Shown here: positions 1-64,000 of the stretch, piece after piece
Layout of the letters: each line of letters opens with the position of its first letter
Numbering within the stretch: the stretch's first letter is position 1
NCBI GenBank assembly: GCA_033664045.1
Contig: GCA_033664045.1_3674.1
Direction: 5' to 3' (one strand)
Length of the DNA stretch: 64,000 nucleotides
DNA from: a phage
Translations under genes and position numbers: made by a program
The notes under the pieces: model-generated
Databases searched by the model: none
What the model was told of the DNA's origin: nothing
The model's input: only the letters and a program-made list of their open reading frames with translations

Positions 1-376
1 AAAAAAATATTTTTTCAAATGTCCGTGGCAAGATGAAGGCTATAGCCCCGCCAAGCTCTAGCAATGATGCACAATGGTTAAAGAATTTGCAAGCTAAAGA
101 TGAATTCTTGCCAAATGGTGGGTTACCTATGAAGACATCTGCCTTGGGGTGCACCTCCAAGAAGTTTGCCTGAATGCACGGTGTTGGTCCTTCAAATTCA
201 GGATCTGGTACTAAATCGTACGACAGTATCTCTGAAAATAGTTTTGAAAAAGAACCTCTTCCAGCAGAAGGCTCAACGTATGCACAATTCCCATACTTAT
301 CTTTTACTTTACCAACAAGATATTCTGCATACTCAGGGTTTGTGTAATATTTGTCGTTGGACTCTTTCTTACTCAA
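1..376 (-). CDS. N6-adenine DNA methyltransferase, gamma-class-like (partial; runs off window start)
   Basis: Manual minus-strand translation reads ...YYTNPEYAEYLVGKV...AYVEPSAGRGSF (motif I)...IGNPPFGK (motif IV NPPF) with no stop before position 1. Putative TTG start at 374-376 after GGAGG; start uncertain. Confidence 0.55.
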   Translation of the reverse strand, partial: MSKKESNDKYYTNPEYAEYLVGKVKDKYGNCAYVEPSAGRGSFSKLFSEILSYDLVPDPEFEGPTPCIQANFLEVHPKADVFIGNPPFGKNSSLACKFFNHCASLLELGGAIAFILPRTFEKIFF

Positions 377-382
377 AGTGCC

Positions 383-413
383 TCCAAAAGGAAAAGGGAG
401 GCGCAAGCCTCCC
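383..413 (-). terminator. rho-independent terminator after exonuclease gene
   Basis: GGGAGGC-gcaa-GCCTCCC stem-loop (396-413) followed on the minus strand by UUUUCCUUUU. Confidence 0.5.
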
Positions 414-421
414 TATACTTG

Positions 422-1405
422 TTAGATTATCTGAATCAGGGTGTTTTTCATCTCTTCTCGGGTACGGATGTTGTTACGATCACGAACAACAGATCCACAA
501 CCTTCGCAGCGGTATGTTTTAAATGCACTCAGCTGAGTATATGCCAAAGCTTCTTCCTCGTGAAGGTGTTCTCCACCACAGCGTGGGCAACGAACCTTTG
601 GCTCCTCGTCCTGGTAGTACAATGACATGTTTGGGTGCTGCTTAGCAAACGGGCGAGCCAGCAAATACAGTCCTTCCAGAGACAGGATATCACCAACATT
701 ATACTCCCGCATCTGCTTAAATGCCTCAAGATCACCATGGACACACTTGATCCACATTTCAAACGTGTGATCAATCAGTTTCTGTCGGGCCAGTTGGAAG
801 TATTTGCATGCATACTCCAAAGTGTTTGCATTCAAACGGAATGCCTTTTTGATCATTTTAAGGGTGTCAACATCTTTGTAGGGGCTTGTTGGAGGCAACC
901 CGTGAAATGCAAATCGTTGGTTGGCCCACCCGCAGTCAAAACCTGAATTGTGGGCTACTGCGACATCACATTTATCCAGATAATACCACAAATCCTGAAT
1001 CAATTCTAGATCATTGTGAATATCTTCATCCCACATTTTGTAATCTGGAAGAGCGCAGTCAACCACACTGGGGCTGTCTAGCCACTTACCTGCGAAAGTT
1101 AGCATATAGGGCATAACTTCAATACCACAGGTTTGAATGTTGGTCTTATAGTGCCCAAAGAACCAGCCGTTTGTTGGGGATGTCTCTGTATCATACACCC
1201 AAACTTTAGCACCTTTGTGCTCTTCAAGGAAGCGCTCCGTTGCTTCTCCTACAATCTCTGACATATTCTCTTGTGCACGTTTAAGCTGTAGTCGGATCCA
1301 GCTCTCACGTGACTCACGGCCTAAAAATTCACGAGCAATTTGTCTATTAGTGTATCCCTGTTGCTTTAGTGTTAAAATTTGCTCAAGAGTTAACTTTGTC
1401 ATCAT
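422..1405 (-). CDS. DnaQ-like (DEDD) 3'-5' exonuclease with N-terminal HTH and C-terminal Zn-ribbon
   Basis: Exo motifs VWVYDTETS, AHNSGFDCGW, YNVGDILSLEGLY; N-terminal LKQQGYTNRQIAREF HTH-like; C-terminal CPRCGG...CEGCG. Confidence 0.65.
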   Translation of the reverse strand: MMTKLTLEQILTLKQQGYTNRQIAREFLGRESRESWIRLQLKRAQENMSEIVGEATERFLEEHKGAKVWVYDTETSPTNGWFFGHYKTNIQTCGIEVMPYMLTFAGKWLDSPSVVDCALPDYKMWDEDIHNDLELIQDLWYYLDKCDVAVAHNSGFDCGWANQRFAFHGLPPTSPYKDVDTLKMIKKAFRLNANTLEYACKYFQLARQKLIDHTFEMWIKCVHGDLEAFKQMREYNVGDILSLEGLYLLARPFAKQHPNMSLYYQDEEPKVRCPRCGGEHLHEEEALAYTQLSAFKTYRCEGCGSVVRDRNNIRTREEMKNTLIQII

Positions 1406-1417
1406 CGTTAAGATTCC

Positions 1418-1639
1418 TTAGTAAAACTGAAGAATGTCTTTTAAAGCGAAGTCACGATATTCGCCCTTGTCTACATCGAAGGCACGCATCAACCACTGCT
1501 CTTCTTTATGATACTCTGTAGAGCCAAACCATAAATTAGGCTCAGTAACGCAGCGATCTGCAACAACACCTTTCCAGTTACGGTATTTCATCCTGATCAG
1601 GACTGAGTCGCAAGGATTGAATACCTTTTTCATCCCCAT
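1418..1639 (-). CDS. hypothetical protein (73 aa)
   Basis: ORF in co-directional early operon; no recognisable motif; 5' end overlaps next gene. Confidence 0.3.
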   Translation of the reverse strand: MGMKKVFNPCDSVLIRMKYRNWKGVVADRCVTEPNLWFGSTEYHKEEQWLMRAFDVDKGEYRDFALKDILQFY

Positions 1640-2183
1640 AGAAATCTCTCTCCTCAGTTTTCTTTATAAACTCCTGCATGTAGAACTCAATAGCCTCATG
1701 CTTGGTGCACTCTGGATTAATGACAAGACTGAGATCTGATTCTGCTCGTGCAATGATCGTAGCTTTAGAGCATCTCCTCAAGAACTTTGTCATATCATCT
1801 CTGTAGTTTTTGTGGAGCGGGAAGTCGCTGTAGTCTTTCTCCAGATAGTCAGCCATCCGGCGCAACGCCTCTGATAAACTGCAATCTGTATACTCGTTAC
1901 AGTATTTCATCCAGTATTTAAGCACATACCCCTCAAAGGTATTAGTGCATTGGGACAAAACACCCCTGCAACGACCAGTCAGATGATCATGATCCAAACA
2001 AGGCTTACGAAGTGGCTCGCACAAGATCGGATCAAGACCATCCTGCTCATCTGACAATTCTTTTCGAAAGTTGGCTATGTCCTTAGAATCTTTTAACCAC
2101 CCGTTATTAACGGGGGCTTTGACAGCTTTCTTTCTTATTTTACGCTTTGCGATAATCCCTCCAGATGCGCCCTGCCTATCCAA
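1578..2183 (-). CDS. recombination endonuclease VII-like (T4 gp49 family) junction resolvase
   Basis: LCEP...CLDHDHLTGRCRGVLSQCTN matches the endo VII zinc/HxDH core (T4: NHLDHDHELNGPKAGKVRGLLCNLCN). Confidence 0.7.
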   Translation of the reverse strand: MDRQGASGGIIAKRKIRKKAVKAPVNNGWLKDSKDIANFRKELSDEQDGLDPILCEPLRKPCLDHDHLTGRCRGVLSQCTNTFEGYVLKYWMKYCNEYTDCSLSEALRRMADYLEKDYSDFPLHKNYRDDMTKFLRRCSKATIIARAESDLSLVINPECTKHEAIEFYMQEFIKKTEERDFYGDEKGIQSLRLSPDQDEIP

Positions 2184-2764
2184 TAAGCATCTGCGAGATC
2201 GGCCTTACCTTGTACCAAATTGATACCATCTAGGAACCCAGGTTCAGATACTTCGCAGGCCTTAACCATCAACTTTTTATCCATTGTAACAGGTTTCTTC
2301 ACAGTATGCTCTTTACCTGTCTTTTTGTCAAGCTTTTTCTTCTCCTCAAAAGCAAGTTCTTCAGGAAGATGACTACGAGCAAACTTTTTGGCAGTTGTTG
2401 GTGTCACTGTGTGAACCTTAAACAGGCCGTCATTTTCACAATCAGCTAAAGCATCCCAAAGCATAACTTCGAGACCATAAAACAACCCAGCCAGTTCACG
2501 TGTGGCATCCCCGCGTGATCCAAAGGAAAGTCCTTCCATAACCACGGTGTCAACGCCGTGCGTGTGGATATAATATCTGACCTGTTTGCAGATCCAGTCA
2601 ATACGCTCAGCAGCTGTTGCAAAAGAAACCGTCCCTGGTTTCTTCTCTTTTGCAGATGAGCTTTGAGTTCGTAACACAACCTTATGAACAGGCTTTCCAT
2701 CGTCCCATACAACGCAAGCTGTGTGTGTCAACGACTGGTCTATGGATAATAGACGCTCTCTCAT
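2135..2764 (-). CDS. RuvC-like (RNase H fold) Holliday junction resolvase, putative
   Basis: Acidic motif order LSIDQS ... VVMEGLSFG ... ADLADAYWIGRA resembles RuvC-family catalytic residues; weaker call. Confidence 0.45.
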   Translation of the reverse strand: MRERLLSIDQSLTHTACVVWDDGKPVHKVVLRTQSSSAKEKKPGTVSFATAAERIDWICKQVRYYIHTHGVDTVVMEGLSFGSRGDATRELAGLFYGLEVMLWDALADCENDGLFKVHTVTPTTAKKFARSHLPEELAFEEKKKLDKKTGKEHTVKKPVTMDKKLMVKACEVSEPGFLDGINLVQGKADLADAYWIGRAHLEGLSQSVK

Positions 2765-3096
2765 GCTTCCTCATCCTCCGCTCCTTCATCAGGAGCATAA
2801 GCCTTATCTTTGAACAAGACGAGAGAGCAAAGCTTAACATCGGTTTCCACACTGGTGAACATGCATAACCGCTCTCCCTCAATCAGCTCACAATCCTCTT
2901 TTAAAACAGCAGACCATACACGGTCATCTGCGTAATCATCCGTGTACAGGATGTATGAAATGGTGTCATCTTCATACAACCGCCACATACCTGTGGCAAC
3001 AACGAATGTGTTTTTTGTTTTAAGTGTCCCTGTTGTATGATCATCCTCAAAAACAGCTTCCATAATTGCGTTATCTACAGCATTTTTAGTCATCAA
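2761..3096 (-). CDS. hypothetical protein (111 aa, acidic)
   Basis: ORF in operon context only. Confidence 0.35.
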   Translation of the reverse strand: MMTKNAVDNAIMEAVFEDDHTTGTLKTKNTFVVATGMWRLYEDDTISYILYTDDYADDRVWSAVLKEDCELIEGERLCMFTSVETDVKLCSLVLFKDKAYAPDEGAEDEEA

Positions 3097-4232
3097 ATTG
3101 CTCCAACATTTCTAAGAACGTTAACAAGTTTTGTTTGATCATTGAATGTTCGCTTCATATACAAACAGTCAAAAATTATACTCATCCATTGACCTACGGA
3201 AATTCTACGATCAATACCATTGAAGTCAGTATACTTAACAACACCTTTCGGGAACCACTTCTTGTACTGATCAATAATAGCCACCCACATCTCCTTTGGA
3301 GTGCTGCACTGAGACAGTAGGTAGAATGCTGAGGCATCCCCGAACTTACCCTTACCAATAAGTCCTTGATACGGCTTGATATTGTCAGCAGAGTCACCAC
3401 ACAGCATTTGGTATCCGAAGAACAGCATTCCGTAACCACCAACCTCTCCATTAGGCTTCATGAAGATGTTCCCCATACCGTTATCAATCAGCATAGGGGT
3501 TTCCCTTACAAAATCTCCCTTATCGTTTCGCATGGGATCGAACACAAGCCCCGGTAGTGTTCTTTGGTCCTTATCAATAGAGATAATAAACTTGTTGAAC
3601 TTACCTGTTTTTTGGTAGTGGTTCCAACCTTCAAATTGCTGGATAGCTAACCAGTCGTCAGCCTCGATACCGTTGATCACTTGAGCATTATACTGCTTTT
3701 GGAGATACTGTCTTGCATCTCCAAGCAGCAGTGGTCGAAGAGTATTGTTACGGTTGGCTTTGTATCTTTCCGGCATTGGAAGATCTAGTCTGAAGTTACC
3801 TGTGCCTCCCAACACCCCGATACATCGCTCTTCCGGAATACCAAGATAGTTAAGAACTGCATTAGCTTTACACTTAATTGTGTGTAAGCAGTTCTCTACA
3901 GGATCAGGGGTTTGGATATCCAAGACATCGAAATCTTCGCGTGTCCACGGAATAAACTCCTTTCCAGCCTTTTTACATGCGGCTTCACGGTTGGTATTCT
4001 CAGCTTTTAACCAACCCCCAACGGTGTTCTTCTGCCGCCCCCAGAACTCTGTTCGTGTTTTAAACACCTTCTTTCGCCCGGAGGCTTTGTGTGTTACCTC
4101 AATTGTCCTTTTTTCACAACTTGCCGCAGCTTGATATGCAACCTGGTCGAAGTCATAATAAACTATAGCGTCAGGTTCGAGAAGATCAGCAAGACAATCT
4201 ACAGATTCAATAAGTGGATATTCTCTACTCAA
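3093..4232 (-). CDS. 5'-3' exonuclease / flap endonuclease (FEN, T4 RNase H-like)
   Basis: GIEADDWLA acidic cluster, ISIDKDQ, and H3TH-like LCGDSADNIKPYQGL (compare GDxSDNIPGV of Pol I 5' exo). Confidence 0.7.
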   Translation of the reverse strand: MSREYPLIESVDCLADLLEPDAIVYYDFDQVAYQAAASCEKRTIEVTHKASGRKKVFKTRTEFWGRQKNTVGGWLKAENTNREAACKKAGKEFIPWTREDFDVLDIQTPDPVENCLHTIKCKANAVLNYLGIPEERCIGVLGGTGNFRLDLPMPERYKANRNNTLRPLLLGDARQYLQKQYNAQVINGIEADDWLAIQQFEGWNHYQKTGKFNKFIISIDKDQRTLPGLVFDPMRNDKGDFVRETPMLIDNGMGNIFMKPNGEVGGYGMLFFGYQMLCGDSADNIKPYQGLIGKGKFGDASAFYLLSQCSTPKEMWVAIIDQYKKWFPKGVVKYTDFNGIDRRISVGQWMSIIFDCLYMKRTFNDQTKLVNVLRNVGAI

Positions 4233-4533
4233 AGCCCCTCCTGTTAGTTATTCTGCAAGATGGTTGGATGCTGTAATGAAATGCATCATCACTCTCTGCA
4301 ATAAGTGACTCAACATCCCAATACTTTTCAAAAAGGAACGGATTAGACCCCCAGTGGTGGGTTATTTTCATCAAGGAGTCTGGTATCATATAACCACAGA
4401 TCTTAATTACATCACCCGGTTGAATTGTGTTTTCATGAAGGTTTTTTGCCTTCTTCAGAATCATACCTTTGTGATTCTCATTTGCATACAACTGGACGAT
4501 ATCTTTATCTTCAACAATGAAAATTTTAAGCAT
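4225..4533 (-). CDS. hypothetical protein (102 aa)
   Basis: ORF in operon context only. Confidence 0.35.
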   Translation of the reverse strand: MLKIFIVEDKDIVQLYANENHKGMILKKAKNLHENTIQPGDVIKICGYMIPDSLMKITHHWGSNPFLFEKYWDVESLIAESDDAFHYSIQPSCRITNRRGFE

Positions 4534-4592
4534 ACCTAGTTCTCCTAGTTAATAAATAGTTAACTGATAATATCAGATCAGAGACTCATTTG

Positions 4593-4886
4593 TCAAGACT
4601 TTTTAGTCTTTCTTGGAGAGCTTTTTGTTGATCTTTTTCTTTTGTGGTAAATTCCAAGTGCAGCATTTTCTTGGGCACACGTTTTAACGGTTTTTAGATC
4701 AGATCTTTCAGCTTTAGGTAGATTAAGCTCCCACCAACCCAACCAGTAAAGCTCTGATTCCGACAGCTGCTCAGATTCAGCCTTCCGATACAAGGCTTGC
4801 ATACCTCTGATGATATCGTCCAGAGGTGTATCGAATACAAAAGCTGTCTTATCGAATTTCTCTTTTACAGGTCTCTTAGCCATCAA
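4593..4886 (-). CDS. hypothetical protein (97 aa, basic C-terminus)
   Basis: ORF in operon context; lysine-rich tail. Confidence 0.35.
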   Translation of the reverse strand: MMAKRPVKEKFDKTAFVFDTPLDDIIRGMQALYRKAESEQLSESELYWLGWWELNLPKAERSDLKTVKTCAQENAALGIYHKRKRSTKSSPRKTKKS

Positions 4887-5391
4887 GGTAACCCTCTATC
4901 CACGAAAAGTCAGTCTTCCATTCTGGAACTTTACTAAGCTCACGCCACTCTGCAAAGCAGTCTCGGTAATACGCCTCTGCCATACCTTTGGTGATCTTAT
5001 TCACCTTAGCCAACTGATTAACTGCCTGAGCATACTTTCCACGGATATTTGCTAACCCAGGATGCACCGATGTGTGACAGTCTGGGCACAACGCTATCAG
5101 TCCGACAAGCCGGATCACCCCCTCCTCGAAAGTGTAAAGTTCATGACACTCCACTGGGTGTTTGCTGCCTTTACCGCCGCACACCTCACAGGTGTAGTTG
5201 GCTTCTCTATAGCACTTCTTGCGGATCTTATCCCACTCACTCTTCTTCACAGCGTTTCGTAGGTTATTATACCAAGCTGTTTCTGGGATCAGTTGCACAA
5301 TAAGCCTGCGTTCAGACTTCATTAAACGTCCGTCTTCCACGTGTTCTCCCTCATTCAAAGAAATGGGTGCGAGGGCAGGAACCTGCCTCAC
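4876..5391 (-). CDS. HNH-like zinc-binding nuclease-fold protein, putative
   Basis: CEVCGG...ECHELY...LCPDCH cysteine/histidine arrangement. Confidence 0.4.
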   Translation of the reverse strand: MRQVPALAPISLNEGEHVEDGRLMKSERRLIVQLIPETAWYNNLRNAVKKSEWDKIRKKCYREANYTCEVCGGKGSKHPVECHELYTFEEGVIRLVGLIALCPDCHTSVHPGLANIRGKYAQAVNQLAKVNKITKGMAEAYYRDCFAEWRELSKVPEWKTDFSWIEGYLDG

Positions 5392-5557
5392 CTTGTTTCA
5401 CAAGCTCGTAGAGCTCACCTTGGCTTGTCTCATAAAGGCAAATACGTTTACCATTGTCCCGATATACATCGACAAGATACGCTGTTTCACCTGCAAACAC
5501 GACACCACAGGCCAGACATGCCGCCATGAACAAAATTGCCAACAGAAAATCTTTCAT
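5351..5557 (-). CDS. small secreted/periplasmic protein (68 aa)
   Basis: N-terminal signal-peptide-like LLAILFMAACLACGVVFAGE; lies immediately downstream of endolysin. Confidence 0.4.
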   Translation of the reverse strand: MKDFLLAILFMAACLACGVVFAGETAYLVDVYRDNGKRICLYETSQGELYELVKQGEAGSCPRTHFFE

Positions 5558-5620
5558 GGTTAAACCCCCTCAAACATTTTATGAGGTGACAATACCACTT
5601 CCGTGTGGTTATGTCAATGA

Positions 5621-6091
5621 TCAATCCAGGACAACACCGCCTGCCTTTTTAAACACCTCGATCAACTTCTCAATCTTCTGTTCATGCTGACCATATCCAG
5701 CACCAGGTAACGAAGCCCAACGGGAACGGCATTTGTGGATAGCTTCGTGGATACGCCCTTCGTCAATGTCGGAGAGAGCCTTGCACTCACGGATCAGTTG
5801 CAACGCAATCTTGTCCTGACTGGCAGGGCCAAAATCTGGTAATCCTAGCTGTTTCATATAGTGTTTAGCAAACTTCTCCAAAATCTGGTAACGCCCAGCA
5901 GCGGAGGAGGTAAGTTTGGCATTTAGCTTAACGTAAACACCGGGATGCTTGCTGTAATCGCTGAACAGCTTGCCACCGACTATGACATCGTATCCCCGAT
6001 CCTTGGTAGGTTGTCTACCATTATCTGTACCTTCTGAATATGCGATCATATCCAAGAAAGCTTTTCGTTGAACGTTTTTATCAAGTTTCAT
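5621..6091 (-). CDS. endolysin, lambda R-type lytic transglycosylase
   Basis: Near-colinear similarity to lambda R as recalled: QRKAFLDMIAYSEGTDNGRQ...GYDVIVGG...AGRYQ...WASLPGAGYGQ; RBS GGAGAG 8 nt upstream. Confidence 0.9.
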   Translation of the reverse strand: MKLDKNVQRKAFLDMIAYSEGTDNGRQPTKDRGYDVIVGGKLFSDYSKHPGVYVKLNAKLTSSAAGRYQILEKFAKHYMKQLGLPDFGPASQDKIALQLIRECKALSDIDEGRIHEAIHKCRSRWASLPGAGYGQHEQKIEKLIEVFKKAGGVVLD

Positions 6092-6159
6092 TTTTCATAC
6101 TCTCCAGTTTACTCATAACTAGCCCGATCAACAACACTGCATAGTGTGGTTATGTAGGT

Positions 6160-6188
6160 GCCAATTGAAAAACCATCATTCAATTGGC
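6160..6188. promoter_or_regulatory. perfect 10-bp inverted repeat between ligase and endolysin genes
   Basis: GCCAATTGAA-n9-TTCAATTGGC; no following U-tract, so operator or RNA stem-loop is more likely than a terminator. Confidence 0.35.
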
Positions 6189-6215
6189 TACCGTTACCTA
6201 CTAAACCATCCTACA

Positions 6216-7499
6216 TCATTCCAGAACCTCCCAAGTGTCTGGGTTAACATTTCGGACGCAGATACCGACAGGGAATTGGTAGTTGTTGTCTTCTGTCCTT
6301 GCTTGGTATTTGAAGGTGACAAACTTGCCGATCATTTCCTGCATCCTGTCATAGCTACGCTCCTCGTGCGTGCCTTTCATCTTCATTTTAACAACAACAC
6401 CTTCCTTGTCAACACAGATAAGAACACCTTCATCATTCTTATCTTTCTCAACGTCAATAACTTTCACCTCTGCGTCGTTGAACTTTTTCCATTTCAATGC
6501 TTCAGATGTTCGCTGACCATACTCATACTTACCACAGAAGTTACGCATAATGGTACCTTCATATCCTTCGGACATGAATATACCAACAGATTCTTCGCAA
6601 TGATCAACTGTGTACGCAAGCTCTGCGTCAACAACCTTGATATGGTCAAGCATCAGGGTGGTAACGGTATCCTCTGCATCCATAAGATCTTTGCAGCGTC
6701 CAGACTCTGTTTCTGGATCCCACCACACCTTGTCGCTAGGAATATCAAAAATGTGATACTCCAGATCGTAGCTACAGTACCCACCGTAACGCAAATCATC
6801 ACGAACAGGCTCAACATCGACAGGAATATCTACCTTGTTGAAGTTTTTGTACGTTGATAAGCCTGCCTTAATTGCGGCATGACGGCGTTTTTTATCTGCC
6901 TCATAGTCTTTATCGATCTCGGCCTGAATCTCTTCCTGTGTGCGCCACCGTTTAGCAAGAGACACTATTTTCTGCAAAGGAAGACCATGAATGTATAGTT
7001 CCCCATCAAGTTGTTTAATCCCAGTGGTAGAATGGAAAGAACGAAGTTGCTCTAAAAGCTTTCCTTGAATAGGGTAGGACTTATTGCCACGGGAAATAAA
7101 TTTAGGCTCACCATTTTGGAAAACAACAAGCAGACGAAGGCCATCTAACTTACGCAAGATCCAGCAAGGTAATTTAAGTGCCTTGCCACGCTTCAGATAG
7201 TCATGCACCAGCATGGGTAAAAGGTCAACACCCTGCTCGCAATCTTCCATGTTTTCAACATACCCCAGACGGACTTGTTTTTCCCACTTACTGATCGCTT
7301 CCAGCTCGGCCTGTTGCTCAGCTGTAGTCTCGTTGGCACGACCTACGTTCTTAGGTGTGCATACCGTCTCTTTGTACTGCAATTTACCGTCAAGCTTGCC
7401 AAACTCTACGATAACCTTTTCGCCATCTGTAAATACTTTCCATTGCTGGTAACTTCCATCTTTATTCAGTGCGTACAGTGTTGTTTTGATCTGATGCAT
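6216..7499 (-). CDS. ATP-dependent DNA ligase
   Basis: Adenylation motif I ILRKLDGLRLL (KxDGxR) plus EGTIMR and KWKKF motifs; length suits NTase plus OB domain. Confidence 0.85.
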   Translation of the reverse strand: MHQIKTTLYALNKDGSYQQWKVFTDGEKVIVEFGKLDGKLQYKETVCTPKNVGRANETTAEQQAELEAISKWEKQVRLGYVENMEDCEQGVDLLPMLVHDYLKRGKALKLPCWILRKLDGLRLLVVFQNGEPKFISRGNKSYPIQGKLLEQLRSFHSTTGIKQLDGELYIHGLPLQKIVSLAKRWRTQEEIQAEIDKDYEADKKRRHAAIKAGLSTYKNFNKVDIPVDVEPVRDDLRYGGYCSYDLEYHIFDIPSDKVWWDPETESGRCKDLMDAEDTVTTLMLDHIKVVDAELAYTVDHCEESVGIFMSEGYEGTIMRNFCGKYEYGQRTSEALKWKKFNDAEVKVIDVEKDKNDEGVLICVDKEGVVVKMKMKGTHEERSYDRMQEMIGKFVTFKYQARTEDNNYQFPVGICVRNVNPDTWEVLE

Positions 7500-7768
7500 T
7501 ACTCGGCCTCTTCCTTAAAAATGTTAAACATCTCTTCTTTACTCATTACCAACCAGTCTCCCATAAAGTCAACTAGCCAGTCCCCCTGGTACAAGACAAG
7601 GTTACCAAACGGCTCGACAAGCTCACACATGCGACGAATATCTCTGGTCCGAACAGATGACGATGTAAACACACCTGTATCAATCCACCGTTGCAGATCA
7701 GATACTGATGAAGAGCTTCCGTCAAACTGGTGTGCTTCTACAGGTTTAGCAAGATTAAATAACGGCAT
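7499..7768 (-). CDS. hypothetical protein (89 aa)
   Basis: ORF in operon context only. Confidence 0.35.
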   Translation of the reverse strand: MPLFNLAKPVEAHQFDGSSSSVSDLQRWIDTGVFTSSSVRTRDIRRMCELVEPFGNLVLYQGDWLVDFMGDWLVMSKEEMFNIFKEEAE

Positions 7769-8084
7769 TGCAGTCCTCCTTATCTAATAGGTCTTTTATC
7801 GGGTAAACAAGCAGGTGTGGATCGTAATAATTTATAGTTTTATTCTGCCACACTATGAACTTAATTACAACTAAATTTACCACATCTTTATCTCCATGCA
7901 GTCCAACACACAGATTTGTCCATATTTTGTGGTTGAATACTTTGCTGTCGATGTAGATCTTAGTGTCAAACTTCTCCTCTATACTGCCTATGAGTTTAAC
8001 CAACTCTTTCATCTGATCCCCAAACACAGCATCGTTTTCAAGATCTCTGGAGTGCTTGTACATAACTATCTGCCTCACTTGCAT
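7755..8084 (-). CDS. hypothetical protein (109 aa)
   Basis: ORF in operon context only. Confidence 0.35.
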   Translation of the reverse strand: MQVRQIVMYKHSRDLENDAVFGDQMKELVKLIGSIEEKFDTKIYIDSKVFNHKIWTNLCVGLHGDKDVVNLVVIKFIVWQNKTINYYDPHLLVYPIKDLLDKEDCNAVI

Positions 8085-8126
8085 ACTTTCCGCAACAAGT
8101 AAAGCCGGGTAATCCCGGCTATGTTG

Positions 8127-8840
8127 TTAAATATACTCTGTTACATCCTTGAAGCTCGAAGGCTTCATGATCTTACCTTTACTGTCAAGGAATATGATAA
8201 CTTTATTACCGTTGTAGAATTCTTCCTTGGCAACAAAACCTTCATATCGACCATCAAAGCGTCGTTCAAGATCTTTAATCTCCAACTCTATGAGTTGTTC
8301 AGCAGGCATATCTGCACTGGCACCGTGTGAATACCGTAGATGGTTTACCCGTGCAAACTTGCTGTCATTCGATTTGAGAACCTTACGCATCATCCCGCAC
8401 ACATCGCCGCGAAGCTGGAACAGCAAAGCTGTTGACAACTCCGCTAAGCGGTAAGCTGACGCTCTTTGCTTGGATGTGTTTTTCGCAGCGATCAGTGTAT
8501 CATAGAACTCACCGATCTTGAACTTAAGACCTCGTGGATTATCAAACAGGTTTGACCACTTTTCGTGATTGTCATTAACAAGATAAGCTGCATAACTTGT
8601 GACAACGTGAAGATCGCAGGCCTCTTTTAGCAGGTGATCTCCACCATCACCTTTCTCCAGCTCTTCCAAAACCTCATTAAACTCTTCCTCAATGAAGCTA
8701 AGCTGTAATTCGAATGGTGTGTATGATTTTTTCACTTTAGCTGCCACACGGTTCCAGTTTTCCACCCAATTGGCAGACCAAAGGTAGTTTTCAGGCTGAG
8801 ACAGTTTTTCTAGGTTGTCGATCAGTTTAGTATTCAGCAT
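8127..8840 (-). CDS. MazG-like nucleoside triphosphate pyrophosphohydrolase, putative
   Basis: EEEFNEVLEELEKGD...LKEACDLHVV resembles the MazG ExxE...ExxD metal-binding pattern. Confidence 0.4.
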   Translation of the reverse strand: MLNTKLIDNLEKLSQPENYLWSANWVENWNRVAAKVKKSYTPFELQLSFIEEEFNEVLEELEKGDGGDHLLKEACDLHVVTSYAAYLVNDNHEKWSNLFDNPRGLKFKIGEFYDTLIAAKNTSKQRASAYRLAELSTALLFQLRGDVCGMMRKVLKSNDSKFARVNHLRYSHGASADMPAEQLIELEIKDLERRFDGRYEGFVAKEEFYNGNKVIIFLDSKGKIMKPSSFKDVTEYI

Positions 8841-8853
8841 TAAAGGTCTCCTT

Positions 8854-9615
8854 TTAAAGTTCCATAAAGTTTTCTACAGTTTCAATAAATGCTTTATCAG
8901 AGAAAGCGTCAACAGCACCGTTAAACCATACAGGGATCCCGCGATCCTCATATTGATAAAGGTCGCTACGTGAAATGCCACTTCCATCTGCACTCTGCGA
9001 ATCATACTTGTTTACAATCAGCAGTTTTGTGCCTTTACAAGTAGCAGGAAACAATTCCCAGTTAAAATTAATAACTGTGTTAGAACAACCTACCAGGATC
9101 ACCATATCATTGCTGGTAAGAGAAGTCAACAGGTCATACATGTCTGTATACTTAGGAGCAACCTCACCGAAGAACACCACATTGGGCTTAACCCAAGTAT
9201 ACTTGCCTGTATCTACCTCCGTGTATCCGATATTTTTAATTACATCATTACCTTCAGCATCTTCGTAGGTGATTTCAGGCAAATACCCGTGGACATGTAA
9301 AATATCTTCATGTTTTACACCAGCACGCTCCAGCAAATCATCTACATTGGTGGTAAGGTTGATCACACGACCAGACCAGCGGGAATACCACTCAGCGATC
9401 CGAAGATGTGCAATGTTAGGATCAACACTGCCCAGAGCTACACGACGTGCATTGTAAAAGTCATGCACCTTATAGTAGTTCTTGGCAAAGGTGTGGATGT
9501 TGCACACCTCATCGATGCTGAAATTCTCCCACATTGCAGTGCTACCAGATCGGAAAGTGGGAATACCAGATTCAGCGCTCAAACCAGCACCGGAGATAAT
9601 AATCAGTCGTCGCAT
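8854..9615 (-). CDS. sirtuin (Sir2)-like NAD-dependent deacylase/ADP-ribosyltransferase
   Basis: GAGLSAESGIPTFRS, LTTNVDDLLERAG, HVHG, VVFFGE; the usual CxxC Zn-ribbon cysteines appear absent. Confidence 0.75.
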   Translation of the reverse strand: MRRLIIISGAGLSAESGIPTFRSGSTAMWENFSIDEVCNIHTFAKNYYKVHDFYNARRVALGSVDPNIAHLRIAEWYSRWSGRVINLTTNVDDLLERAGVKHEDILHVHGYLPEITYEDAEGNDVIKNIGYTEVDTGKYTWVKPNVVFFGEVAPKYTDMYDLLTSLTSNDMVILVGCSNTVINFNWELFPATCKGTKLLIVNKYDSQSADGSGISRSDLYQYEDRGIPVWFNGAVDAFSDKAFIETVENFMEL

Positions 9616-9623
9616 AAGTGTCC

Positions 9624-9974
9624 TCAGTAGATGTTTTGTTTAATCTCTATTCCAAACTTTTTAAACGAGTCAGCTGCAAGCATGAATTTACGAGCCGCTG
9701 ATGGATTAGAAGTATGCACGAAAATCTTCACGTTGTCAACTACAGGAGGCTTACCAAATACAAATTTTTCCTCCAACATAGATAGGCAATCGTACCCTTC
9801 GAATACCTCTCCAAGGTCGTTGTCCATATGCCACTCAGAAACGCGTCTGTAGAGCTTTTTATTATCGTTAATAAAATCCATAAACTCGGAGGAATTCTTT
9901 AGCCAAATAGCGTCTTGGAGCCCATAATTTGACGGATCTCTCAAGTCATCAAGCCACACAATCAACTTCTTCAT
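9624..9974 (-). CDS. small receiver-like (Rossmannoid) domain protein, function unknown
   Basis: Conserved-position pattern LIVWLDDLRD ... HMDNDLGE ... IFVHTSNP ... K is reminiscent of a CheY-like fold. Confidence 0.3.
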   Translation of the reverse strand: MKKLIVWLDDLRDPSNYGLQDAIWLKNSSEFMDFINDNKKLYRRVSEWHMDNDLGEVFEGYDCLSMLEEKFVFGKPPVVDNVKIFVHTSNPSAARKFMLAADSFKKFGIEIKQNIY

Positions 9975-10906
9975 TGCATATAGTCCCAGTTGTGGAAATA
10001 GTAATCAAGTATCTCACGGCGTTCCTGCTCCAGGAGACAGTTCCACACGTCTTCTGTGTAATTGCTACGAATGAAGTTTACCATGCCGTAAAACTCTTCG
10101 TCAACACGTTTAAATATATCATCACCCCAAATCTTCCAAGCTTTACTCCTCATTACGGCCTTCCGTGCCAGATAGTATGGAGACTTGATCTTCAGCTGCA
10201 GATCATAAGGGTAGTAAGGCTTACGAATCATATACCCTTCACCTCTTGTTTCTGCAGCTAATTCTTTTGCATAGCTGAACGGAATTTCACGCACAGTGTG
10301 AGGACGTTTTGCACCAAGGTATTTGGCAATCCCATCTAAAGCTGCTTCTGGTAGCATTATTCCAGAATCATTATATCTGCAACCTATCAAATATGCTCCA
10401 TGATCTTCCTGAACAATATGCGGATCTGAAGGGTGACAAATTTCAAACATGAATGTCATGTTTTCATTGCCCATAACCTTCTTGATAAGATCTAAATTAC
10501 CACATTGCTCCCGGATGGTTTCCTTTGCAAGGTTACAATATGGAGAATCAAGAGATCCGGTTGTTGAGAACAATAGTTCCCCTTTATGAGATGATACCAC
10601 ACCGAGGAATCCGTTCTTTTTCTCTACCGCCGTCACAAGCTTATTGTCAGGCAGGTTGGTGGAATTTTCTCCCAAGTTAAACACTTTTGTGAAGGGCCAT
10701 GCCACAACATTTCCTTCATTACCGACAACAATGCCTCGGCACTCCAGCAAACGAGGGGACAAATGCCATAAATTGTTGTAAAATACTTTTCTGGCATATT
10801 TATAGATCTTTAACCCGAGATCTGGGTGATATCTGCTGGTTACAAGACCTTTGTCAACTAGGTCGTCTGCATTAAAATACTTCATCATACGTTCCTCATT
10901 TGTCAT
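9971..10906 (-). CDS. ATP-dependent RNA ligase-like nucleotidyltransferase (Rnl2-like)
   Basis: Motif I VEKKNGF (KxNG), motif IV EGYMIRKP (T4 Rnl2 EGYVLKP), motif V LQLKIKSP; a separate DNA ligase exists at 6216-7499. Confidence 0.6.
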   Translation of the reverse strand: MTNEERMMKYFNADDLVDKGLVTSRYHPDLGLKIYKYARKVFYNNLWHLSPRLLECRGIVVGNEGNVVAWPFTKVFNLGENSTNLPDNKLVTAVEKKNGFLGVVSSHKGELLFSTTGSLDSPYCNLAKETIREQCGNLDLIKKVMGNENMTFMFEICHPSDPHIVQEDHGAYLIGCRYNDSGIMLPEAALDGIAKYLGAKRPHTVREIPFSYAKELAAETRGEGYMIRKPYYPYDLQLKIKSPYYLARKAVMRSKAWKIWGDDIFKRVDEEFYGMVNFIRSNYTEDVWNCLLEQERREILDYYFHNWDYMQ

Positions 10907-10949
10907 TTTGTCAGCCTATCCTGCCACACAAATAACCTAGTGTCAACAC

Positions 10950-10978
10950 TTGAAATTAACAAAACAGTTAGGTATACT
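10950..10978 (+). promoter_or_regulatory. sigma70-like promoter for kinase/phosphoesterase operon
   Basis: TTGAAA-17 nt-TATACT, about 28 nt upstream of the GGAGG RBS and ATG at 11007. Confidence 0.5.
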
Positions 10979-11006
10979 ATCATTGAAATTAAAACGGAGG
11001 ATTGCT

Positions 11007-11414
11007 ATGTCTAAAATGCTATATATCGTGCGTGGTCTACCAGGGTCTGGCAAATCAACACTGGCAAATGCGCTATCTTTAGAAGGCCTGTATCCCCATT
11101 TTGAGAACGACATGTTCTGGTACGACGATGACGGCAATTACAACTGGGATGCAAGTAAAGTAACACTTGCAGCAAAATGGTGCAAAGATAACGTAGAAGA
11201 TATGATGCGTATGGGATACGACCGTATCGTGGTAAGTAATACGTTTACAAAAGAAAAATATGTGCAAGAATATATTGACATGGCAATCAGCTATGGGTAT
11301 AGTTATACCGTAATCGTGGTTGAAAACCGCCACGGTAATAAAAGCATTCATGCTTCAGACGAGGTTGTGGATCGTATGGAACGCCAACTTAAAAACTGCA
11401 TCAAACTTAAATGA
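11007..11414 (+). CDS. P-loop polynucleotide 5'-kinase-like protein
   Basis: Walker A LYIVRGLPGSGKST at N-terminus, like T4 Pnk kinase domain (GCPGSGKST); start set at ATG 11007 after GGAGG. Confidence 0.55.
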   Translation: MSKMLYIVRGLPGSGKSTLANALSLEGLYPHFENDMFWYDDDGNYNWDASKVTLAAKWCKDNVEDMMRMGYDRIVVSNTFTKEKYVQEYIDMAISYGYSYTVIVVENRHGNKSIHASDEVVDRMERQLKNCIKLK

Positions 11415-11421
11415 GGAATGT

Positions 11422-11976
11422 ATGAAATACTTTGTAACAAGCGACACACACTTTCTCCACCAGCGGGTCATGGAGTTTGAGTCATGTCAAAAACACAGAT
11501 CTCAGTATGATCACAATCTTGACAGTATGAATGCTGGAATCATCGCCGAGTGGAACTCTGTTGTGTCACCTGCAGACACTGTGTTCCACTTGGGAGATAT
11601 TGCATGCACTAATGATAAGAATATCAACAAATTGCTCCCAGATATTCTAAATATGTTGAACGGACATATTATTCTTGTTCGTGGCAACCATGACACAAGG
11701 ACGACTGTCAGAATTATGAAAGAGTTCTATCATGAGGTTGTAGATTATTACGAGCTTCGCCACAACAAGAATTTGATCTGTATGAGCCATTACCAGTTTG
11801 CAAAGTGGAACAGAAAGCCTCACGGATCAGTCCAACTGTTCGGTCATGCTCACGGAACCACACAACAGTTGTTTGGCAGGCAGTTTGATGTCGGTTGGGA
11901 TGTATGGGGGAGACTCTTACCATTAGAAGAGGCATACCGTATTGCAATGAGTTTTGATATTGACAGCAGGGAGTAA
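11422..11976 (+). CDS. calcineurin-like metallophosphoesterase (candidate end-healing phosphatase)
   Basis: Motifs SDTHF, HLGDIA, VRGNHD, FGHAHG; start set at ATG 11422 after GAGGAA. Confidence 0.6.
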   Translation: MKYFVTSDTHFLHQRVMEFESCQKHRSQYDHNLDSMNAGIIAEWNSVVSPADTVFHLGDIACTNDKNINKLLPDILNMLNGHIILVRGNHDTRTTVRIMKEFYHEVVDYYELRHNKNLICMSHYQFAKWNRKPHGSVQLFGHAHGTTQQLFGRQFDVGWDVWGRLLPLEEAYRIAMSFDIDSRE

Positions 11977-12023
11977 TCCCTGCTATTTTAAAGAAAATTG
12001 CCACACAAGGAGAATCAGGAGAT

Positions 12024-12374
12024 ATGAAAGATGGGGATAAGCTGCTATATCTTAAAGTCCCCCTTGAAATACTATCTATGTCAAAAGTTTTGAATGACAC
12101 AACTGGGGAGGTTGTTGTTCTTGACTTGTATGACAAGATCGTATACTGCTACCTGCACAACTGGTATAAGCTTGGAGGAAATTCACGCTTTACTCCAAGC
12201 ACAAGGAAAATTGCAGCAGATGTTGGGATAAAGAAAACAAAAGCAGCAGCGTGCGTTAAAACTTTAGAATGTGCAGGAGTGGTTGAAATATCCACACAAG
12301 GGAGAGGTAAAAGATGCACATTTTCCAAAGTTTTGCCACCAGAAGAAGTTATTCGAATGTCAACAACTGGTTAG
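12024..12374 (+). CDS. putative winged-helix/HTH DNA-binding protein
   Basis: STRKIAADVGIKKTKAAACVKTLECAGVVE HTH-like segment; lies directly upstream of the palindromic repeat array. Confidence 0.35.
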   Translation: MKDGDKLLYLKVPLEILSMSKVLNDTTGEVVVLDLYDKIVYCYLHNWYKLGGNSRFTPSTRKIAADVGIKKTKAAACVKTLECAGVVEISTQGRGKRCTFSKVLPPEEVIRMSTTG

Positions 12375-12446
12375 ACCAGTAAAAACTTAAATATCTGTAC
12401 TATAAGGATTCGTATGTTTTATGTTCACTATGAAACAGAGGTTAGT

Positions 12447-12536
12447 AACTGTCCGTGATACGGACACTACTGTCCGTCACGCGGACACATCTGCCCGTAA
12501 TACGGACACTAACTGTCCGTGATACGGACACATAAA
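12447..12536. repeat. four phased copies of 15-bp palindrome GTCCGT-N3-ACGGAC
   Basis: Copies at 12451-12465, 12472-12486, 12493-12507 (GCCCGT variant), 12515-12529; spacing 21-22 bp. Confidence 0.85.
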
Positions 12537-12539
12537 GAA

Positions 12540-12645
12540 TATAACTAAAATAACTAAATAATAAAAAATAAAAGATCTAGTACTTATGGTACTAAGTACA
12601 TGTACTTAACTTATGTAGAATATACTAGATCCTAAGTACCATGTT
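12540..12645. repeat. AT-rich tract with nested inverted repeats
   Basis: GTACTTA-tggtac-TAAGTAC and AGATCTAGTA...TACTAGATC around 12574-12640, preceded by an A/T-rich run. Confidence 0.7.
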
Positions 12646-12664
12646 TTAAATTTATTACTTACTA

Positions 12665-12900
12665 TGGGTAGTGTCGGCCCTTCATTGGCACTCGCCTACG
12701 AGGGGCGAGATGCCGGGCCTCCCTAGTGCACACAATAACAGAGGTGCATACATGCAGGTCTGTTAACATGTGTGGGGAGCGAAGCGGTAGCGCAGGCCAA
12801 AGGCCGAGCACTAATGTGGGCCACCGACGAAAGCTTGTCAGCGCCGTAAGGAGTCGGTTGAGAGCCTCTCGCGCGAGTTTGGATAAAGTTTATGTGTGGA
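12665..12900 (+). other. GC-rich segment, candidate structured RNA or origin-associated element
   Basis: Local GC visibly higher than flanks; nested stems GGCCC...[GGCA-CTCGCC-tacgagg-GGCGAG-a-TGCC]...GGGCC, GGCC-aaa-GGCC, CTCGCGCGAG; the overlapping ORF 12726-12941 lacks an RBS. Confidence 0.25.
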
Positions 12901-13035
12901 AACTGATAATGAGGCCCCTAAATCGCTCCACAGTTATATAAACCATACCAAGTAATGCAATCGCACCAGTTTGATAGAAAAGCTCGTTACAAAGCGATAC
13001 AGTGAGTTTTTCTATAACTTGAAGAGGAGGCAGCT

Positions 13036-13614
13036 ATGAGTTCACGCAAAGATGACCGTGAAAAGATTGCAAAACGTTATCAGAATGAAGAACAGATGGA
13101 GAAAACTTTCAAGTGGAAGCCTGGTTTCCAGCGTAATCATTCTGACGCTCGTGATCGTAAGCATCCAGACAAGTGGCTAACCCCGCCAAATGATGACATG
13201 AAGGTTGGTGATGAGAAGGAGTTGTCACCGGGGAAAGATGGCAACTACATTCGCACTAAGGAAGCTAGTCCAAAGGATGACAGCTATCTTGTAGATAAGG
13301 TTCTTGCTAGTATTGATGTAGATGTTGATACTGTACGAAACACTTTCCTTGGTTGGTATCGCACAGGGTTTTTCGACATCAAGGCTATTCGTCGTGTTTG
13401 TGATATTAAAAAGTCTGCCTACGATGATGACTCTTTACATCGAACCCTAAGACAATATTCAGAGAGATACGGTCATCCAGTTATCACTCTTGACGATATT
13501 AACGAAGTTATGTATCATGTAGAGGTTGTTGCAGGTAGGTTCGGTGATGCATATCTCGGTATTCTTTCTGCAAAGGATGAGGTAATGTTAAATAAAATTT
13601 ACTATGAACGCTGA
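13036..13614 (+). CDS. hypothetical protein (192 aa, charged N-terminus)
   Basis: ORF with RBS GAGGAGG upstream. Confidence 0.5.
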   Translation: MSSRKDDREKIAKRYQNEEQMEKTFKWKPGFQRNHSDARDRKHPDKWLTPPNDDMKVGDEKELSPGKDGNYIRTKEASPKDDSYLVDKVLASIDVDVDTVRNTFLGWYRTGFFDIKAIRRVCDIKKSAYDDDSLHRTLRQYSERYGHPVITLDDINEVMYHVEVVAGRFGDAYLGILSAKDEVMLNKIYYER

Positions 13615-13813
13615 GGAGCGCTTGATGAACAACCCGGTAGCAAAGAACTGTAATAAGTTCAACAAGTCTGCAATTCACACTGACAGGAAAAAGAGCTGGT
13701 CTCCTGACATTGACGAGGAGCTTGAGAGTTACTTTGAAGACCTGGTCACTAATGCAGATGAGGTTGCGATTAAAGAATACGCAGACAGGAAGGATAAGGC
13801 CGGAATCTGTTGA
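13604..13813 (+). CDS. hypothetical protein (69 aa)
   Basis: Overlapping ORF downstream of 13036 gene. Confidence 0.35.
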   Translation: MNAEERLMNNPVAKNCNKFNKSAIHTDRKKSWSPDIDEELESYFEDLVTNADEVAIKEYADRKDKAGIC

Positions 13814-13838
13814 CAAAAATAGTGTTACCTGATAAGAT
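13810..13838 (+). promoter_or_regulatory. sigma70-like promoter
   Basis: TTGACA-17 nt-TAAGAT. Confidence 0.5.
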
Positions 13839-13889
13839 CTGCAATATGATGTGATGCAATTTTAACTTACGAGGTCTACAGGTAATGCT

Positions 13890-14132
13890 ATGTTTAAGGT
13901 TAAGCTCGTTTTTCGTTCCATGAATGAGGATTATTTAGAAGATGAAGGTGAATTTCGTGCACTGGATGATGCAATAGATTTTGCCAACGACTTAGCTTGT
14001 ATGAATACGGGTTATGGGTTATGTTGTTGGGATGGGGGTGTTCAGATCGGTGATAGCAAGATCTTCTACTTCTACCCTGAGCCCGATAACAAACAAATTA
14101 AGTATGTTTTATTTATTTGTGCTTTACAATGA
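13890..14132 (+). CDS. hypothetical protein (80 aa)
   Basis: ORF downstream of promoter. Confidence 0.45.
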   Translation: MFKVKLVFRSMNEDYLEDEGEFRALDDAIDFANDLACMNTGYGLCCWDGGVQIGDSKIFYFYPEPDNKQIKYVLFICALQ

Positions 14133-14421
14133 GGTTGTTTTCGTGTATCATGATGAATATCCAATTTAAAGATGAATTTGATGGCTTTATCTCCGGATGC
14201 TTTGAAACAGGGTTCGGAGAAGACTGAGTTCCCCTTAGAGGGCTTGATAGTGCACCACACTTAAAATGGTAGGGGCAGCCAGCACATGACGATGTGACCC
14301 CAGCCAACCTGTAACAAGGTCGAGCCGAAGCGCGGGTAATAGGTCTCTGGTAACCCACTTGTTGGGTCTTGCTGGTTCAGGACGCTGGACAAGTCGCAGG
14401 GAATACCACCCTGCGGCGAAC

Positions 14422-14450
14422 TTGACAATCAGTATTTGCTATGATAAAAT
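14422..14450 (+). promoter_or_regulatory. consensus sigma70 promoter
   Basis: TTGACA-17 nt-TAAAAT. Confidence 0.6.
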
Positions 14451-14478
14451 CCACCTATCACGTGATAATGGAGGAAAC

Positions 14479-14817
14479 ATGGCGGATACAACTAAAAAGC
14501 GTCGCCGTAGAGGCAGACCTCTGAAAGAGGAGTCCAACGCCATTCAGCTAGAGAAGAACATCCTTGATATGAAGGAATCTTTTATAGCGATGGTTCCAGA
14601 AGCTCACAAAGTTTTAAGAGAGCTGATGTTGGACCCGAAAACCAAACAAAATATTCGTCAAAGCATTGCAGAGTATGTTCTTGATAAGGCAGACCGAATG
14701 CAGGAAGAATATGATGAGATGTTTGGTGAAGAGGAAGAGGTGGTAGTGGAAGAGGCTGAAAAACCAGCACCTTTTATGCCATTTACCACAGAAATACAGC
14801 CTGTTAGCAATAGTTAA
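14479..14817 (+). CDS. hypothetical basic/acidic protein with RGRP (AT-hook-like) motif
   Basis: Start at ATG 14479 after GGAGG; KKRRRRGRPLKEE near N-terminus, acidic C-terminal half. Confidence 0.5.
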   Translation: MADTTKKRRRRGRPLKEESNAIQLEKNILDMKESFIAMVPEAHKVLRELMLDPKTKQNIRQSIAEYVLDKADRMQEEYDEMFGEEEEVVVEEAEKPAPFMPFTTEIQPVSNS

Positions 14818-14826
14818 AATATTTTC

Positions 14827-14855
14827 TTGACAAACTTTGCTTAACAGTGTAATAT
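14827..14855 (+). promoter_or_regulatory. sigma70-like promoter preceding tRNA cluster
   Basis: TTGACA-17 nt-TAATAT about 60 nt upstream of the first tRNA. Confidence 0.55.
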
Positions 14856-14913
14856 TGTAAACATGGTCTCCCACCTTTTCTGGCGGCTAAGGTGTAAAAG
14901 AAAGCCACCCAGT

Positions 14914-14988
14914 GCCCTGTTAGCTTAGTGGATAAAGCAGCGGCCTTCTAAGCCGTTGACACTGGTTCGAGTCCAGTACGGGGTGCCA
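14914..14988 (+). tRNA. tRNA-Arg (anticodon TCT)
   Basis: Hand-folded cloverleaf: acceptor GCCCTGT/ACGGGGT with G-U pairs, anticodon loop CTTCTAA, T-loop TTCGAGT, encoded CCA. Ends approximate. Confidence 0.75.
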
Positions 14989-14992
14989 AATT

Positions 14993-15079
14993 GGGGAGTT
15001 ATCCCGTAGAGGTAGCGGTGTAGACTGTAAATCTATTGTCATTGCGACTCGGGTGGTTCGACTCCACCACTCCCCACCA
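14993..15079 (+). tRNA. tRNA-Tyr (anticodon GTA), class II with long variable arm
   Basis: Acceptor GGGGAGT/ACTCCCC, anticodon loop CTGTAAA, T-arm GGTTCGACTCC, encoded CCA; architecture parallels E. coli tRNA-Tyr. Confidence 0.8.
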
Positions 15080-15193
15080 AATTTATATTTTTAAATGTAT
15101 AAATCATACAGATAATGGCATTGATATTTATCGTCGTTTATACTAGTCACTAACTGCTCGAAAATCAGTGTCATTATCAGTATTGTTTATAAA

Positions 15194-15284
15194 AGAGGGT
15201 AGGGAGCAATGGTGCTCAAGCGGTCTTGAAAACCGTCCCGTTGAGGATGACTCGATGATGGTTCGATTCCATTACCCTCTGCCA
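15194..15284 (+). tRNA. tRNA-Ser (anticodon TGA), class II
   Basis: Acceptor AGAGGGT/ACCCTCT, anticodon stem-loop CGGTCTTGAAAACCG, long extra arm, T-arm GGTTCGATTCC, CCA. Confidence 0.75.
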
Positions 15285-15372
15285 TATTGTTGACCTTGTA
15301 ATTAAGCGAAAGCCGGAAGCAGAACCGGATTATCAAATGTTACAGTCGTCATCGCCGACTAGCAACATGGTC

Positions 15373-15481
15373 AACATACTGAGCTAGGTAAGCCCTTTGG
15401 CAAGGGCGAGGATTTTTAATCCTGAAAATAGACGAGGTAGTCGTTGAATACATAGGTGGTTCGATTCCACCGCCTAGCACC
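15373..15481 (+). tRNA. aberrant tRNA-like gene (about 107 nt), possible pseudo-tRNA
   Basis: Perfect acceptor GCTAGGT/GCCTAGC and T-arm GGTGGTTCGATTCCACC, but anticodon region AGGAT-TTTTA-ATCCT and a roughly 30-nt extra arm; CC but no encoded CCA. Confidence 0.35.
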
Positions 15482-15486
15482 TTTTT

Positions 15487-15562
15487 GCTGATGTAGCACA
15501 ATTGGTAATGCAATTGATTTGTAATCAATAGGTTGCAGGTTCAAGTCCTGCCATCAGCACCA
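15487..15562 (+). tRNA. tRNA-Thr (anticodon TGT)
   Basis: Acceptor GCTGATG/CATCAGC, anticodon stem-loop ATTGA-TTTGTAA-TCAAT, T-arm GCAGGTTCAAGTCCTGC, CCA. Confidence 0.8.
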
Positions 15563-15563
15563 A

Positions 15564-15638
15564 GGCCCTGTAGCTGGAAGGTTCAAGCAAGCGACTCATA
15601 ATCGCCAGACGGTGGTTCAATTCCACCCAGGGCCACCA
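15564..15638 (+). tRNA. tRNA-Met-type (anticodon CAT; elongator Met or Ile2 not resolved)
   Basis: Acceptor GGCCCTG/CAGGGCC fully paired, anticodon loop CTCATAA, T-arm GGTGGTTCAATTCCACC, CCA. Confidence 0.7.
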
Positions 15639-15649
15639 AATAATAAATA

Positions 15650-15726
15650 CTCCGCGTAGCTCAGCTTGGTAGAGCGCCTGATTTGGGATCAGGAGGTCGA
15701 GTGTTCGAATCACTCCGTGGAGACCA
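15650..15726 (+). tRNA. tRNA-Pro (anticodon TGG)
   Basis: Acceptor CTCCGCG/CGTGGAG, canonical D-arm GCTCAGCTTGGTAGAGC, anticodon stem-loop CCTGA-TTTGGGA-TCAGG, T-loop TTCGAAT, CCA. Confidence 0.85.
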
Positions 15727-15772
15727 CTTTCAGTTATACTTTAAACATATACAAACAAAAGGAACCTTTAAA

Positions 15773-16042
15773 ATGTATACACTTAAAATTGTAGAGCGTG
15801 TAAATCCAACCCATACCGTAGATTTTCGTGACGATTTCAATCCTCTGGCTGTAAATCTTCGAGAGTCATATCATGAACTCAGCTGCGATGCAGTGGTGGT
15901 CTTTTTTGAAGACAACTCTGAAGGGGCAGTAGCTTGTGTTGTTGATAGTGAGCAGAAGTTTTATATTTACAGAGATGTAGATGCATACTTGATGAATGAA
16001 AATGCAGTTACTGTTAGAATCATCCACCGAGTGCCTCGATAA
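15773..16042 (+). CDS. hypothetical protein (89 aa)
   Basis: Start moved to ATG 15773 because the listed ORF 15683 overlaps tRNA-Pro. Confidence 0.4.
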   Translation: MYTLKIVERVNPTHTVDFRDDFNPLAVNLRESYHELSCDAVVVFFEDNSEGAVACVVDSEQKFYIYRDVDAYLMNENAVTVRIIHRVPR

Positions 16043-16098
16043 GTATTAGTCTCCTTTTAGTTAGTTTCGATCTATTTAGGTTACTCAATTTTAACCCG

Positions 16099-16129
16099 CC
16101 CCGTTAGCTACATAGCTGCGGGGTTTTTT
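16099..16129 (+). terminator. rho-independent terminator
   Basis: CCCCG-TT-AGCTA...TAGCT-G-CGGGG hairpin followed by TTTTTT. Confidence 0.7.
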
Positions 16130-16147
16130 CGTTTCTGGAGCCTTAAA

Positions 16148-16546
16148 ATGATTTCAGTTTTAACATGGCTGAGTAGGTATAAAGGGATCATAAAAGGTTT
16201 AGTTTTTGCAGCTGCGATAGGTACAGCTTATCTTGGGGCCGTGTATTGGTTTAACTCCAAGCTTAATGATGCCTACCAGGAGGGTGTGTCAGCAACAGAG
16301 TTAAAGTGGGAACGGATCCTTGATCAGCAACAAAAGCAGGCCGACAAAATTAAAATGGGCCACGCAGAGGAGGTTAAAAACCTTGAAAAATCCCTTTCTG
16401 ACCTGCAGGATAAATTAAATATGGCTGAGAAGGCAGGTAAAGAAAAGCAGATTATTTACCTCCAATCACCTGAGGGTAAGAAGTCAACACTCCCTGATCA
16501 GCTTATAGATATTTATAATGAGAGTATTAATCAGGAGGGTCGATGA
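16148..16546 (+). CDS. i-spanin (Rz-like), putative
   Basis: N-terminal TM helix GLVFAAAIGTAYLGAVYWF followed by charged coiled-coil-like periplasmic region; 3' end overlaps next ORF in ATGA. Confidence 0.55.
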   Translation: MISVLTWLSRYKGIIKGLVFAAAIGTAYLGAVYWFNSKLNDAYQEGVSATELKWERILDQQQKQADKIKMGHAEEVKNLEKSLSDLQDKLNMAEKAGKEKQIIYLQSPEGKKSTLPDQLIDIYNESINQEGR

Positions 16547-16830
16547 GAGTTGCTGCACTGTTTATTGTGTGCTTGTTATTGTGTGGGTGTGCAACCAGCG
16601 TTGAGAGAGAATACAAGATTGACCCTCCAGATGTAGGAAGGTTGATTGTTAAACCCCCGGAAGGTGCCATGAAACCACCTGCTAAAGCTATGCCTTTGAA
16701 GAAAGGTGCGCCAGATGCAGTGAATTCTGGCATTATGAGGGATAATAATCTGTCTTGTAGCAATGATAGAGCTAAATTGATCATTTTGCAAGACTACATT
16801 AGAACACTGTTTCCAAAGGAGAGAGGTTAA
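16543..16830 (+). CDS. o-spanin (Rz1-like lipoprotein), putative
   Basis: Signal peptide with Cys-containing lipobox-like LLLCGCATS, proline-rich mature part (KPPEGAMKPPAKAMP); 4-bp overlap with i-spanin. Confidence 0.55.
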   Translation: MRVAALFIVCLLLCGCATSVEREYKIDPPDVGRLIVKPPEGAMKPPAKAMPLKKGAPDAVNSGIMRDNNLSCSNDRAKLIILQDYIRTLFPKERG

Positions 16831-17255
16831 TGTCTAAGATTTACGGACCGTGTTCTGAAAAGCAGAAGATGATCCTAGAAAACGATGCAGATATTTTGGT
16901 AATCGGCGGTGCCGCAGGGTCTGGCAAGTCGTTCCTCTTGCAGTTGATGCCACTTAAAATTATTGATGACCCCCACAGCTCTGTGGTTATGTTCCGAAGA
17001 ACAACCCCGCAGTTGGAAGGTGAGGGTGGACTATGGCCTAAAGCAGTAGCTATTTATAGTGATCTGCCTGAAAACATTAAGCCAAAGTTCAGAGAGAAGG
17101 ATCATAAGTTCATTTTTCCACGGTTTGATCCGAACACTGGTAAGTGGGATAGAAGCAAAAAGGGAGCTGTTGTAAAATACTGCCACATGGAGTATGTACA
17201 AGATAAGCTTAACCATCAGGGGCTTGAGTACACCATGGTTTGCTTCGATGAGGGT
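16830..17255 (+). CDS. terminase large subunit, exon 1 (ATPase N-terminus)
   Basis: Walker A LVIGGAAGSGKSF and Walker B MVCFDEG; frame stops at TAA 17256-17258, exactly where the intron begins. Confidence 0.8.
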
Positions 17256-17574
17256 TAATTTGTAGCTCTCGTAAAACCTCCCTAATTGCGGGGAAATCTT
17301 TATTATTGACACCACCAACCTGTTATGGTAACATAATAGAGGCTTCGAAGAGAGATCGAAGGTATGGTAACAGTGTGTTAATTTAGATAATCCGCAGCGA
17401 AGCATCCGATAGGATGAACGTTCAACGACTAGTCGAGAGACGTAGAATCAAGCGATTCGAAACGGGAGGGTAAGCGGTTGTTGTCGCTTATAAGATATAG
17501 TCTGGTCTGCATGGAGACATGCAGCTGCCTGAAAATGGCGGGGCAAGACTAGCGACCTTGCCTGAACATAAACG
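17256..17574 (+). mobile_element. group I self-splicing intron (no ORF)
   Basis: Core elements P AATTGCGGGGAAA (17284-17296), Q AATCCGCAGC (17389-17398), R GTTCAACGACTAGTC (17420-17434), S AAGATATAGTCT (17492-17503); P1 exon GAGGGU (17250-17255) pairs with GCUCUC (17265-17270) including U.G at splice site; ends with G17574. Confidence 0.75.
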
Positions 17575-17891
17575 ACACAATTCGAATGGGAGCAGATAGA
17601 CTATCTGATGTCTCGTCTGCGATCTCAGTCAAAGTATCCATCAAGAATGGTTATCAGCTGTAACCCCGATTCAGAACACATGCTTGCCAAACTGGTTAGA
17701 TGGTGGTTGGACGATGAAGGGTATCCAGATCCGGAGAAATGCGGTAAGAAAAGATATTTTATCCGACGCGACGGTGAATTTATTTGGGGAGACTCTAAGG
17801 AAGAGTTGATAGAGAAATACACCACGGTTAACGGGCTGGGTGTAGAGATCAAGCCAAGACCGTTGTCATTCTCGTTCATAGGCGCAACCAT
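17575..17891 (+). CDS. terminase large subunit, exon 2
   Basis: In-frame continuation TQFEWEQIDYLMSRL...MVISCNPD...SFSFIGATI; 3' boundary uncertain by 1-4 nt. Confidence 0.65.
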
Positions 17892-18888
17892 TAAATAATA
17901 GTGGCTTCGTGCAGAAATGCACGTCGAATAACTTCGTTAATTGCTGGAAAATCCGATTGCTAAACGGACAATCAGCAGCTATAATTACCCTTCCGAACCT
18001 GTAGTAGGGAGATGTTTGAAATGAAAAATTTAGGCTTTTTAGGCTACAATCATTATTGTGCTACATACGATGGCAGAATTTACAGTCTGTATTCTAATAA
18101 ATTCCTCCATCCTAATGTGCAGAAAAAGACTGGCTATGCTATGGTAACTTTGTGCGAGGACGGTAAAAAGTTCCAAGTGCTCGTTCACAGAGTGATTGCT
18201 ATGACTTTTGTTGATAATGATAATCCCAGCGTGAAAACTCAAGTAAATCACCTTGATGGCAATAAGTTGAATAACGCCGCATGGAACCTTGAGTGGACAA
18301 CACCTGAGGAAAACACACATCATGCTCATGAAATGGGACTTAAAAAGGACTATGTCAATAAATACAGGTCCCTAGATGATGCCACTGCTCTTGAAATATG
18401 TAGACTGTTAGAGCAAGGTGCAAGGGTAAAAGACATTTGTGAAATGTTTGGTGTCAATCAACCACTTGTAAGTGGTATAAAGAATGGCTCAGTATACCCA
18501 GATATTTCTAAAGAGTTTAACTTTAGAAAAGTGCCAACCTCTAATAGGATAAGTGAGCACAAGATAATAGGTATCTGCGAGGATCTTAGTGATAGGGTTT
18601 TGTGTGTAAATAAAATAGCTAAGAAGTGGGGCGTAAGTTTTAGTGTTGTTAAAGGAATAAAAGACCGTAAGACTTACACCTATATTTCAAACAATTACGA
18701 TTGGTAATGTAGTTCAACGACTATCCCGAGAGGGAGTAGGGCGCAAGCTTATGGCGCTCGAAAAGCGAAGCACCCTGAGATGGGTGGTGATATAGTCTAC
18801 TCTGCATGGTAACATGCAGCGGCACGTAATGGTGCGGAGGGTGGTGTTGCGACCACCTTTGAATATAAGGATTCGATAATCCTGTCTG
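17892..18888 (+). mobile_element. group I intron carrying an HNH homing endonuclease gene
   Basis: P-like AATTGCTGGAAAA (17939-17951), R GTTCAACGACTATCC (18712-18726), S GATATAGTCT (18789-18798); 3' region near-identical to intron 1 (ATATAGTCT..TCTGCATGG..ACATGCAGC); P1 CCAUU/AGUGG with U.G. Confidence 0.7.
18012..18707 (+). CDS. HNH homing endonuclease (intron-encoded)
   Basis: HNH core QVLVHRVIAMTF...VNHLDGNKLNNAAWNLEWTTPEENTHHA with C-terminal HTH-like repeats; sits between the intron Q and R elements. Confidence 0.8.
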   Translation: MFEMKNLGFLGYNHYCATYDGRIYSLYSNKFLHPNVQKKTGYAMVTLCEDGKKFQVLVHRVIAMTFVDNDNPSVKTQVNHLDGNKLNNAAWNLEWTTPEENTHHAHEMGLKKDYVNKYRSLDDATALEICRLLEQGARVKDICEMFGVNQPLVSGIKNGSVYPDISKEFNFRKVPTSNRISEHKIIGICEDLSDRVLCVNKIAKKWGVSFSVVKGIKDRKTYTYISNNYDW

Positions 18889-19675
18889 TTTGAGAGACAA
18901 CCCAGAATACCTTGCTTTCCTCGAAGGTCTACCAGAGCTGGAAAAAGCTCAGCTTCTCCATGGTAACTGGTTTGCAAAGCCTGAGGGTGCAAACTATTTT
19001 CAAAGATCTTTCCTTCGTGATGCCGATAGAGTACCCCTTGGATCAGTATCTTGCAGGGCATGGGATAAGGCAGGAACCGAGAGAACTTCCGGTAATAAAT
19101 TTCCTGACTTTACCGCCAGTGTTAAGGTAAGTAAAGATAGCGACGGATTTTATTACCTGTCAGGAGATTATTGTCCTGAAAACGTAGATGACGGGAGGTA
19201 TTCCACAGGTCTGGAAGGCAAGTTCTGTAAAAAGGCTGGTGAACGAGATGTGATCATCAGGAAACAGGCGCAGTTTGATGGTGATGATTGTATAATCGTA
19301 TTCTCTGTGGACCCCGGTCAGGCAGGTAAGAGTGAGTTCTTAACCTCATCCAGATCCTTGCTCGCAGAAGGGTTCAGGGTTGAAGAAGACCCAATGCCTT
19401 CCAACAAGTCTAAACTGACAAGGTTCTCACCTTTTGCCAATCTTGCCCAACAAGGGATGGTGAGGATTGTAAAATCCAGTTTCCATCCTGATACTCTGGA
19501 AGCATTTCTGACCGAACTTGAAAAATTCAACGGGGAAAGATCAACATTTAACAGAAAAGACGACTGGGCTGACTGTGTAGCTTCTGCAATTAATTTCCTG
19601 GAGAAAGAGGAGGTAGCACTTCCTTGTGTGATTCCATCAATCTCATCACCTTCTATGTTCAAGCGTTTTATCTAA
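18889..19675 (+). CDS. terminase large subunit, exon 3 (nuclease domain)
   Basis: (L)RDNPEYLAFLEGLPELEKAQLLHGNW then acidic nuclease motifs RAWDKAG, VDPGQAGKSEF, DDWADC; frame open only from 18869. Confidence 0.75.
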
Positions 19676-19725
19676 GTGTTGCCAATCTTAATTAGATGTG
19701 GTAGAATAGATTAATCGGAGATACT

Positions 19726-19752
19726 AGCCCTCTAACACGAGGGCTATTTTGT
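19726..19752 (+). terminator. terminator-like hairpin after terminase
   Basis: AGCCCTC-taacac-GAGGGCT followed by ATTTTGTT. Confidence 0.5.
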
Positions 19753-19777
19753 TATACTGTTTTGAGGGGTAAAGCTT

Positions 19778-21334
19778 GTGTCCAAAAAGAACCGCAGGAA
19801 ACACAACGCCACAGCCAAAACTGTGAATAAATCTGGGAACGCAGGCGCACCAACTCATAATGTTCGTATGAGTGAGATCGGTTCTGGCGCACTTTCCCAA
19901 ATTATGGCAGAATCGCAATCTATGATGGTTGAGGAATTGCGTTGGCCTCAGCTGATTGCCACAGTGGAGACTATGAAATGTGATTCCACAGTTGCTACTG
20001 CCTTAGATACAAAATATGTTTTCATCACGAAAGCATTCAATGATTTTAAGATCCTTTATAATGTTAAAAGTGAAGACTCTAAGAAAGCTGCCGAGCTTAT
20101 AGAGTATTCTTTGCGTAATTTGGCAAACCAACAAACTCTTCGGGATATTGCAAGAAGCGCAGCTACCTTTAACGAGTATGGTTTTTCACTGTTTGAGAAA
20201 GTATACCGCAGAGAAAAAGAAGGTAAATATGCCGGGATGCTCCTTATCGATAAAATTGCATTCCGACCTCAGGCCAGCCTGTCCAGATCAGAGCCGTTTG
20301 TTTTTGATAAGAATAGCAGAACACTGACAGGTATTTATCAGTCACCTAATGCATTTCTAAACACTCAGAATGCACGCTGGGCTGGACCTCTTGCTGTAAT
20401 GCCTTCAAAAGGCTTTAATGAGCCTGAAATTTTCATCCCTGCTAAAAAGCTTATGCTCATGACCCTGTCAGGAACAGAATCTAACCCTGCAGGTGTGTCA
20501 CCTATGATAGGTTGCTACAGATCTTTCCGTGAGAAAGTTCTGATTGAAAACCTTGAGGTTGTTGGCTGTTCCAAAGACCTTGGTGGCGTGCTTGAGCTGA
20601 AAATTCCTTCCAATATTTTGAACAAGGCCAGCATTGACCCGAATTCAATGGAAGGGAGAATGGTTGCAGACCTTATGCTTGACGCAGCAAACGCCCATAG
20701 TGGTGAGCAAAGTTTCTTTATACTTCCGTCTGATAGAGATAAGTCTGGTAAAGAGCTTTACTCCATGACCCTGAAGGGGGTTGACGGTATGGGTAAGCAG
20801 TATTCCACTAAAGATTTGATTGATGCCCGTAAGAAGGCGATTCTTGACCGTTTCGGTGCTGGCTTTATTAACCTCGGTAACGATAACGTTGGATCCTTCT
20901 CTCTGTCTGAGTCAAAACAGTCTATCCATGGTCATTTTGTTCAGCGTGATATAGATATTATCACTGAGGCCTTCAATAAAGATCTTATTCCACAGCTTCT
21001 GGCATTGAATGGTATCATCCTTGAAGATGATGATATGCCTAAACTGAAACCTGGTCTGATTGAAGAAGTGGACATGGAGAGCTTCTCCAAGTTTGTCCAG
21101 AGGATCGGTGCTGTAGGTTACTTGCCAAAAACTCCTGCAGTAATTAATAAGATTCTTGAAGTAGGCGGGTTTGATGAAAGATTTGACGAGGACATGGATC
21201 AGGAAGAGCTGATGAAGCTCTTGGGCCAAGACATCAGTAGGGCTGGTGATGGAATGGCTGCAGGATCTACTGGCAACGGCACTTCTAAGATATCATCAAC
21301 CAGAGATAATTCCATATCCAACATGGAAAATTAA
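19778..21334 (+). CDS. portal protein, putative
   Basis: 518-aa ORF (GTG start, RBS GAGGGG) immediately after terminase; size and position typical of portal. Confidence 0.6.
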   Translation: MSKKNRRKHNATAKTVNKSGNAGAPTHNVRMSEIGSGALSQIMAESQSMMVEELRWPQLIATVETMKCDSTVATALDTKYVFITKAFNDFKILYNVKSEDSKKAAELIEYSLRNLANQQTLRDIARSAATFNEYGFSLFEKVYRREKEGKYAGMLLIDKIAFRPQASLSRSEPFVFDKNSRTLTGIYQSPNAFLNTQNARWAGPLAVMPSKGFNEPEIFIPAKKLMLMTLSGTESNPAGVSPMIGCYRSFREKVLIENLEVVGCSKDLGGVLELKIPSNILNKASIDPNSMEGRMVADLMLDAANAHSGEQSFFILPSDRDKSGKELYSMTLKGVDGMGKQYSTKDLIDARKKAILDRFGAGFINLGNDNVGSFSLSESKQSIHGHFVQRDIDIITEAFNKDLIPQLLALNGIILEDDDMPKLKPGLIEEVDMESFSKFVQRIGAVGYLPKTPAVINKILEVGGFDERFDEDMDQEELMKLLGQDISRAGDGMAAGSTGNGTSKISSTRDNSISNMEN

Positions 21335-21354
21335 AAATTATCAACACAGGGGGG

Positions 21355-21822
21355 TTGCAAAACCTCCTTTGGCGTGATAAAATAATCCACATGGGGAATA
21401 AGATGCCACAGGAAGAAATGATTTCCTACGAAATCATCTACGAACCTGACACTAAAGATGCTCACGGTGAGTGGATGAGTAAAGACACCATCAAAAAGGC
21501 TAAAGATAACTGGGACGCAGCATACGCCGCAGGCCTAGTTTCTGAAAACCTTTTTCACTTGACCTCTACAGATGCTTTCACTATTGAAAAGACGTGGATT
21601 CAAGAAGAGTTTGATGTTGTAGTAATTGGCACTGAGCAGGTCATCAAGGCTGGCTCTTGGGTTGCTAAAGTTAAATACAATAATCCTGAATTATGGGAAG
21701 CTAAGAAGGCTGGCATTGTTGGTGGCCTAAGCATTCAGGCAACAGGTAATGTTGATGAAGAAACTGGTGAAATTACCAACGTAAACTTCGGGATCAGTGT
21801 TGTAGAAGAGGGCAATGAATAA
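21355..21822 (+). CDS. head morphogenesis protein (possible prohead protease or minor head protein)
   Basis: Position between portal and scaffold; likely true start at ATG 21403; no catalytic motif confirmed. Confidence 0.35.
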   Translation: MQNLLWRDKIIHMGNKMPQEEMISYEIIYEPDTKDAHGEWMSKDTIKKAKDNWDAAYAAGLVSENLFHLTSTDAFTIEKTWIQEEFDVVVIGTEQVIKAGSWVAKVKYNNPELWEAKKAGIVGGLSIQATGNVDEETGEITNVNFGISVVEEGNE

Positions 21823-22799
21823 TGTCTGAAAAAACGATTACTATTAAAGAGAAGGGGATTGCCCTGTGCCATAAGGCGCAAGGCTATAGCGCTAACAACA
21901 GACCTGTATCTCTTTTGATGAAGAGTGATCTTAAGCCTGAGCAGTTAACAGACGATATTGTTAAGGCACTTCGCCAAGTTACTGTGGAGCTTAGTTTTGA
22001 AGAATACCTGCGTCGTTTCTTCGATATGTGGTATGATGATGCTAAAGCACTTGCACACATGCTTGGTTTTGAGATTGAAGAGGAGGCTTGGGCTAAAGAG
22101 CATCCTGATTGGGAATGGGCGCAAGCTGACGCAGAGTCTTGTATTGCATGGCTGGAAGAGCGTTGTGATAACGTGACCATTCATAAAGCTGCAAAAGAAG
22201 GTAAGCAGCTTAGTGTGGTAGATCAGTACAGCCTGTTAAAAACACAACAGATTTTTGAACAAGTAACCGCTGATCTCTTCGATAAAGAAGGGAACCTGAT
22301 CAAGGCGGTACAGGAACCTGCTGAGGTGGATAAAACTACCGAGGTGGATGATATTGCAAAATCCGCAAATACCGAGGAGAATCCGGTGGACGTAACCAAA
22401 ACTAAAGAGTATCTGGATCTGCTGAAGCAAGTAGAAGAGCTGAAAGCAACCCAGAGTAAAGCTGAAGAAATTATCAAGGCCCAGGTTGAAGTTGAAAAAG
22501 CTAAAATGCTGACTAAGGCTCAAGCTTTAAGCTTTGTTGGTGAAGAAGATCACGCAACCCTGGTTGACTTCATGCTGGAAAAAGCTAACGAACCTATCGT
22601 AGCTATGCTGGAGAAAGCTCAAGCAAAAATTGAAGAGCTGGAAGCAGAGGTGCATAAAACTAAAGAAGAGTTTGCCACCACTGAACATGGTAATGATGGC
22701 GAACCTGTTGTGGATGATATTGCAAAATCCGCAGAAGAAATTCTTGCTGAAAACGTTGCAAAAGCACTTGCTCGTGCACGTGCAGAATCTAACAAATAA
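21822..22799 (+). CDS. scaffolding protein, putative
   Basis: Acidic, alanine/glutamate-rich, coiled-coil-like; internal duplicated VDDIAKSA segment; lies before head genes. Confidence 0.55.
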   Translation: MSEKTITIKEKGIALCHKAQGYSANNRPVSLLMKSDLKPEQLTDDIVKALRQVTVELSFEEYLRRFFDMWYDDAKALAHMLGFEIEEEAWAKEHPDWEWAQADAESCIAWLEERCDNVTIHKAAKEGKQLSVVDQYSLLKTQQIFEQVTADLFDKEGNLIKAVQEPAEVDKTTEVDDIAKSANTEENPVDVTKTKEYLDLLKQVEELKATQSKAEEIIKAQVEVEKAKMLTKAQALSFVGEEDHATLVDFMLEKANEPIVAMLEKAQAKIEELEAEVHKTKEEFATTEHGNDGEPVVDDIAKSAEEILAENVAKALARARAESNK

Positions 22800-22819
22800 G
22801 ACATTAACGGGGGAAATAA

Positions 22820-23209
22820 ATGATTACCGCTCAATATTCTGATATCGTGCTCGGCAAAGTCGATTCTAGCGATGCTGGCTACAATTTTAAAGAGATGGAA
22901 ATTACACTGACAGAGCACCATCATGCTGGTACTGTTGTAACAAAAACTGGCACTATCGCTAACGATGATGGCTCAGACGTTTATGGTGTTCTTGTAGACC
23001 GAGCTCTGGTAAAAGATGCAGGAAAAGTTCATCTTGCTGAGCCTCTGCAAACAGGTCAGAAATATAAACTGGTTGTTGCAGTTCACGGTGTTACCTTTGC
23101 AAAAGATAAGCTGCTAGGGTCTAACGGTGAAGCAGCTAAGCAGGCTGTTCTTGAAAAGCTGGAAGCTCTGGGCAACAAAGTTCACGTCCAGACTCTTGGT
23201 GAAGAGTAA
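22820..23209 (+). CDS. head decoration protein (lambda gpD-like), putative
   Basis: About 130 aa, immediately upstream of major capsid gene, as in lambda D-E. Confidence 0.5.
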   Translation: MITAQYSDIVLGKVDSSDAGYNFKEMEITLTEHHHAGTVVTKTGTIANDDGSDVYGVLVDRALVKDAGKVHLAEPLQTGQKYKLVVAVHGVTFAKDKLLGSNGEAAKQAVLEKLEALGNKVHVQTLGEE

Positions 23210-23256
23210 GTCCTAAATTGTTCGGGAAATATTTAAGTTTTACTTTGGAGAAATAA

Positions 23257-24267
23257 ATGATTACTCGTAAAGATGAATTTGGCATTGTTGATTTAGGTGC
23301 TACTCTGGACCTTGTTCCGCGTCAATTCCGCCTGATTACTGGTATGGATCTGTTCGAAACCCGTCTCGGCACCTCAACAATTGCTCAGATTGAGCGTGTT
23401 GATGAAGTTGTAACCGACATTCCGGCACGCCGTCGTGGTGGTGAGCGTAACTACGTTGGTAGTGAACGTGCTCAGGTTAAAAACCTGAACATCCCGTTCT
23501 TCCCTCTGGACAAAGGCATCACCGCAGCAGATGTTCAGAACTTCCGTCGTTACTTCACCCCTGATGCTCCGAAAACTGTTCAGGATGTAGTAACCCGCGT
23601 TGTTCGCCGTATCCGTGTTTCTCATGAAGCACTGCGTGAGAAGGCGCTGTTCCAGGCTATTCTGGGTAAATCCTATGCACCTGGCGACACAACCTGTCAG
23701 TATGACTACTACACTCTGTGGGGTGTTTCTCAGAAGTCTGTTGAGATTGACCCTGCAAAAGCAGATCAGGATCCGATGGAGGTTCTGGAAGAAGCTCGTC
23801 TGCACATCGCGCTGCAAGCTGGCGATAACGCAGCTGGCTATCGTATTGTAGCCCTGTGCTCACCAGAGTTCTTCAGTGCTATTACCCATCATCCTCTGGT
23901 AGAACTGGCATACACCTATTACGGCTCTGCTCAGGAACCTCTGCGTCGCCGTCTGGGTGCTGGCGGTCAAGACAGCGTATACCGTGTGTTTGAGCATAAA
24001 GGTATCACCTTTATCGAAGATATCTCTGGCAATATTCCTAAGAAAGAGGCTCGCATCCTGCCGATGGGTATTGATCAGATGTTCCAGCTGCACTTTGCTC
24101 CGGCAGACGATGTTAACGAAGCAAACACTCCAGCACAGGAACTGTACATGTGGTACAAACACTCTGCATACCTGCGTGAAGAGAAGATTGAATCTGAAAC
24201 TTCTATGCTGGCAGTTAACACCCGCCCAGAGCTGGTTGTTAAAGTAACTCTGAAAAACGGTGGCTAA
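23257..24267 (+). CDS. major capsid protein (lambda gpE-like family)
   Basis: 336 aa (lambda E 341 aa); codon choice looks strongly biased toward high-expression codons; strong terminator follows. Confidence 0.7.
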   Translation: MITRKDEFGIVDLGATLDLVPRQFRLITGMDLFETRLGTSTIAQIERVDEVVTDIPARRRGGERNYVGSERAQVKNLNIPFFPLDKGITAADVQNFRRYFTPDAPKTVQDVVTRVVRRIRVSHEALREKALFQAILGKSYAPGDTTCQYDYYTLWGVSQKSVEIDPAKADQDPMEVLEEARLHIALQAGDNAAGYRIVALCSPEFFSAITHHPLVELAYTYYGSAQEPLRRRLGAGGQDSVYRVFEHKGITFIEDISGNIPKKEARILPMGIDQMFQLHFAPADDVNEANTPAQELYMWYKHSAYLREEKIESETSMLAVNTRPELVVKVTLKNGG

Positions 24268-24291
24268 TCACTAAGGTGATTCATCCCATAT

Positions 24292-24320
24292 GGGGAGGGG
24301 GTTCTCCCCTCCCCTTTTTT
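24292..24320 (+). terminator. strong rho-independent terminator after capsid gene
   Basis: GGGGAGGGG-gttct-CCCCTCCCC followed by TTTTTT. Confidence 0.85.
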
Positions 24321-24348
24321 ATTTATTAGGGTTTAACAGGAGTGTCCC

Positions 24349-25176
24349 GTGAAGAGAGCCGTATATCCAGTTGAGTATGATCCTCTATTAAGAGTTTTCA
24401 ACAATCAGTTAAGTTTTTATCAATTTTTAGCACAATATAACCCAGAAATCAATGTTGGTTTATCAGCCCTGCTGCCACCAACAGAATTCGTTATCGGCAG
24501 TGTTCACTATCCGTGCAGAACGATTGTAGACTTCTTCGAGAAGATTGCAAAACATACAGGCCTGCCAATTGATACTGGTATTTCAACTATCCGTATGGGT
24601 GTTATTCTTCTGTTCTTCACAGAGAACCTTGATGAAAGCACTTTAACACTGCAAAGCGGGGATGTCAATATCACACTCACTCCGTCAGTGTTTAAAGAGG
24701 TAGATGCTGCTTTCCAAGTTTCCGTGGCAGAGGGCCATTTATGGGACCCTGTAGGGATGCCTAAAAAAGTGACCATAAACGATGAGCAATGCAACATTGT
24801 TTATGAAGAAGATACCCAAACTTTCACCATTGAGTGGCCTAAGAAACGTTCTCAGGTTGTAAATCTTGGACTGGTCTCTACGATAGCTCCACCGCCTGAA
24901 CCAGAGCCAGAGCCGCCTGTAGGTCCTACTGAACCTGGTGGTGACGGTGAAGTTACTGTAGCAGATCCTCAAGATGTGACTGTATCCTCTTCCTCATTTG
25001 TAGCCATTGAGAATAAGGATGAAATCCTTAAACAGGCTGCAGCTCTTAACAACGAAGATGACAAAAGTGGTTCAAAAGATGCACTCCAAACCTTCGCTAA
25101 AGAGTACGGTGTTACCTTAAGTAAGGCAAAAACTTTCCAAAATATGATGAAAGATTTTGAGGATGCACTGGCATAA
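24349..25176 (+). CDS. hypothetical structural protein with PEPEPEP linker
   Basis: GTG-start ORF; proline/glutamate linker APPPEPEPEPPVGPTEPGG. Confidence 0.5.
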   Translation: MKRAVYPVEYDPLLRVFNNQLSFYQFLAQYNPEINVGLSALLPPTEFVIGSVHYPCRTIVDFFEKIAKHTGLPIDTGISTIRMGVILLFFTENLDESTLTLQSGDVNITLTPSVFKEVDAAFQVSVAEGHLWDPVGMPKKVTINDEQCNIVYEEDTQTFTIEWPKKRSQVVNLGLVSTIAPPPEPEPEPPVGPTEPGGDGEVTVADPQDVTVSSSSFVAIENKDEILKQAAALNNEDDKSGSKDALQTFAKEYGVTLSKAKTFQNMMKDFEDALA

Positions 25177-25235
25177 TTTTGTTAAGGCCCCTTCCAAATC
25201 AGGAATGGGGCTTTATTTTTACGAGGTATTTTCAA

Positions 25236-25856
25236 ATGGCATGGTATGAAGATGAAGAGATTATCCCGTCACCGCCTAACCATGATGGTGTAGTCGATAC
25301 CCCAGAAGAACCACCAAAAGAAGATCCTGTGCCTCCGGAACCTGATCCAGACCAACCTCTTATTGATATTATGAGGTTATTGCTTGGCAATGTTGATGAG
25401 GAAACACTCCCTGATAAGGTAATTAAAACATTCCTTGACATGGAGAAGCTGAAACTAAATTATCCGGCAGATCCTGATAAGCTGCCCCTGCTTAAGTACA
25501 ATGTGCTTGTGCAGCTTGTGCGGTGGCTGATGATGCAGGAAGTGTCCAGTGGTAATGCAAGTATAACTTCCCGTCTGGAAAAAATAGGTGATGAGACCAT
25601 AGAGATTCGTGGTGGATCTTCCTACGCCCAATGGAAGGATTTCCTTGATTGGCTGCTGGCACACCCAGACTATGTAGATTCTGAGCTAGATGCTTACAGC
25701 AGAATGATTATCATTGGTGGTGTTCGTGTAGACGAAGGAATTCGGGTTAAATTTAATGAAAACAGCAACGGACCGTTCGATGTCCAAGGGATTACACCTA
25801 TCAGTGGTCTAAATAACCAACCTCCTCGCCACCCAAGACGCAAACGCAGTTTTTAA
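25236..25856 (+). CDS. hypothetical virion protein (head-tail joining region)
   Basis: Start set at ATG 25236 within listed ORF 25179; proline-rich N-terminus. Confidence 0.45.
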   Translation: MAWYEDEEIIPSPPNHDGVVDTPEEPPKEDPVPPEPDPDQPLIDIMRLLLGNVDEETLPDKVIKTFLDMEKLKLNYPADPDKLPLLKYNVLVQLVRWLMMQEVSSGNASITSRLEKIGDETIEIRGGSSYAQWKDFLDWLLAHPDYVDSELDAYSRMIIIGGVRVDEGIRVKFNENSNGPFDVQGITPISGLNNQPPRHPRRKRSF

Positions 25857-25862
25857 AAATTG

Positions 25863-25891
25863 TTGCTTTTGATGTATCTTTGTGGTAAAAT
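25863..25891 (+). promoter_or_regulatory. sigma70-like promoter with extended -10
   Basis: TTGCTT-17 nt-TAAAAT with TGG just upstream of -10 (TGGTAAAATAC). Confidence 0.5.
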
Positions 25892-25909
25892 ACATTAGTG
25901 AGGGATATA

Positions 25910-26368
25910 ATGCTAAAGGTTAAATGTCAAACAAGGTTCAACCTAAAGCGTTTAGATCGCTTCTACAAAGAACTTGTGAGACTTGAAAGTAAAACAATAA
26001 CCTACGGCTTTTATGACGAACCTCACCCGTCAGGCTTAAATATGGCAACATTGGCAGCCATTCACAACTTCGGTTGGAACGGGCTGCCTGTTCGCAATTT
26101 CATGGAGACAGCCTTTGCATTTCACAGCACTCAACTGCAGACCTTGACAGAAAAATTGTTGAGAGCTATGGCCAGGGGATCAAGTGCAGAGGCTATTCTT
26201 AAGCAGATGGGGGACACAGGGGCCAAAGCTATCCAGTTTGTTATTGAGGCTGGACAGTTTAGTAATCCTACTGTTAGTGAGCAGTGGGCACAAGAAAAGG
26301 GCTTCAACGAGGCTATGCGGCATTACGATGTGCTGCTTGAATCTGCAACCTTTAAAATCGGACAGTAA
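25910..26368 (+). CDS. hypothetical virion assembly protein
   Basis: ATG 25910 after GAGGG and promoter; head-tail connector neighbourhood. Confidence 0.5.
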   Translation: MLKVKCQTRFNLKRLDRFYKELVRLESKTITYGFYDEPHPSGLNMATLAAIHNFGWNGLPVRNFMETAFAFHSTQLQTLTEKLLRAMARGSSAEAILKQMGDTGAKAIQFVIEAGQFSNPTVSEQWAQEKGFNEAMRHYDVLLESATFKIGQ

Positions 26369-26384
26369 AAAATAAGGGGGTTGA

Positions 26385-26810
26385 GTGGCAGCAGGTTATA
26401 AGCTGATAGGAAAGAACAGACTAATACCTCGTAAAACATTCAAAGGTCGCCATAGAGTGTATAACAAAACAGTTGGTGGCCCTTTTGCCAACGAGGGGTT
26501 AGAACTTGAGTATGAAGAGTTTGATGTCTTAGAGTGTGTTGTGCAGCCGTTGACAGGAAGGGCAGCTAAAGATTACTCCTCTCAAATAAACCCTGAAGGT
26601 GACAGACAGTACGAGGCTTTTACAGTTTACTCCTCAACCAAGTTGTATAGTCCTGACGAAGGAACATATGCAATGGCTGACCAAATTCAGCTGCCTGACA
26701 TCCGTGGTGACTTGAAATGGTTTACCGTTTTAAAATGCGATGCATATGTTACCTCTGGTGGTGGGAGATATAGATTTTTTGTGGTAGAAGAGCCTGAAGG
26801 AGAGAACTGA
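26385..26810 (+). CDS. hypothetical head-tail connector/completion protein
   Basis: GTG start after AAGGGGG; gene order. Confidence 0.45.
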   Translation: MAAGYKLIGKNRLIPRKTFKGRHRVYNKTVGGPFANEGLELEYEEFDVLECVVQPLTGRAAKDYSSQINPEGDRQYEAFTVYSSTKLYSPDEGTYAMADQIQLPDIRGDLKWFTVLKCDAYVTSGGGRYRFFVVEEPEGEN

Positions 26811-27361
26811 TGGAAGCTTTCGAAAAAGTTTTTTCTGATCTTGAAACAACCATTGCTAAGCTCGTCAAGGTTGCCACAGGAAGAACTGTAGTTCTGGCAG
26901 AAAGCTCTACCATACCGAAGCCGGAAGGTGAGTTTGTACTTTTACAAACCTTGGCGATCAATCCCACCACTTGGGAAGATAATGAGTTTCAAGATGCGGA
27001 GGGTAATGCTTACGTAACACACAGTTACACTGTTACTTATCTGTTAACAGCTTATCGTGGCAGGGCATATGCTGCACTTAGCAGAGTATTGCAAGCAATA
27101 AACCTTCCAATGTTTTATGACAAGTATTTCCCTCTGGGATCGTGCTTTGCCTACTCTAACAATTCAACAATTTCACCTCAAAGAGTGCCGTTGAATAAGC
27201 AGACGTATGAAAATAGAGCCACTGTGATGCTGACATTTAACGTAAGGTTTGTTGAAACAGACATTGGGGCTTTTGAGGATCTTGAGGGAATTAAGGCTGA
27301 AATAACCACACACTTCCCTTCACCCAATTCTGGTAAAGCGGTTACAGACAGTGGTCAGTAA
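26810..27361 (+). CDS. hypothetical tail completion protein
   Basis: ORF with overlapping stop/start; gene order. Confidence 0.45.
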   Translation: MEAFEKVFSDLETTIAKLVKVATGRTVVLAESSTIPKPEGEFVLLQTLAINPTTWEDNEFQDAEGNAYVTHSYTVTYLLTAYRGRAYAALSRVLQAINLPMFYDKYFPLGSCFAYSNNSTISPQRVPLNKQTYENRATVMLTFNVRFVETDIGAFEDLEGIKAEITTHFPSPNSGKAVTDSGQ

Positions 27362-27433
27362 TCGTTATAATTGTGTAGTGTAATGATTACACTGCGTGTT
27401 TGATATCCGTGCACAGATATTAAGAGGAAACAA

Positions 27434-28810
27434 ATGCCATATTTAGATAAAGTGGTAGATGTTACAGTTAACCTCGGAACCCAGCCTATTGACACTGTAG
27501 GTTTCGAAACTCCCCTGTTCATCGCTATCCACAACAACTTTACTGAGCGAGCTCGCGTGTATGCAGAGCTGGATCAGATGGTGGAAGATGGTTTCGCACA
27601 AGGCTCTGCAGCGTATGAGTTTGCAGCAAAAGCTTTTGGTGGTGTATTCCCTCCACAATACGTTATGATCGGCAGACAGGCCAAAGAAAAGACAACTGTA
27701 GATTTTAAAGGTATTGCTGCCGCAGCTGATACCGATGTCGTAATGACTATTGCAAAAGGTGGCTACAATACTTCTCTGATAGTGCCTATCTCTGGTGGAA
27801 CAGGTGCAACTCAGATTGCAGAGTCGATGAAGACTAAAATTGAAGCAGATGATAGCTTGAACGATATCACTGTAGAGGCTTCTGAAGGTGTTCTCACCAT
27901 CACTGGTGACTGTACTGTTGGTTACCATACTGGTAACTATACAATCAAAAATATCGCCAATGCTGAAAAACCTTCTACAGTAGTTGATAAGATCAATGCT
28001 GAGCGTGACAATTGGTACTTCCTGTGCCATGAAGACCACACCGACATTGAAGCATGTGCTAAGTGGGCTCAGGCTAACTACAAGCTGCATGTCTACTCTA
28101 CTGCAGAAGATGTGACGGGTAAAGATAATAACATCGCCACCAAACTGATGGCTGCACAATATGACAGTGTCGGCATGTACGATCCTCGTGCAGATAAGGA
28201 CTTCCCGGAGGGTGGTATCATAGGTGCTATGGCATCCAACGATCCGTCTTACGGCGACAGCTTGCACTTAAAACAGATGCCAGGTGTGATTGCACCATCT
28301 CTGACTTTAACTCAGCGTATGGCTATTTGGGAAAACCACGTTAACTTCTATAGAATGATTAACGGTGTTGGCGCTTTCTGGGAAGGTAAGTGTGCTTCAG
28401 GTCAGTATGCAGACGCTATTCGTTTTGCACACTGGATCAAGTTCAGATCTGAAGAGTCCATGTTTGGGTACATGCATCGCCGCTCCAATATGGGTTTAAG
28501 CATGAAGATGTCTGATGATGATCTTCCGGTTATTAAGTCTGTTCTGATGAACAACCCGATCAACACTGGCATTAAGAATGGTGCGATCCTGACAGGTTTT
28601 GACGAAGACAATAATGTATTCTACGACCCGATCATCACAGTTCCTAAACGTGCAGAAATCCCAACTAATCAGTTGGCTGCTCGTGTTCTGGAAGGTGTGA
28701 AAGTAGAACTGGTGTATAATAACGCCCTGCACTTCGTTCGTATCCGGATCAACGTCCTTCTGGACAAAGTTGGTTCTAAATCCACCAATGCTGTTGCAAT
28801 GACTGAATAA
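27434..28810 (+). CDS. tail sheath protein, putative (alternative: large major tail protein)
   Basis: 458-aa abundant-looking protein followed by a 157-aa ORF, then chaperone pair and tape measure (sheath-tube-chaperone-TMP order). Confidence 0.45.
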   Translation: MPYLDKVVDVTVNLGTQPIDTVGFETPLFIAIHNNFTERARVYAELDQMVEDGFAQGSAAYEFAAKAFGGVFPPQYVMIGRQAKEKTTVDFKGIAAAADTDVVMTIAKGGYNTSLIVPISGGTGATQIAESMKTKIEADDSLNDITVEASEGVLTITGDCTVGYHTGNYTIKNIANAEKPSTVVDKINAERDNWYFLCHEDHTDIEACAKWAQANYKLHVYSTAEDVTGKDNNIATKLMAAQYDSVGMYDPRADKDFPEGGIIGAMASNDPSYGDSLHLKQMPGVIAPSLTLTQRMAIWENHVNFYRMINGVGAFWEGKCASGQYADAIRFAHWIKFRSEESMFGYMHRRSNMGLSMKMSDDDLPVIKSVLMNNPINTGIKNGAILTGFDEDNNVFYDPIITVPKRAEIPTNQLAARVLEGVKVELVYNNALHFVRIRINVLLDKVGSKSTNAVAMTE

Positions 28811-28820
28811 GGAAGCCTAG

Positions 28821-29294
28821 ATGGAAACTCAAATTTTAACTCCTTATGCGTATGACCCTAAAAAGGTCAAACTGTATCTGATGCAGCAGCGTGTCACTGG
28901 CTTCGCTGCTGACACCAAGATCGTTGTTTCAAGAAACGAAGACAACATCTACCCTCACGTTGGTGTGGATGGCGAAATGTCTGCGGCCCTGTCTCGTAAC
29001 CAATCTGGTGTTATGACTGTATCTTTGCAGAACACTTCTGTATGGAACGCTTACCTTTCTGACTGGCAGAAACAGGCATCGATTACTGGCCTGGTATTCT
29101 TCCCGGTTCTGCTGGAAGGTAGCCAGGGCCCTGGTATTTCCACAATCGGTTGGATCCAGAAACAGCCTGATCTGACTTACGGAACCGAAGTAGGTCAACT
29201 GGACTGGGATATCGGTATTCTGGATGCATGGCTCAACCGTGATAACATCACTGGTGCTCTTACTGGCCTCGCAGGTCTTGCAGGTATTATCTAA
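28821..29294 (+). CDS. tail tube protein, putative
   Basis: 157-aa ORF between putative sheath and chaperones. Confidence 0.45.
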   Translation: METQILTPYAYDPKKVKLYLMQQRVTGFAADTKIVVSRNEDNIYPHVGVDGEMSAALSRNQSGVMTVSLQNTSVWNAYLSDWQKQASITGLVFFPVLLEGSQGPGISTIGWIQKQPDLTYGTEVGQLDWDIGILDAWLNRDNITGALTGLAGLAGII

Positions 29295-29384
29295 GGGCAC
29301 ACTTTATCATAAGCCTCACCTTCGGGTGGGGCTTTTTGCTTTTATGGTTTTGGCACATACTCTTGAATTGCTTGAAAGGTTAAA

Positions 29385-29413
29385 TTGACAATGCACTATA
29401 ATCATGGTAAAAT
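29385..29413 (+). promoter_or_regulatory. consensus sigma70 promoter with extended -10
   Basis: TTGACA-17 nt-TAAAAT (TGGTAAAATAC). Confidence 0.55.
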
Positions 29414-29456
29414 ACACAAATATGGTGCACAACATGACTAATAAGGATGCTATAAA

Positions 29457-29930
29457 ATGGCTATAAACTTTAGACCTACAACAGAGATTGATTTAGCAGG
29501 GCACAACTTTGTGATCACCCATTGGGGACCGATGAAAGCAATGAAAAACATGCCTAAAATCGGTAAGATTGTGGCTGTCCCGCTAGGTGCTATCGGTGGA
29601 TCTATTATCTCAGGCGGTCAGAATATGGCAGAGGTCCTTCCTACTGCTCTGGCTTACCTGTTCCAAGAACTTGATGATAACTCTATTGAAGAGCTATTTA
29701 AAATCTTGTTCGAAGATATTACCGTAGATGGTGTGGATAAGCTTAACCCGGATGTTGTGTTTGCGGGGCATCTGCTGGAGATGATTAAGCTGGCAGGTAA
29801 GGTTCTGGAGGTTAACTACGGCTGTTTTTTCACACAAGACGGTTTAGGAAGCCTTCTGGAGATGTTACAGCAGATGGGTATGATTCAGCAGGTGAACAAC
29901 CTGGATCAGACTCCGGAAGAGCAGGAATAA
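29457..29930 (+). CDS. tail assembly chaperone (G-like, zero-frame product)
   Basis: Position immediately upstream of tape measure; contains slippery heptamer near its 3' end. Confidence 0.65.
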   Translation: MAINFRPTTEIDLAGHNFVITHWGPMKAMKNMPKIGKIVAVPLGAIGGSIISGGQNMAEVLPTALAYLFQELDDNSIEELFKILFEDITVDGVDKLNPDVVFAGHLLEMIKLAGKVLEVNYGCFFTQDGLGSLLEMLQQMGMIQQVNNLDQTPEEQE

Positions 29931-30190
29931 GCAAGGTTGTTGTGAGGGCCAGTGAGTGGGCAGCCAAGAACAGTTCACTCAACTGGTTCGACTTTCTTTG
30001 GTGCAGGGTGCTCAAGAATTTCAAAGGGGAAAATTTTGAATCGCTAAATCTTGCAGATATGGCGTATTTCCTGAAGCTCTGTGAGTATCTTGATATCGAA
30101 GAATTCCTAGATACCGTCCAAAACAGGGAAATGGAGCGGGAGCAGAAGGCTGCCGCAGCTGCTGCGAAAGCTAAGCGCAGGAGAGGATAA
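29825..30190 (+). CDS. tail assembly chaperone -1 frameshift extension (GT-like fusion with 29457-29831)
   Basis: Zero-frame C TGT TTT TTC gives heptamer U UUU UUC at 29825-29831; the -1 frame is open from there to the stop at 30190. Confidence 0.6.
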   Translation, partial: FFHTRRFRKPSGDVTADGYDSAGEQPGSDSGRAGISKVVVRASEWAAKNSSLNWFDFLWCRVLKNFKGENFESLNLADMAYFLKLCEYLDIEEFLDTVQNREMEREQKAAAAAAKAKRRRG

Positions 30191-30244
30191 TCTAAGGGCC
30201 GGATTCCTTTTCTGGGATCTGGCCCTTTTTATTATGAGGAAACC

Positions 30245-32584
30245 ATGGCTACAAACAAAATAGTTGCCACAACAGTCAACAAGATTGGCTTTGAGATAGA
30301 GAACTCCTCCTACAAAAAAGCTGTAGAGAAAATTCGCAGTATTGGGAGGGAGTTCAGGAAACTGGGCGAGGATTTTAACTCAGCCAACCCCATGAGTAGA
30401 TGGCAGGCGGTAGCTGTTAAAACCCAGCAGACAATGCAGCGGGTTGCCAGACAGCAATCTCAGGCAAATGCTAAGCTGCACAGGGAGAGTGTAGCACAGG
30501 CCAAGAAAGAGGCTGCAGTAAGGGCTGCAATAGAACGTAGGGAGAATGCGAGACGTAAACAAGCTGTAGGTAATCTTACCGCTAAAAATCCAGAAATGGC
30601 TAGGATGCGTAAGTTCTACCAGCAGCAAGCTAAAGAGGCCAAAAAGGCTGCCAAATCTGCACCAGTGTCTTACGGTGGTTATAAGGCACCTAAGGCAAGA
30701 GTTCTGGCTAATGCCAAATCTTTCAAATATATCCCCGGTAACCCTAATATGGGTGGTGTGGCTTCCGACCCTAACCTTGTGAAAGCTCAGACAGCTGCTA
30801 TGAATCGTTATCATAGACAGCTAAGAAGAGACAGTAAAGCTGGTATGGATAATAAGCTTATGTCTGATCGTGAGGCAAGGAGAACCCACCTCTACAACTC
30901 TGCGATAAGACTTTCTGCCAAGTATGGAGCCGGATTCCGTGGAAGCTTGCCAGGATACTCAGAGTTAGAGTCCAGATTTGCTCGCGGGGAGATGAAAAAG
31001 TCAACCTTTAACGCCCACCTGTCAGCTCTGCAGTCCGGATTTAAAAGCGCCACCAGCCAAACGCTTACACTGGGTGATGCCATGAGAGACTTACGTAGAT
31101 CTGTTATTAATGCAACAGCTGCGTATACGGCTTTCTCTGGATTTACTGCTGTGAACAGATCTGGTCACATGATGGAGGGGGCAAGTGCTGCTCTTACTGC
31201 TGTTACTGGAGATCCAAACAAAGCCAACAGTGAGGTTGCGTTTGTCCAGCAAGAGGCTATGCGTCTTGGTTTTGATCTCAAATCTGGTCTTCAAGGTTAC
31301 GCCCAGATGGCGGTAAACGCCAAAAACCAGATGACAAATCAAGAGGTGCACGAGCTATTCTCTGCATACTCACAGTATGCTGCTGCTTACGGTGCCGATG
31401 AGGTAAAATACCAGCGTGGTATCATGGCAATCCAGCAAATGCTTGGTAAAGGACAGGTAATGTCCGAAGAACTGAAGCAACAACTTGCTGAAGCATTGCC
31501 TGGTGCATATGAACCTTTTATCAAGGCCACCAAAGAGGCTTTTGGTCTTTCTGAACTATCCATGGATCAGTTCATGGACATGATGAAGAAAGGTGAGGTT
31601 AAGACAGCCAAGATCATGAAGTATGTGGCTAAGTACATGAACGAGGCATCTGCAGCTGGTTATGAAAGAATGCAGAAGTCTAACGTACTGGCAGAAAACA
31701 GACTGAAAACCTTCATCGAACTGTCTCGTCAGAAACTATTCACCCGTTGGGCTGATGAACTAACAGAGTTCTATTATACACTGATTCGCACTGGTGAGAC
31801 TTTGCAATTTGTGTGGGATGCCTCTGGTGATTTTGTTAGCGGTTTTGTGAGAGGTCTCAACTGGGTAGTTGGTGAACTAAACAATACCATAGTCAAGATC
31901 CGCATGTTTTTCCTTGAATGGGGGATTAAATGGGGATTCATAACAGCTAAGACGAAGGAATATTCTGAAGAGCTTAATGACACCTTTAGCTATGCTAAAT
32001 GGGCAGGGTTTGCTGCTGCCATCATGCTGGTAGTGAACGCCCTGACAAAAGGTTTTGTCATGGCATCTATGCTTGTAAAAACCTTCAAATTCCTTAGTTC
32101 TATAAGAGGTGCAGCTGGAGCAGCAGGTGCAGGTGCAGCTACCACAGAAGGATCTGGTGGTGGTGCGGCAGGAAAAGGGGGAGGTGGCCTCAAGACACCT
32201 GGTGGTAAAGTTGGCCTGCTTGGTAAGCTTGGTATTATCGGTACAATATTAAGCGCCGGGGAGTTATTTAATGACCGTTTCAACCCACTGAGTGAGAGAA
32301 ATCAGCAACTGGATACTATCAGTGATATGATTCGCAAAGATATCATATCTGGAGGTAACGGGTTTGTTGATCCTTTGGACACCTTACCGGGAGGGACTCT
32401 TCCGTTGCCAGGTGGCCCTGGTTTTGCTTCTCAATTAAGAACTATGGAAATGCTCCCTTTAGAGATTAGTGATGGTAAAATCACGATTTCAATAGATGAG
32501 GGTGAGTTTAGCAAAATACTTGATGCAAAACTTGAGTGGGAGAACAACAAGGATATTAACTTTATGTCAACAGATCTTTGGTAA
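30245..32584 (+). CDS. tail tape measure protein
   Basis: 779 aa, long alpha-helical basic N-terminus, central IMAIQQMLGKGQVMSEELKQQLAEALPGAYEPF motif, glycine-rich and hydrophobic C-terminal segments. Confidence 0.85.
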   Translation: MATNKIVATTVNKIGFEIENSSYKKAVEKIRSIGREFRKLGEDFNSANPMSRWQAVAVKTQQTMQRVARQQSQANAKLHRESVAQAKKEAAVRAAIERRENARRKQAVGNLTAKNPEMARMRKFYQQQAKEAKKAAKSAPVSYGGYKAPKARVLANAKSFKYIPGNPNMGGVASDPNLVKAQTAAMNRYHRQLRRDSKAGMDNKLMSDREARRTHLYNSAIRLSAKYGAGFRGSLPGYSELESRFARGEMKKSTFNAHLSALQSGFKSATSQTLTLGDAMRDLRRSVINATAAYTAFSGFTAVNRSGHMMEGASAALTAVTGDPNKANSEVAFVQQEAMRLGFDLKSGLQGYAQMAVNAKNQMTNQEVHELFSAYSQYAAAYGADEVKYQRGIMAIQQMLGKGQVMSEELKQQLAEALPGAYEPFIKATKEAFGLSELSMDQFMDMMKKGEVKTAKIMKYVAKYMNEASAAGYERMQKSNVLAENRLKTFIELSRQKLFTRWADELTEFYYTLIRTGETLQFVWDASGDFVSGFVRGLNWVVGELNNTIVKIRMFFLEWGIKWGFITAKTKEYSEELNDTFSYAKWAGFAAAIMLVVNALTKGFVMASMLVKTFKFLSSIRGAAGAAGAGAATTEGSGGGAAGKGGGGLKTPGGKVGLLGKLGIIGTILSAGELFNDRFNPLSERNQQLDTISDMIRKDIISGGNGFVDPLDTLPGGTLPLPGGPGFASQLRTMEMLPLEISDGKITISIDEGEFSKILDAKLEWENNKDINFMSTDLW

Positions 32585-32597
32585 TAAGCAGCACACA

Positions 32598-32620
32598 GGG
32601 GGCTCCGGCCCCCTTTATTT
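32598..32620 (+). terminator. rho-independent terminator after tape measure gene
   Basis: GGGGGC-tccg-GCCCCC followed by TTTATTTT. Confidence 0.7.
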
Positions 32621-32628
32621 TATCGGTG

Positions 32629-32657
32629 TTGTAAAAACGGCTATTTTATGATACAAT
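32629..32657 (+). promoter_or_regulatory. sigma70-like promoter
   Basis: TTGTAA-17 nt-TACAAT. Confidence 0.45.
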
Positions 32658-32690
32658 ATTTAGATGGTATCGGAGTGTCCTGGAGAGGTT

Positions 32691-33575
32691 ATGCCAAGCA
32701 ATATAGTTGATGAAAAAGACCTGTACAAGCCTCAAGAGGTTAAATCTCCAAAGGCTGAAAAGGCAGAGCAGCAAACTGAAAGCGATGTAAAGTACACTAT
32801 GTTTGTCAGTGGTCTTAACTATGGTGGTCGCAATACGGAGATGAAGGGTAAAAACTTTACTAACGATCTTGCCATCATCTTCGATCAGATTGAGAATTAC
32901 TCTTTCAAACATTCTGTTGATAAGACTGATTTTGCGGTGGAAGATAAATCTACCCTGTCAGACCACGCTGTAATTAAAGATGGTGTATTTTCTTTTACTG
33001 GTAGGGTAAATACATCACCACATATAATCTATGAGCAAAACTACATTGACAGGAATACTGACTCTAAAAACCCTGCAGCATCTATGCGACCGGGCGCTGC
33101 ACTGGAGGCTTTGACTGAGATTATCAATAAACGACAGTTGGTTTCTTTGGTTACCGAAGAGAGACTTCTTGAGAACTACATTATAACCAGCCTTTCTGCC
33201 AGCAAGTCTGTTGGTGAAGGTGCTGCAATGGTTTTTGATGTAGAACTTACAGAGTTCCGCACATTCTACTTGAACAAGGTAGTTAATGCAACTGTATACA
33301 GCAATCCTAAGAAAGTAGGCAAGACCCAACAAAAAGGTGCTGTCAACGACTGTAAGAATGGTAGTAACGTAGGTAACAAGAGGGACACAGGAGCATTCGC
33401 AGACACAGCATCCACAAATGCTGCAGAGGAGTGGCAGCCATACAAATCTATGATGTGGACAGATGAAAACGGTGTTACCCAATCGGCTGCGGATTGGTAT
33501 TATCAGGAATATGGAAGACCTTCTACCATAGTCCCATCTGAGCAGGGGAACTACAACAAAGTTAACGGGAAATAA
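32691..33575 (+). CDS. tail/baseplate protein, hypothetical
   Basis: ATG 32691 after GGAGAGG (listed ORF starts 32664); downstream of TMP. Confidence 0.45.
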   Translation: MPSNIVDEKDLYKPQEVKSPKAEKAEQQTESDVKYTMFVSGLNYGGRNTEMKGKNFTNDLAIIFDQIENYSFKHSVDKTDFAVEDKSTLSDHAVIKDGVFSFTGRVNTSPHIIYEQNYIDRNTDSKNPAASMRPGAALEALTEIINKRQLVSLVTEERLLENYIITSLSASKSVGEGAAMVFDVELTEFRTFYLNKVVNATVYSNPKKVGKTQQKGAVNDCKNGSNVGNKRDTGAFADTASTNAAEEWQPYKSMMWTDENGVTQSAADWYYQEYGRPSTIVPSEQGNYNKVNGK

Positions 33576-33587
33576 GGGGAGCGTATA

Positions 33588-33968
33588 ATGGAGCTTAAAG
33601 ATTGGTGCATAATCACCTTTGTGTGGGACATTGACGGCTTTCCTGATCAAACCATGCGTGTTGTTTTAGACAATGAAACGTATGAAATGCGTATGCAATG
33701 GAATGAGAGGGATGAGTCCTGGTGGTTATCTCTTGGTCCAGTAGGTGACAGCCCTTTAGTAACCAGAAAAGTAACAGCTTGTCAAGATATTTTAGACGGA
33801 CTGCATTACAGAGATGATTTACCGAAAGGTAGACTGATGGCGCTGTCGTTTAAAGACGATCAATATTGGGGCAGGGTTGGAAGATATAACCTTGGGGCGA
33901 GATCTGAGCTACAACTTGTATACGGCACCCCAGTTGATCTTTACAAGGAACAGCAAGGGTTAGAATAA
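33588..33968 (+). CDS. hypothetical tail/baseplate protein (126 aa)
   Basis: Tightly packed after previous gene. Confidence 0.45.
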   Translation: MELKDWCIITFVWDIDGFPDQTMRVVLDNETYEMRMQWNERDESWWLSLGPVGDSPLVTRKVTACQDILDGLHYRDDLPKGRLMALSFKDDQYWGRVGRYNLGARSELQLVYGTPVDLYKEQQGLE

Positions 33969-34972
33969 TGGCAGAGTACAGACGTAGAACATGGCGATTA
34001 TTGTTTGGTCGTCCTGTAGAACATGGCGGTAAATCAAAAACCAATATCCCAAAATCTGTTGAAAAGAAAGGGGAGAGTGATTCCGGAGTTTATGAAGTTA
34101 GCTCAGACACTGGTGCTGCCAATATAGAGTTTGACATACAAAAGGACAATACCAAAGAGCCAAACAAAGGTTATGTGACAGTTTACAACCTGTCTGACGA
34201 TACAGTTAACTATTTGGATATGCATCAGGCTGATGCCCTTGCAGTTATGTTTGAAGCTGGCTATGATAATGAGAACCAGTTGATATTCTCTGGAACTGTA
34301 GAGTTTGTTGAAGACAGGTGGGAAGGTCCGACCAGAAAAACTAAGTTCATCTTTGGGGATGGCACTGAGAACATCATTAAGTGCCAAAGCACAAGATCTT
34401 ATCAGAAAGGCACACCTCTGAACTCTGTGCTTAATGACCTACTGAAGGATATGAACTTGCCAAAAGGTAGGGTTGTTGGTTTTGGAAACCAGACTTTGCA
34501 ATACTCTATGGCTTTCTCTGGAAACACTGCAGAGAACCTCCGCAGGTTTGCAAGGCTGACCAACTCAACATTTAGCGTTCAGGATGGGGCTTTGTATTGG
34601 ACCAAGGTTGGAAAAAGGTTCAAAGACTCTGTGTTTGAAATAAGTGCAGAGTCTGGGATGCACGGATCTCCTACCCCTAAAAACCCAGAACCTGCTAAAA
34701 AACGAAAAGCTAAAGCTGCTGCCAAAGGTGGTTCGACATCTAAAAAGAAAAAGAAAAACCCGAGAGAGGATGTTGGCCTTACTGTAACCACATGCCTTAA
34801 CGGAGCTATCCTCCCAGAGTCCACCATTTATCTTAAAAGCAAGCAATATACAGGCTTCTATAAAGTGATCACGGTGCATCATAAGGGCACCATAGAAGGT
34901 GGTGATTACACTACAGAGCTTGGCCTTGGAGAAACAGTGGGTGGAGTTGTTGACAAAACTGAGGAGGTATAA
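33968..34972 (+). CDS. baseplate hub-like protein, putative
   Basis: 334 aa with lysine-rich internal linker; position before spike-like protein. Confidence 0.35.
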   Translation: MAEYRRRTWRLLFGRPVEHGGKSKTNIPKSVEKKGESDSGVYEVSSDTGAANIEFDIQKDNTKEPNKGYVTVYNLSDDTVNYLDMHQADALAVMFEAGYDNENQLIFSGTVEFVEDRWEGPTRKTKFIFGDGTENIIKCQSTRSYQKGTPLNSVLNDLLKDMNLPKGRVVGFGNQTLQYSMAFSGNTAENLRRFARLTNSTFSVQDGALYWTKVGKRFKDSVFEISAESGMHGSPTPKNPEPAKKRKAKAAAKGGSTSKKKKKNPREDVGLTVTTCLNGAILPESTIYLKSKQYTGFYKVITVHHKGTIEGGDYTTELGLGETVGGVVDKTEEV

Positions 34973-35649
34973 TGGCAATAAATAGGAAAGATGCTGCTGT
35001 AAGATCCTTCATAGAAAAAATAATGAGGGACTACCACACCAGTATCAGGGCCAGAGTTGTCAGTGTAGACTACAGTATCCCTTCTGCAGCCGTGCAGCCA
35101 ATAGCTGAAACCACGTTTGATGACGGGGATGTAGAGAGATACCCTCTTATCTATGACGTTCCAATTCAGGTGATGTCTGCAAACAGCGGAAAGGCAAGGT
35201 TAACACTCCCTATTAAGGCTGGAGATGTTGTAGGATTGCAGTTTTCAGAGAGAAATGAAAACAATAACGACGATCAACAAACTCACGGTCTGTTTCCGGG
35301 GTGGGCAATAACCTCTGTTCATTCAGACTCAAACGCTTTACAGATCGATCCTGATAACGTAGAGTTATGGAATGATAGGGTTTATTTTAAACTGACACCT
35401 TCTGGAGATTTTGAGCTTCAAACACCTGGTGGGACACTACGGTGCGACAGCAGCGGGGAGTTTTCTTTCACTAACGGGGCTGCCAATTTGCGAGCTGCTG
35501 TGGATGGAAATATCAGAATGAATGGTGCCACAATAGACCCATCTGGTAGAATTATAACTGCTGCTGGCGTGGATTTGGATTCATTCTATGCAGAATATAA
35601 AGGTCATACCCACTCTTGTCCTGATGGCGAGACAAGTGGACCGCACTAA
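34972..35649 (+). CDS. baseplate spike protein (gpV/gp5 N-terminal OB-fold-like), putative
   Basis: N-terminus ...HTSIRARVVSVDYS...ARLTLPIKAGDVVGLQF pattern typical of spike OB domain. Confidence 0.45.
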   Translation: MAINRKDAAVRSFIEKIMRDYHTSIRARVVSVDYSIPSAAVQPIAETTFDDGDVERYPLIYDVPIQVMSANSGKARLTLPIKAGDVVGLQFSERNENNNDDQQTHGLFPGWAITSVHSDSNALQIDPDNVELWNDRVYFKLTPSGDFELQTPGGTLRCDSSGEFSFTNGAANLRAAVDGNIRMNGATIDPSGRIITAAGVDLDSFYAEYKGHTHSCPDGETSGPH

Positions 35650-35661
35650 TAGAGGGCTTTC

Positions 35662-36378
35662 ATGGCTACGCTTTATAGTGATATATTGATGGACCCACAG
35701 ACAGGCGATTTGGCGATAGACAAAGGTCTTGAGTTGATAGATTCAAACCAGGTAAGTCTGCGCCAGCGCTTGTGGATGAGGTTTAATACGTGGAAGGGGA
35801 GCTGGTACTTTGACGAGCTGTTTGGCTTCCCTTATATGGACTTTCTCAGCAAGAAGGTCATGAAGACTGTTCTTGATAACAAGATCATGGAAGTAGCAAG
35901 ACAAGAGCCGGATGTGCTAAACATCATAAACTTCCAGTCTACCATGGATCGAAGATCGAGAACATACCAAGCGTTCTTTGAGGTTGTTACCAAAGAGAAC
36001 GAGATTGTAAGGCTGGCTTTCGTAGGTCTTGATCAGTTCACATACCCACAGCCTGATTCTGGGACAACCTCTCTCTGTGATGATGAGGGTTGGATTAAGT
36101 GGGCTAATAAACTGTACTATCTGATCAACTTCAGATTACCTAGAACCGGAGATGCCACATGGTGGAACCAGTATGCTGGTCCTGAGATGGAAAACCCGAT
36201 CCCTGTAGGTTCTCTGTTGACTCAGGATAAAGATCTGCTGATGACCGAGGCAGAACAAACCATTAACCGCAATACCTGGACGCTTGCTCCAGATGAGCGC
36301 GAATACTCTGGTGTTATTGCTACCTCTAATGATGAGGCTATTGCCAACCAGTCTGGTCGTGCTATTGATGTTAACTAA
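35662..36378 (+). CDS. baseplate protein, putative
   Basis: N-terminal MDPQTGDLAIDKGLELIDSNQVSLRQRLWMRF resembles small baseplate-family signatures. Confidence 0.35.
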   Translation: MATLYSDILMDPQTGDLAIDKGLELIDSNQVSLRQRLWMRFNTWKGSWYFDELFGFPYMDFLSKKVMKTVLDNKIMEVARQEPDVLNIINFQSTMDRRSRTYQAFFEVVTKENEIVRLAFVGLDQFTYPQPDSGTTSLCDDEGWIKWANKLYYLINFRLPRTGDATWWNQYAGPEMENPIPVGSLLTQDKDLLMTEAEQTINRNTWTLAPDEREYSGVIATSNDEAIANQSGRAIDVN

Positions 36379-36387
36379 GGAGAAATC

Positions 36388-37056
36388 ATGGCTGTAGCTT
36401 ATCCTACAATACCAATTCCAGATCTTGAAGATGCAGAAACAGTCCTGAGTGATGACTTCTTGGTTGTCAACCAGACTGATGGGACAAGAAAGGCTAAGAT
36501 TGACGATGTTGTCAACGATCTTAGCATTACTAAGATAGTCTATTTCACAGAGGGTGGTTATCTTAAGAGCAAGAAGGACTTTGCTTATGACCCAGAAACT
36601 AAGCGCTACTACACGTGGAACGGGGATTATCCTAAAATAATCCTCCCAGACTCCACTGTAGAGGGTGCTGGAGGTGTGTCTGCAAATGCCTGGTCTGTTT
36701 TTGGTGAGCTTGCTGCAACTTCTTCTGGTAGAATAGTTGATTACGGATCTATCGGTGGTCAGCTTGATATGGATCTTGAAGTTGCGGATACCTTTAAGGT
36801 TCGACTAACTTCAAATACCACAATCTCTTTTGAAAATCAAACAGAAGGTCTTGAAGGGGTGGCGAGAACTATAACCGTATGCATTACTCAGACCTCTGGC
36901 GGCAACAAAGTCTATTGGCCTGGTAATGTTAAATGGTCCTACGGAAGAGATCCTATCCTAACATTTACAGCTGGTGCAACAGACATTTTCAAGTTGGAAA
37001 CCTACGACAACGGGTTAACTTGGTACGGAGCACTGATTATCGCAGGAGCTATCTAA
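36388..37056 (+). CDS. tail fibre/spike anchor-domain protein
   Basis: About 100 N-terminal residues align with the N-terminus of the 39691 fibre (DD.LVV.Q.D.TR.KI.DVV ... EGG.L...DFAY ... W.G..P). Confidence 0.5.
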   Translation: MAVAYPTIPIPDLEDAETVLSDDFLVVNQTDGTRKAKIDDVVNDLSITKIVYFTEGGYLKSKKDFAYDPETKRYYTWNGDYPKIILPDSTVEGAGGVSANAWSVFGELAATSSGRIVDYGSIGGQLDMDLEVADTFKVRLTSNTTISFENQTEGLEGVARTITVCITQTSGGNKVYWPGNVKWSYGRDPILTFTAGATDIFKLETYDNGLTWYGALIIAGAI

Positions 37057-37057
37057 G

Positions 37058-39655
37058 ATGCGTATTCAACACAACATTGATAACGTATTTCAGATGATTG
37101 AGGGGCACAGGAAGTGCCTCGATAACAACACAGGTATTACCAATACCCCTACACAAAATAAGCTAGTAAACCCTGATGGTCTTATAGCTGCAGGGTGGGC
37201 AGGTAATAAGATAAATAATGATTGGGCAATGCATGAGTCCCAAGCTGTGTTGATTCTGGGATACATTGAAGCATACAGGGCATCGAAAAGCGATTTCTAT
37301 CTGGATAGGGCAAAAGATGCTTGGGAAGCTTACAATAGTCATCTTCTGGGTGCATATGCAGTAGAAAGTAAAATGCAAAGATTGTCCCACTACCCACTAT
37401 CCACAGATGGGGTTCCATCACATGGTGGGTTTAAAGATGTAGTGGTGTCTTTTACCAACGGTAGAGGAAAAATCCCAGCTGGATCTCCGACATGGGGTGA
37501 ATACCTAGACAAGGCATTCCAAGCGTATAACGGTGTGCTAGGAAGAAACACTGTAGACTCTGATGTTTACGGCGGCACAGATGCTAACCCAAATTGGACA
37601 ACATCTGGATTAAGTTGGTGGGTTGAGTGGTATATAGCATGGGATGGTAACCGCTATTGGGCCAACGGTAGCATAGCAGACAGTGGTCATACGTCGGCAG
37701 AGTTCGGCACAATCCAACTGCAGGATAAGGGTGTTACAGGCAGCCATAAGGTAACCTACTGTGTGAGATTGCCACAAGAGCAGGGTGGTTCAGTGATACC
37801 TGCTGGATCCCCTGTAATTGTAAATCCTATAAATGTGGTTGCAGACAATCAAGCCCCAGAGTTGGGCGGGGAAGAAATGTGGTGTGACGCTTGTTATCAA
37901 CTCTACACCTTAACAGGTGAGGAAAAGTATTACACAGCGTTTAAGCAGTCTTACAACAAGCTGCTTAATTTCAGCGATATAAATGCCTACGACAAACTGT
38001 TTAGAAAGACCACGTTAATTAAGGCACCGTTCACAGATGGTACTTGTCTCGTCGCAGGAACAGTTCCTGTCATGAGCAGGGACAGTGACGGGTATATCAA
38101 TTTTAGAATGAACGCACGTCAGCCTTGCGAAATAATTCAAAAAGGGACTACATACAAGATAGGCAGAGATGCTGAAATTGTTATGAATTTCGGAGGAGAA
38201 GGGGTTCTGTTCCAGCCACACTTCATCCTTAATGATGGTAACAATAACAAAAAACAGTATAGGATAGGGGTCCCTTTTGGAGGGTCAGAGGTAACAGAGA
38301 CAGTTGCCAAGGTTACTGATTTCGTAGAGGTGGTTGGTAAAGACGGTAATCCGTATCTCTTGCCAAAAGAGGAAAACATTGCCGTAAGCGGTGGCGCTAG
38401 TGTTAGTATGCAGTATGATACCGACATTTATAACCACTCCGACAACTTCACCCGTTGCAACATAGCAAGAGGCAAGGTAACTTTCAATTTTGGAAGAGAG
38501 ATTTCTTTAAACTCAGTAACTTATCGCTCAGATGATGAGATGGTAAGGGCCAAATTCCTTGACAAAGACCGTTGGTTATGGTATGCTGATCTATATGCCA
38601 CTAACGGACAATGGGTAACAGAAACTCTTACCCTAGGTGATTTTAAACTAGACCCAACACAACCTCATCACACAGAAGATGAGATTAAACCTTTCTTTGC
38701 TAATCCTAAAGGAATTACCTCTGTAGATTTCAGTCTGAGCGACAGGCAGATAGGCAATGGCTTGTTCGATCTGTATTGCGTCAACACGCTGCCGCAATTT
38801 TATGTTGCAGATAGGGATGCTTATCTGATCTGGTTTAGTGTATGGATGGCAAGTAAGACAGAATCAACAGCCAAAGTTGGTGATTGCTATGTCAGAAACT
38901 ACAAGCAAGGTGCATACAGGTACACACCGGGTGTATTCCCTGCCGGAAAGGTGATAGATAAGGAAAACTATCTCTTAGAGGAAAAGCCAAATTGGCCCTA
39001 CCCTGGCATGCAATACCCAGCAGTCTACTGCATGGGTGCAGAAAACATAGATCGCCATAGGTTGTCAAATACAATAGGCTTTCTGTATGATGCTCAAGTC
39101 TGGTATAATAATACATTTAAGACAGAGGGTCCAGTTGCCTCACGTTATGTATGGCAGAGAGGTAATGAGGGGTTGACTGGTTGGTGGGAGATGGTAGATA
39201 ACTCTAAACTCCAATCAAGAGCCTTTGTTGCTGCGTGCCGCACACTGTACGAGCTTAAGAAACATAAAGAACCTGTTGACGAAAGACTGTTCCTGTTCTG
39301 CCAGAAATGGGCATGGTTCCTCAACAGATTCCAGTCATCTCATTCAGGAAATCTGCCTACAGACTTTAACACCTCTGGGGGATATTCTTATCAAGACAGA
39401 GGGGACAGGATGTGGGTGGTAGGTGAATGGCTTGCAGGTTGCTGCTGGCTAGGTCTGTGCGGGTATTCAGAGACAATACCTCAAATAGATATTGTTGTAG
39501 AAGCCTGCGTGAAGCTACTGCAAAAGCACCACTTCATCAATGGGGATAATGTTTTAAACGGCTGCTGGGCAGTTTCTGATCCGGTGGGCTATCACTCTGG
39601 CGAAATCCTTCGCGGTCTGGGCCTTTATGCTCAATACCGTGGATTGTACCTTTAA
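37058..39655 (+). CDS. large tail-associated protein, possible polysaccharide depolymerase
   Basis: 865 aa; segment WAMHESQAVLILGYIEAYRASKSDFYLDRAKDAWEAY is reminiscent of alpha/alpha-barrel glycoside hydrolases; enzymatic call is weak. Confidence 0.3.
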   Translation: MRIQHNIDNVFQMIEGHRKCLDNNTGITNTPTQNKLVNPDGLIAAGWAGNKINNDWAMHESQAVLILGYIEAYRASKSDFYLDRAKDAWEAYNSHLLGAYAVESKMQRLSHYPLSTDGVPSHGGFKDVVVSFTNGRGKIPAGSPTWGEYLDKAFQAYNGVLGRNTVDSDVYGGTDANPNWTTSGLSWWVEWYIAWDGNRYWANGSIADSGHTSAEFGTIQLQDKGVTGSHKVTYCVRLPQEQGGSVIPAGSPVIVNPINVVADNQAPELGGEEMWCDACYQLYTLTGEEKYYTAFKQSYNKLLNFSDINAYDKLFRKTTLIKAPFTDGTCLVAGTVPVMSRDSDGYINFRMNARQPCEIIQKGTTYKIGRDAEIVMNFGGEGVLFQPHFILNDGNNNKKQYRIGVPFGGSEVTETVAKVTDFVEVVGKDGNPYLLPKEENIAVSGGASVSMQYDTDIYNHSDNFTRCNIARGKVTFNFGREISLNSVTYRSDDEMVRAKFLDKDRWLWYADLYATNGQWVTETLTLGDFKLDPTQPHHTEDEIKPFFANPKGITSVDFSLSDRQIGNGLFDLYCVNTLPQFYVADRDAYLIWFSVWMASKTESTAKVGDCYVRNYKQGAYRYTPGVFPAGKVIDKENYLLEEKPNWPYPGMQYPAVYCMGAENIDRHRLSNTIGFLYDAQVWYNNTFKTEGPVASRYVWQRGNEGLTGWWEMVDNSKLQSRAFVAACRTLYELKKHKEPVDERLFLFCQKWAWFLNRFQSSHSGNLPTDFNTSGGYSYQDRGDRMWVVGEWLAGCCWLGLCGYSETIPQIDIVVEACVKLLQKHHFINGDNVLNGCWAVSDPVGYHSGEILRGLGLYAQYRGLYL

Positions 39656-39659
39656 CATA

Positions 39660-39679
39660 GGGGGCTGTTTGCCCCCTTT
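39660..39679 (+). terminator. terminator-like hairpin
   Basis: GGGGGC-tgttt-GCCCCC followed by TTTC (short U-tract). Confidence 0.45.
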
Positions 39680-39690
39680 CAGGAGAAAGA

Positions 39691-42600
39691 ATGGCTGATA
39701 TTAAAGTTGTCAGAATTGAATCTCTTCCTGCCACTACCGCAGTGACAGAGGATGATTACCTGGTTGTTCAACAACCAGACCTGACCCGTCGTGTAAAAAT
39801 TGGCGATGTTGTCCATGTGGATGGGACTGTTTCTCATGTAATCTCCTTTAAGGAAGGTGGTAAGTTAAACGGCCCAATGGATTTTGCCTACTTCGAAGAG
39901 GAAGACCTCTACCTGCGTTGGAAAGGCGAATTTCCACACACTGTTCCTGCACTGTCTTCACCATACTCCGATGGCGGGATTACTGACGCTGCATGGATGG
40001 TATATACAGATCCGTCCTTAAGGGAGGAGCTGGAATCTACCATTGGCGCATCTATGATCATGACAGCCGAAGGGCAGTCTGTCCAGGATGTGATGGATGT
40101 TACTGTTCAGACAGCTAACGATGCTAAAGCGCTTGCACAGCGTGTAGATTTTGGTACAGTGCACACTGTAGGTGATGTTATCCACCTCGATAACTTTGTT
40201 GGCCCTGCAGTTATTGAAGAGGGAAGAACCACCAACTATCCTTCTGTAGCAGCTGGTGAAAAATTTCTGAACGGTGTGGTATCTCGTCGTGATACTACAA
40301 CTGTTGATGGTATTTTCCGTGGCGCTACCTCCGGAGCAATGTATACCATCGCAGTAACCAACGGTGTAGCGACAACAAAAAGAATAGCACTTCGTGATGA
40401 ATTTAAACGCCTGGAGGCAAACAACCCAACAAGAACAGTTATCCGTGCTGGAGATGATTTAAACACGGCAGGGTACTTGCAGCTTGATGCAACAGGTCGT
40501 TGGGGTATGTGGAACCAACAAACAGCTTCTTGGCAACCTCTTGCTATAGAGCAAGGCGGTACAGGGGCCAGAGATGCCGCTGGAGTCCGTATCAATATCG
40601 GGGCTTTCTATAAGCAACGTGCAGCCCTTGAGCCAAATTTCAATATCAATAATTTGACTGGTAATCAGGATGGTGTATACTACCAGCCGATGACTGCTTA
40701 TGCAACTGAGGCAAATGGTTACCCTGCAGGTTCTGGTGCTGGTCACTTGATTGTTTGGCAGAACAATGCTAACGGCGGTACAGGTTGTCGTCAGGAATAC
40801 TATCCATTCTCTAACGTAGATGTTTGGTATTTGAGAACCTATCAGGCCAACACAAATCAGTGGACTGCATGGCAGCCGATGGTCAGACCTCGTAACGATG
40901 ATACCTTCAGATCTCATATTGGCCTTGGTAAAAACAACTCGCCAGCCTTCGGGCACCTTTACCTAGCTCAATACTCGGGAGATGTTAAATCGGCCTCAGG
41001 TATTCTCCATGGAGATAAATATAATACTGACGGTGTCCTTGAGCATGGATATAGGATCTATTCTGAGGTAAGAAACGACAATAAGGCTTGGTTGACAATC
41101 CACCTGCACAAAGGCGCAAAAGGATCTGAAACTCATAGATATTTAGGCTTCCGTGAGGATGGGGTCTTAGATTGTCCTAAATATATGCAGGTTGGTGATC
41201 TGAACGGTCAGCTGGCAAACTGGGGACTTGGAGAATGGATCCGCAGTTCAGGAGCAGAAAGAGGTTTCTGGGGATCTAAGAAAGCCGCCAAGATGGTTGT
41301 CTGGGATGGTGGGATGGACGAATCCGGTAACGGCACTCTGGAATGGGGTGTTTATAACAACCGGAAGGCCAAGTGGGAACCTTTACCTCAAGCCGCAGGT
41401 GGTACTGGGGCTACAACTTTAGCAGATGCTCAGAATCTGTTCAAAGTCCCTATAGCAGCAGGTGTGAAAGACTTCTTAACACTGCCAAGAACCGCAGGGA
41501 TGGAAGATGGGAAATACTACCCAATCATCGTTAGAACAGATCCGTATTACGCCCCTTCGACAGGTACAGATATTACCATAGTTACCAGATCGTCATCTGG
41601 AAATGACCCTATGAACTGTGCGACCTTACAGTGTCACTATAGAACTGGTGGTTGGACAGACAGAGGAGACTCTTTCTACGGGGTAGTAAATTTCTACCAG
41701 AATGAAAAAGCACTTCTTGGGATGGTTGCTCCAACAAGGGGTAAACAAGAATATGTTGCTTTCTATGTGGAGGCTCGTGCCTTCCCTGTCAGCATATACG
41801 CAAGTAGAAATGTTATCGAAGTGTTTACCAGAGAGCAAGATTACCAGGTTGGCTCTGTAACAGACAATCAGGATGGGGTTAAGTTCGTTGCACCTCTTCA
41901 GTCAGCAGATTTGAATCTTGCTGTTCTAGGAGATAACAACACCAATACCAGACCTATTGTTGACTTCAAAGGTACTTCAGGGTTCTACACTGGCGGCGGC
42001 ACACAGTGGCACTATATAGGCACTGCTGAACGCTATGCTGTGATGAGCAAAATGAATATGCCAAAAGTCGAGCTATGGGCAGACGGTCTTGACTATTTGT
42101 GCTACGGCAGTCCTAGAAAGGCGTTATTCTCTAATGCAGGATTCCAGTGTGCATCAGATGGGACAGAGGATCTGACTAACGGTACGTTTACCTCTAAATG
42201 CGGTAATGGTGCTGGTCTCAAAGGTCAGGCAGAGTTCAGATCTACTCCGGAAGCGGGTCAAGTTATTGTTCGCGATGTTGTAGGCACAGCTCATAGATTC
42301 TACAACTTCAACAAGGATGGTACTTTCTCAGCTCCTGGCGGTTTTGTATGTCATACTGGTGCAGACTGGAACAACCAGTTTGGGCCTAACAACCCTTCTA
42401 AAATAATGGCAGGCAATGTCAACGGACCTGAAGGATCGATGGTTGTTGGTGGGTTGTCTGTGGCGTTTTCTGGAAACTATGCCTTCCAAATGGCTGGTCG
42501 CCTTGATCAGTTATATACCAGATCTATCGAGGGTGGTAACCATAGGGCATGGAACAAGGTTATACAGCACAGAGGACAGGGTCTTGGGACAAACGACCTT

Positions 42601-43491
42601 AACGACTACAAAGGAGATAGGGAGGGTTTTTATCATCAGGAGGCCAATGCTCAAGCCGCACTTGATAAAAACTACCCATGCTCCCAGGCAGGTACTCTCG
42701 TTGTCTACAGAAACTATGCCAACGTTCCAGAGAGTTGCGTACAGGAATATACAACATATCTTGGAGAAAAATTCCTGCGTTATGGAACAACGATAGGTGG
42801 TGTTTTCACATGGGGCCATTGGCAGCAGCTTGGTGGTAAGGGTATCACTCTAAAAACTCAAGGATCCAATCTTGAACCGGAGTTCACAATACACACGGGT
42901 GGTGGGACGGATGTTACCAACACTTCCAACATGCCTTCTAATACAGGCAGGTTGTACTATTGGGGCAATGGCGCAGATAGGAAGAATGTGCTGGAGTTTC
43001 AGATAAGTGATAACTCAACAGTCGCCAGTTGGGTATTCCACTGTGGCGCTAAGACAGATGAGGCTAAATCAAGATATTTTGCTGTCAACGGTACGGTAGA
43101 ATGTACTACTGTTAGCCAAAGTTCCGATAGGGACCTGAAGGATAACATAGAGGTCATACCTAACGCTCTGGAAGCAATTAGAAAAATGAAAGGCTATACC
43201 TACACCTTGAAAGAGAATGGTATGCCTTATGCAGGCGTGATTGCTCAAGAGGTTATGGAAGCATTGCCAGAGGCAGTAGGATCTTTCGTGAAAAGGAAGG
43301 AAATAGAAGGTCCTACTCAAGACGGTATTCCTCTGATGACCGAGGAAAGGTTCTATAACGTTGACTACGCAGCTGTAACAGGCTTGCTTGTCCAGGTTTG
43401 CAGGGAACAGGACGATAAAATAACCGCCCTTGAGGAGCAGGTTAAAAAATTGACAGAGGTTGTTACTGGATTGCAAGAGAAACTGAAGTAA
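39691..43491 (+). CDS. tail fibre/spike with C-terminal intramolecular chaperone (peptidase S74-like) domain
   Basis: C-terminus SDRDLKDNIEVIPNALEAIRKMKGYTYTLKENGMPYAGVIAQEVMEALPEAV matches the endosialidase-type autoproteolytic chaperone signature; N-terminal anchor shared with 36388 protein. Confidence 0.75.
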   Translation: MADIKVVRIESLPATTAVTEDDYLVVQQPDLTRRVKIGDVVHVDGTVSHVISFKEGGKLNGPMDFAYFEEEDLYLRWKGEFPHTVPALSSPYSDGGITDAAWMVYTDPSLREELESTIGASMIMTAEGQSVQDVMDVTVQTANDAKALAQRVDFGTVHTVGDVIHLDNFVGPAVIEEGRTTNYPSVAAGEKFLNGVVSRRDTTTVDGIFRGATSGAMYTIAVTNGVATTKRIALRDEFKRLEANNPTRTVIRAGDDLNTAGYLQLDATGRWGMWNQQTASWQPLAIEQGGTGARDAAGVRINIGAFYKQRAALEPNFNINNLTGNQDGVYYQPMTAYATEANGYPAGSGAGHLIVWQNNANGGTGCRQEYYPFSNVDVWYLRTYQANTNQWTAWQPMVRPRNDDTFRSHIGLGKNNSPAFGHLYLAQYSGDVKSASGILHGDKYNTDGVLEHGYRIYSEVRNDNKAWLTIHLHKGAKGSETHRYLGFREDGVLDCPKYMQVGDLNGQLANWGLGEWIRSSGAERGFWGSKKAAKMVVWDGGMDESGNGTLEWGVYNNRKAKWEPLPQAAGGTGATTLADAQNLFKVPIAAGVKDFLTLPRTAGMEDGKYYPIIVRTDPYYAPSTGTDITIVTRSSSGNDPMNCATLQCHYRTGGWTDRGDSFYGVVNFYQNEKALLGMVAPTRGKQEYVAFYVEARAFPVSIYASRNVIEVFTREQDYQVGSVTDNQDGVKFVAPLQSADLNLAVLGDNNTNTRPIVDFKGTSGFYTGGGTQWHYIGTAERYAVMSKMNMPKVELWADGLDYLCYGSPRKALFSNAGFQCASDGTEDLTNGTFTSKCGNGAGLKGQAEFRSTPEAGQVIVRDVVGTAHRFYNFNKDGTFSAPGGFVCHTGADWNNQFGPNNPSKIMAGNVNGPEGSMVVGGLSVAFSGNYAFQMAGRLDQLYTRSIEGGNHRAWNKVIQHRGQGLGTNDLNDYKGDREGFYHQEANAQAALDKNYPCSQAGTLVVYRNYANVPESCVQEYTTYLGEKFLRYGTTIGGVFTWGHWQQLGGKGITLKTQGSNLEPEFTIHTGGGTDVTNTSNMPSNTGRLYYWGNGADRKNVLEFQISDNSTVASWVFHCGAKTDEAKSRYFAVNGTVECTTVSQSSDRDLKDNIEVIPNALEAIRKMKGYTYTLKENGMPYAGVIAQEVMEALPEAVGSFVKRKEIEGPTQDGIPLMTEERFYNVDYAAVTGLLVQVCREQDDKITALEEQVKKLTEVVTGLQEKLK

Positions 43492-43496
43492 CTGTT

Positions 43497-43525
43497 TTGC
43501 CCTCGCTTCGGCGGGGGCTTTTTGT
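43497..43525 (+). terminator. rho-independent terminator
   Basis: GCCCTCGC-ttcg-GCGGGGGC followed by TTTTTGTTT. Confidence 0.7.
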
Positions 43526-43530
43526 TTGTA

Positions 43531-43559
43531 TTGCGTATTAACTCAAAATCTGGTAAAAT
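43531..43559 (+). promoter_or_regulatory. sigma70-like promoter with extended -10
   Basis: TTGCGT-17 nt-TAAAAT (TGGTAAAATAA). Confidence 0.5.
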
Positions 43560-43590
43560 AACTATCATGATTGTTTAACCAGGAGGCACA

Positions 43591-44181
43591 ATGTTTTTAT
43601 GGGAAAGGCCTAGATACCTTCCAGATATTAGATTGGAGCTGCTGGCAGATATTGTTACGTTTAAAAGTCCGTTTACAGGTAAAACGCAAAAAGTAACCTA
43701 TGCCACACCTAACTGGAAAGGCACTTTGACGGTTTCCAATATCAGCGAGTCACAGTTGCTAGAGCTTAAGAGCTTTGTTGATCAGGTGTATAGAGATGGA
43801 AACATCTTTCTTATTAAAACTTACGGTCACTCAGTTACAGCTAATGAGCCAATCGCCCTTGGGCCTACTGGTAACGACGATTTTTTGAAGACGGTTGGGT
43901 GGGAGCCAAACAGAGACATAGCCAGAGCTGGGGATAAAATATCTGTCAATGATGAATTGAAAGTGGTAACAGCTCCAGTGCGTAGCGATGGTGTTGGGTC
44001 TGCTGTTATAAGCATATCTCCAAGACTTAGAAAACCTATTGCCGCAGGGGACACTATGAAGATAATAACTCAATCCCCGAAGGGTAGGTTTCATATCAGA
44101 GATATTTATAAAATTAAGCAAAAAGTTGATGCTATGCAAAAAGGTGATAATATAGTTATCAACTTCTTTGAGGATTTCTAA
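43591..44181 (+). CDS. minor tail/distal tail protein, hypothetical
   Basis: 196-aa ORF after promoter, precedes large fibre-like protein. Confidence 0.4.
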   Translation: MFLWERPRYLPDIRLELLADIVTFKSPFTGKTQKVTYATPNWKGTLTVSNISESQLLELKSFVDQVYRDGNIFLIKTYGHSVTANEPIALGPTGNDDFLKTVGWEPNRDIARAGDKISVNDELKVVTAPVRSDGVGSAVISISPRLRKPIAAGDTMKIITQSPKGRFHIRDIYKIKQKVDAMQKGDNIVINFFEDF

Positions 44182-44182
44182 G

Positions 44183-44734
44183 ATGATCAGAGCGCCATTA
44201 GATAATTTATTTCTTGAAAAGCTGGAGCTTGATGGTGTTGAGATCTTAATTGCTGCAAAGCTGGAGCTACCGACAGGAACTGTCAGGGTGTGCTCAGGCA
44301 CTGGTGTTGTAGTAATTGAGGGGCAACATTTTATAGGGATAGGTGGATCAGCAACATTAACTGCTGTGTCTGAGAAAGATGCCACCAACTTCGGATCTGT
44401 GGTAGCGACATTGAACGGGTTTGATCCTAAGTATGTGGGTGATCTACTGAAGACGGAGTATTCTGGGTGTCGTGCCACGTTGTACATTACCGCTATGGAG
44501 AATGGTCTACCTGTTACAACCAATGGCTTGTTTGACGGCCTTATAACAGATATGGCTATTCAGACGGGTGAGAATAGTGCTTTGTCCATATCCATCTCTT
44601 CCATCTTCAACAGTTGGTTAAGAGGTTTTCCTTATCGGTACACAGAGGAAAGCCATAGCTCAAGAAACGATAATGACAGATTTTTTAAATATGTGGATCA
44701 GGTGGCGAGTCGCCCGATCATTTGGGAGGTTTAA
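44183..44734 (+). CDS. minor tail protein, hypothetical
   Basis: Start set at ATG 44183 (listed ORF 44168). Confidence 0.4.
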   Translation: MIRAPLDNLFLEKLELDGVEILIAAKLELPTGTVRVCSGTGVVVIEGQHFIGIGGSATLTAVSEKDATNFGSVVATLNGFDPKYVGDLLKTEYSGCRATLYITAMENGLPVTTNGLFDGLITDMAIQTGENSALSISISSIFNSWLRGFPYRYTEESHSSRNDNDRFFKYVDQVASRPIIWEV

Positions 44735-45159
44735 TGAGCACACACCCTCGTTTAGTGGATTGGCAAGAAAGATTGTGGAAAGTATTTGACGAAGAGGCCA
44801 CCATACCTTTTGAATGGGGATTCCACGATTGTTGCACCTTTGCAGCTAAGTGTGTTGATGCCCAATACGGAACAGATTTTCTTTCTAACTTCGAAGGAAC
44901 GTATAAAACAGAGTTGGAAAGCAAAAGATGGTGCATGCTTCGTTTCAAAACTACACACCTGCCTACTATTTTTGATCTCTTTTTGACTCGACTGGATACT
45001 CCTAAACAGGTTCAGCGTGGCGATATTGTTATTTTCGAAGGTCTGAACGGCCTCACCGCTGGTGTGTTCTGGAACAACCAGATTTGGGCGAAAGGTAATA
45101 AAGGGATCTTTACGTTCGATATGAAAGATTCTATCGTTGTTGATGTCTGGAGGTATTAA
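44734..45159 (+). CDS. NlpC/P60-like (tail assembly K-like) protein, putative
   Basis: FEWGFHDCCTFAAKCVD cysteine motif; start at ATG 44734 after GGAGG. Confidence 0.35.
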   Translation: MSTHPRLVDWQERLWKVFDEEATIPFEWGFHDCCTFAAKCVDAQYGTDFLSNFEGTYKTELESKRWCMLRFKTTHLPTIFDLFLTRLDTPKQVQRGDIVIFEGLNGLTAGVFWNNQIWAKGNKGIFTFDMKDSIVVDVWRY

Positions 45160-48100
45160 TGCCAATTGCAATGATTGATAACATCGTTGCTTCTGCAAGA
45201 TCTTCAAGTTATGACTGGAACGCATCCAAGGCAGCTCTGGCTGACAGCCTGAACACTGTTACCACCAGAACTCTGGATAAGATTTTTGAGGGCAACAAAT
45301 CTTACAGAAGTCAGCAAGATAGACAAAAGCTTCTCAGATCTTCTGCTGCACCTTGCTCTGTAGTGTATGGGAAGACACGCACATCCGGATTGCTTGCGTT
45401 TTTGGAGCAGGATAGAGACAGAACTCTCCACTGTGCTATTGTTCTTGCCAATCACCCTCTGGAAGGTATAGAAGATATACTTATCGACGGTAACCCTATT
45501 TCCTCGTATGGGGATTTGGTATCGTGGGAGCTACATAACGACAGAAAAACATCTGATCCTTTCATGGGGACACACTGCCCATCGTGGTCACCAGACATGA
45601 TAGGTAGAGGGATCAGTTGGCTACGTGCCAGTTTCAAGTTTGACCCTAACAAGTTTCCTTTTGGGTTGCCAAACGTTACACTCGTCAAGGTTGGTAAAAA
45701 ATGCTATGATCCTCGCATCAGTAAAGAGGTGTATACCAATAACGCTGCCTTGGTGATCTTAGACTATTTAAGAACGTACCTTAAATGTCCTGACGAAACC
45801 ATCAACTGGGAGTCCTTCAAGGAGGCTGCCAACATATGCGACGAGGCGGTAAAAAACGCTGACGGAACCAGTGAGCGACGTTACACCATTAACGGTGAGT
45901 TTGACATGGATGAGGTCCCCGCAAGTATTATGGCAGAAATGCTGAAAGCTTGCGGTGCAGACCTTAGTTATGTTGCTGGTAAGTATGGTTTGCTGGTTGG
46001 TGCATACTATGGTCCGGCAACAATGACATTGAGTGAGGACTGTGTCTGTGGTGAGGTTAAGATCTATCCGGAAGCCTCGTTTGACAAAAGATCCAACACA
46101 ATAACTGGCAGATTCACTAGTCCGACCAAAGGGTATTCTGAAACAGATTTTCCATCAGTGTTTGTCCCAGAGTGGATAGAGAAGGATGGAGAAAGAAAGA
46201 TAATCGATATAGACTACCGCTTTGTTACCAGTCCTTATCAAGCTCAACGTGTTTCTGCAATCTTCCTAAGACGTGCCAGAGCTGGCAGGATTATTGAAGT
46301 CACCTGCAATATGCGAGGTTTTAAATTTAAACCTGGTCGTTACGTTACAATGGACCTCCCAAGTATTGGTATAGTGGGCCAAGAAATGAGGGTTCTTGAA
46401 TGGGAGTTCACCAAAAAGGGCGGTGTCAAGGTAAAACTTCGTCAAGATGCTAAAGAGTGGAATGATGCCACAGGGCAACTTCCGGATTCTGGCGATGTAG
46501 ATATTCCGATATCTCCATCTGGTGTAGCTCAACCGCAAAACTTCAGATATTCCGTTCTCCAAGCTGGAGAAGTAACTCACGGTGTTTTGGCTTGGGACAA
46601 CGTTGGGACTTACGCTCAAAATATTGTGCAGGTAAGAAAGAACGGAGAGATTGTTTGGACAGCACAGACAGTTGAGCAGTTTGTCCGTGTTGAAGGCTTG
46701 ACCAAAGGGTCATACACAGCAACCGTGGTTGCAACATCCTATAAAGGTGGTGTATCTCCAGAAGCGTACTGTGAGTTTAACATTCAGGCACCTGAAGCTC
46801 CGGTTTCTGTAGAGGTTAAGCAAGGATACTTTGCTATCACCTTGATTCCGCATAGTAGGGATTTAGCAAGTGTTAGCACCCAGTATGACTTTTGGACATC
46901 TGGTATGACAAGGTTGCCAGACACCAGTGATGCAACCGTTACTTCAAACGCCACCCGTATGGGTGTTGGTTCAACTTGGACATCTGAAGGACTGCAGAAC
47001 GATAAGGTTTATTATTGGTATATTCGAACCACAAACGCTTTTGGTAGCTCTCAGTTTGTAGAATGCGCTGCACGCTGCTACACCTCTATAGAGGATTTGA
47101 TGCCTCAGATAGATGCCGAATTCAAAAAGACAGAAACTTATAAAGAGTTGATGAGCACTTTGGATTCCTCTATTGAAGAGGTTGAAAATCGTGTCACAGA
47201 ACTTAACAGGTACATGGAGGGTAGGGTAGATGAAGCGTTCCAGCAGCTTGGTGACAGAATAGGTGCGGTAGTTACAGAAACAACTCAGAAGTTTGAAGAT
47301 GTCAATGGTAACATTACAGCGCTGGATAGGAAACTTGTTGCTGCACAGAACAAATTCACCAACGACCTGAACACTGAAAGTGGCAGACTGGCATCTCTAA
47401 TCGAGACAACCAATAAAGCAACCACTGATCTTCTGAACAAAAAGACAGAGGCTTTAGATGAGAAATTGGTTGCCGCCAAAGGTGAGCTGGTAGAGCAGAT
47501 AGAGGGAGTTGAGAGCGGGTATTTAGCCGGAGATAAAACTCTGGATGGTAAGATCAATACTCAGAGAACAGAACTTGACGCAAGTATCTTGAGCACTAAC
47601 CAATCCACTGTAGATCTTTTGAACAGGACATCTGAAACTCTGGATCAAAAGATTAGTCAGACAAACGCGACGGTATCTAAAAACTATACCACCCTTGACG
47701 GCAAGATAACTACCGCAAAAACTGACCTCAACACCTTGATTGCCAATACCAACAAGGCCACCACTGACTTGCTGAATCAGAAAACATCTGCACTGTCAGA
47801 GCAGATAACTTCTGCACGTGGGGAGATTTCTACCAATAAGCAAGCGATTGATGCTTTGGATGGAAAACTGACCTCCACAAAAACAGCGCTGGATGCTACA
47901 ATTTCCGATACCAACAAAGCCACTGTGGACCTTATCAACGGCACAGCGTCAGCTATTCGTCAAGAACTTGCTGTTGCTAAGCAGGAGATCATGGATGATG
48001 TTGGGGATGTGTCTGAGATCAGGGCTGCAGTAGCTACAACATCTAAGGCTGTGACCGACTTAGAGGGTAAAGTAAATGCTCAATGGGGCACAAAAATACA

Positions 48101-48998
48101 GGTAGACTCCGCAGGGAATAAATATGTTGCAGGTATTCAGTTGGGGATGGAAGGGTCTGGAGGCCAAGTTCAATCCTACTTCATGGTTAGTGCAAACAAT
48201 TTTGCGGTATACAACCCTGGCAATGGAACAGCAACCCTTGCTTTCGCAATCAAGAACAACCAAGCATTCTTGAAAGACGCTTTTATAGAGAATGGCACGA
48301 TCTCCTCTGCCAAGATCGCACAAGAAATCTCGTCAAACAACTACGATGGCAACGGGTACCATAAATACGGTTGGTATATTAACAAGAACGGGCACGCCCA
48401 ATTTATGGATGTGTGGGTGAAAGGCAACATCAACGCTAGTTCTGGTAACTTCACAGGGGCAGTTAACGCCACAAGTGGTACCTTCCGTGGGGATGTTTAT
48501 GCCAATAATGGTAGCTTTAGGGGCACCATAGATGCAACCGGAGGTACCTTCCGTGGTCGTGTGGAAGCTTCTGTTATCCGCGCTAACCAGTTCGAAGGTG
48601 CAATTGTTGCACACAGAACTTACGGGGATTGTGCTCCAGTATATAACTCCCAGCAAAGGGTTTGCCGTTGGAGGTGGAGATACGTAGATAACGTTTCAGG
48701 TCAGGGTAAGAACGTAACATTCTTCTTTAAACTGAATGGTACTCTTGCCAGCTCCCAACTGAATGCATGGATAGCTGGTCATCAGATCCTTGCTGGCAAG
48801 AAGTATTTTAACGACAACAACGGTATGTGTGCGGTAGGGATAACAGGTCTGGGTGAACAAACTATAGATATTGTTATCGAGATCTACACACCATGGTCAA
48901 CGTCTTCTGTAACAGGGGTCGCAATATCCTGTCCTACTGTTGTGGTAAGCCGTTCTAACTCAAGCTTCCAGGGACCTTGGAACGAGTCTCACGACTAA
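45159..48998 (+). CDS. large central fibre/host-specificity-like protein with coiled-coil repeat array and C-terminal beta-helix-like repeats
   Basis: 1279 aa; FN3-like segment; repeated T..NKATTDLLN.KT.AL motif across about 47.3-48.0 kb; C-terminal SGNFTGAVNATSGTFRGDVYANNGSFRGTIDATGGTFRG repeats. Confidence 0.55.
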   Translation: MPIAMIDNIVASARSSSYDWNASKAALADSLNTVTTRTLDKIFEGNKSYRSQQDRQKLLRSSAAPCSVVYGKTRTSGLLAFLEQDRDRTLHCAIVLANHPLEGIEDILIDGNPISSYGDLVSWELHNDRKTSDPFMGTHCPSWSPDMIGRGISWLRASFKFDPNKFPFGLPNVTLVKVGKKCYDPRISKEVYTNNAALVILDYLRTYLKCPDETINWESFKEAANICDEAVKNADGTSERRYTINGEFDMDEVPASIMAEMLKACGADLSYVAGKYGLLVGAYYGPATMTLSEDCVCGEVKIYPEASFDKRSNTITGRFTSPTKGYSETDFPSVFVPEWIEKDGERKIIDIDYRFVTSPYQAQRVSAIFLRRARAGRIIEVTCNMRGFKFKPGRYVTMDLPSIGIVGQEMRVLEWEFTKKGGVKVKLRQDAKEWNDATGQLPDSGDVDIPISPSGVAQPQNFRYSVLQAGEVTHGVLAWDNVGTYAQNIVQVRKNGEIVWTAQTVEQFVRVEGLTKGSYTATVVATSYKGGVSPEAYCEFNIQAPEAPVSVEVKQGYFAITLIPHSRDLASVSTQYDFWTSGMTRLPDTSDATVTSNATRMGVGSTWTSEGLQNDKVYYWYIRTTNAFGSSQFVECAARCYTSIEDLMPQIDAEFKKTETYKELMSTLDSSIEEVENRVTELNRYMEGRVDEAFQQLGDRIGAVVTETTQKFEDVNGNITALDRKLVAAQNKFTNDLNTESGRLASLIETTNKATTDLLNKKTEALDEKLVAAKGELVEQIEGVESGYLAGDKTLDGKINTQRTELDASILSTNQSTVDLLNRTSETLDQKISQTNATVSKNYTTLDGKITTAKTDLNTLIANTNKATTDLLNQKTSALSEQITSARGEISTNKQAIDALDGKLTSTKTALDATISDTNKATVDLINGTASAIRQELAVAKQEIMDDVGDVSEIRAAVATTSKAVTDLEGKVNAQWGTKIQVDSAGNKYVAGIQLGMEGSGGQVQSYFMVSANNFAVYNPGNGTATLAFAIKNNQAFLKDAFIENGTISSAKIAQEISSNNYDGNGYHKYGWYINKNGHAQFMDVWVKGNINASSGNFTGAVNATSGTFRGDVYANNGSFRGTIDATGGTFRGRVEASVIRANQFEGAIVAHRTYGDCAPVYNSQQRVCRWRWRYVDNVSGQGKNVTFFFKLNGTLASSQLNAWIAGHQILAGKKYFNDNNGMCAVGITGLGEQTIDIVIEIYTPWSTSSVTGVAISCPTVVVSRSNSSFQGPWNESHD

Positions 48999-49005
48999 CC
49001 TTTAA

Positions 49006-49032
49006 AGCCCCGCTTCGGCGGGGTTTATTTTT
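49006..49032 (+). terminator. rho-independent terminator
   Basis: GCCCCGC-ttcg-GCGGGG followed by TTTATTTTT. Confidence 0.75.
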
Positions 49033-49041
49033 ATGCTCAGA

Positions 49042-49070
49042 TTGACTATTGTTACAAAATTTGGTAAAAT
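49042..49070 (+). promoter_or_regulatory. sigma70-like promoter with extended -10
   Basis: TTGACT-17 nt-TAAAAT (TGGTAAAATAC). Confidence 0.55.
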
Positions 49071-49103
49071 ACCTTGTAGAGATTTTCATACCGGAGGAGT
49101 GAC

Positions 49104-50594
49104 GTGGCTAAGTATGGATTGACAGAGGCTGGTTTCGTTATACCAACCCTAAATGACCTAATCGTTGAAACTAAGCAAAGCCTGATCCGTGCTTTTGGCG
49201 AAAACTTCAACGTACAGAGTAACTCCGTTGCAGATAAGCTGACCACTATCTTCAACGAGCGAGAGTATCAACTTATTCTTATGGCAGCATCTGTATACGC
49301 ATCACAGACGCTGTATGGGGCAGAGGGTATTTACCTGGATGAGCTTCTTGGAAGACAGGGTATTTACCGAAGAGGCCGTTCTAAATCATCAGGTACCTGC
49401 CAGTTGACAATCAACACAACTGTGCCGTACAATATGATTTATGATTCCAAAACTTATACGCTGGACAGTGGCAACTTTGTTCTTAGCAACGATGTGCAAG
49501 TAGCAGGGAATCTTATTGCTCACAGAATAAATGCTCCAGACCTAAGGATTGGTAAATACAACTTTCAAATTACCAACCAGACAGATGGGAGTATCAAAAC
49601 AAAAAGTCTGGTTTTAACAGATAAGTCTCTGGACTCTTCTGATTTGCCAAGCTTTTACGGAGAGATTAAGCAATTCATTGTCGATAATACAACCCTGTTG
49701 AACGACGATTTGATTCAGATTGATATGTTGACAGGAACGTTGTGGATAGGGTACAATTCGAATCTTGATCAAGTTGGACTTAACAGTAGGGTAGATTTCA
49801 GAGTATCTCCGATTGTAGGGGAAAGAACTATCACACTGGATGTTATCGCTAACGAGGCTGGTGAGCTGTCAAGAGAGGCAGAAACCGTGACAACAATGTC
49901 ACCTACTCCCAGTGGATTTATCAAGCTTACCAACCGAGAAAGATTCAATGAGGGCAGGGATGTTGAGAAAGACTCAGAGTATCGCTTAAGAGCTTCCAGC
50001 ACAAAACAGTTAACATCTAAGGCTACTCGTCCTGCAATCCTTAGTGCTGTAAGCGAGGTGAAAGGTGTTGAGAAAGTGAGAGTGTTCTCCAACAACACCG
50101 ATAAAACTGATGCTAAAGGTATACCTCCTTACAAGTTCCAAGTGGTTGTGTTTGGTGGTGCAACGGAGGACATTTGCCAAGCACTTTACCAAACTATAGC
50201 CTGTACGAACAGGACTTATGGTAATATTTTCTACGATGTCACTACATCTGACGGTCAAACTGAAAGAATTTATTACTCCAAGGCAAATACCTACCGCCTA
50301 GATGTAAGAATTACCTATTCCGGAGCTGCTCTTTCCACAACCGAAAAAGATGCCATTGTAGAGGCTCTTTTGCAGGTTGTTAACGGACTGGATGTTGCAG
50401 ATACGTTGTACAATATCCAATTGGTCGGTGCTGCATCTGCTGCTGTGTCGATAGGCAGATTTAATAGACTGGTAATTCAAGTTAAACCCGTAGGAGCTTC
50501 TGATGAAGCTTATACTACAAACGATATTGTTGCGAACATGACCGAGGTGTTTGACCTCGACGAAAGTAATATAACTTTCCAACAAACTATTTAA
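49104..50594 (+). CDS. baseplate J-like protein
   Basis: N-terminal MAKYGLTEAGFVIPTLNDLI...AEGIYLDELLGRQGIYRRG and C-terminal YKFQVVVFGG pattern typical of baseplate J/gp6-like proteins; GTG start after GGAGGAG. Confidence 0.55.
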   Translation: MAKYGLTEAGFVIPTLNDLIVETKQSLIRAFGENFNVQSNSVADKLTTIFNEREYQLILMAASVYASQTLYGAEGIYLDELLGRQGIYRRGRSKSSGTCQLTINTTVPYNMIYDSKTYTLDSGNFVLSNDVQVAGNLIAHRINAPDLRIGKYNFQITNQTDGSIKTKSLVLTDKSLDSSDLPSFYGEIKQFIVDNTTLLNDDLIQIDMLTGTLWIGYNSNLDQVGLNSRVDFRVSPIVGERTITLDVIANEAGELSREAETVTTMSPTPSGFIKLTNRERFNEGRDVEKDSEYRLRASSTKQLTSKATRPAILSAVSEVKGVEKVRVFSNNTDKTDAKGIPPYKFQVVVFGGATEDICQALYQTIACTNRTYGNIFYDVTTSDGQTERIYYSKANTYRLDVRITYSGAALSTTEKDAIVEALLQVVNGLDVADTLYNIQLVGAASAAVSIGRFNRLVIQVKPVGASDEAYTTNDIVANMTEVFDLDESNITFQQTI

Positions 50595-50605
50595 GGCGGC
50601 GAGAT

Positions 50606-51292
50606 ATGGCAGAGATTAAGTCGGATGTTAACCACATCCACACTCTGCCAGATTTTGTTCAGGGAGGTCTTGACTACCTGCCTGGAGATTTTCTGGCTGA
50701 GAAGGTTAATTTAGTCACATTCTTAACCGTATACCTTAAAAGGTTGGAGGATGTTGATAAGATGCTGGTAGGTTTGGCTGAAGGAAGATTGCTTAACAAT
50801 GCCAGCGGAAGATACCTTGACGAAGTTGGTAATCAACTTGGTATTCTTAGGAATGGACTTTCAGATGCTGATTTTCGTGCCACACTAATTATTCAGCAGG
50901 CCGCAGCATCAAGGGGCGGGACTCGCGAAGATGTCATCTCCACCTTGCGACAATTGTTCGGAAGAGACAATTTCGATACGTGGAAAGGAGACAACTTCAG
51001 GTTTGACATAAATATTAGAAAAACTTGCTTTGACATATTGCAGTCTATCGATCAGATCTTAGATATGCTGCCATTGCCTTGTCATTTGCGTCTTACAGAA
51101 TCGCAAGGGCAAGCTTTTGGTTTTGAAGGGGACTCTACAGCTCTTGGCTTCGGATCAGTGTGGGAAGAAAACCAATTCGGAGTTGGTGGGCTGGCTACTT
51201 TGCTATATGTTCCTGACGTAAGACCTGATTGGGACACCACAACCATTTATTGTGAAAGTATTACAGTAAACGCAACTAGACAGGAGGGTTAA
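50606..51292 (+). CDS. baseplate/tail fibre-proximal protein (gpI-like?), hypothetical
   Basis: Gene order after J-like protein. Confidence 0.35.
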   Translation: MAEIKSDVNHIHTLPDFVQGGLDYLPGDFLAEKVNLVTFLTVYLKRLEDVDKMLVGLAEGRLLNNASGRYLDEVGNQLGILRNGLSDADFRATLIIQQAAASRGGTREDVISTLRQLFGRDNFDTWKGDNFRFDINIRKTCFDILQSIDQILDMLPLPCHLRLTESQGQAFGFEGDSTALGFGSVWEENQFGVGGLATLLYVPDVRPDWDTTTIYCESITVNATRQEG

Positions 51293-53364
51293 TGGCAACA
51301 GCTGTTTTTAAACCTTACCGTGATTACTCTACAATGGCTGCACAGTTTCATTACCGAACAGTTCAGGATACTGCCGTTCCTGGTAGGGATTATAATCATG
51401 TTGAGGGCGATGTAACTATCCCAATTGGGGCAACCAGTATTGAAATCCCAGTGGAAATTGTTGACAAATTACCCAACAGGTTACCAAGAAGCTTCTTTAT
51501 GGAGTTTTCATCAAAATCTCAAGGGGTGATGATTGGGACACAAAGGGCAAAATGCACAATAGTTTCAGATGAGAATCTTGACAGGATATCTTGGGATACT
51601 GTTGAGGAGAGAATGTTTCACCCAAGATATTGGGTTACAACCACCCAGCAGACTGAAAGTACCTGTATTGTTGCAGATGACAACTGTTGTATTAACCGTT
51701 TAGTGTCAAGAACATATGGAGGTATGGCTGGGTGCATTTGGGAAACAGTTGACAAGTATGACCATTTCGGTATTGGGTTTGATGATCACTATGAGATGAG
51801 AAACACCAAGCTTTGGTTCAGAATGTCAATAACCAATGCCAGCAACTTCTCCACTCCTGAAAAGATGATTATGACTGTAGACCTTGTTGATGGCACAATC
51901 ATCTATGTTCCTTTAGCTCAATATGCTGTCAGCATCTCAGAGGATAAGAATGTTGCAGAGATTCATATTGATTTCGAGGACTGCGTCGGGATGGATCAGA
52001 ACAACAACATGATGGGTGTTGATCCTCGACAGGTGAGAAGGATTTTAATACCGCTTATGCCTAAAGATTGGGTAAGTAATAGCACAGACCCGAGAACGGA
52101 AAATGTAGAGTGCGAGTTGCGCTTAGACCTGCTTCAGCCAGACACAGGTTGGAAAATGATGCAACTTAACAATATTCAGGTTAAAGAGCACGACGTTGGG
52201 ATCTGCACCGCATATGACGATATGTGGAACGTATCTCCTTTAAGGGTGTTGAACAATATCAAGCGTCTGGGCTATACCGGAACCATAAACCATTATGTTG
52301 GTATGAGTCATTATTATGACTACACATGGTCAGGAACCCAATGGTCTATAAACAGAACAGGGGCGCTAAACGCTGCAGCTTATAAATGGCATGATGATTT
52401 TATGTACAATGCCAAACGACATAACTTCGACGTTATGCAGTCTGTAAGTTTTGAGCTTTACAGCGATGCCTGTCCGTTGGAATGGACCCAAAGAGACTGG
52501 AACGATAACTACGCTAAAACAGGGTATACACCTTGTAGCTACCTCCTGTCTCCAACCATTGAAGAGGGTATGAATTTCCTTACGGCAGTATTTAAGAATT
52601 TTGCATCAGCCGCTATGAGAAACAACCTGCCAGTGATTATGCAGATTGGTGAACCGTGGTGGTGGTTCAATACCGATACTCGTAAGCCTTGTATTTATGA
52701 TTACCCTACAAAACAGGCGTTTTATGATGAGACAGGCGAGTATGCATTAGATATTGGGACTATTGACGATCCTAAAACTGGCGGTGTTTACGACAAGTAT
52801 GTAGCATTTTGTCGTGGTAAGCTTGGCGCTCGTATTGCGGCTATTTCAAAGGCAATAAAAGCACACGCTGCATCAGCTCAGATGACAGCTTTGCTGTTTT
52901 TCCCAACCATTATGGAAACCGAGCTTACGCAAAAGCTGAACCTTGCTGACCAATATAAAAAGGAAGCAGGTGCTCTTGATTTCTTCTGCACTGAGTGCTA
53001 CGATTGGGTGATGCAGGGAGGTATTGAAAAGGCAAAAGAGTCTGTAAACATACCTATCGTTAAGTTAGGTTGGCAACCGTCTGAAATACAATACCTTGCA
53101 GGGTTCGTTCCTAGTAAAGAGCTTGCTCCGGTATATGGCTACGACCCAACCAGGAATTACCAAGAATTTTTATGGAGATGTATCTGCGGGAACATGGCAA
53201 CCATAGAGTATAGATACCCTGAGGTAAAACAGTATGTGTGGGCATACCCGCAAGTAATGTCTGACAGCATCACTGTTACCGCTAGGGATTCTACCGTGCT
53301 TCATATGGGGCAGGTTGCTCTGAAAGGGTATGTAGAAGATGTTGTCCCGCCAGACTTCTCATAA
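51292..53364 (+). CDS. virion protein with N-terminal Calx-beta-like domain
   Basis: HYRTVQDTAVPGRDYNHVEGDVTIPIGATSIEIPVEIVDKLP resembles Calx-beta; large cysteine/tryptophan-rich C-terminal domain of unknown function. Confidence 0.4.
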   Translation: MATAVFKPYRDYSTMAAQFHYRTVQDTAVPGRDYNHVEGDVTIPIGATSIEIPVEIVDKLPNRLPRSFFMEFSSKSQGVMIGTQRAKCTIVSDENLDRISWDTVEERMFHPRYWVTTTQQTESTCIVADDNCCINRLVSRTYGGMAGCIWETVDKYDHFGIGFDDHYEMRNTKLWFRMSITNASNFSTPEKMIMTVDLVDGTIIYVPLAQYAVSISEDKNVAEIHIDFEDCVGMDQNNNMMGVDPRQVRRILIPLMPKDWVSNSTDPRTENVECELRLDLLQPDTGWKMMQLNNIQVKEHDVGICTAYDDMWNVSPLRVLNNIKRLGYTGTINHYVGMSHYYDYTWSGTQWSINRTGALNAAAYKWHDDFMYNAKRHNFDVMQSVSFELYSDACPLEWTQRDWNDNYAKTGYTPCSYLLSPTIEEGMNFLTAVFKNFASAAMRNNLPVIMQIGEPWWWFNTDTRKPCIYDYPTKQAFYDETGEYALDIGTIDDPKTGGVYDKYVAFCRGKLGARIAAISKAIKAHAASAQMTALLFFPTIMETELTQKLNLADQYKKEAGALDFFCTECYDWVMQGGIEKAKESVNIPIVKLGWQPSEIQYLAGFVPSKELAPVYGYDPTRNYQEFLWRCICGNMATIEYRYPEVKQYVWAYPQVMSDSITVTARDSTVLHMGQVALKGYVEDVVPPDFS

Positions 53365-53376
53365 TCAGGAGATAAA

Positions 53377-54417
53377 ATGTCAAAACCTAGTTTTCCATTA
53401 GAGATTTGGGCAGAGGAGGATCAGGTTCTGCCTAACACCCACAGACAGAACAGGCTACGCCCGATTGATGATTTGTGGAGAAAAGGTTGGGATCTTGGTC
53501 AAAAGCCATCCTGTGAAGAACTTAACTATATTTTCAATATGCTCGGGACTTGGGCAAAATACATTGCTGACGAGCAGATCCCCGCTCAAGAAGGCCGCTA
53601 TCTGGTACGTGATAATAACTTGAGTGATCTTTTGAACATCCCTGTTGCCCGTAGAAACCTTGGAATTATTACTAAGGAAGAGGCAGACGCCAGGTATGTA
53701 AAAGTTACAGGTGATACAATGACAGGCCCATTGGGTTTGCAACGTATCAACTTTAAAGCTGCCGAGACAGATAAGGCTTGGATAGAGACAACTATTGGCC
53801 CAGATAAGACAACTCTCGACTTTGGGTTAAGTGATAATATTGGGGCGTTTGATGATGGTGGCACCTCTACAGTAGATGCGTTCCGTTGGAGATTTCAGCC
53901 AACTCAGCCGGACATTAACCCAGAGTTCACTTTGATGTATCTGAACGCAATCACGGCTAATCGTGCGTTGTTGAAAGTGGTGGGCAATGTTGAAGTTGTT
54001 GATAACATGCGATGTAATAACCTCACCATTAGCAGCACAGCAACATTCACCAACTGCAATGTAGCTAGTCAGTTGACGGCTGGGTCAGTATATGTCAATG
54101 GCGGTGCAAGTTGTGACAGTATGGTTGTAAGAAGCCAGCATTGTGTTGTCGGTAACAGAAATGTGGTGCGCTCTGTGAATGGAGTGACGGCTAACGGCAA
54201 CGGAGATGTAACGATCACCATCCCGCAGACAGGTGTACAGGATATCAGAATCGGCGCAAGACTTGTTGATGGTGTTTCTGAATCTCCAGTTCGCAACGGC
54301 TACGTTGTCACAGGTTGGCATTTTGGTGATAAAAAAGAGATGCGTGGTTCAACCTACTGGGCAGGGCCTTTACAGAAACTTGTAAATGGTCAATGGATCA
54401 CTGTTAATTATGCGTAG
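53377..54417 (+). CDS. tail fibre protein (paralog A)
   Basis: ARRNLGI and GDTMTGPLGLQRI fibre-repeat motifs; C-terminus LQKLVNGQWITVNYA shared with 55432 paralog. Confidence 0.7.
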   Translation: MSKPSFPLEIWAEEDQVLPNTHRQNRLRPIDDLWRKGWDLGQKPSCEELNYIFNMLGTWAKYIADEQIPAQEGRYLVRDNNLSDLLNIPVARRNLGIITKEEADARYVKVTGDTMTGPLGLQRINFKAAETDKAWIETTIGPDKTTLDFGLSDNIGAFDDGGTSTVDAFRWRFQPTQPDINPEFTLMYLNAITANRALLKVVGNVEVVDNMRCNNLTISSTATFTNCNVASQLTAGSVYVNGGASCDSMVVRSQHCVVGNRNVVRSVNGVTANGNGDVTITIPQTGVQDIRIGARLVDGVSESPVRNGYVVTGWHFGDKKEMRGSTYWAGPLQKLVNGQWITVNYA

Positions 54418-54431
54418 ATCGGAGGACTAGT

Positions 54432-55016
54432 ATGAAAATACTTCAAGAGTTTAAGCTTTACCAACCGGGATCTGGCGAATACCACGCCAACAAGGAAACC
54501 AAGGAGCTGACCCCTCAAGAGGTTGAGGATTACACTGCATACACCGGGTATTTTTTACGTAATGATGATGGCGATTGGTATGTGCAGTCACGAACATTAC
54601 GACAAGAAAATCCGGGTTGTATCTTCCTCCTTGTTGACGAGAAGGGTATTCTTAAGACATCTACAGAAGAACCTGATGCCTTGTGGCCTGCTCCGGGTCT
54701 TCGTGTGGTTATCGCCAAAAAAGAAGAGGTACCAGAAAACATTATGCTCCACCACGACGCTTTGCGTTTAGTTGGTGATGAATTTGTCACAGACAATGAA
54801 TTCTTTGTTCAACAGGCAGAGGGTGTCATAGAGACAGAACTTGCTTGGGCTACTGCTAGAATTGGTGCCTATCAAGACATGATTGACCTTGAATACGATC
54901 TTACTGATGACCAAAAACGCAACATCAGAGATTTGAAAATGTACAGGGTAAAACTTCTTGAAATAGATACATCTAAAGCCCCTGACATTTTCTTCCCGGA
55001 ACGACCTACCCTCTAA
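54432..55016 (+). CDS. tail fibre assembly protein (Tfa-like chaperone)
   Basis: C-terminal YRVKLLEIDTSKAPDIFFPERP matches the Tfa signature; immediately follows a fibre gene. Confidence 0.65.
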   Translation: MKILQEFKLYQPGSGEYHANKETKELTPQEVEDYTAYTGYFLRNDDGDWYVQSRTLRQENPGCIFLLVDEKGILKTSTEEPDALWPAPGLRVVIAKKEEVPENIMLHHDALRLVGDEFVTDNEFFVQQAEGVIETELAWATARIGAYQDMIDLEYDLTDDQKRNIRDLKMYRVKLLEIDTSKAPDIFFPERPTL

Positions 55017-55027
55017 GAGGAGGTGTT

Positions 55028-55342
55028 GTGGAGTTGGATTTGGCGGCATTGTACGGTATCTGCATGGGTACCGTTGTCCCGATCTGTGTATGGGCTTTCA
55101 ACCAGTGGCACACCAAATGGAAAGGCATTTCCAAGAGGTTGGATGAACTGGAGAAAGACCTCATCTTAGTGAAAAACAGTATGGTTACAAAAGATAAACT
55201 TGATTCCGTTATCGAGACCCGGTTAAGCAAGCTAGAGGCCGATATTAACGACCTTAAGCAGGATGTCAGGACAGATGTCTCCGGTATCCGAGCTGATGTA
55301 CAAAAGATTTTGCACATGCTTGTAGAGCATAGTAAAAGGTAA
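55028..55342 (+). CDS. small membrane/coiled-coil protein (candidate holin or antiholin, or fibre chaperone)
   Basis: N-terminal TM segment LAALYGICMGTVVPICVWAF followed by coiled-coil-like charged region. Confidence 0.3.
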   Translation: MELDLAALYGICMGTVVPICVWAFNQWHTKWKGISKRLDELEKDLILVKNSMVTKDKLDSVIETRLSKLEADINDLKQDVRTDVSGIRADVQKILHMLVEHSKR

Positions 55343-55431
55343 ACAAAGGTCAGAACGGAAAGGACTCCGTTCTTGCATTTTGTTCTCTAAAGTGTTAAAA
55401 TAGTCCTAAGGAATTTTCTCAGGAGAACGCG

Positions 55432-56475
55432 ATGACTAAACCAGTTATCCCTCTTGATATTTGGGCCAATCAGGATGTTGTGCTTGAAAATACGGGAGAA
55501 TTGAATAAGTCCCAACCAAAAAAAGAAGAGAGATTGAAAGGTTGGGATATGACACAAAGAGTGGCATGTGAAGTTGTTAACTTTGAACTTCACATGCTTT
55601 CTGCGTGGTTAAAGCATTTAACAGAAGATGTTGTCCCAGGATGGGATAATAGATTCTTAAGGGTCACTAATAATCTGGCAGACGTTCCAGACAAAGCTGC
55701 TGCACGTCAAGTTCTCAATGTATACTCGCCTGAAGAAATGGATGACCTTTATGTTGACAAGGCTGGAGACACAATGATCCAGACTCAAACTTTAGGTCTT
55801 CAAAGAATCGAGTTTGCATCCGCGTCAACAGACAATGCGGCGATATACACCACCATAACTCCAGACAAGACGACAATGGATTTCTGGATTATGGACAACA
55901 TCGGTGGTGCTGACGGCACAGATCTTGATGATCCTTCTCACCAAATAGACGGGTTCCGTTGGAGATTTCAACCTTCTGGTGGGCAGCCTGTGTTTTCGGC
56001 TATGAAGCTCAATGCTATAACTGCCAACCGTGCAAGACTGGCTATCCAAGGGAATCTTGAATGCAACGATGCAAAAAGTTCCTCTGCAAATGCCAATTCG
56101 GTCACGATACCAAGAGCCGCTGTTAACGGACAACAATCCTGCGGAAGCGCTCAAATAGGTGGAAGAGTAGATTGTAACGATAAAACCGCCAGAGGTCAAT
56201 ATGCAACAGTTGGTGGAAGAAACGTGGTCCGCAGGGTAAATGGTAGTAGCGCAGACAGTAGTGGTAACCTTACTATTCCTATGCCTAGTAGGGGTGTTGA
56301 AGATGTAAGGATAGCAAACCGTTTCAGAACCACCTACAGAGAATCAAGAGTATACCCTGGGCATGTAATGTGCTCCGGCAATTACGCCTATAAACACCCG
56401 TATCAGGGCGACTATTGGACTGGAGCTATTCAAAAATTTGTAAACGGTCAATGGATCACCATATCTTATGCTTAA
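55432..56475 (+). CDS. tail fibre protein (paralog B)
   Basis: GDTMIQTQTLGLQRIEF motif and conserved C-terminus IQKFVNGQWITISYA; colinear with 53377 but diverged centrally. Confidence 0.7.
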   Translation: MTKPVIPLDIWANQDVVLENTGELNKSQPKKEERLKGWDMTQRVACEVVNFELHMLSAWLKHLTEDVVPGWDNRFLRVTNNLADVPDKAAARQVLNVYSPEEMDDLYVDKAGDTMIQTQTLGLQRIEFASASTDNAAIYTTITPDKTTMDFWIMDNIGGADGTDLDDPSHQIDGFRWRFQPSGGQPVFSAMKLNAITANRARLAIQGNLECNDAKSSSANANSVTIPRAAVNGQQSCGSAQIGGRVDCNDKTARGQYATVGGRNVVRRVNGSSADSSGNLTIPMPSRGVEDVRIANRFRTTYRESRVYPGHVMCSGNYAYKHPYQGDYWTGAIQKFVNGQWITISYA

Positions 56476-56484
56476 AGAGGGTAA

Positions 56485-56751
56485 ATGAAATTAACTCAGT
56501 TTTTATGGGGACTGGTTGCAGCATCTGATGACCCTACAAAAGTGTCCCAATCTAAGCTATGGTCAAACATAGGCATGGCAGTGATGACTGGGGTTTTTAT
56601 TCATATGGGGTACAATGATACGCTTCCTGAATGGTATGCGTGGATATACGCACCTTCAGTAGCCTGCCCCCAGCTTATTAGCAAATTCATCTCGCTCCGG
56701 TGGGGTTGCCAGCACCCTGACCACGTTAAAAACGAAGAGCAAAAAGCTTAA
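56485..56751 (+). CDS. small two-TM protein, candidate holin
   Basis: Two hydrophobic segments (LTQFLWGLVAAS; NIGMAVMTGVFIHMG) and charged C-terminus KNEEQKA. Confidence 0.3.
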   Translation: MKLTQFLWGLVAASDDPTKVSQSKLWSNIGMAVMTGVFIHMGYNDTLPEWYAWIYAPSVACPQLISKFISLRWGCQHPDHVKNEEQKA

Positions 56752-56760
56752 GGAGAAATC

Positions 56761-58506
56761 ATGGCGCAAGACATGACAAGCTTCGAGCAGGCGGTAGATC
56801 AAGTAATTGTTGATTCTGAACGTTTGCACTTGATTGTCAACGGTAACGCTGTGGATGAAGTTGTCGTAGAGGATGGGACCACCATCCCTACGGTACGAAA
56901 AGCCATGCTTGACACCCTTTATTTTAAAACGCCACCAATCCCTTGGGCGTATGGTGCATCCACAACAGTTTTTAACCAGTTGTATGAGTTTAAAGGGGAT
57001 ACAGGCCCTCAGTGGTGGTACGCCCCAGCAGCATCAAAATCTAACCCGGTTAGGATGCCAGCAGATCCTTCACAATCTCCGAACTGGAGATTATATACCG
57101 ATTCTGCAGTAATGGCAAAATACTACGCAAAACTTAACAGCCCAAGATTCGAAGGTGACCCGCGAGTACCTACACCTCCAATGGACGATAAGTCCGAGTC
57201 TATAGCAAACACAGAGTTTGTTGTGGACTATGTGGATAGCATATTTAAAGCCATGGAGGGGATGAAAGTTACTGTAGGGTCTTTGGTGGTAAAAGGTCTT
57301 ACAGAACTTGCTAACACCATAGTTGGTGGCACCCTTACCTTACACGGGCCTGTTAATGGAGCGGATTCTACTGCACGCTTCAGGAACCTAATCCTTACTG
57401 CAAATACTTCTACACTGACTTTTGCGTGGAGCGATCCTAAGCATGCAGACTGGAGAAGCACAGAGCTGCAACCTCATGAAGTAGCCACCCACAGAGTTAT
57501 AGCTGACACTATAACTTCTGGGAAACCAGTGGCTAATAACAACGATGTGCATTTTGATGGTCTAGGTAATAACTTTTTTGACTACGTGTACATTCGTGGT
57601 AATGCCATGAAGGCAGCAACCGAACCGACATTGCAGGTTGATGGGACCACCAGGGTTAAGAACCTTGAGGTGACAGGTACCGTTACAGGGATAACCTACT
57701 CTGTAGATGGCACCATGATCTACCCTAGCTATATTGAAAGCACGGGAGATGCACTGATCAATGGAGATTTAGAGGTTGGCGGATCTATAGTCATTCGTGG
57801 CACAGCATCCGTCCAGAACATATCTTTAAATACTCTGCGGGTGAATGAGCGTGCCACTTTTGAAGGAGAAGGGCTTACAGCCAACAAAGGTGCAATTACC
57901 GAGCTGACAACCACTACTCTAACTGCAACAACTGCAAACTCTGAAAACTGCAACGTTACCCGAAACTTGCAGGTAAATGGAGATGTTAGTTTAAACGCAG
58001 CAGGGACGGGCACCACCTACCTTCACAACCTTGAAATATCCGGCACAGTGACTGGGTGGCTGCCAGACTTCTCTAATGTCAACTTTGTTTGTAATGGCAT
58101 TAACTCCAGCGGTAAGATAACCACCTCTCAAGAAATTGAGGCGGGTAAAACCATTACTGCCCCTACTTTCCACGCAGGAAAGGTAGATTTTGATTTAGAG
58201 GAGGTTGACGCGTCCAGTGGGACATGGACACCTAACGGGCAGGCCAGTATGTATGTTGTCCACGCTAAAGGGGATTTTACAATAGGTCAGTGGCCTGGGA
58301 CATCAGCGGAAGATAAACCTTATCCATTCACTGCAGTTATCTATGTCATTCAGGATGCTGTAGGTCACAACGTGACTTTGCACGATAAGTATGCTATCCT
58401 GTCGGCAACACCTGTTATTAACAACAAGGCTAACAGTGTTACCTTGCTGCAATTAACGTATTGTGGTGTTGGTGATATCGTAGACGTAGTAATTGCACAA
58501 CGTTAA
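56761..58506 (+). CDS. tail fibre/spike protein
   Basis: 581 aa, threonine/glycine/asparagine-rich beta-type repeats typical of fibre shafts. Confidence 0.5.
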   Translation: MAQDMTSFEQAVDQVIVDSERLHLIVNGNAVDEVVVEDGTTIPTVRKAMLDTLYFKTPPIPWAYGASTTVFNQLYEFKGDTGPQWWYAPAASKSNPVRMPADPSQSPNWRLYTDSAVMAKYYAKLNSPRFEGDPRVPTPPMDDKSESIANTEFVVDYVDSIFKAMEGMKVTVGSLVVKGLTELANTIVGGTLTLHGPVNGADSTARFRNLILTANTSTLTFAWSDPKHADWRSTELQPHEVATHRVIADTITSGKPVANNNDVHFDGLGNNFFDYVYIRGNAMKAATEPTLQVDGTTRVKNLEVTGTVTGITYSVDGTMIYPSYIESTGDALINGDLEVGGSIVIRGTASVQNISLNTLRVNERATFEGEGLTANKGAITELTTTTLTATTANSENCNVTRNLQVNGDVSLNAAGTGTTYLHNLEISGTVTGWLPDFSNVNFVCNGINSSGKITTSQEIEAGKTITAPTFHAGKVDFDLEEVDASSGTWTPNGQASMYVVHAKGDFTIGQWPGTSAEDKPYPFTAVIYVIQDAVGHNVTLHDKYAILSATPVINNKANSVTLLQLTYCGVGDIVDVVIAQR

Positions 58507-58515
58507 TATATCTAA

Positions 58516-58540
58516 CCGCTCCTGACGGGGCGGTTTTCTT
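58516..58540 (+). terminator. rho-independent terminator
   Basis: CCGCTCC-tgac-GGGGCGG followed by TTTTCTT. Confidence 0.65.
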
Positions 58541-58554
58541 ATCTGGAGAACACA

Positions 58555-61500
58555 ATGCTTCCAATCCCTTTGCTAAAACTTGGTCGTCATTTCCTCGATA
58601 AGAGGGGTGGAATTAAGGAACTTGCTGTTCTGTCATACCCAATAGACAACAGTGATGGCACAAGCACTACAGTACCCTATGTAAATAGCTTAGCTATACT
58701 TTTTGATGATGGTCAACTTAATATCACGGGCTATAACAGGTTCGGAGAGTGCCGCACTGGGGATCTTGACACGATAAACTACCCCAACGAGGCTGCCTGG
58801 AACGTTGATCATGTGTGGAGAGCAGACCGCGCGTTTGTGATCCGAACTTTTGATAACCAGTTTTTCTACATCGGCTGCACTGCAGGGCTTATCGGGTCTG
58901 ATGCTGCAGGCGGTAATGATGTTTGTGTAAGAGAGTGGACACCTCTCCCTGAACAGATTGTTAAAGGGTTGCACCTTGACACACACCCAGAGCGCCTTGT
59001 TGAGGTGATGGGTGGTATTAACAACACTATTTGGGTTATTGCAGAGGCAGAAGGCACTGGCATACTGAATCTGTATGGATCTGGTAACAACACCTACGGA
59101 TCTTTGCATGTAGATAAAAACCAGCATGCAACTCCTGTAAAGATTGGTGAAACATCGGAAAATCCTGAAACAGGTCCTTGGAAAAACCCAAGCATCAACT
59201 GCGAGGTGCATGACAACTCTGTTATTTTCGGCGGTCCTAGAGGTTTCTGGATTGCTGGATACGACTTTCTGAGAAACAACAGTAGAAACGACCTTGTTTG
59301 GCCTCCTGTGCAGATTACTCGTAACGATTTGAGAGGCATTCCTGCAGATGAGGAGTGGAAAGGGTTTATGTGTGGTCCTAACGGGGCAATAATTGCCACA
59401 CAGAGGATGCACAAACCCAATGACCAGCAGCTTGTTAACGTATTCTACGGGCAAGACGTCTGGGGAGATGACACATGGCGTTCCTTAAATATCACCTACA
59501 CTCATGAGGTGATAATGGCTCGTGGATACGGCACAAGTGGCATTTTCTTCAATAATGGCACTAAGCAGTATCGTGGATTCTCTCGCAACTTGTGTAATGA
59601 TATTGGTGCACAATCTGCAAACAATAGCCCTAGGGCTAATTTTATTCACTATCAGGCTCTGGCTACGGCTAAATACGTCGAGCAACGTCTGCCAGTTAGC
59701 TGGACAGAGAGTGTTTATTTCCAAGGCATCCACAGAGAAGGTTTCTTAGGGACCTTTACTGTTGTTAATGGCAAACTTTGGTGGTCAGGCATCCCAAGGG
59801 GGAGTTTTGCAGGCTCTAACAACCTGTTTGGCGGCAGACTTAATAGTCAGGGGTTCACAGAGGTTCCTGAGAATTGGTATAAAAATGTCCCGGTAGACAG
59901 TTGGGGTGTTGATGATATTTTCGACGTTAACGGTGTTAGCAGCGTTAGCAATATTTACATTGGTGACACGGTCAAGATGAAATTGAAGCCTCAGCCAGAG
60001 GGAGCTACGTTCATTATTGACAAGATTGAACTGGTAAATGCTGCAGGTACGGTTGTTACAGATGCAAATTACCAATTCTCCACCAACTGGAACCACGGCG
60101 GGGCCAACGAGGTTGTTGTTACCCAGTATAACAGAAATGTTAACAGACGTGGCCTGTACTCTGTAAAAATAACCTATCATGACAAGCATGGCACAGGCAG
60201 AACCCATACGACAAGAACTTTGAACTGGAACACCATAGTTCCTGCGTATCCGTCCAACGGCAAGTGGCATACTGTCGGTAGAAACAAACAGTTCCATGTC
60301 AACGATACTGTATACTTCGGGCTTAACGCAGCTCAACCTGTTGTAGAAGGCGATACATCGTATATGGTACGACTCCATAGAATGGATGCCGGGTCTGTAA
60401 CCTACGATGTGACTCAAGAGATCTACGATCAGAGACGTACTACGTATGACAATGTTGTGAAAACACAAGCCTTGTGGGAGTTCAACCCTAACGGCAGAGG
60501 CGGTAAAATGTTGCAGGTCAACGAGCAAAACGGAACATCGTTGACTGTCCATGAGCATCCAGATCCTTGGCCTGATCCTGGAAAACCTAACTCTGGTGCT
60601 CGTACACTGAAAATTGTCAGCCATGATGCAGGATATTTCGGAATACGCTGGGAAGCTACAGTAAGATATGCCGACGGGACAACAAACAACATAGGGATTA
60701 CACTTGGCGGCACTAGTGAAGATAACTCACTGAAAATTGCCTACACCCCTAGAGGCATCTCTATTGACAATATGGATGTTGTTCGCAACGGTTACGGCGA
60801 TGTGAATGTCAAAGTTACTCTTGGCGAACATCTTGGTGGGGAAAGGATCATCATGTATGCCTTTGATCATGACCCTCGCACCAACGGAACCTATGCAGAC
60901 CAGGCGTGGAGTTACCTGATAAGCGCACCTGAGCCAAATACTAAAGAATTCTACTACGGTATGAAGCGAGATGTGTGCAAGAAAACAGGGACACATGACT
61001 GGATTGCGATCTGTGTTAAAGATGAACGCACCGCTTGGAACGAGCCTGTTAACAGATGGTTCATAGGTATTCCCACCCGAAGTGATAAATACGTTGAAGA
61101 ATATATTGTGTGCATGGGCGGCACCAACCTTAATATGTGTTGGAACGAGGATGCAAACAACAAATACTCTGATTATGACTATATGCGGGACTATTCTTGC
61201 AATCAGTGGTTTAACCAACCTGGATATGCTGATCGACAGGCAAGAGTGAATCCTGCAATCTTCACAGATACTCAGGTTTTCTTGACAAAACAGGCTAACG
61301 AGGTTCAGACCTTCAAGAACAAATATGACCCTAACAAGTGGTTTTATAACTGTTATGGCGCATTTTTCTGGGGCCCAGGGGAACTACCTGGTGGTGGGTC
61401 TTGCTTCGAGGCTGCAACTTACGCCAGTGACAGATTCATGGGGCAGGTCAAGAAGTACAAGATAATTCCAGGGCCTGAAACTTTGGGTAATGCTGTTGAT

Positions 61501-64000
61501 CCTTACATCATCATGACCGTACTAAGATCGAACATGGACGGAACATCCATATCTATGCAGGTTCCGATAACAAACGGCTACAAGCGTGTTGTGATGATCA
61601 TTAAGTGCGACTTAATAGGTAAGCAAGTTCTTGCAGAAAACGGAACCTCAACACATTTATTTGAGACTGCTCTGCACTATCAGTTTGCTGATTCACCTTT
61701 TGCAGGGGATAAGAGAATATCAGATACAGACACTGCGCGGTGCAAAAAATTTATGCTTGGCGGCGGATGGTGGTGGTATGAATTTGATTTAACAGACAAA
61801 TTCACCGACACATCTAAAGTGGTGACAGGACTTCGTCTAGACCTGGGTGAGAACATGCATAAAAGTGTTTGTGATGGCACCTACGGTGATCCTACGGTAT
61901 ACTTGAAGTATGTCTCTTTTGAGCACCCTGAAGATGTTGTTTATGGTCCAAAACTGAGGCTGTTTGGCAATTGGATTGCTAAAGACAGAGAAGGGATGGG
62001 TAGGAAGGTAAGAGGCTTCTTGGTCGATGCTGGCACAGAGGATATGCTGGTGAATGCGGTGTGGCCTGAATTACCGGGAACTCAGTGGGACAATTCTGCT
62101 AAGTCTATAAACTGGTTCAATATCCACAGAGCTATGTGGGCAACTAACTGCTATCTGTGGAAAGAGTTGAATGACGGCGCTTTCGGGTTTACTGGTGGCA
62201 GAAGAATGGCAATCATTTGCTGGACAACGCTGCAGAGATGTTATGACCATGACTATGAGATTGGAGGCAGGGCATGGAAAAATATAAGGGATAGAATCAT
62301 AACTAACTTTGCAGATCCTAACGGTGGCGGGGCGTATGGTTTCGACTGCAGCAGGCTTATCCATTTGAACGGATCTTCGGCCTATAAGAAAGAAGGCTAC
62401 TCTGGGTCCATGATTGAATGGGGCTTGGTAAAAGATTCTCGTGTGTTGATGGGTCAGCAACTTGCTGCTGCAATAGGACCGAACGCAGTACAATCTGTTA
62501 AACCAGCATGGTTCGATATCCCATTATGGTCCTCTGGAACACCAGGAACTGCTGCAATCAACCCTACCACTGGGGATCTGGAAATCTCCTGGGAGGACCT
62601 GAAGCAGGTCGGTGGCTGGGATAAGACAGGGTACCAGGTGCAATGGTGGAGATCTGACGGATCGTTAGCGGCTGATGAGTTTGTTAGGGACAATTTCTAC
62701 ACTATGTCCTCTGCAAAAGCACAGCAATTATTTGGTCAGGCAACTCCGTCAACGATCACCATGTCTATGTGCTGTAAAGACAACAGGACTGGAGCTTTGG
62801 GACCAAGGGTTGCTAAGGTTTTCTCAGGTATTAAATGGAATCTTCCTGTTCAAAGTGTTGCATGGAAGCAAATAGGTGATAACAAGCTGCTGGTTACCCC
62901 TGCTTGTCAGTTCAACGCAACTCTTAACGTTGATCCTGCTGTTGCGGCAAACTCAGCTAAAGCTTCTGACTTCTCTGTGTCTAACGCTGCTATGGCAGAT
63001 GTGAGGAAGATTGACACACTGAACGCCAGAATTACCTGTAAAAACACTTATGGTACATTCCAGATCATCAACAACTTCACAGATACTGATTCTAAGGTAG
63101 TGAGGACAGCAAGCCAGACTCTGAGTTTAGGAACTCTGGCATACTCTGCCCTAATCACTGAACAGTCCTCTACCCTTCAGGGTGGGGGTGTTGGTAAGTT
63201 GATCACAACCCCTGTGTGGAAGCCAAATGAGTGGGTTGTATTCGATTTGACTGTGGACTTCTCCAGTGATAATAACTGGACATGGGTAAGGAATTGCTTG
63301 TCACAGTTGATGGGCGGTCCAAGCTCCATTAGCGATAGTCACGACTCTACTGACCCGAGCGTGTTCCAGGTGGGTAAAACTCACCCAGAGACTGGAGAAA
63401 CGTTGCCTGACAGGAAGTATGCTTTGGTTTGCATCTCCAACGGCAAGGCAGATGTCACATTCTCAGGCACACACGCTTATAACGGTACATATAACTTCTC
63501 AAGGAAGTATAGTCTCAAAGCAGGTAACATTATAGACGAGGTTGGTGTGCTGTATAATCCGGGCAACGGCATAGGGATTGTGGGCGGTAAACTGCAGATG
63601 CAGGAACCTTCTATCACCCCTTCCAACGTATCCGGGATTAGAAAGACTTGGGAAAGTAGTAATACCAACATTGCAACAGTGGATGCCACCACAGGGCTGG
63701 TAACATTTAAAGCTACTGGGAATGTCACCATAAAGTTTGTAGTTACAGATGATGCAGGCCGCAAAACGTCTTCAACATCGTTTACTGTCAGGCAGATGGC
63801 ACCTCAGTGGTTTATTTGGGAAGGAAATCCTCTTGACGGGGCTTATCCTAGACCTGCAGGAACGTCCAATATGAGGGTCTTTACCGGTCCGGTCATGAAC
63901 AATCCGACCACAACCACCAACCCTACATTTTTTGGTGCTTACATACCTGAAATTATTGGCCTACCAAGGAACCAGATACAACTGCTTTTCGGAGCAGGTG
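58555..64000 (+). CDS. giant virion-surface protein (>1800 aa, partial) with Ig-like (Big_2-type) domain
   Basis: ATG 58555 after GGAGA; hand translation found no in-frame stop to the window end; near 63.6 kb reads ISGIRKTWESSNTNIATVDATTGLVTFKATGNVTIKFVVTDDAGRKTSSTSF, an Ig-like pattern. Confidence 0.6.
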   Translation, partial: MLPIPLLKLGRHFLDKRGGIKELAVLSYPIDNSDGTSTTVPYVNSLAILFDDGQLNITGYNRFGECRTGDLDTINYPNEAAWNVDHVWRADRAFVIRTFDNQFFYIGCTAGLIGSDAAGGNDVCVREWTPLPEQIVKGLHLDTHPERLVEVMGGINNTIWVIAEAEGTGILNLYGSGNNTYGSLHVDKNQHATPVKIGETSENPETGPWKNPSINCEVHDNSVIFGGPRGFWIAGYDFLRNNSRNDLVWPPVQITRNDLRGIPADEEWKGFMCGPNGAIIATQRMHKPNDQQLVNVFYGQDVWGDDTWRSLNITYTHEVIMARGYGTSGIFFNNGTKQYRGFSRNLCNDIGAQSANNSPRANFIHYQALATAKYVEQRLPVSWTESVYFQGIHREGFLGTFTVVNGKLWWSGIPRGSFAGSNNLFGGRLNSQGFTEVPENWYKNVPVDSWGVDDIFDVNGVSSVSNIYIGDTVKMKLKPQPEGATFIIDKIELVNAAGTVVTDANYQFSTNWNHGGANEVVVTQYNRNVNRRGLYSVKITYHDKHGTGRTHTTRTLNWNTIVPAYPSNGKWHTVGRNKQFHVNDTVYFGLNAAQPVVEGDTSYMVRLHRMDAGSVTYDVTQEIYDQRRTTYDNVVKTQALWEFNPNGRGGKMLQVNEQNGTSLTVHEHPDPWPDPGKPNSGARTLKIVSHDAGYFGIRWEATVRYADGTTNNIGITLGGTSEDNSLKIAYTPRGISIDNMDVVRNGYGDVNVKVTLGEHLGGERIIMYAFDHDPRTNGTYADQAWSYLISAPEPNTKEFYYGMKRDVCKKTGTHDWIAICVKDERTAWNEPVNRWFIGIPTRSDKYVEEYIVCMGGTNLNMCWNEDANNKYSDYDYMRDYSCNQWFNQPGYADRQARVNPAIFTDTQVFLTKQANEVQTFKNKYDPNKWFYNCYGAFFWGPGELPGGGSCFEAATYASDRFMGQVKKYKIIPGPETLGNAVDPYIIMTVLRSNMDGTSISMQVPITNGYKRVVMIIKCDLIGKQVLAENGTSTHLFETALHYQFADSPFAGDKRISDTDTARCKKFMLGGGWWWYEFDLTDKFTDTSKVVTGLRLDLGENMHKSVCDGTYGDPTVYLKYVSFEHPEDVVYGPKLRLFGNWIAKDREGMGRKVRGFLVDAGTEDMLVNAVWPELPGTQWDNSAKSINWFNIHRAMWATNCYLWKELNDGAFGFTGGRRMAIICWTTLQRCYDHDYEIGGRAWKNIRDRIITNFADPNGGGAYGFDCSRLIHLNGSSAYKKEGYSGSMIEWGLVKDSRVLMGQQLAAAIGPNAVQSVKPAWFDIPLWSSGTPGTAAINPTTGDLEISWEDLKQVGGWDKTGYQVQWWRSDGSLAADEFVRDNFYTMSSAKAQQLFGQATPSTITMSMCCKDNRTGALGPRVAKVFSGIKWNLPVQSVAWKQIGDNKLLVTPACQFNATLNVDPAVAANSAKASDFSVSNAAMADVRKIDTLNARITCKNTYGTFQIINNFTDTDSKVVRTASQTLSLGTLAYSALITEQSSTLQGGGVGKLITTPVWKPNEWVVFDLTVDFSSDNNWTWVRNCLSQLMGGPSSISDSHDSTDPSVFQVGKTHPETGETLPDRKYALVCISNGKADVTFSGTHAYNGTYNFSRKYSLKAGNIIDEVGVLYNPGNGIGIVGGKLQMQEPSITPSNVSGIRKTWESSNTNIATVDATTGLVTFKATGNVTIKFVVTDDAGRKTSSTSFTVRQMAPQWFIWEGNPLDGAYPRPAGTSNMRVFTGPVMNNPTTTTNPTFFGAYIPEIIGLPRNQIQLLFGAG

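Follow-up and report, generated by a model that had tools for sequence, protein, structure and literature searches.

Receptor-binding devices and a siphovirus-type tail-tip cassette in the host-recognition locus of an rV5-like Escherichia coli phage

Phage phi92 carries a multivalent adsorption apparatus, described as a Swiss army knife at the nanoscale, and a multivalent apparatus has been published for rV5-like and phi92-like phages alike (BASEL paper, PMC8594841; rV5 paper, PMC3606486), in work that spans phi92 in 2012, rV5 in 2013, BASEL in 2021, RBPseg and phiTE in 2025 and phi92 in 2026. Virion proteomics of rV5 detected gp30, gp32, gp33, gp37, gp41, gp42 and gp43 (PMC3606486), cryo-EM of Bas49 and Bas54 revealed short-fibre, gp28-type and gp41-type fibres (RBPseg paper), and the phiTE structure provides the docking modes of short and long fibres. 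RBPseg placed just three of the nine annotated fibres; gp43, gp42, gp34, gp27 and the J-like complex have not been placed on the Vequintavirus virion in published structures.

A Vequintavirus locus with several receptor-binding devices

We analysed a 64,000-nt stretch of phage DNA (hereafter, the window), whose whole locus is 96-97% DNA-identical to, and fully syntenic with, phiWec191, WalterGehring and rV5, identifying it by sequence as a Vequintavirus, an rV5-like E. coli myovirus. From gp43 to gp27, the tail-fibre locus has the gene set and order of rV5 and other Vequintavirus (phiWec191, WalterGehring/Bas51, FV3), with 94-97% DNA identity to these relatives across 22 kb and proteins mostly 97-100% identical to those of rV5. 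The differences from rV5 are only allelic: the homologs of gp41, gp27 and gp30 are 88% (divergent at aa ~900-1150), 93% and 96% identical, respectively. All features described below lie on the + strand.

The first-pass annotation had listed fibre or spike-like genes at 36388, 37058, 39691, 45159, 53377, 55432, 56761 and 58555. Each is a genuine open reading frame, that from 58555 being open to the window end. As fibres, however, the genes at 37058 (enzyme-fold) and 45159 (tail-tip type) do not hold, and the gene at 51292 had been left out; we count nine fibre-type or fibre-associated genes.

An intrinsic terminator hairpin (43499-43518) is followed by the late-promoter motif TGGTAAAATA (43551-43560), and a second hairpin (49005-49026) by the same motif (49062-49071); the cassette at 43591-48998 has a terminator and a late-promoter motif of its own on its flanks. 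TGGTAAAATA matches the rV5 late-gene motif, TggTAaAAtA (PMC3606486). The second short fibre gene likewise has a hairpin (55352-55373) 5' of it, together with a sequence nearly matching the motif (55393-55402).

The baseplate core is homologous to that of phi92, and homologs of phi92 gp140, gp141, gp142 and gp144-149 are present. Fibre N-termini are conserved between the two, with the distal enzymes swapped: phi92 has an endosialidase and a colanidase where the window has 1266-aa and 581-aa fibres. It has one short fibre instead of two, and lacks both the Dit/hub/DUF6950/J cassette and the 1875-aa protein.

Anchor domains and exchangeable distal parts

The 222-aa protein (36388-37056), a homolog of rV5 gp43 and 100% identical to it, and the 1266-aa fibre (39691-43491), the gp41 homolog, had been reported to share an N-terminal domain of roughly 100 residues and then to diverge, which our comparison bears out. 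BLASTP aligns the two over 99 aa at 38% identity (E=3e-18), Pfam PF18668 (Tail_spike_N) is found in both (41 and 40.9 bits, cut-off 25), and past about residue 105 similarity between them is absent. The anchor spans aa 1-105 in each (Tail_spike_N at 51-105 of the small protein), and a six-frame scan of the window with an anchor HMM matched these two proteins only. The small protein ends in a small C-terminal domain, its residues 109-222 being 42% identical to phi92 gp140. The fibre continues into a conserved shaft, a variable tip (aa ~950-1150) and the S74-type intramolecular chaperone that had been assigned to one fibre; PF13884 indeed scores 55.4 bits at aa 1145-1196 (cut-off 22), and the Ser/Lys motif SSDRDLK lies at about aa 1144-1150. 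The chaperone is cleaved off once the fibre has folded; the gp41-type fibre is seen at the Bas49 and Bas54 baseplates with its peptidase domain lacking density (RBPseg paper).

The 865-aa gp42 homolog encoded between them (37058-39655) was rejected as a fibre, since its structure model, of low confidence (pLDDT 62.7), is a globular (alpha/alpha)6-barrel of glycoside-hydrolase-like fold with a beta-sandwich insert (aa ~330-613). The gp42/gp141 homolog adjoins the anchor proteins in three of three lineages: here and in PVP-SE1 its gene separates the pair, and in phi92 it comes directly 3' of gp140. From this gene neighbourhood, we propose the 37058 protein as a putative scaffold for both anchor-bearing proteins. 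The homologous ~105-aa domains would dock onto a common partner, most likely this enzyme-fold neighbour or else equivalent wedge sites, and distal modules could be swapped with the docking interface left untouched.

Given that the two genes lie 2.6 kb apart, duplication is an easy source of their likeness, and the shared N-terminus could reflect local duplication alone, with no common docking role; we regard this as improbable. The anchor belongs to a Pfam family known from tailspikes of CBA120 and of the G7C type, where it begins receptor-binding proteins (CBA120 TSP and G7C gp66-type branched tailspike anchors), although here it is found in an rV5-type myovirus virion and one of its two carriers is just 222 aa long. 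Other lineages also keep a small protein paired with a large receptor-binding one: in PVP-SE1, gp050 is 49% identical to the colanidase gp048 across 103 aa, and in phi92, gp140 and the endosialidase gp143 have only the first 45-aa sub-module in common. All sequence 3' of the anchor domain differs between lineages, a pattern that fits a conserved interface.

Allele and cross-genus comparisons support the proposal that the adsorption apparatus is multivalent and carries exchangeable specificity modules. Across genera, the anchor is kept and the distal part swapped, from the S74 fibre here to a colanidase in PVP-SE1, and the phi92 endosialidase keeps the first ~45-aa anchor sub-module. Allelic differences within the genus are confined to defined segments, namely the gp41 tip (aa ~950-1150) and the middle of the J-like protein (aa ~650-950); up to about aa 950, gp41 alleles share 94-100% identity, and beyond it they are 42-60% identical or wholly replaced, the tip being the allele-variable part of the device. 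As judged from these comparisons, this reading is correct and is already the published view.

Fibres and a glycan binder around the baseplate wedge

Wedge subunit 1 (49104-50594; rV5 gp36, phi92 gp145 homolog; Pfam Baseplate_J, phrog_6) is, by comparison with the phi92 and phiTE structures, the fibre docking platform. It is followed by wedge subunit 2 (50606-51292; rV5 gp35; phrog_4056), 29% identical to phi92 gp146.

Next to it lies the arsenal member that the earlier list missed, a 690-aa homolog of rV5 gp34 and phi92 gp142 (51292-53364; 42% identical to the latter) that combines a Calx-beta domain with an N4-type, deacetylase-like TIM-barrel (Pfam PF23845, 268 bits; PDB N4 Gp64, E=5e-24). 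It has in common with the Gp64/Gp65-type glycan-binding sheath protein of phage N4 the TIM-barrel_NCTSP and NCTSP_N domains and a GMSHY motif (aa 337 here), singled out by a receptor-prediction preprint; in contrast to the N4 protein, it carries a Calx-beta domain fused at its N-terminus and is borne by a myovirus baseplate. Work on relatives links this family to the N4 glycan receptor (BASEL paper, PMC8594841; 2026 preprint). Note that all receptor assignments given here are taken from relatives of this phage. By this comparison, the 51292 protein, the conserved glycan binder of a multi-device baseplate, probably binds the N4 glycan receptor.

The two short tail fibres, of 346 aa (53377-54417; rV5 gp33; phrog_4465) and 347 aa (55432-56475; rV5 gp30), are paralogs, as had been noted, and their full-length alignment shows 43% identity (E=5e-96). 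The "conserved ends, divergent middles" ascribed to them are not what we observe, since identity in successive 30-aa bins runs 50/37/27/43/70/47/53/23/30/53/30/58%, the best-conserved block being central. The first copy is 46% identical to the single short fibre of PVP-SE1 and is the nearer of the two to that single-copy relative. The Tfa-type assembly chaperone described as following a fibre gene was recovered 3' of this copy (54432-55016; rV5 gp32, 194 aa; PF02413 Caudo_TAP, 45.8 bits, cut-off 22.1). The gp33-type fibre is a Mu-like short tail fibre (BASEL paper, PMC8594841), and both short fibres are of this kind, folded with the Tfa chaperone; the terminal receptor of short fibres in relatives is the LPS outer-core glucose (BASEL paper, PMC8594841; 2026 preprint). 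Two small proteins accompany them. The first, of 104 aa (55028-55342; rV5 gp31), has a hydrophobic N-terminus (hydropathy >1.6 at aa 3-25) and then a coiled-coil-like region, and is conserved at this place in the locus of PVP-SE1. The second, of 88 aa (56485-56751; rV5 gp29, phi92 gp144 homolog; phrog_1322 "membrane protein"), is 35-53% identical to its PVP-SE1 and phi92 homologs.

The 581-aa long tail fibre (56761-58506; rV5 gp28) is homologous to that of the Pectobacterium phage phiTE (Certrevirus), in which a helical bundle at the fibre's N-terminus docks it to wedge 2A and to the sheath initiator (phiTE structure). Its aa 8-339 match PDB 9cuy chain g with E=1.7e-76. The baseplate-proximal part is thus alike, whereas the phiTE fibre is 793 aa long and the distal part differs, the C-terminal 100 aa here resembling phi92 gp151; the N-terminus is shared with the phi92 colanidase gp150. 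Among the receptor-binding devices of the baseplate, the 56761 fibre is the counterpart of the phiTE long fibre. The last gene (58555-64000) encodes a giant fibre-associated protein, the rV5 gp27 homolog, of at least 1815 aa, its frame being cut by the window end; relatives have 1875-1878 aa (WalterGehring, 1875 aa). It contains an Ig-like Big_2 domain near aa 1682-1733, and its first 184 aa align with the N-terminus of PVP-SE1 gp039 at 30% identity.

A siphovirus-type tail-tip cassette

Between the 1266-aa fibre and the wedge genes lie four genes encoding homologs of rV5 gp40 to gp37: a 196-aa protein with the fold of Dit, the distal tail protein (43591-44181); a tail-tip hub-like protein of 183 aa from its ATG (44183-44734; phrog_2048 "tail protein", E=9e-68); a 141-aa DUF6950 protein (44734-45159; Pfam PF22262, 116.5 bits) at the gpK/peptidase position of the tail-tip module; and a 1279-aa J-type tail-tip/central-fibre protein (45159-48998; Pfam Ig_J_second, 106 bits, and Phage_Tail_Tip, 132 bits). 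The last was rejected as an ordinary fibre, being a lambda-J-type tail-tip protein with three partner genes. We found this cassette to be syntenic with the post-tape-measure genes of the siphovirus KurtStettler (Seuratvirus, Queuovirinae), with the same order and sizes and 32/40/45/53% identity, and the same layout occurs in PY54, MR15, K394 and IME_AB3. The hub-like protein corresponds to the second post-tape-measure gene of KurtStettler (40%); its MR15 (Pseudomonas phage) homolog is annotated DUF2163, PF09931 matching one family member with just E=0.089. The DUF6950 protein is 45% identical to its KurtStettler homolog, and six homologs of this family have an invariant DCC motif and no invariant His.

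The J-type protein comprises a hub-like N-terminal half, Ig-like domains, helical repeats (aa ~650-950) and a Phage_Tail_Tip C-terminal part. Its aa 48-721 are 53% identical to KurtStettler J, and tblastn gives 54-57% identity to Queuovirinae J; the BLAST alignment with KurtStettler J leaves aa ~722-908 of the repeat region unmatched. The gpM-gpL-gpK-gpJ tip of lambda is a more distant match, through the J domains and PDB matches to gpJ (E=1.7e-28). From synteny and sequence identity, we conclude that 43591-48998 is a complete siphovirus tail-tip cassette of the Seuratvirus and PY54 type. It may have been acquired from a siphovirus lineage, and its products would build an additional appendage off the axis, not a DNA conduit.

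In all siphovirus homologs, the four genes lie 3' of the tape measure and build the axial tail tip, and the hub-like half of J has an HHpred match to the Mu gp44-type hub structure 3CDD (rV5 paper, PMC3606486), so that the cassette could instead occupy the central baseplate axis as a distal hub or spike extension used in penetration. We find this unlikely. The myovirus axis is already complete, with a tube initiator, a hub (33968-34972) and an iron-spike-type protein (34972-35649), and in phi92 and phiTE the same three components fill it without any J-like protein. Neither PVP-SE1 nor phi92 has the cassette. No second tape measure gene is present, and the module, instead of following a tape measure gene, is located between a fibre gene and wedge genes. 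The J N-terminus is moreover polar, without the hydrophobic segment present in five of five siphovirus homologs. Still harder to sustain is that the cassette, and perhaps the giant protein at 58555 with it, is a leftover of horizontal transfer that is decaying or has no place in the virion, which would leave a working arsenal smaller than the gene count. The rV5 proteomics is indeed weak, covering 4.2% of gp37 and, by non-tryptic peptides, 3.1% of gp27, and cryo-EM density is assigned to neither (RBPseg paper). Yet all four cassette ORFs are intact and their proteins are 97-100% identical between genomes 96% identical in DNA. The J N-terminal half is found at ≥95% identity in 117 phage records, as many as have the Vequintavirus wedge gene at that level. 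The cassette also carries its own late-promoter motif, and the restriction of allelic replacement to one J segment points to selection on function. An additional peripheral appendage is the reading we retain.

Overall, the locus is the many-fibre host-recognition cluster already described for rV5-like E. coli phages, real but ordinary. Very probably, it represents a set of late-expressed operons for the baseplate and fibres of a Vequintavirus, with several different receptor-binding devices on one baseplate. What is least understood in it is a complete set of tail-tip genes of the non-contractile type, carried by a contractile-tailed phage.

Locus identity and relatives

A nucleotide search with the 22-kb core of the fibre locus (36388-58506) returned matches in 128 phage records, 109 of which cover at least 80% of the core at 90-99% identity. 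The closest are phiWec191 (96.8%) and WalterGehring/Bas51 (96.4%), followed by slur16, FV3 and rV5. The window, WalterGehring and rV5 have a common gene order (sheath, tube, tape measure, tube initiator, hub, spike, fibre locus), and near-identical sequence in the same order was found from the sheath-initiator gene to gp27. Gene-by-gene tblastn against rV5 and WalterGehring gave 97-100% protein identity for most genes of the locus, the exceptions being the homologs of gp41 (88% to rV5), gp27 (93%) and gp30 (96%). From the nucleotide matches, the gene order and these protein identities, we assign the window to Vequintavirus and the locus to the segment from gp43 down to gp27 in rV5 numbering.

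The locus is already known, having been documented well in a genus of phages that is itself well sampled. The reading of it as a multivalent adsorption apparatus in the first-pass annotation is correct and restates established knowledge, and all ORFs named there are present on the + strand. The BASEL paper (PMC8594841) cites the comparison with a "nanosized Swiss army knife", describes allelic variation in the three largest fibre genes with the rest of the locus conserved, identifies the two paralogous short fibres and their chaperone as homologs of Mu gpS/gpU, and notes an N4-like deacetylase fibre. The rV5 paper (PMC3606486) reported the paralog pair, an endosialidase-type C-terminal domain on gp41 and a P22-tailspike-like N-terminus on gp43, and detected gp30, 32, 33, 37, 41, 42 and 43 in virions. 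A paper on O177 phages presented as 'comparative proteomics' was set aside as proteomic evidence, its analysis being in silico only. Cryo-EM of the Vequintavirus phages Bas49 and Bas54 (RBPseg, 2025) located three of nine annotated fibres, namely the short fibre, the gp28-type and the gp41-type. In the 2026 structure of phi92, gp147 is the short fibre, the endosialidase gp143 is placed tentatively at the tip of an L-shaped fibre, and a third fibre is without assignment.

Some records and calls deserve comment on their own. Eighteen records labelled 'Campylobacter phage' (host Campylobacter jejuni; MG065646, MG065647, MG065658 and others) are 93-96% identical to the locus; their host labels look unreliable, or the isolates look to have been propagated on contaminating E. 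coli. In the RefSeq record of Escherichia phage V18, the gp41, Dit and J-like genes are split into several shorter ORFs, which would reflect either errors in the sequence or, in this strain, genuine pseudogenes that coincide precisely with the variable fibre genes. Elsewhere in the window, ARAGORN calls a seven-tRNA gene cluster at 14914-15726, in which a 99-nt call with a four-base 'anticodon' atcc (15383-15481) and a tRNA-Ser (15194-15284) fall below the Rfam tRNA gathering score; for these two, possible explanations are a pseudo-tRNA, a tRNA with an intron or one with a long variable arm.

Anchors, chaperones and exchangeable segments

The 222-aa protein at 36388 (gp43 homolog) and the 1266-aa fibre at 39691 (gp41 homolog) had been proposed to share an N-terminal domain of roughly 100 residues and to diverge completely after it. 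Pairwise alignment bears this out: residues 8-105 and 7-105 align with significant similarity (38% identity, E=3e-18), and nothing aligns past residue 105. This anchor domain scores above the Tail_spike_N gathering cut-off of 25 (PF18668) in both proteins, with 41.0 and 40.9 bits, respectively, matches N-terminal regions of CBA120 tailspikes in a PDB sequence search, and, as an HMM run against the six-frame translation of the window, is found in 36388 and 39691 only. In the former, a C-terminal domain of ~110 aa comes after it and shares 42% identity with the phi92 gp140 C-terminus; in the latter, the anchor is succeeded by a long shaft, a tip and an S74 chaperone.

A comparable organization is observed in two other genera. 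In PVP-SE1, a Salmonella phage (Seunavirus), the homolog of the 222-aa protein (gp050) is 49% identical over the first 103 residues to gp048, a 712-aa colanic-acid-degrading spike, and the gp42 homolog sits between the two. In phi92, the anchor HMM divides into two sub-modules, the first ~45 residues being found in gp140 and in the endosialidase gp143, and the Tail_spike_N part in gp151; directly after gp140 lies gp141, a gp42 homolog (35% identity over the full length). The placement of the gp42 homolog and of the anchors therefore indicates that the arrangement of small anchor protein, gp42-like protein and large anchor-bearing receptor-binding protein is retained in three genera, the large protein varying by genus between S74 fibre, colanidase and endosialidase. 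In PVP-SE1 and phi92 the domain is retained and what lies distal to it is exchanged, a comparison that supports a putative role of Tail_spike_N in attachment to the virion or to an adaptor. From the gene neighbourhood, we infer a docking function for the anchor, for which gp42 or the wedge would supply two equivalent sites. In the phi92-like phage PATM, BLASTP revealed no N-terminal similarity of the gp140-like protein to the product of the gene that follows the gp141 homolog; the latter gene, considered as an anchor-bearing fibre, was rejected as it is a gp34/gp142 homolog.

The gp42-like neighbour itself (865 aa, at 37058) has the (alpha/alpha)6 toroid fold of (alpha/alpha)6-barrel glycoside hydrolases in a model that is shallow and of low confidence, because the word-indexed single-protein search gave six homologs; no match was found among PDB sequences.

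The two chaperones of the first-pass annotation are both recovered. On 39691, PF13884 scores 55.4 bits (cut-off 22) at aa 1145-1196, and the start of this S74 domain carries a Ser/Lys dyad within SSDRDLK (aa ~1144-1150), the spacing of which we take, by assumption, from K1F endosialidase. Autoproteolytic release of the domain after trimer folding would be predicted; as an indirect sign, the homologous gp41-type fibre of Bas54 displays no peptidase-domain density (RBPseg). The Tfa-type chaperone is encoded at 54432-55016 (PF02413 Caudo_TAP, 45.8 bits, cut-off 22.1) and starts 15 nt past the stop codon of the short-fibre gene 53377-54417. Short fibres of this kind are described as being of the Mu gpS / P2 gpH type, with a Mu-like C-terminal receptor-binding region needing a Tfa/gpU-type chaperone (PMC8594841; RBPseg class TC1), and those of the window combine a PHROG family match with the adjacent Caudo_TAP gene.

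The 346/347-aa fibres (53377 and 55432) were correctly recognized as paralogs, with 43% identity end to end (E=5e-96; 42.3% reported in the 2013 rV5 paper, PMC3606486). The further description as conserved ends with divergent middles does not survive binning, since identity in successive 30-residue bins is 50/37/27/43/70/47/53/23/30/53/30/58%; it fits instead the alleles of the J-like gene.

We determined the variable segments within the genus from sliding identity profiles of the window proteins against rV5, DrSchubert, CarlMeissner and WalterGehring. The gp41 homolog is conserved at 94-100% as far as residue ~950; over ~950-1150, identity to rV5 and DrSchubert falls to 42-60%, and it recovers in the S74 region. 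In CarlMeissner (L010:3604-8375; gp41 of 1479 aa), the whole C-terminus is replaced, with ~300 residues completely different, and gp41 is followed by an extra 110-aa ORF missing from the window, possibly a separate chaperone or adhesin in place of the S74 arrangement. The J-like protein at 45159 (1279 aa) is ~100% conserved at residues 1-650 and 950-1279, and its sole allele-variable part, residues 650-950, is 8-64% identical, the alternative allele of DrSchubert and CarlMeissner being 80 residues shorter. In the window this part (47100-48000) contains four helical repeats, TN(K/Q)xT(T/V)DL(L/I)N, spotted by eye.

Downstream of the J-like gene, the two wedge proteins (49104 and 50606, + strand; Baseplate_J, phrog_4056) are homologs of phi92 gp145 and gp146. 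The next gene, at 51292 (gp34 homolog, 690 aa), is a member of the locus absent from the first list of fibres. It contains Calx-beta, NCTSP_N and TIM-barrel_NCTSP domains (PF23845, 268 bits, for the last; PF23844, 48 bits), matches N4 Gp64 in the PDB (E=5e-24) and is 42% identical to phi92 gp142. Its residue 337 lies at a GMSHY motif, described as perfectly conserved in all phages using the N4 glycan receptor (2026 preprint). We consider this protein a candidate N4 glycan receptor binder, the genetic evidence coming from relatives.

The 581-aa long fibre at 56761 matches the long tail fibre of the Pectobacterium phage phiTE (PDB 9cuy chain g, E=1.7e-76), aa 8-339 aligning to 9cuy_g 15-359, so that the baseplate-proximal regions are homologous; in phiTE this region comprises an N-terminal bundle of helices and a globular domain, plus a short beta-helix (PMC11972413). 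Over its first ~110 residues, 56761 shares 44% identity with the N-terminus of gp150, the phi92 colanidase, and over its last ~100 it shares 47-48% with the C-terminus of phi92 gp151, which marks the fibre, by alignment, as a mosaic relative to phi92. The giant gp27 homolog at 58555, whose frame has no stop codon before the window end, has a single recognizable domain, an Ig-like Big_2 near residue 1700, and its first 184 residues resemble the N-terminus of PVP-SE1 gp039. Against the PDB we obtained only a marginal intimin-type Ig-domain match, and neither BLAST nor a repeat finder revealed internal protein or DNA repeats in this or the other large fibres. In our reading, 56761 and 58555 would follow the same logic of a kept anchor as 36388 and 39691.

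Two small ORFs are embedded among these fibre genes, at 55028-55342 (104 aa) and 56485-56751 (88 aa), both conserved at the same positions in PVP-SE1. The former has a hydrophobic N-terminus and is coiled-coil-like in its remainder, with no sequence match found to phi92 gp149 at the same position; the latter matches phi92 gp144.

A siphovirus-type tail-tip cassette

Between the gp41 homolog and the wedge genes lies a four-gene cassette encoding a Dit (43591), a hub-like protein (44183), a DUF6950 protein (44734) and the J-type protein (45159). The last contains Ig_J, Ig_J_second and Phage_Tail_Tip domains (PF24489, 106 bits; PF09327, 132 bits). Among PDB chains it matches those of lambda gpJ (E=1.7e-28), and its C-terminal part matches central fibre chains of the F2 pyocin (E=4e-16). 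The N-terminal 500 residues have tblastn matches in 437 phage records, at >=95% for Vequintavirus records and below 60% for all others; the inspected records in the latter group are siphoviruses or have siphovirus-sized genomes. The best non-Vequintavirus matches (54-57%) are Queuovirinae, among them Skure, SLUR75 and KurtStettler. KurtStettler, a Seuratvirus that the BASEL paper (PMC8594841) classes as a siphovirus, has after its tape measure gene a series of genes of 194, 194, 144 and 987 codons, which match 43591, 44168/44183, 44722/44734 and 45159 in the same order with 32%, 40%, 45% and 53% identity, respectively. The same four-gene layout after the tape measure is present in PY54, Pseudomonas MR15, Vibrio K394 and Acinetobacter IME_AB3, with insertions in the latter two.

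A Dit-fold protein is encoded first in the module. The module directly follows the tape measure in these five siphoviruses; in the window, the tape measure gene (30245-32584) is separated from the cassette, which begins at 43591, by the hub, the spike and three fibre-locus genes. For the smaller cassette proteins, Pfam scans of Dit and hub-like family members gave no significant family; for a possible gpL/DUF2163-type hub protein in second place, a single hub-like member touched PF09931 (E=0.089). Family profiles searched against the PDB gave nothing above chance level for Dit, the hub-like protein or DUF6950, and the word-indexed single-protein search with 43591 retrieved only near-identical sequences. 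Some records label the DUF6950 protein (44734-45159) as 'cell wall hydrolase' or 'CHAP domain'. Across six aligned homologs, a DCC motif is invariant and no histidine is, which makes a peptidase activity doubtful.

Traces of this relationship are present in existing annotations: the rV5 GenBank record (2006) notes ORF37-40 as similar to PY54 genes, automated annotations name cassette genes 'distal tail protein' and 'central tail fiber J', and RBPseg places a Vequintavirinae fibre in class TC5, with an N-terminal region "common in central tail fibers". We found no explicit discussion of a J-like cassette in Vequintavirus in the searchable literature.

Several features suggest that the cassette is an insertion. 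PVP-SE1 and phi92 are without it: the wedge gene of PVP-SE1 is immediately adjacent to the anchor-bearing spike gene, and that of phi92 is separated from the endosialidase gene by nothing but the small gp144 gene. On both flanks in the window (43499-43560 and 49005-49071), a hairpin terminator rich in GC is accompanied by the TGGTAAAATA motif in exact form. Four exact TGGTAAAATA copies are present in the window, each on the + strand and a short way upstream of the next gene start; the copies at 43551 and 49062 lie 30-40 nt past GC-rich hairpin terminators of similar sequence (CGCTTCGGCGGGG), and the other two are at 25883-25892 and 29405-29414. Ahead of the second short-fibre gene, a hairpin is followed by a copy with one mismatch (55352-55402). 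The motif agrees with the rV5 late-gene motif reported in PMC3606486. From the positions of motif and hairpins, the fibre locus is therefore predicted to be split into at least four late transcription units.

Constraint acts on the cassette: its proteins are 97-100% identical between genomes 4% apart in DNA, and the N-terminal half of J is present at >=95% in 117 records, the same count as for the wedge gene at that level. In rV5 virions, mass spectrometry detected gp37 with only four peptides (4.2% coverage).

The window phage already has a full myovirus axis, occupied in phi92 and phiTE by the tube initiator, hub, spike and tape measure C-terminus. Five siphovirus J proteins have a Gly/Ala-rich hydrophobic N-terminus, with a maximum 19-aa hydropathy of 1.73-2.17 and, among the first 42 aa, between 0 and 3 that are charged; the N-terminus of the window J is polar, with a hydropathy of 0.31 and 8 charged residues. 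We tentatively propose, as possible though short of probable, that a whole siphovirus tail tip was captured from a Queuovirinae/PY54-like lineage and re-purposed as an off-axis host-recognition appendage, with changes to J in its N-terminus and repeats. In such a capture, J would have lost its hydrophobic N-terminal segment and gained the allele-variable helical repeat region. An extra off-axis appendage derived from a transplanted tail tip is the reading we prefer, while giving it somewhat less than even weight.

Host recognition and significance

Our analysis shows which domains each component contains, where conserved and variable segments lie and how the transcription units are bounded. 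Host recognition would begin with binding of a conserved enterobacterial glycan, for which the gp34-type protein is a candidate binder, as shown in relatives, where this glycan was initially taken to be ECA and subsequently the N4 glycan receptor. The first outer-core glucose of LPS would then be recognized in the terminal step, with the short fibres as candidates, again from relatives. The short fibres would dock on wedge 1 and the long fibres on wedge 2 and the sheath initiator, as in relatives: in the phiTE structure, the short fibre binds wedge protein 1 and the helical bundle at the long-fibre N-terminus is completed by a sheath-initiator helix (PMC11972413). The variable fibres (gp41 tip, J middle, gp27), together with the enzyme-fold gp42, may extend host range across capsule and O-antigen types, the anchors may dock on a shared partner, and the two short-fibre paralogs may recognize different LPS chemotypes, as suggested by the rV5 authors (PMC3606486).

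Multi-fibre host recognition matters for phage therapy and host-range engineering, has been recognized since 2012-2013 and is under active structural study. To this we add a gene-by-gene map distinguishing anchor from exchangeable segment in each fibre, and comparative evidence, from three genera, that a 222-aa protein and unrelated distal enzymes reuse one docking module. The least-explained component, and the part of the locus that would repay structural work, is the siphovirus tail-tip cassette. An off-axis appendage, if true, would explain part of the ~six annotated fibres not yet located by cryo-EM and would mean that complete tail-tip assemblies are transplantable between phage morphotypes, a multi-protein organelle moving from one tail morphotype to another and changing its role.

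Follow-up and report, generated by a model that had tools for sequence, protein, structure and literature searches.

Which protein serves as the holin in phages related to rV5? The holin sets the timing of lysis and the burst size. Phages of the rV5-, PVP-SE1-, CR3- and phi92-like groups are widely isolated, and biocontrol and therapy studies make use of them; in the literature we consulted on this group we found no phage in which a holin has been confidently assigned. The KPP-1 and BASEL papers met with comparable trouble in naming one, and the rV5 paper put forward gp129 from the counting of transmembrane (TM) segments alone.

We addressed this question in a 64,000-nucleotide stretch of DNA, hereafter the window, from a Vequintavirus, an rV5/FV3-like coliphage (~97% identity). 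Its endolysin, a phage lysozyme, is encoded on the minus strand at 5621-6091 (phrog_90; rV5 gp89 carries PF00959). The enzyme lacks a hydrophobic or SAR segment at its N-terminus; it is thus predicted to be soluble and would therefore require a hole-forming holin. The i-spanin (16148-16546) and the o-spanin (16543-16830, lipobox LLCGC) lie on the plus strand directly 5' of an ORF at 16830 in the terminase region; the pair has matches to phrog_4297/phrog_1267 and is treated in the LL12 and CB7 papers. The only small TM proteins that we found on the coding strands of the window were the two spanins, ORF1 (see below) and the product of a 68-aa ORF adjoining the endolysin gene. The initial annotation was thus right, as far as the window extends, that no holin lies near the endolysin or the spanins. 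It had proposed holin/antiholin candidates in the tail-fibre cluster, namely the plus-strand genes ORF1 (55028-55342) and ORF2 (56485-56751), both of which we confirmed. Their orthologs are not among the genes targeted in the EdH4 Cas13a and CRISPRi-ART studies.

ORF1, ORF2 and their neighbours

All genes and signals of the locus are on the plus strand. The short tail fibre gene gp33 (53377-54417) lies immediately 5' of the gene for the tail-fibre assembly protein gp32 (Caudo_TAP, hereafter TAP; 54432-55016), which is itself immediately upstream of ORF1. Directly 3' of ORF1 we identified a terminator-like hairpin (55352-55373), composed of an 8-bp stem followed by TGCATTTTGT, and then a putative late promoter (TTGTTCTCTAAAGTGTTAAAATAGTCCTAAGGAATTT; 55380-55416). 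The latter is identical in sequence to P030 of Table S4C of the rV5 study, where it was predicted as a putative late promoter with MEME. It heads a unit comprising a short-tail-fibre paralog corresponding to rV5 gp30 (55432-56475, phrog_4465), which separates ORF1 from ORF2, then ORF2 and the fibre protein gene gp28 (56761-58506). The unit is closed by a terminator at 58514-58535, listed as t028 in rV5 Table S4. Because ORF2 is situated between the putative late promoter P030 and t028, its expression is probably late. A comparison with loci L004, L005 and L009 revealed that the gp30 slot is occupied in other genera by a polytopic membrane protein, designated X.

Homologs of both ORFs are numerous and are conserved across several phage genera, which indicates that ORF1 and ORF2 are real genes and not chance ORFs. 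The mass spectrometry (MS) data for rV5 virions contain no peptides of the respective orthologs gp31 and gp29. The virion list of CB7 lacks CB7_33 to CB7_35 and includes CB7_31, CB7_36 and CB7_37. That neither protein was detected in virions counts in favour of the lysis function proposed below.

ORF1 starts with GTG, preceded by GAGGAGG, and encodes the 104-aa ortholog of rV5 gp31 (phrog_5345), which is described in rV5 Table S3 as a "membrane protein, 1 TMD". Its TM domain (TMD) spans residues 5-23, with Kyte-Doolittle values of up to 1.9 over 19 residues, and is followed by a basic junction (KWKGISKR) and an entirely helical remainder. The AlphaFold2 (AF2) model consists of two helices (residues 3-51 and 55-103) at a pLDDT of 57, a low confidence that supports helicity only, and Pfam scans returned only weak matches of the coiled-coil type. 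The N-terminal TM helix and ensuing coiled coil described in the initial annotation are in agreement with these data, the second part being best called coiled-coil-like. Given the acidic N-terminus and the basic junction, the positive-inside rule alone predicts an N-out/C-in topology with the coiled coil in the cytoplasm. ORF1 is thus predicted to be a membrane-tethered cytoplasmic coiled-coil protein. We discarded an assignment as i-spanin: the predicted topology is reversed with respect to N-in/C-out, there is no adjacent lipobox ORF, and the canonical spanin pair resides at 16148-16830.

The ORF2 family and its gene contexts

ORF2, which is preceded by a Shine-Dalgarno sequence, encodes the 88-aa ortholog of rV5 gp29, predicted to form a membrane hairpin of two helices that ends in a hydrophilic C-terminal tail. 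Both hydrophobic segments (approximately residues 25-43 and 50-70) are weak, and Kyte-Doolittle values near 1.0 would by themselves count against a holin. In the AF2 model, they form a helical hairpin (H22-43 and H49-73; pLDDT 76). Its helices are flanked by K19/K24 and K67/R72 and enclose an acidic loop. The tail comprises about 15 residues of mixed charge (2 K/R, 3 D/E and 2 His); in the family as a whole it is hydrophilic and variable in sequence. The small size, the two helices and the charged, hydrophilic tail fit the shape of a holin. Two TM segments and a charged C-terminus had been described for this protein. The charged tail was confirmed, although it is not net basic, and the hairpin was reproduced by AF2. 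The TM segments hold only as weak, SAR-like helices, because gp29 is entered without a TMD in rV5 Table S3, which is based on TMHMM and Phobius. A dual start of the lambda S or S21 type was dismissed, since the single Met start of ORF2 is followed by no further Met before residue 31.

ORF2 belongs to phrog_1322 (E 2.7e-32), as do all 69 of the 69 family representatives scanned. A profile search of 1.84 billion proteins yielded 72 representatives at E<=1e-3, and at least 374 deposited phage records encode ORF2. The family shares the motifs PEW...LRWG, SHTK-W-N and SKF-S-R/K-G; with motifs such as PEW...LRWG, it is unusually conserved for a holin, a feature that speaks against this class. ORF2 itself matched no entry of Pfam or NCBIfam at E<=10. 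Many family members, by comparison, have weak or full matches to PF10841 (DUF2644), five of the 69 upon rescanning and several among precomputed assignments, and one close ORF2 homolog carries DUF2644 as its source name. One member from a lysis cassette, P0036, matched rV5-like ORF2 sequences with tblastn E values of 2e-9 to 6e-9 and Klebsiella relatives with 1e-14 (2.3-Gb database). The ORF2 family therefore appears to be distantly related to DUF2644, the link to PF10841 being transitive via P0036.

These names reveal little about function. PHROG labels phrog_1322 a "membrane protein" in the category "moron, auxiliary metabolic gene and host takeover"; neither PHROG 1322 nor Pfam DUF2644 has an assigned function, and our literature search found no mention of DUF2644. 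A Foldseek search of BFVD with the ORF2 model retrieved only uncharacterised relatives and non-significant "holin" matches, and the source names of ten lysis-cassette homologs (cluster members) read "hypothetical protein" throughout.

The genomic neighbourhood of the family differs between large and small phages. In large myoviruses, ORF2-like genes are embedded in groups of fibre and baseplate genes and never adjoin endolysin or spanin genes; in the IMG/VR scan, an endolysin-seed match was nearby in none of 23 large contigs. This lack of linkage to endolysin or spanins, in the window genome as in any large myovirus, is an observation against a holin. In smaller, often Mu-like contigs, ORF2-like genes reside inside lysis cassettes, usually directly behind the endolysin gene and ahead of the spanin genes. 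Among the 57 loci on contigs < 80 kb in the IMG/VR scan (run with alignment subset A9), 21 had an endolysin-seed match within 2.5 kb of the ORF2-like gene, and in 16 of these 21 the endolysin gene ended 0-54 bp upstream on the same strand. Reading of the neighbouring genes together with Pfam added GH19 and Amidase_2 endolysins and further spanin pairs, so that at least 39 of the 57 loci displayed a lysis-cassette arrangement. The endolysin partners at these smaller loci belong to six unrelated classes, a mix-and-match pattern that is typical of holins.

Individual cassettes illustrate this arrangement. Pseudomonas phage Bise and loci L011 and L012 encode, in this order, Mor, a soluble VanY endolysin, the ORF2-like protein, the spanins and a TMD plus coiled-coil protein; the start of the ORF2-like gene overlaps the VanY stop, and the o-spanin gene, with its lipobox, is embedded in the i-spanin gene. 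An M15_4 endolysin precedes the ORF2-like gene in L013, and i-spanin and o-spanin follow it in L019 and L020. In L022, the order is GH108 endolysin, coiled-coil/TMD protein, ORF2-like and Rz-like protein. Proteins with a TMD and a coiled coil recur beside ORF2-like genes (L008, L014, L011, L020 and L022). Other possible holins are also present in phages with ORF2-like genes: L049 encodes a 3-TMD protein, the endolysin gene of L013 is preceded by one for a TMD protein of 116 aa, and Bise has a two-TMD protein of 96 aa at another place in its genome. For this reason, the ORF2-like protein could be an antiholin or regulator in some cassettes.

Proposed assignment of ORF2 and alternative explanations

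Because its family sits next to the endolysin in other phages and ORF2 itself follows a putative late promoter, we consider ORF2 most likely the holin or, at the least, a lysis protein of the inner membrane that falls into the holin class, at a probability slightly better than even. ORF2 would then be made late, on one transcript with the fibre genes gp30 and gp28, and would enter the inner membrane in the form of a two-helix hairpin of N-in/C-in topology and build up there. At a set time it would permeabilise the membrane and thereby give the soluble, cytoplasmic lysozyme-type endolysin (5621-6091) access to the peptidoglycan, after which the spanins (16148-16830) would disrupt the outer membrane. 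The holin/antiholin pair of the initial annotation is accordingly retained in one half: in the lysis cassettes of many smaller phages, members of the ORF2 family take the place of the holin, whereas an antiholin role of ORF1 is unsupported, because its predicted topology differs from those of T4 RI and T and it has no detectable homology to lysis proteins. With hhalign and Pfam scans, we detected no homology of ORF1 to DUF2730/Mu gp25 or T4 T. ORF1 could serve as an accessory protein in lysis or else as a factor in fibre assembly; that it might interact with ORF2 as an accessory or regulator of the lysis step is less certain than the assignment of ORF2. As such a regulator, it would be comparable in architecture to the Mu releasin gp25 (DUF2730) or to holin partners of the XhlA type.

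It is also conceivable, albeit unlikely, that the true holin is a protein of the rV5 gp129 type, encoded outside the window, and that ORF1 and ORF2 fulfil other membrane roles. The rV5 protein gp129 combines two strong TMDs with a basic tail in 78 aa and has the textbook shape of a class II holin, more classical than that of ORF2, and it was the sole protein to which both TMHMM and Phobius gave two TMDs in the rV5 paper. A rival to ORF2 thus exists elsewhere in the genome, proposed from TM counts. The gp129 gene, however, is part of transcription unit 82-163, whose sigma70-like promoters mark it as an early/middle gene, whereas known holins are late genes, as stated in the Mu releasin paper. 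Moreover, gp129 (phrog_10061, for which PHROG gives no function) is restricted to the genus Vequintavirus (116 records; 53% identity in FV3), while ORF2 is common to the related genera examined. Later annotators did not take gp129 as the holin.

Two further explanations build on the fibre genes themselves. ORF1, and possibly ORF2, may be non-virion, membrane-anchored chaperones that act with TAP on gp12-like short fibres in tail-fibre or baseplate assembly, which we regard as rather improbable. This chaperone or accessory reading, already raised in the initial annotation, is kept alive by the invariant place of ORF1 after the tail-fibre assembly gene: ORF1-like genes lie always directly 3' of the TAP gene in six groups, i.e. 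rV5-like phages, Seunavirus, Certrevirus, phi92-like, phAPEC8-like and Aeromonas phages, and in phi92-like genomes they still adjoin it although ORF2 has been relocated. The small coiled-coil domain of ORF1, which may resemble the T4 chaperone gp57A, the restriction of its family to large myoviruses in the protein-cluster homolog search (120 homologs), and the lack of both proteins from the virion MS data, as expected of chaperones, point in the same direction. Against it, the ORF2-like genes of Mu-like lysis cassettes adjoin endolysin and spanins and not fibre genes, TMD plus coiled-coil partners accompany them there too, and no part in fibre folding is known for a TM anchor whose periplasmic N-terminus is short. 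Very improbable, in our view, is a function of ORF1 and ORF2 in superinfection exclusion or receptor masking, like that of T5 Llp, Cor or T4 Imm. Both are small membrane proteins beside receptor-binding fibres, the PHROG category of phrog_1322 includes host takeover, and in the T4-like phages ACP17 and IME-SM1 the ORF2 homolog adjoins the DNA polymerase gene; in T4, imm is two genes away from gene 43. The ACP17 homolog, however, is on the strand opposite to the replication genes, neither ORF1 nor ORF2 has a signal peptide or lipobox, and the late context set by the putative P030 and the systematic linkage of the ORF2 family to endolysins and spanins argue against such a function. Kinship with T4 Imm was rejected, the hhalign probability of 1.1% indicating no similarity to the ORF2 family.

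Should the assignment of phrog_1322/DUF2644-like proteins as holins be correct, it would fill an annotation gap in those at least 374 phage records and give a Pfam DUF a function. It would also supply a hole-former for Mu-like phages with soluble endolysins, which the Mu releasin paper left open. A more far-reaching proposal, which we put forward as distinctly speculative, is that ORF1 and ORF2, joined in sister genera by the polytopic protein X, constitute a conserved lysis-timing module within the fibre operon. It would combine a new DUF2644-like holin family with a releasin-analogous, membrane-tethered coiled-coil regulator in a two-part logic common to transposable phages and large virulent myoviruses, and lysis timing might be coupled to tail-fibre completion.

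Comparison with known lysis systems

The closest counterpart in form is T7 gp17.5, a class II holin (Phage_holin_T7). Like ORF2, it is small (67 versus 88 aa), has two weak-to-moderate TMDs (Kyte-Doolittle 1.23 for TMD1, comparable to the ORF2 helices), a predicted N-in/C-in topology and a hydrophilic C-terminal tail. Homology was rejected on the basis of a BLASTP E value of 0.32 and a family-to-family hhalign probability of 3.5%, obtained with a T7-type alignment of seven members; the ORF2 family, unlike gp17.5, has its own motifs SHTK-W-N and SKF-S-R/K-G.

For ORF1, the best likeness is the Mu releasin gp25 (DUF2730). Both proteins comprise about 100 aa with an N-terminal TMD, a predicted N-out/C-in topology, a basic junction and a helical cytoplasmic domain of ~75 aa, and DUF2730-type proteins share cassettes with ORF2-like genes in Mu-like phages. 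Here too, homology was rejected (hhalign probabilities of 3.4% and 9.5%; PF10805 absent from Pfam scans at E<=10). The endolysin of Mu, gp22, is a SAR endolysin, whereas that of the window is not; according to the Mu releasin paper, DUF2730 is found only in transposable phages, some of which have soluble endolysins.

The pairing of two small membrane proteins also has a parallel. In PBSX, XhlA is a coiled-coil single-TMD membrane protein and XhlB a two-TMD holin, and a similar pair of a short coiled-coil single-TMD protein and a small two-TMD protein accompanies or includes the ORF2-like gene in L008, L020 and L022. XhlA and ORF1 carry their TMD at opposite protein ends, and the XhlA matches of the ORF1 family (E ~0.01; 15.8 bits versus a cutoff of 34.7 bits) were set aside as being of the general coiled-coil type.

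The T4 holin T and ORF1 each have one N-terminal TMD. T has a large periplasmic domain. It is larger (218 versus 104 aa), the topology predicted for ORF1 is opposite, and homology was rejected at an hhalign probability of 0.2%; the topology of T4 RI likewise differs from an N-out/C-in protein with a cytoplasmic coiled coil. The position of the gene is nevertheless shared: t directly follows the tail-fibre assembly gene 38 (order 37, 38, t), as ORF1 follows the TAP gene, so that the T4 precedent invoked in the initial annotation is well founded. The layout of T7 comes even closer, with the holin gene directly after the tail-fibre gene, the spanins beside the terminase and the endolysin far off in an earlier region. 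With ORF2 as the probable holin, the lysis genes of the window would thus be scattered as in T7 and T4.

The ORF2 family in lysis cassettes

The contexts in which its relatives occur suggest that ORF2 (56485-56751, + strand, 88 aa) is, on balance, a lysis protein of the holin class whose family, DUF2644-like/phrog_1322, has gone unrecognised. A profile built from close ORF2 homologs retrieved 72 proteins from 1.84 billion representatives. All scanned relatives (69/69) matched phrog_1322, and several matched Pfam DUF2644. At two loci (L011 and L012) and in Pseudomonas phage Bise, the gene order is Mor, a soluble VanY-type endolysin, the ORF2-like gene with overlapping stop and start codons, an i-spanin with an embedded proline-rich lipobox o-spanin, a TMD plus coiled-coil protein, and terminase. 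A Peptidase_M15_4 endolysin precedes the ORF2-like gene in L013. L010 carries a lysozyme-like fragment, the ORF2-like gene, a lipoprotein, DUF2730, Mu gp27 and TerL; L019 and L020 carry the ORF2-like gene followed by i-spanin and o-spanin, and L022 a GH108 endolysin, a coiled-coil/TMD protein, the ORF2-like gene and an Rz-like protein. In tblastn, the L013 protein (P0036) directly matched rV5-like ORF2 (2e-9 to 6e-9) and Klebsiella relatives (1e-14), so that the link between lysis cassettes and ORF2 of the window does not depend on the profile alone.

Scanning IMG/VR with a DUF2644-type alignment yielded 205 confirmed loci; association was counted in the best 80, of which 23 lie on contigs of 80 kb or more and 57 on smaller contigs. 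An endolysin-seed match within 2.5 kb was found at 0 of the 23 large-contig loci among these 80, and at 21 of the 57 small-contig loci, for which endolysins were detected with seven seeds only. At 16 of these 21 loci, the endolysin gene ended 0-54 bp upstream of the ORF2-like gene on the same strand. By our own rough estimate for a phage of about 55 genes, chance alone would place a given gene directly beside the endolysin gene in roughly 4% of cases. A lipobox ORF was nearby at 27/57 small-contig loci of the best 80. Neighbouring genes and Pfam matches at the loci left unassigned added GH19 endolysins (L043, L044, L058), an Amidase_2 endolysin (L097) and spanin pairs (L049, L086, L087, L110), bringing the association with lysis genes to at least 39 of the 57 small-contig loci among the best 80. 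The family is partnered with six unrelated endolysin classes, and such mix-and-match pairing is typical holin behaviour. Fibre or TAP (tail-fibre assembly protein) genes were neighbours on a few small contigs (L063, L072, partly L071, L018, L021); in L063 and L072, a gp28-like fibre gene lies directly 3' of the ORF2-like gene, as in the large myoviruses.

In the L049 cassette, which also contains an ORF2-like gene, the spanin pair is followed by a 119-aa three-TMD protein (4312-4671), possibly an additional holin or an antiholin; this would complicate the role of the ORF2-like protein there. The Bise record (L031) also encodes a 96-aa two-TMD protein in opposite orientation between the tail chaperone and tape-measure genes (23024-23314, - strand) and a reverse-transcriptase-family gene near the record end (35606-36637, + strand).

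Gene order and predicted expression in large myoviruses

The 5.3-kb stretch around the two genes is 96-97% identical to Vequintavirus genomes, e.g., FV3, JEP1 and JES2013. The + strand of the window has the reverse orientation of the rV5 record, in which ORF1 (55028-55342, + strand, 104 aa) corresponds to gp31 and ORF2 to gp29. The local order is short tail fibre gp33, TAP gp32, ORF1, a hairpin, the short-fibre paralog gp30, ORF2, fibre gp28, a terminator and the giant Ig-like gp27. The gp34 ortholog in this myovirus fibre cluster (51292-53364, + strand) contains Calx-beta, NCTSP_N and the TIM-barrel domain of 'non-contractile tail sheath protein' (E 1e-79). Between 16 and 21 GenBank records (MG0656xx) titled 'Campylobacter phage', host C. 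jejuni, are ~96% identical to rV5-like coliphages in this region and are probably mislabelled or products of contaminated preparations.

Between ORF1 and gp30 lies an exact copy of 'P030', which Table S4 of the rV5 paper lists among eight putative late promoters, and terminator t028 lies 3' of gp28. ORF2 is therefore predicted to be expressed late, co-transcribed with gp30 and gp28. ORF1 is the last gene of the late unit before this one, which runs from P036, ahead of the baseplate J gene; the hairpin comes after ORF1.

Both genes are kept in rV5-like, Seunavirus, Certrevirus, phi92-like, phAPEC8-like and Aeromonas Plateaulakevirus phages and in the Klebsiella relatives. In Seunavirus, Certrevirus and the Aeromonas phage, three membrane proteins follow in a row (short fibre, TAP, ORF1-like, X, ORF2-like, fibre). 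X is a membrane protein of 146-157 aa, polytopic with 5-6 hydrophobic segments (L004 3500-3973, Seunavirus, matching phrog_7451; L005 3519-3977, Certrevirus; L009 4496-4936, Aeromonas phage 2L372X); its annotation in PcCB7V is 'putative serine protease', and 2L372X gives none. It is absent from rV5-like phages, where gp30 fills its slot. In phi92-like and phAPEC8-like phages, the ORF2-like gene (Phi92_gp144) is relocated to just 5' of the baseplate J gene, and the ORF1-like gene (Phi92_gp149) remains after the TAP gene. The L004 record (PQ002170.1), a Seunavirus-like Salmonella phage, is placed in Demerecviridae by its taxonomy line. In two phages with replication genes of T4-like annotation, Acidovorax ACP17 (L015 3893-4330) and Stenotrophomonas IME-SM1 (L016 about 4001-4207), the ORF2-like gene adjoins the DNA polymerase gene and is encoded on the strand opposite to replication. 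The ACP17 protein has one more TMD, at its N-terminus, and the IME-SM1 copy is unannotated.

Virion proteomes showed neither protein: the rV5 MudPIT data contain no gp29 or gp31 peptides, and CB7_33 to CB7_35 are missing from the CB7 virion list, which includes their neighbours CB7_31, CB7_36 and CB7_37; this evidence is weak, since small membrane proteins are easily missed.

Predicted structure and topology

A good SD sequence precedes ORF2, which is tightly packed between gp30 and gp28. The initial annotation described two TM segments and a charged C-terminus. In an AF2 model from a 69-sequence alignment (pLDDT 76), residues 22-43 and 49-73 form a helical hairpin and the tail is disordered. 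The description is therefore borne out, except that the helices are marginal TMDs and the tail is not net basic. Both hydrophobic segments are weak (Kyte-Doolittle ~1.0), comparable in hydrophobicity to TMD1 of the T7 holin; this weakness is a caveat to the holin assignment. Table S3 of the rV5 paper lists gp29 without a TMD. The flanking K19/K24 and K67/R72 and the acidic inter-helix loop predict an N-in/C-in topology.

ORF1 starts with GTG seven bases 3' of GAGGAGG. The FV3 RefSeq ortholog (L001 7765-8043) begins at an internal ATG and has 92 aa, losing half of the predicted TMD. We favour the longer form because of the GAGGAGG and the length of homologs in other genera (104-113 aa). The proposed N-terminal TM helix followed by a coiled coil agrees with strong hydrophobicity of residues 5-23 (Kyte-Doolittle 1.9), a helical remainder (AF2 helices 3-51 and 55-103, pLDDT only 57) and weak family matches, all of coiled-coil type. 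The acidic N-terminus and the basic KWKGISKR just after the hydrophobic segment predict N-out/C-in by the positive-inside rule. NCBI and PHROGs give the name 'lipoprotein' to ORF1-type and DUF2730-type proteins, here P0136 (Phi92_gp149) and L014 4234-4512 (phrog_462). A lipobox is impossible, as the sequences read contain no cysteine, and the name probably reflects an error that was propagated.

Candidate holins and comparison with known systems

The endolysin of the window (5621-6091, - strand, phrog_90) lacks an N-terminal hydrophobic segment. As it is soluble, a real hole-forming holin is needed. The spanins lie at 16148-16830. Directly downstream of the endolysin gene, a 68-aa ORF (5351-5557, - strand; rV5 gp90, phrog_4641) encodes the sole small membrane or secreted protein adjoining it. 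This protein has a strongly hydrophobic segment at its N-terminus, MAAC as a possible lipobox, and an acidic domain at its C-terminus.

Naming a holin proved similarly troublesome for KPP-1 and in BASEL. The CB7 paper, in which the spanins adjoin terminase, proposed another small protein adjoining a SleB-like gene. No holin homolog was identified in the rV5 paper, which nominated gp129 on the grounds that TMHMM as well as Phobius predicted two TMDs in it. gp129 remains a rival to ORF2; however, it belongs to transcription unit 82-163 with sigma70-like promoters, is confined to the genus Vequintavirus and diverges rapidly. ORF2-like proteins could also be antiholins or regulators, given that other possible holins are present in some cassettes. 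The holin/antiholin interpretation initially proposed is supported in part, in that the lysis-cassette contexts of its family favour a holin-class role for ORF2. For ORF1, a role as lysis accessory analogous to releasin or XhlA is about as tenable as one as membrane-anchored fibre-assembly helper.

We detected no homology of the ORF2 family to T7 gp17.5 or T4 Imm, none of the ORF1 family to DUF2730/Mu gp25 or T4 T, and nothing above threshold between the ORF1 family and XhlA. ORF1 resembles Mu gp25 in reported architecture (about 100 aa, N-out/C-in, basic junction, cytoplasmic domain), and TMD plus coiled-coil proteins recur adjoining ORF2-like genes in Mu-like cassettes; this likeness is an analogy, not family membership. 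What is new is the putative assignment of a family, DUF2644-like/phrog_1322, to the already known functional class of holins. The T7 endolysin gp3.5 is encoded at a distance, in the class II region. Tail fibre gene 17 of T7 is followed by holin gene 17.5, the terminase small subunit, the spanins and the terminase large subunit. In T4, the order is 37, 38 (fibre assembly) and t, which makes gene t a valid precedent for the placement originally suggested. By the precedents of T7 and T4, a dispersed set of lysis genes in which the holin follows a fibre gene is a normal arrangement.

Follow-up and report, generated by a model that had tools for sequence, protein, structure and literature searches.

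Few coliphages are isolated as often as the rV5-like phages, which serve in O157 typing, for biocontrol and as components of therapy cocktails. A multi-fibre ‘Swiss army knife’ is credited with their broad host range, an apparatus in which the assignment of genes to fibres is unsettled. Three sets of lateral fibres are found in the Vequintavirinae, and here too the gene assignments are unclear (BASEL, PMC8594841), and fibre II of phi92, a related phage, stands without a gene assignment (PMC13450770). Cryo-EM of Bas49 and Bas54 resolved only three fibres. In the RBPseg study, the Vequintavirinae fibre class TC8 was resolved on both of these phages and combines a helical bundle with two beta-helices and a head at the C-terminus (PMC12143355). 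On the head of a Vequintavirinae fibre there is a density to which no protein has been assigned, and for which a ‘tail tip adhesin’ was suggested (PMC12143355).

A very large protein is also encoded among the fibre genes of these phages, namely ORF27 (gp27) of rV5 (ABI79098), which has 1,878 aa and a mass of 208 kDa. Virion mass spectrometry of rV5 recorded 3 peptides and 9 spectra for locus 27, a coverage of 3.1% (PMC3606486, supplementary file 5). ORF27 is not marked as a structural protein by the authors, whose Table S3 gives it as a conserved hypothetical protein with a Big_2 domain (PMC3606486). Its counterpart in Bas54, bas54_0041, tolerates disruptive transposon insertions on E. coli K-12, and conditional essentiality on clinical isolates is found for different fibre genes (preprint 10.1101/2025.11.20.689424). 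Both bas54_0041 and bas56_0040 of Bas56 are 1,875 aa in length and are annotated as ‘lateral tail fiber protein with intimin domain’, and ECTP4_00497 as ‘Ig-like domain protein’.

The giant gene and its place in the tail-fibre operon

The window analysed here is a 64,000-nucleotide stretch of phage DNA that ends within a gene of this kind. Some 6 kb around the ORF share 91–95% DNA identity with more than 100 deposited phage genomes, nearly all of them Escherichia Vequintavirus, and the window is that of a Vequintavirus (rV5-like) coliphage. The end of the window is arranged as follows.

56761..58506, plus strand: 581-aa tail-fibre gene, orthologue of rV5 gp28 and bas54_0040, named from the annotation of relatives
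58514..58535, plus strand: intrinsic-terminator-like hairpin AACCGCTCC-TGAC-GGGGCGGTT followed by a T-run, between the fibre gene (which ends at 58506) and the giant gene
58545..58549, plus strand: Shine-Dalgarno sequence GGAGA, 5 nt 5' of the ATG and invariant in Vequintavirus relatives
58555..63999, plus strand: giant ORF, codons 1–1815 of about 1,878, cut short by the end of the window; orthologous to rV5 ORF27, bas54_0041 and PHROG 15684
58690–59454, 59785–60624, 60727–61218 and 62071–62493, minus strand: shadow ORFs with internal stops in relatives, not genes

The first-pass annotation, made from the letters of the DNA, had described an ORF of more than 1,800 codons that runs off the window without an in-frame stop. 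Software translation of 58555–64000 agrees, giving 1,815 sense codons and no stop between ATG 58555 and the window end, a run that has a chance of (61/64)^1815, or about 1e-38, if uniform codon use is assumed. The gene in relatives is 5,628–5,637 nt long (1,875–1,878 aa), about 60 codons further than the copy seen here, so that only these C-terminal codons are missing from the window. The product is a protein of around 208 kDa. It matches PHROG 15684 from end to end (4,262 bits, aa 1–1815 against profile positions 1–1818 of 1,878) and is the orthologue of rV5 ORF27 and of bas54_0041, for which the relationship was confirmed directly. The start codon and the operon position are shared with rV5 ORF27, bas54_0041, bas56_0040 and ECTP4_00497, from which the window gene differs only in allelic changes that are concentrated at aa 100–300 and beyond aa 1700.

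Comparison with four close relatives gives amino-acid identities of 94–97%, with 74–82% of the nucleotide differences falling at codon position 3 and a pN/pS for the whole protein of 0.084 (Nei-Gojobori-type counting, all pairs). The plus frame is unbroken in all four, whereas each of the four sizeable minus-strand ORFs contains internal stops in one to three of them. The minus-strand ORFs are therefore shadow ORFs, as had been suspected at first reading, and the stops rule them out as real genes. A sequencing or assembly artefact is likewise ruled out, as the ORF is intact in more than 100 genomes.

The giant gene is the last of the baseplate/tail-fibre operon and lies 3' of the gp28-type fibre gene. 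The same gene order is found in Bas56, ECTP4, rV5, Bas54 and the P0015 contig, and it is identical even in a relative with only 41% identity; downstream, in the relatives, come genes on the opposite strand. The whole family of giant proteins amounts to 15 clusters at 90% identity. The gene is thus already known, having been deposited and annotated many times in over 100 phage genomes, and is ordinary as a discovery.

Both the terminator and the ribosome-binding site that had been noted upstream of the ATG are present at the positions listed above. The hairpin has a GC-rich stem of 9 bp and a fold of -16.7 kcal/mol (z = -3.2), and its position is conserved across three genera. The 41%-identical relative carries compensatory changes in the stem, and in Phapecoctavirus a different GC-rich hairpin occupies the intergenic position. 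The hairpin is a probable attenuator. No good promoter is found between it and the ATG, and from this absence, together with the conservation of the hairpin, it may reasonably be inferred from the sequence that the giant gene is expressed at a reduced level by read-through of the intergenic terminator.

The N-terminal module and the upstream fibre

The first part of the giant protein is most readily understood through its relatives in neighbouring genera, and corresponds to a single entry.

58555..59874 (aa 1–440), plus strand: putative RCC1-like beta-propeller module, called from homology to RCC1-positive syntenic tail proteins and from joint-profile PDB matches

In Phapecoctavirus and Seunavirus the same slot of the operon, last and after the gp28-type fibre gene, holds a shorter ‘tail protein’. 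Against about 1,878 aa for the Vequintavirus protein, this has 890 aa in Phapecoctavirus (nepoznato gp039, phAPEC8) and 567–604 aa in Seunavirus (GAP31_232, 4MG gp038, PVP-SE1 gene 40). PHROG 11922 is the group given for these last tail-operon proteins of the two genera. Their N-termini are homologous to that of the giant protein, with 40% identity over aa 1–197 and an alignment that extends to about aa 440; nepoznato gp039 matches the N-terminal module with a BLAST E of 2e-27. After the propeller module the shorter proteins carry one or two Big_2 domains, but they are without the middle of about 1,200 aa that contains the beta-sandwiches, the CBM-like module and the orphan core described below. 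The Vequintavirus protein is thus a two- to threefold expanded version of the tail protein of the other genera.

These Seunavirus and Phapecoctavirus homologues score 24–37 bits with the RCC1 family of Pfam, against a threshold of 21.7, and also match an RCC1-like domain model. With a joint profile built on the first 460 aa, 22 matches were obtained in the PDB, all but one of them RCC1-like (HERC1, HERC2, RPGR, UVR8, RCC2, ATS1), with HERC1 the best at 3.6e-7 and E values extending to 0.04. The similarity to these eukaryotic RCC1-like domains is remote and carries no functional link. Weak matches to WD40_RLD occur in 12 of 16 family members (best E = 1e-4), far under the 150-bit cut-off. The window protein itself lies under the Pfam thresholds for RCC1, RCC1_2 and WD40_RLD, and only RCC1_2 gives a score, of 13.6 bits against 22. 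About seven motifs of the G-x-N/G-x-G type can be picked out in the module by eye only, and a blade repeat was not significant in an hhalign self-comparison of the N-terminal alignment (E = 0.6). When the first 460 aa were used in a word-indexed search for homologues, only three fragments came back. AlphaFold2 was run on two overlapping halves of the protein with a 16-sequence family alignment, giving a mean pLDDT of 44 and 52; across most of aa 146–435 the value is below 50, and the propeller is left without a confident model. On the strength of the syntenic homologues that pass the RCC1 threshold, the joint-profile PDB matches and the weak matches within the family, aa 1–440 are therefore called, via the relatives, a probable RCC1-like beta-propeller.

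The fibre encoded directly upstream provides a possible partner for such a module. Its C-terminal 110 or so residues (about aa 475–581) form a head that, by alignment, is conserved in every genus that has the propeller gene. The Phapecoctavirus counterpart keeps this head though the remainder of the protein is unrelated and collagen-like. The Pfam families Phage_phiTE_241_N/C were recorded for the homologue of the 581-aa fibre in L006. The description of TC8 fits the 581-aa protein, which makes it a candidate match by description only. If TC8 is indeed this protein, the giant protein becomes the obvious candidate for the missing density on the fibre. The head of the upstream fibre would be the most likely anchor point for the giant protein. 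The cryo-EM papers on phiTE and phi92 make no mention of a counterpart or of an RCC1-like protein.

Arm, orphan core and variable tip

The remainder of the protein can be divided into the following parts.

60757..61119 (aa ~735–855), plus strand: beta-sandwich domain, AlphaFold2 pLDDT 70–86, with Ig-type matches in Foldseek
61045..62574 (aa 831–1340), plus strand: family-specific orphan core of about 500 aa, Trp- and Cys-rich and very strongly conserved
61459..61926 (aa ~969–1124), plus strand: predicted beta-jelly-roll with a CBM-like fold, within the orphan core
61939..62514 (aa ~1129–1320), plus strand: predicted alpha-helical region, low-confidence model with pLDDT below 50
62539..62841 (aa ~1329–1429), plus strand: beta-sandwich (Ig/FN3-like), moderate confidence
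63139..63534 (aa ~1529–1660), plus strand: Ig-like beta-sandwich domains
63598..63753 (aa 1682–1733), plus strand: Big_2 bacterial Ig-like domain (PF02368), 33.6 bits in Pfam against a gathering threshold of 22.8
63802..63999 (aa 1750–1815), plus strand: start of the variable C-terminal tip, with high pN/pS and about 60 aa more past the window

The Big_2 domain lies where the first-pass annotation had recognised a Big_2-like pattern, near 63.6 kb, and it reaches 38.6 bits in a sub-segment scan. It is the sole domain that can be recognised by sequence in the window protein itself with Pfam, NCBIfam and PDB sequence searches. Six sub-segments were scanned against Pfam at relaxed thresholds, with no match at aa 460–1590, and both the protein and the full family profile, when searched against PDB sequences, gave Ig matches only. 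The Ig matches are to intimin and Sap. The AlphaFold2 models are usable only for single beta-sandwich domains (aa ~735–855, ~969–1124, ~1329–1429 and ~1529–1749). Whole models submitted to Foldseek gave generic tandem-Ig or cadherin-like strings, among them S-layer Sap, LigA, protocadherins and the tail appendages of SU10 and N4. Foldseek also matched CBM structures by fold. Its output does not include query ranges, and from domain size these matches would belong to the domain of about 155 aa at aa 969–1124. No Pfam CBM family matches the giant protein even at E <= 5. The CBM-like fold is a generic one.

Several known Ig-containing proteins invite comparison. Phage appendage proteins with multiple Ig or CBM modules, namely the N4 gp65 non-contractile sheath (9lc0_I), the SU10 surface protein (7z47_G), the R4C ‘Megatron’ (8gtc_M) and T4 Hoc have no sequence homology to the giant protein past the Ig fold, and their attachment modules and positions are unlike those seen here. 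Intimin, the source of the BASEL ‘intimin domain’ label, aligns through one Big_2-type Ig domain (E = 0.004); unlike intimin, the giant protein is without a beta-barrel, LysM or C-type lectin domain. An intimin homologue is ruled out by the NCBIfam equivalog score of 22.3 bits against a cut-off of 1,400.

The domain composition bears on the BASEL annotation, under which the protein would be a canonical homotrimeric lateral tail fibre attached straight to the baseplate. Such a fibre would suit a gene that sits in the tail-fibre operon and is annotated as a lateral tail fibre in the BASEL genomes, in a subfamily with three lateral-fibre sets of unclear gene assignment (PMC8594841), and for which virion peptides exist in rV5. 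However, the N-terminal RCC1-like propeller belongs to a fold class known from single-chain domains, and the fold matches further along are to beads-on-a-string Ig and CBM modules. In the giant protein, Pfam detects neither a coiled coil nor a beta-helix, and neither Peptidase_S74 nor a fibre-tip signature, whereas the genuine fibres next to it carry Peptidase_S74, Tail_spike_N, Phage_Tail_Tip and Caudo_TAP. Nor do Pfam, NCBIfam or the fold search find a trimerising shaft, a C-terminal chaperone or an assembly chaperone. The intimin label falls to the score just given, and the giant protein is not named among the three fibres resolved by cryo-EM of Bas49 and Bas54. A trimeric fibre is therefore considered unlikely.

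It had also been suggested at first reading that a surface protein of this size might carry adhesion or enzymatic modules. The adhesion part of this expectation is supported, in the form of Ig-like and CBM-like beta-sandwiches; of an enzymatic module, none of the methods used gave a sign. A profile of the orphan core (aa 831–1340), run against 1.84 billion representative proteins, brought up nothing from outside the family, and the core has no match in Pfam, NCBIfam or PDB sequence searches. It is held under strong constraint (pN/pS 0.01–0.06), and aa 1201–1300, within the helical region, are the most constrained stretch (pN/pS 0.01). The core could be imagined as a new enzyme that degrades or modifies polysaccharides, an extra blade of the ‘Swiss army knife’, and there is a match to GH85. 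Yet searches of Pfam, NCBIfam, PDB sequences and the 1.84-billion-protein set found no catalytic family, and the helical part is modelled at a pLDDT below 50. As it is beta-sandwiches that make up the confidently modelled parts of the query, the GH85 match can be explained by the accessory beta-sandwich domains of GH85. An enzymatic core is distinctly unlikely.

Constraint is not distributed evenly along the protein. The first 100 residues have a pN/pS of 0.02, and the highest value, 0.42, is found at aa 1701–1800, with 0.19 for aa 1801–1885. At the C-terminal tip the identity to rV5 and ECTP4 falls to 78–84%. In phage receptor-binding proteins the N-terminus, close to the virion, is usually conserved and the distal tip diversifies, and by analogy the gradient seen here matches this anchor-to-tip polarity.

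The Ig-like domains may also be read in another way, as a Hoc-like decoration that adheres weakly to mucus or environmental glycans and plays no part in host recognition. There are published cases of phage adhesins with Ig domains that attach to epithelia (PMC13370021), the orthologue is dispensable in the laboratory, and next to its Big_2 domain the protein matches PHROG 215, which is classed under head and packaging as ‘structural protein with Ig domain’. This match is, however, limited to the Ig region at aa 1592–1760. The gene stands at the end of the tail-fibre operon, outside the head module, and its N-terminal module is common to the ‘tail protein’ genes that occupy the same position in related genera. 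A role of the Hoc type is accordingly very improbable.

A proposed distal adhesin and its meaning for rV5-like phages

The reading that is somewhat favoured is that of a distal tail adhesin, low in copy number, non-essential and useful under certain conditions, which is not a canonical trimeric fibre shaft. The identity and coding status of the gene, the domain classes, the pattern of selection and the synteny come from the present analysis. The presence of the protein in the virion and its dispensability on K-12 are taken from published work; for the former, where the first-pass annotation had pointed to virion proteomics, the rV5 orthologue offers weak mass-spectrometry evidence. The invariant N-terminus and the RCC1-like propeller (aa 1–440) would anchor the adhesin to the virion, with the propeller docking on the upstream fibre at its C-terminal head, which is conserved across genera. 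From there a long arm of beta-sandwich modules, including the CBM-like jelly-roll, would extend outwards, and with it the highly constrained family-specific core. The fast-evolving C-terminal tip, made up of the Big_2 domain and about 140 aa, may contact variable surface glycans. The protein is presumed to be monomeric, and read-through of the terminator would keep its copy number low.

A bolder version of this scheme would see a new receptor-binding architecture in the giant protein. Here, a single-chain ‘tip adhesin’ of about 208 kDa, seated through its propeller on the gp28-type head, would be the distal density of Bas49 and Bas54, and its core of about 500 aa, as a glycan-active fold or enzyme of a kind not described before, would extend the host range among natural hosts that are capsulated or smooth. 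In this full form the idea is doubtful.

What this analysis adds to a known gene is the putative RCC1-like propeller, the predicted CBM-like jelly-roll and Ig-like beta-sandwiches, and an orphan core without outside relatives. The remaining interest lies in this constrained core of about 500 aa, with no relatives elsewhere, and in a docking idea that can be tested. The giant gene is the largest in the fibre apparatus of rV5-like phages and is under strong purifying selection despite being dispensable on K-12. The proposed position and domain map, with an RCC1-like anchor, a CBM/Ig arm, an orphan core and a variable tip, may be useful for host-range engineering.

Hairpin and fibre genes beside the giant tail gene

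A terminator-like hairpin lies immediately 5' of the last tail gene, which here is the giant gene, and this position is common to Vequintavirus, to the distant relative (41% identity) represented by locus L006 and to Phapecoctavirus, represented by locus L005.

Terminator-like hairpins just 5' of the last tail gene
Window 58514-58535, Vequintavirus
L006 about 9965-10000, distant relative
L005 about 8960-9000, Phapecoctavirus

The stems of the hairpins are not identical between these groups, being either different or altered by compensatory changes. Because the position has been kept whilst the stems have diverged in this way, comparison of the sequences suggests that the hairpin is a selected attenuator.

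The fibre protein encoded just upstream (window 56761-58506, plus strand) has a C-terminal head, spanning residues ~475-581, that is kept across genera, and in the Phapecoctavirus version (L005 6935-8959) collagen-like G-x-y repeats (GDKGEKGD...) take the place of the shaft. Another tail gene, at window 51292-53364, encodes a 690-aa protein in which Calx-beta and NCTSP_N occur together with the TIM barrel of the N4 gp65-type non-contractile tail sheath protein (E = 1e-79). This protein is the fibre connected by BASEL with recognition of the glycans ECA/NGR.

The tRNA cluster

ARAGORN calls seven tRNA genes at window 14914-15726, of which five (Arg-TCT, Tyr-GTA, Thr-TGT, Met-CAT and Pro-TGG) are supported by Rfam at its gathering score. 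The other two, Ser-TGA and a 99-nt call at 15383-15481 with a four-base anticodon (atcc), are not confirmed by Rfam at that score.

Database records and integrity of the giant gene

Fifteen or 16 GenBank records (MG0656xx), which are titled 'Campylobacter phage' with C. jejuni as host and carry no annotation, are 91-95% identical to window 58000-64000; they are probably genomes of Vequintavirus, either mislabelled or present as contaminants. The NCBI protein P0020, labelled 'Eggerthella lenta', is a 318-aa fragment with 99% identity to the N-terminus of the giant protein, and the 955-bp contig that encodes it is probably a contaminant.

The closest full-length homologue of the giant protein, P0001, has a precomputed Pfam match to PF26918, a family that may already cover part of the giant protein and that is absent from all local Pfam scans run in this analysis.

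Several deposited relatives, namely NC_041937 (V18), OQ376695 (YP-6), NC_041869 (APECc02), KC690136 (JES2013) and OV101294 (Alma), have the giant gene split into 2-6 pieces or CDSs, and the 77 sequences of protein cluster P0018 represent a truncated 557-aa form. These split or truncated versions could reflect either sequencing frameshifts within a long gene or natural inactivation, the latter of which would fit with the giant gene being dispensable.
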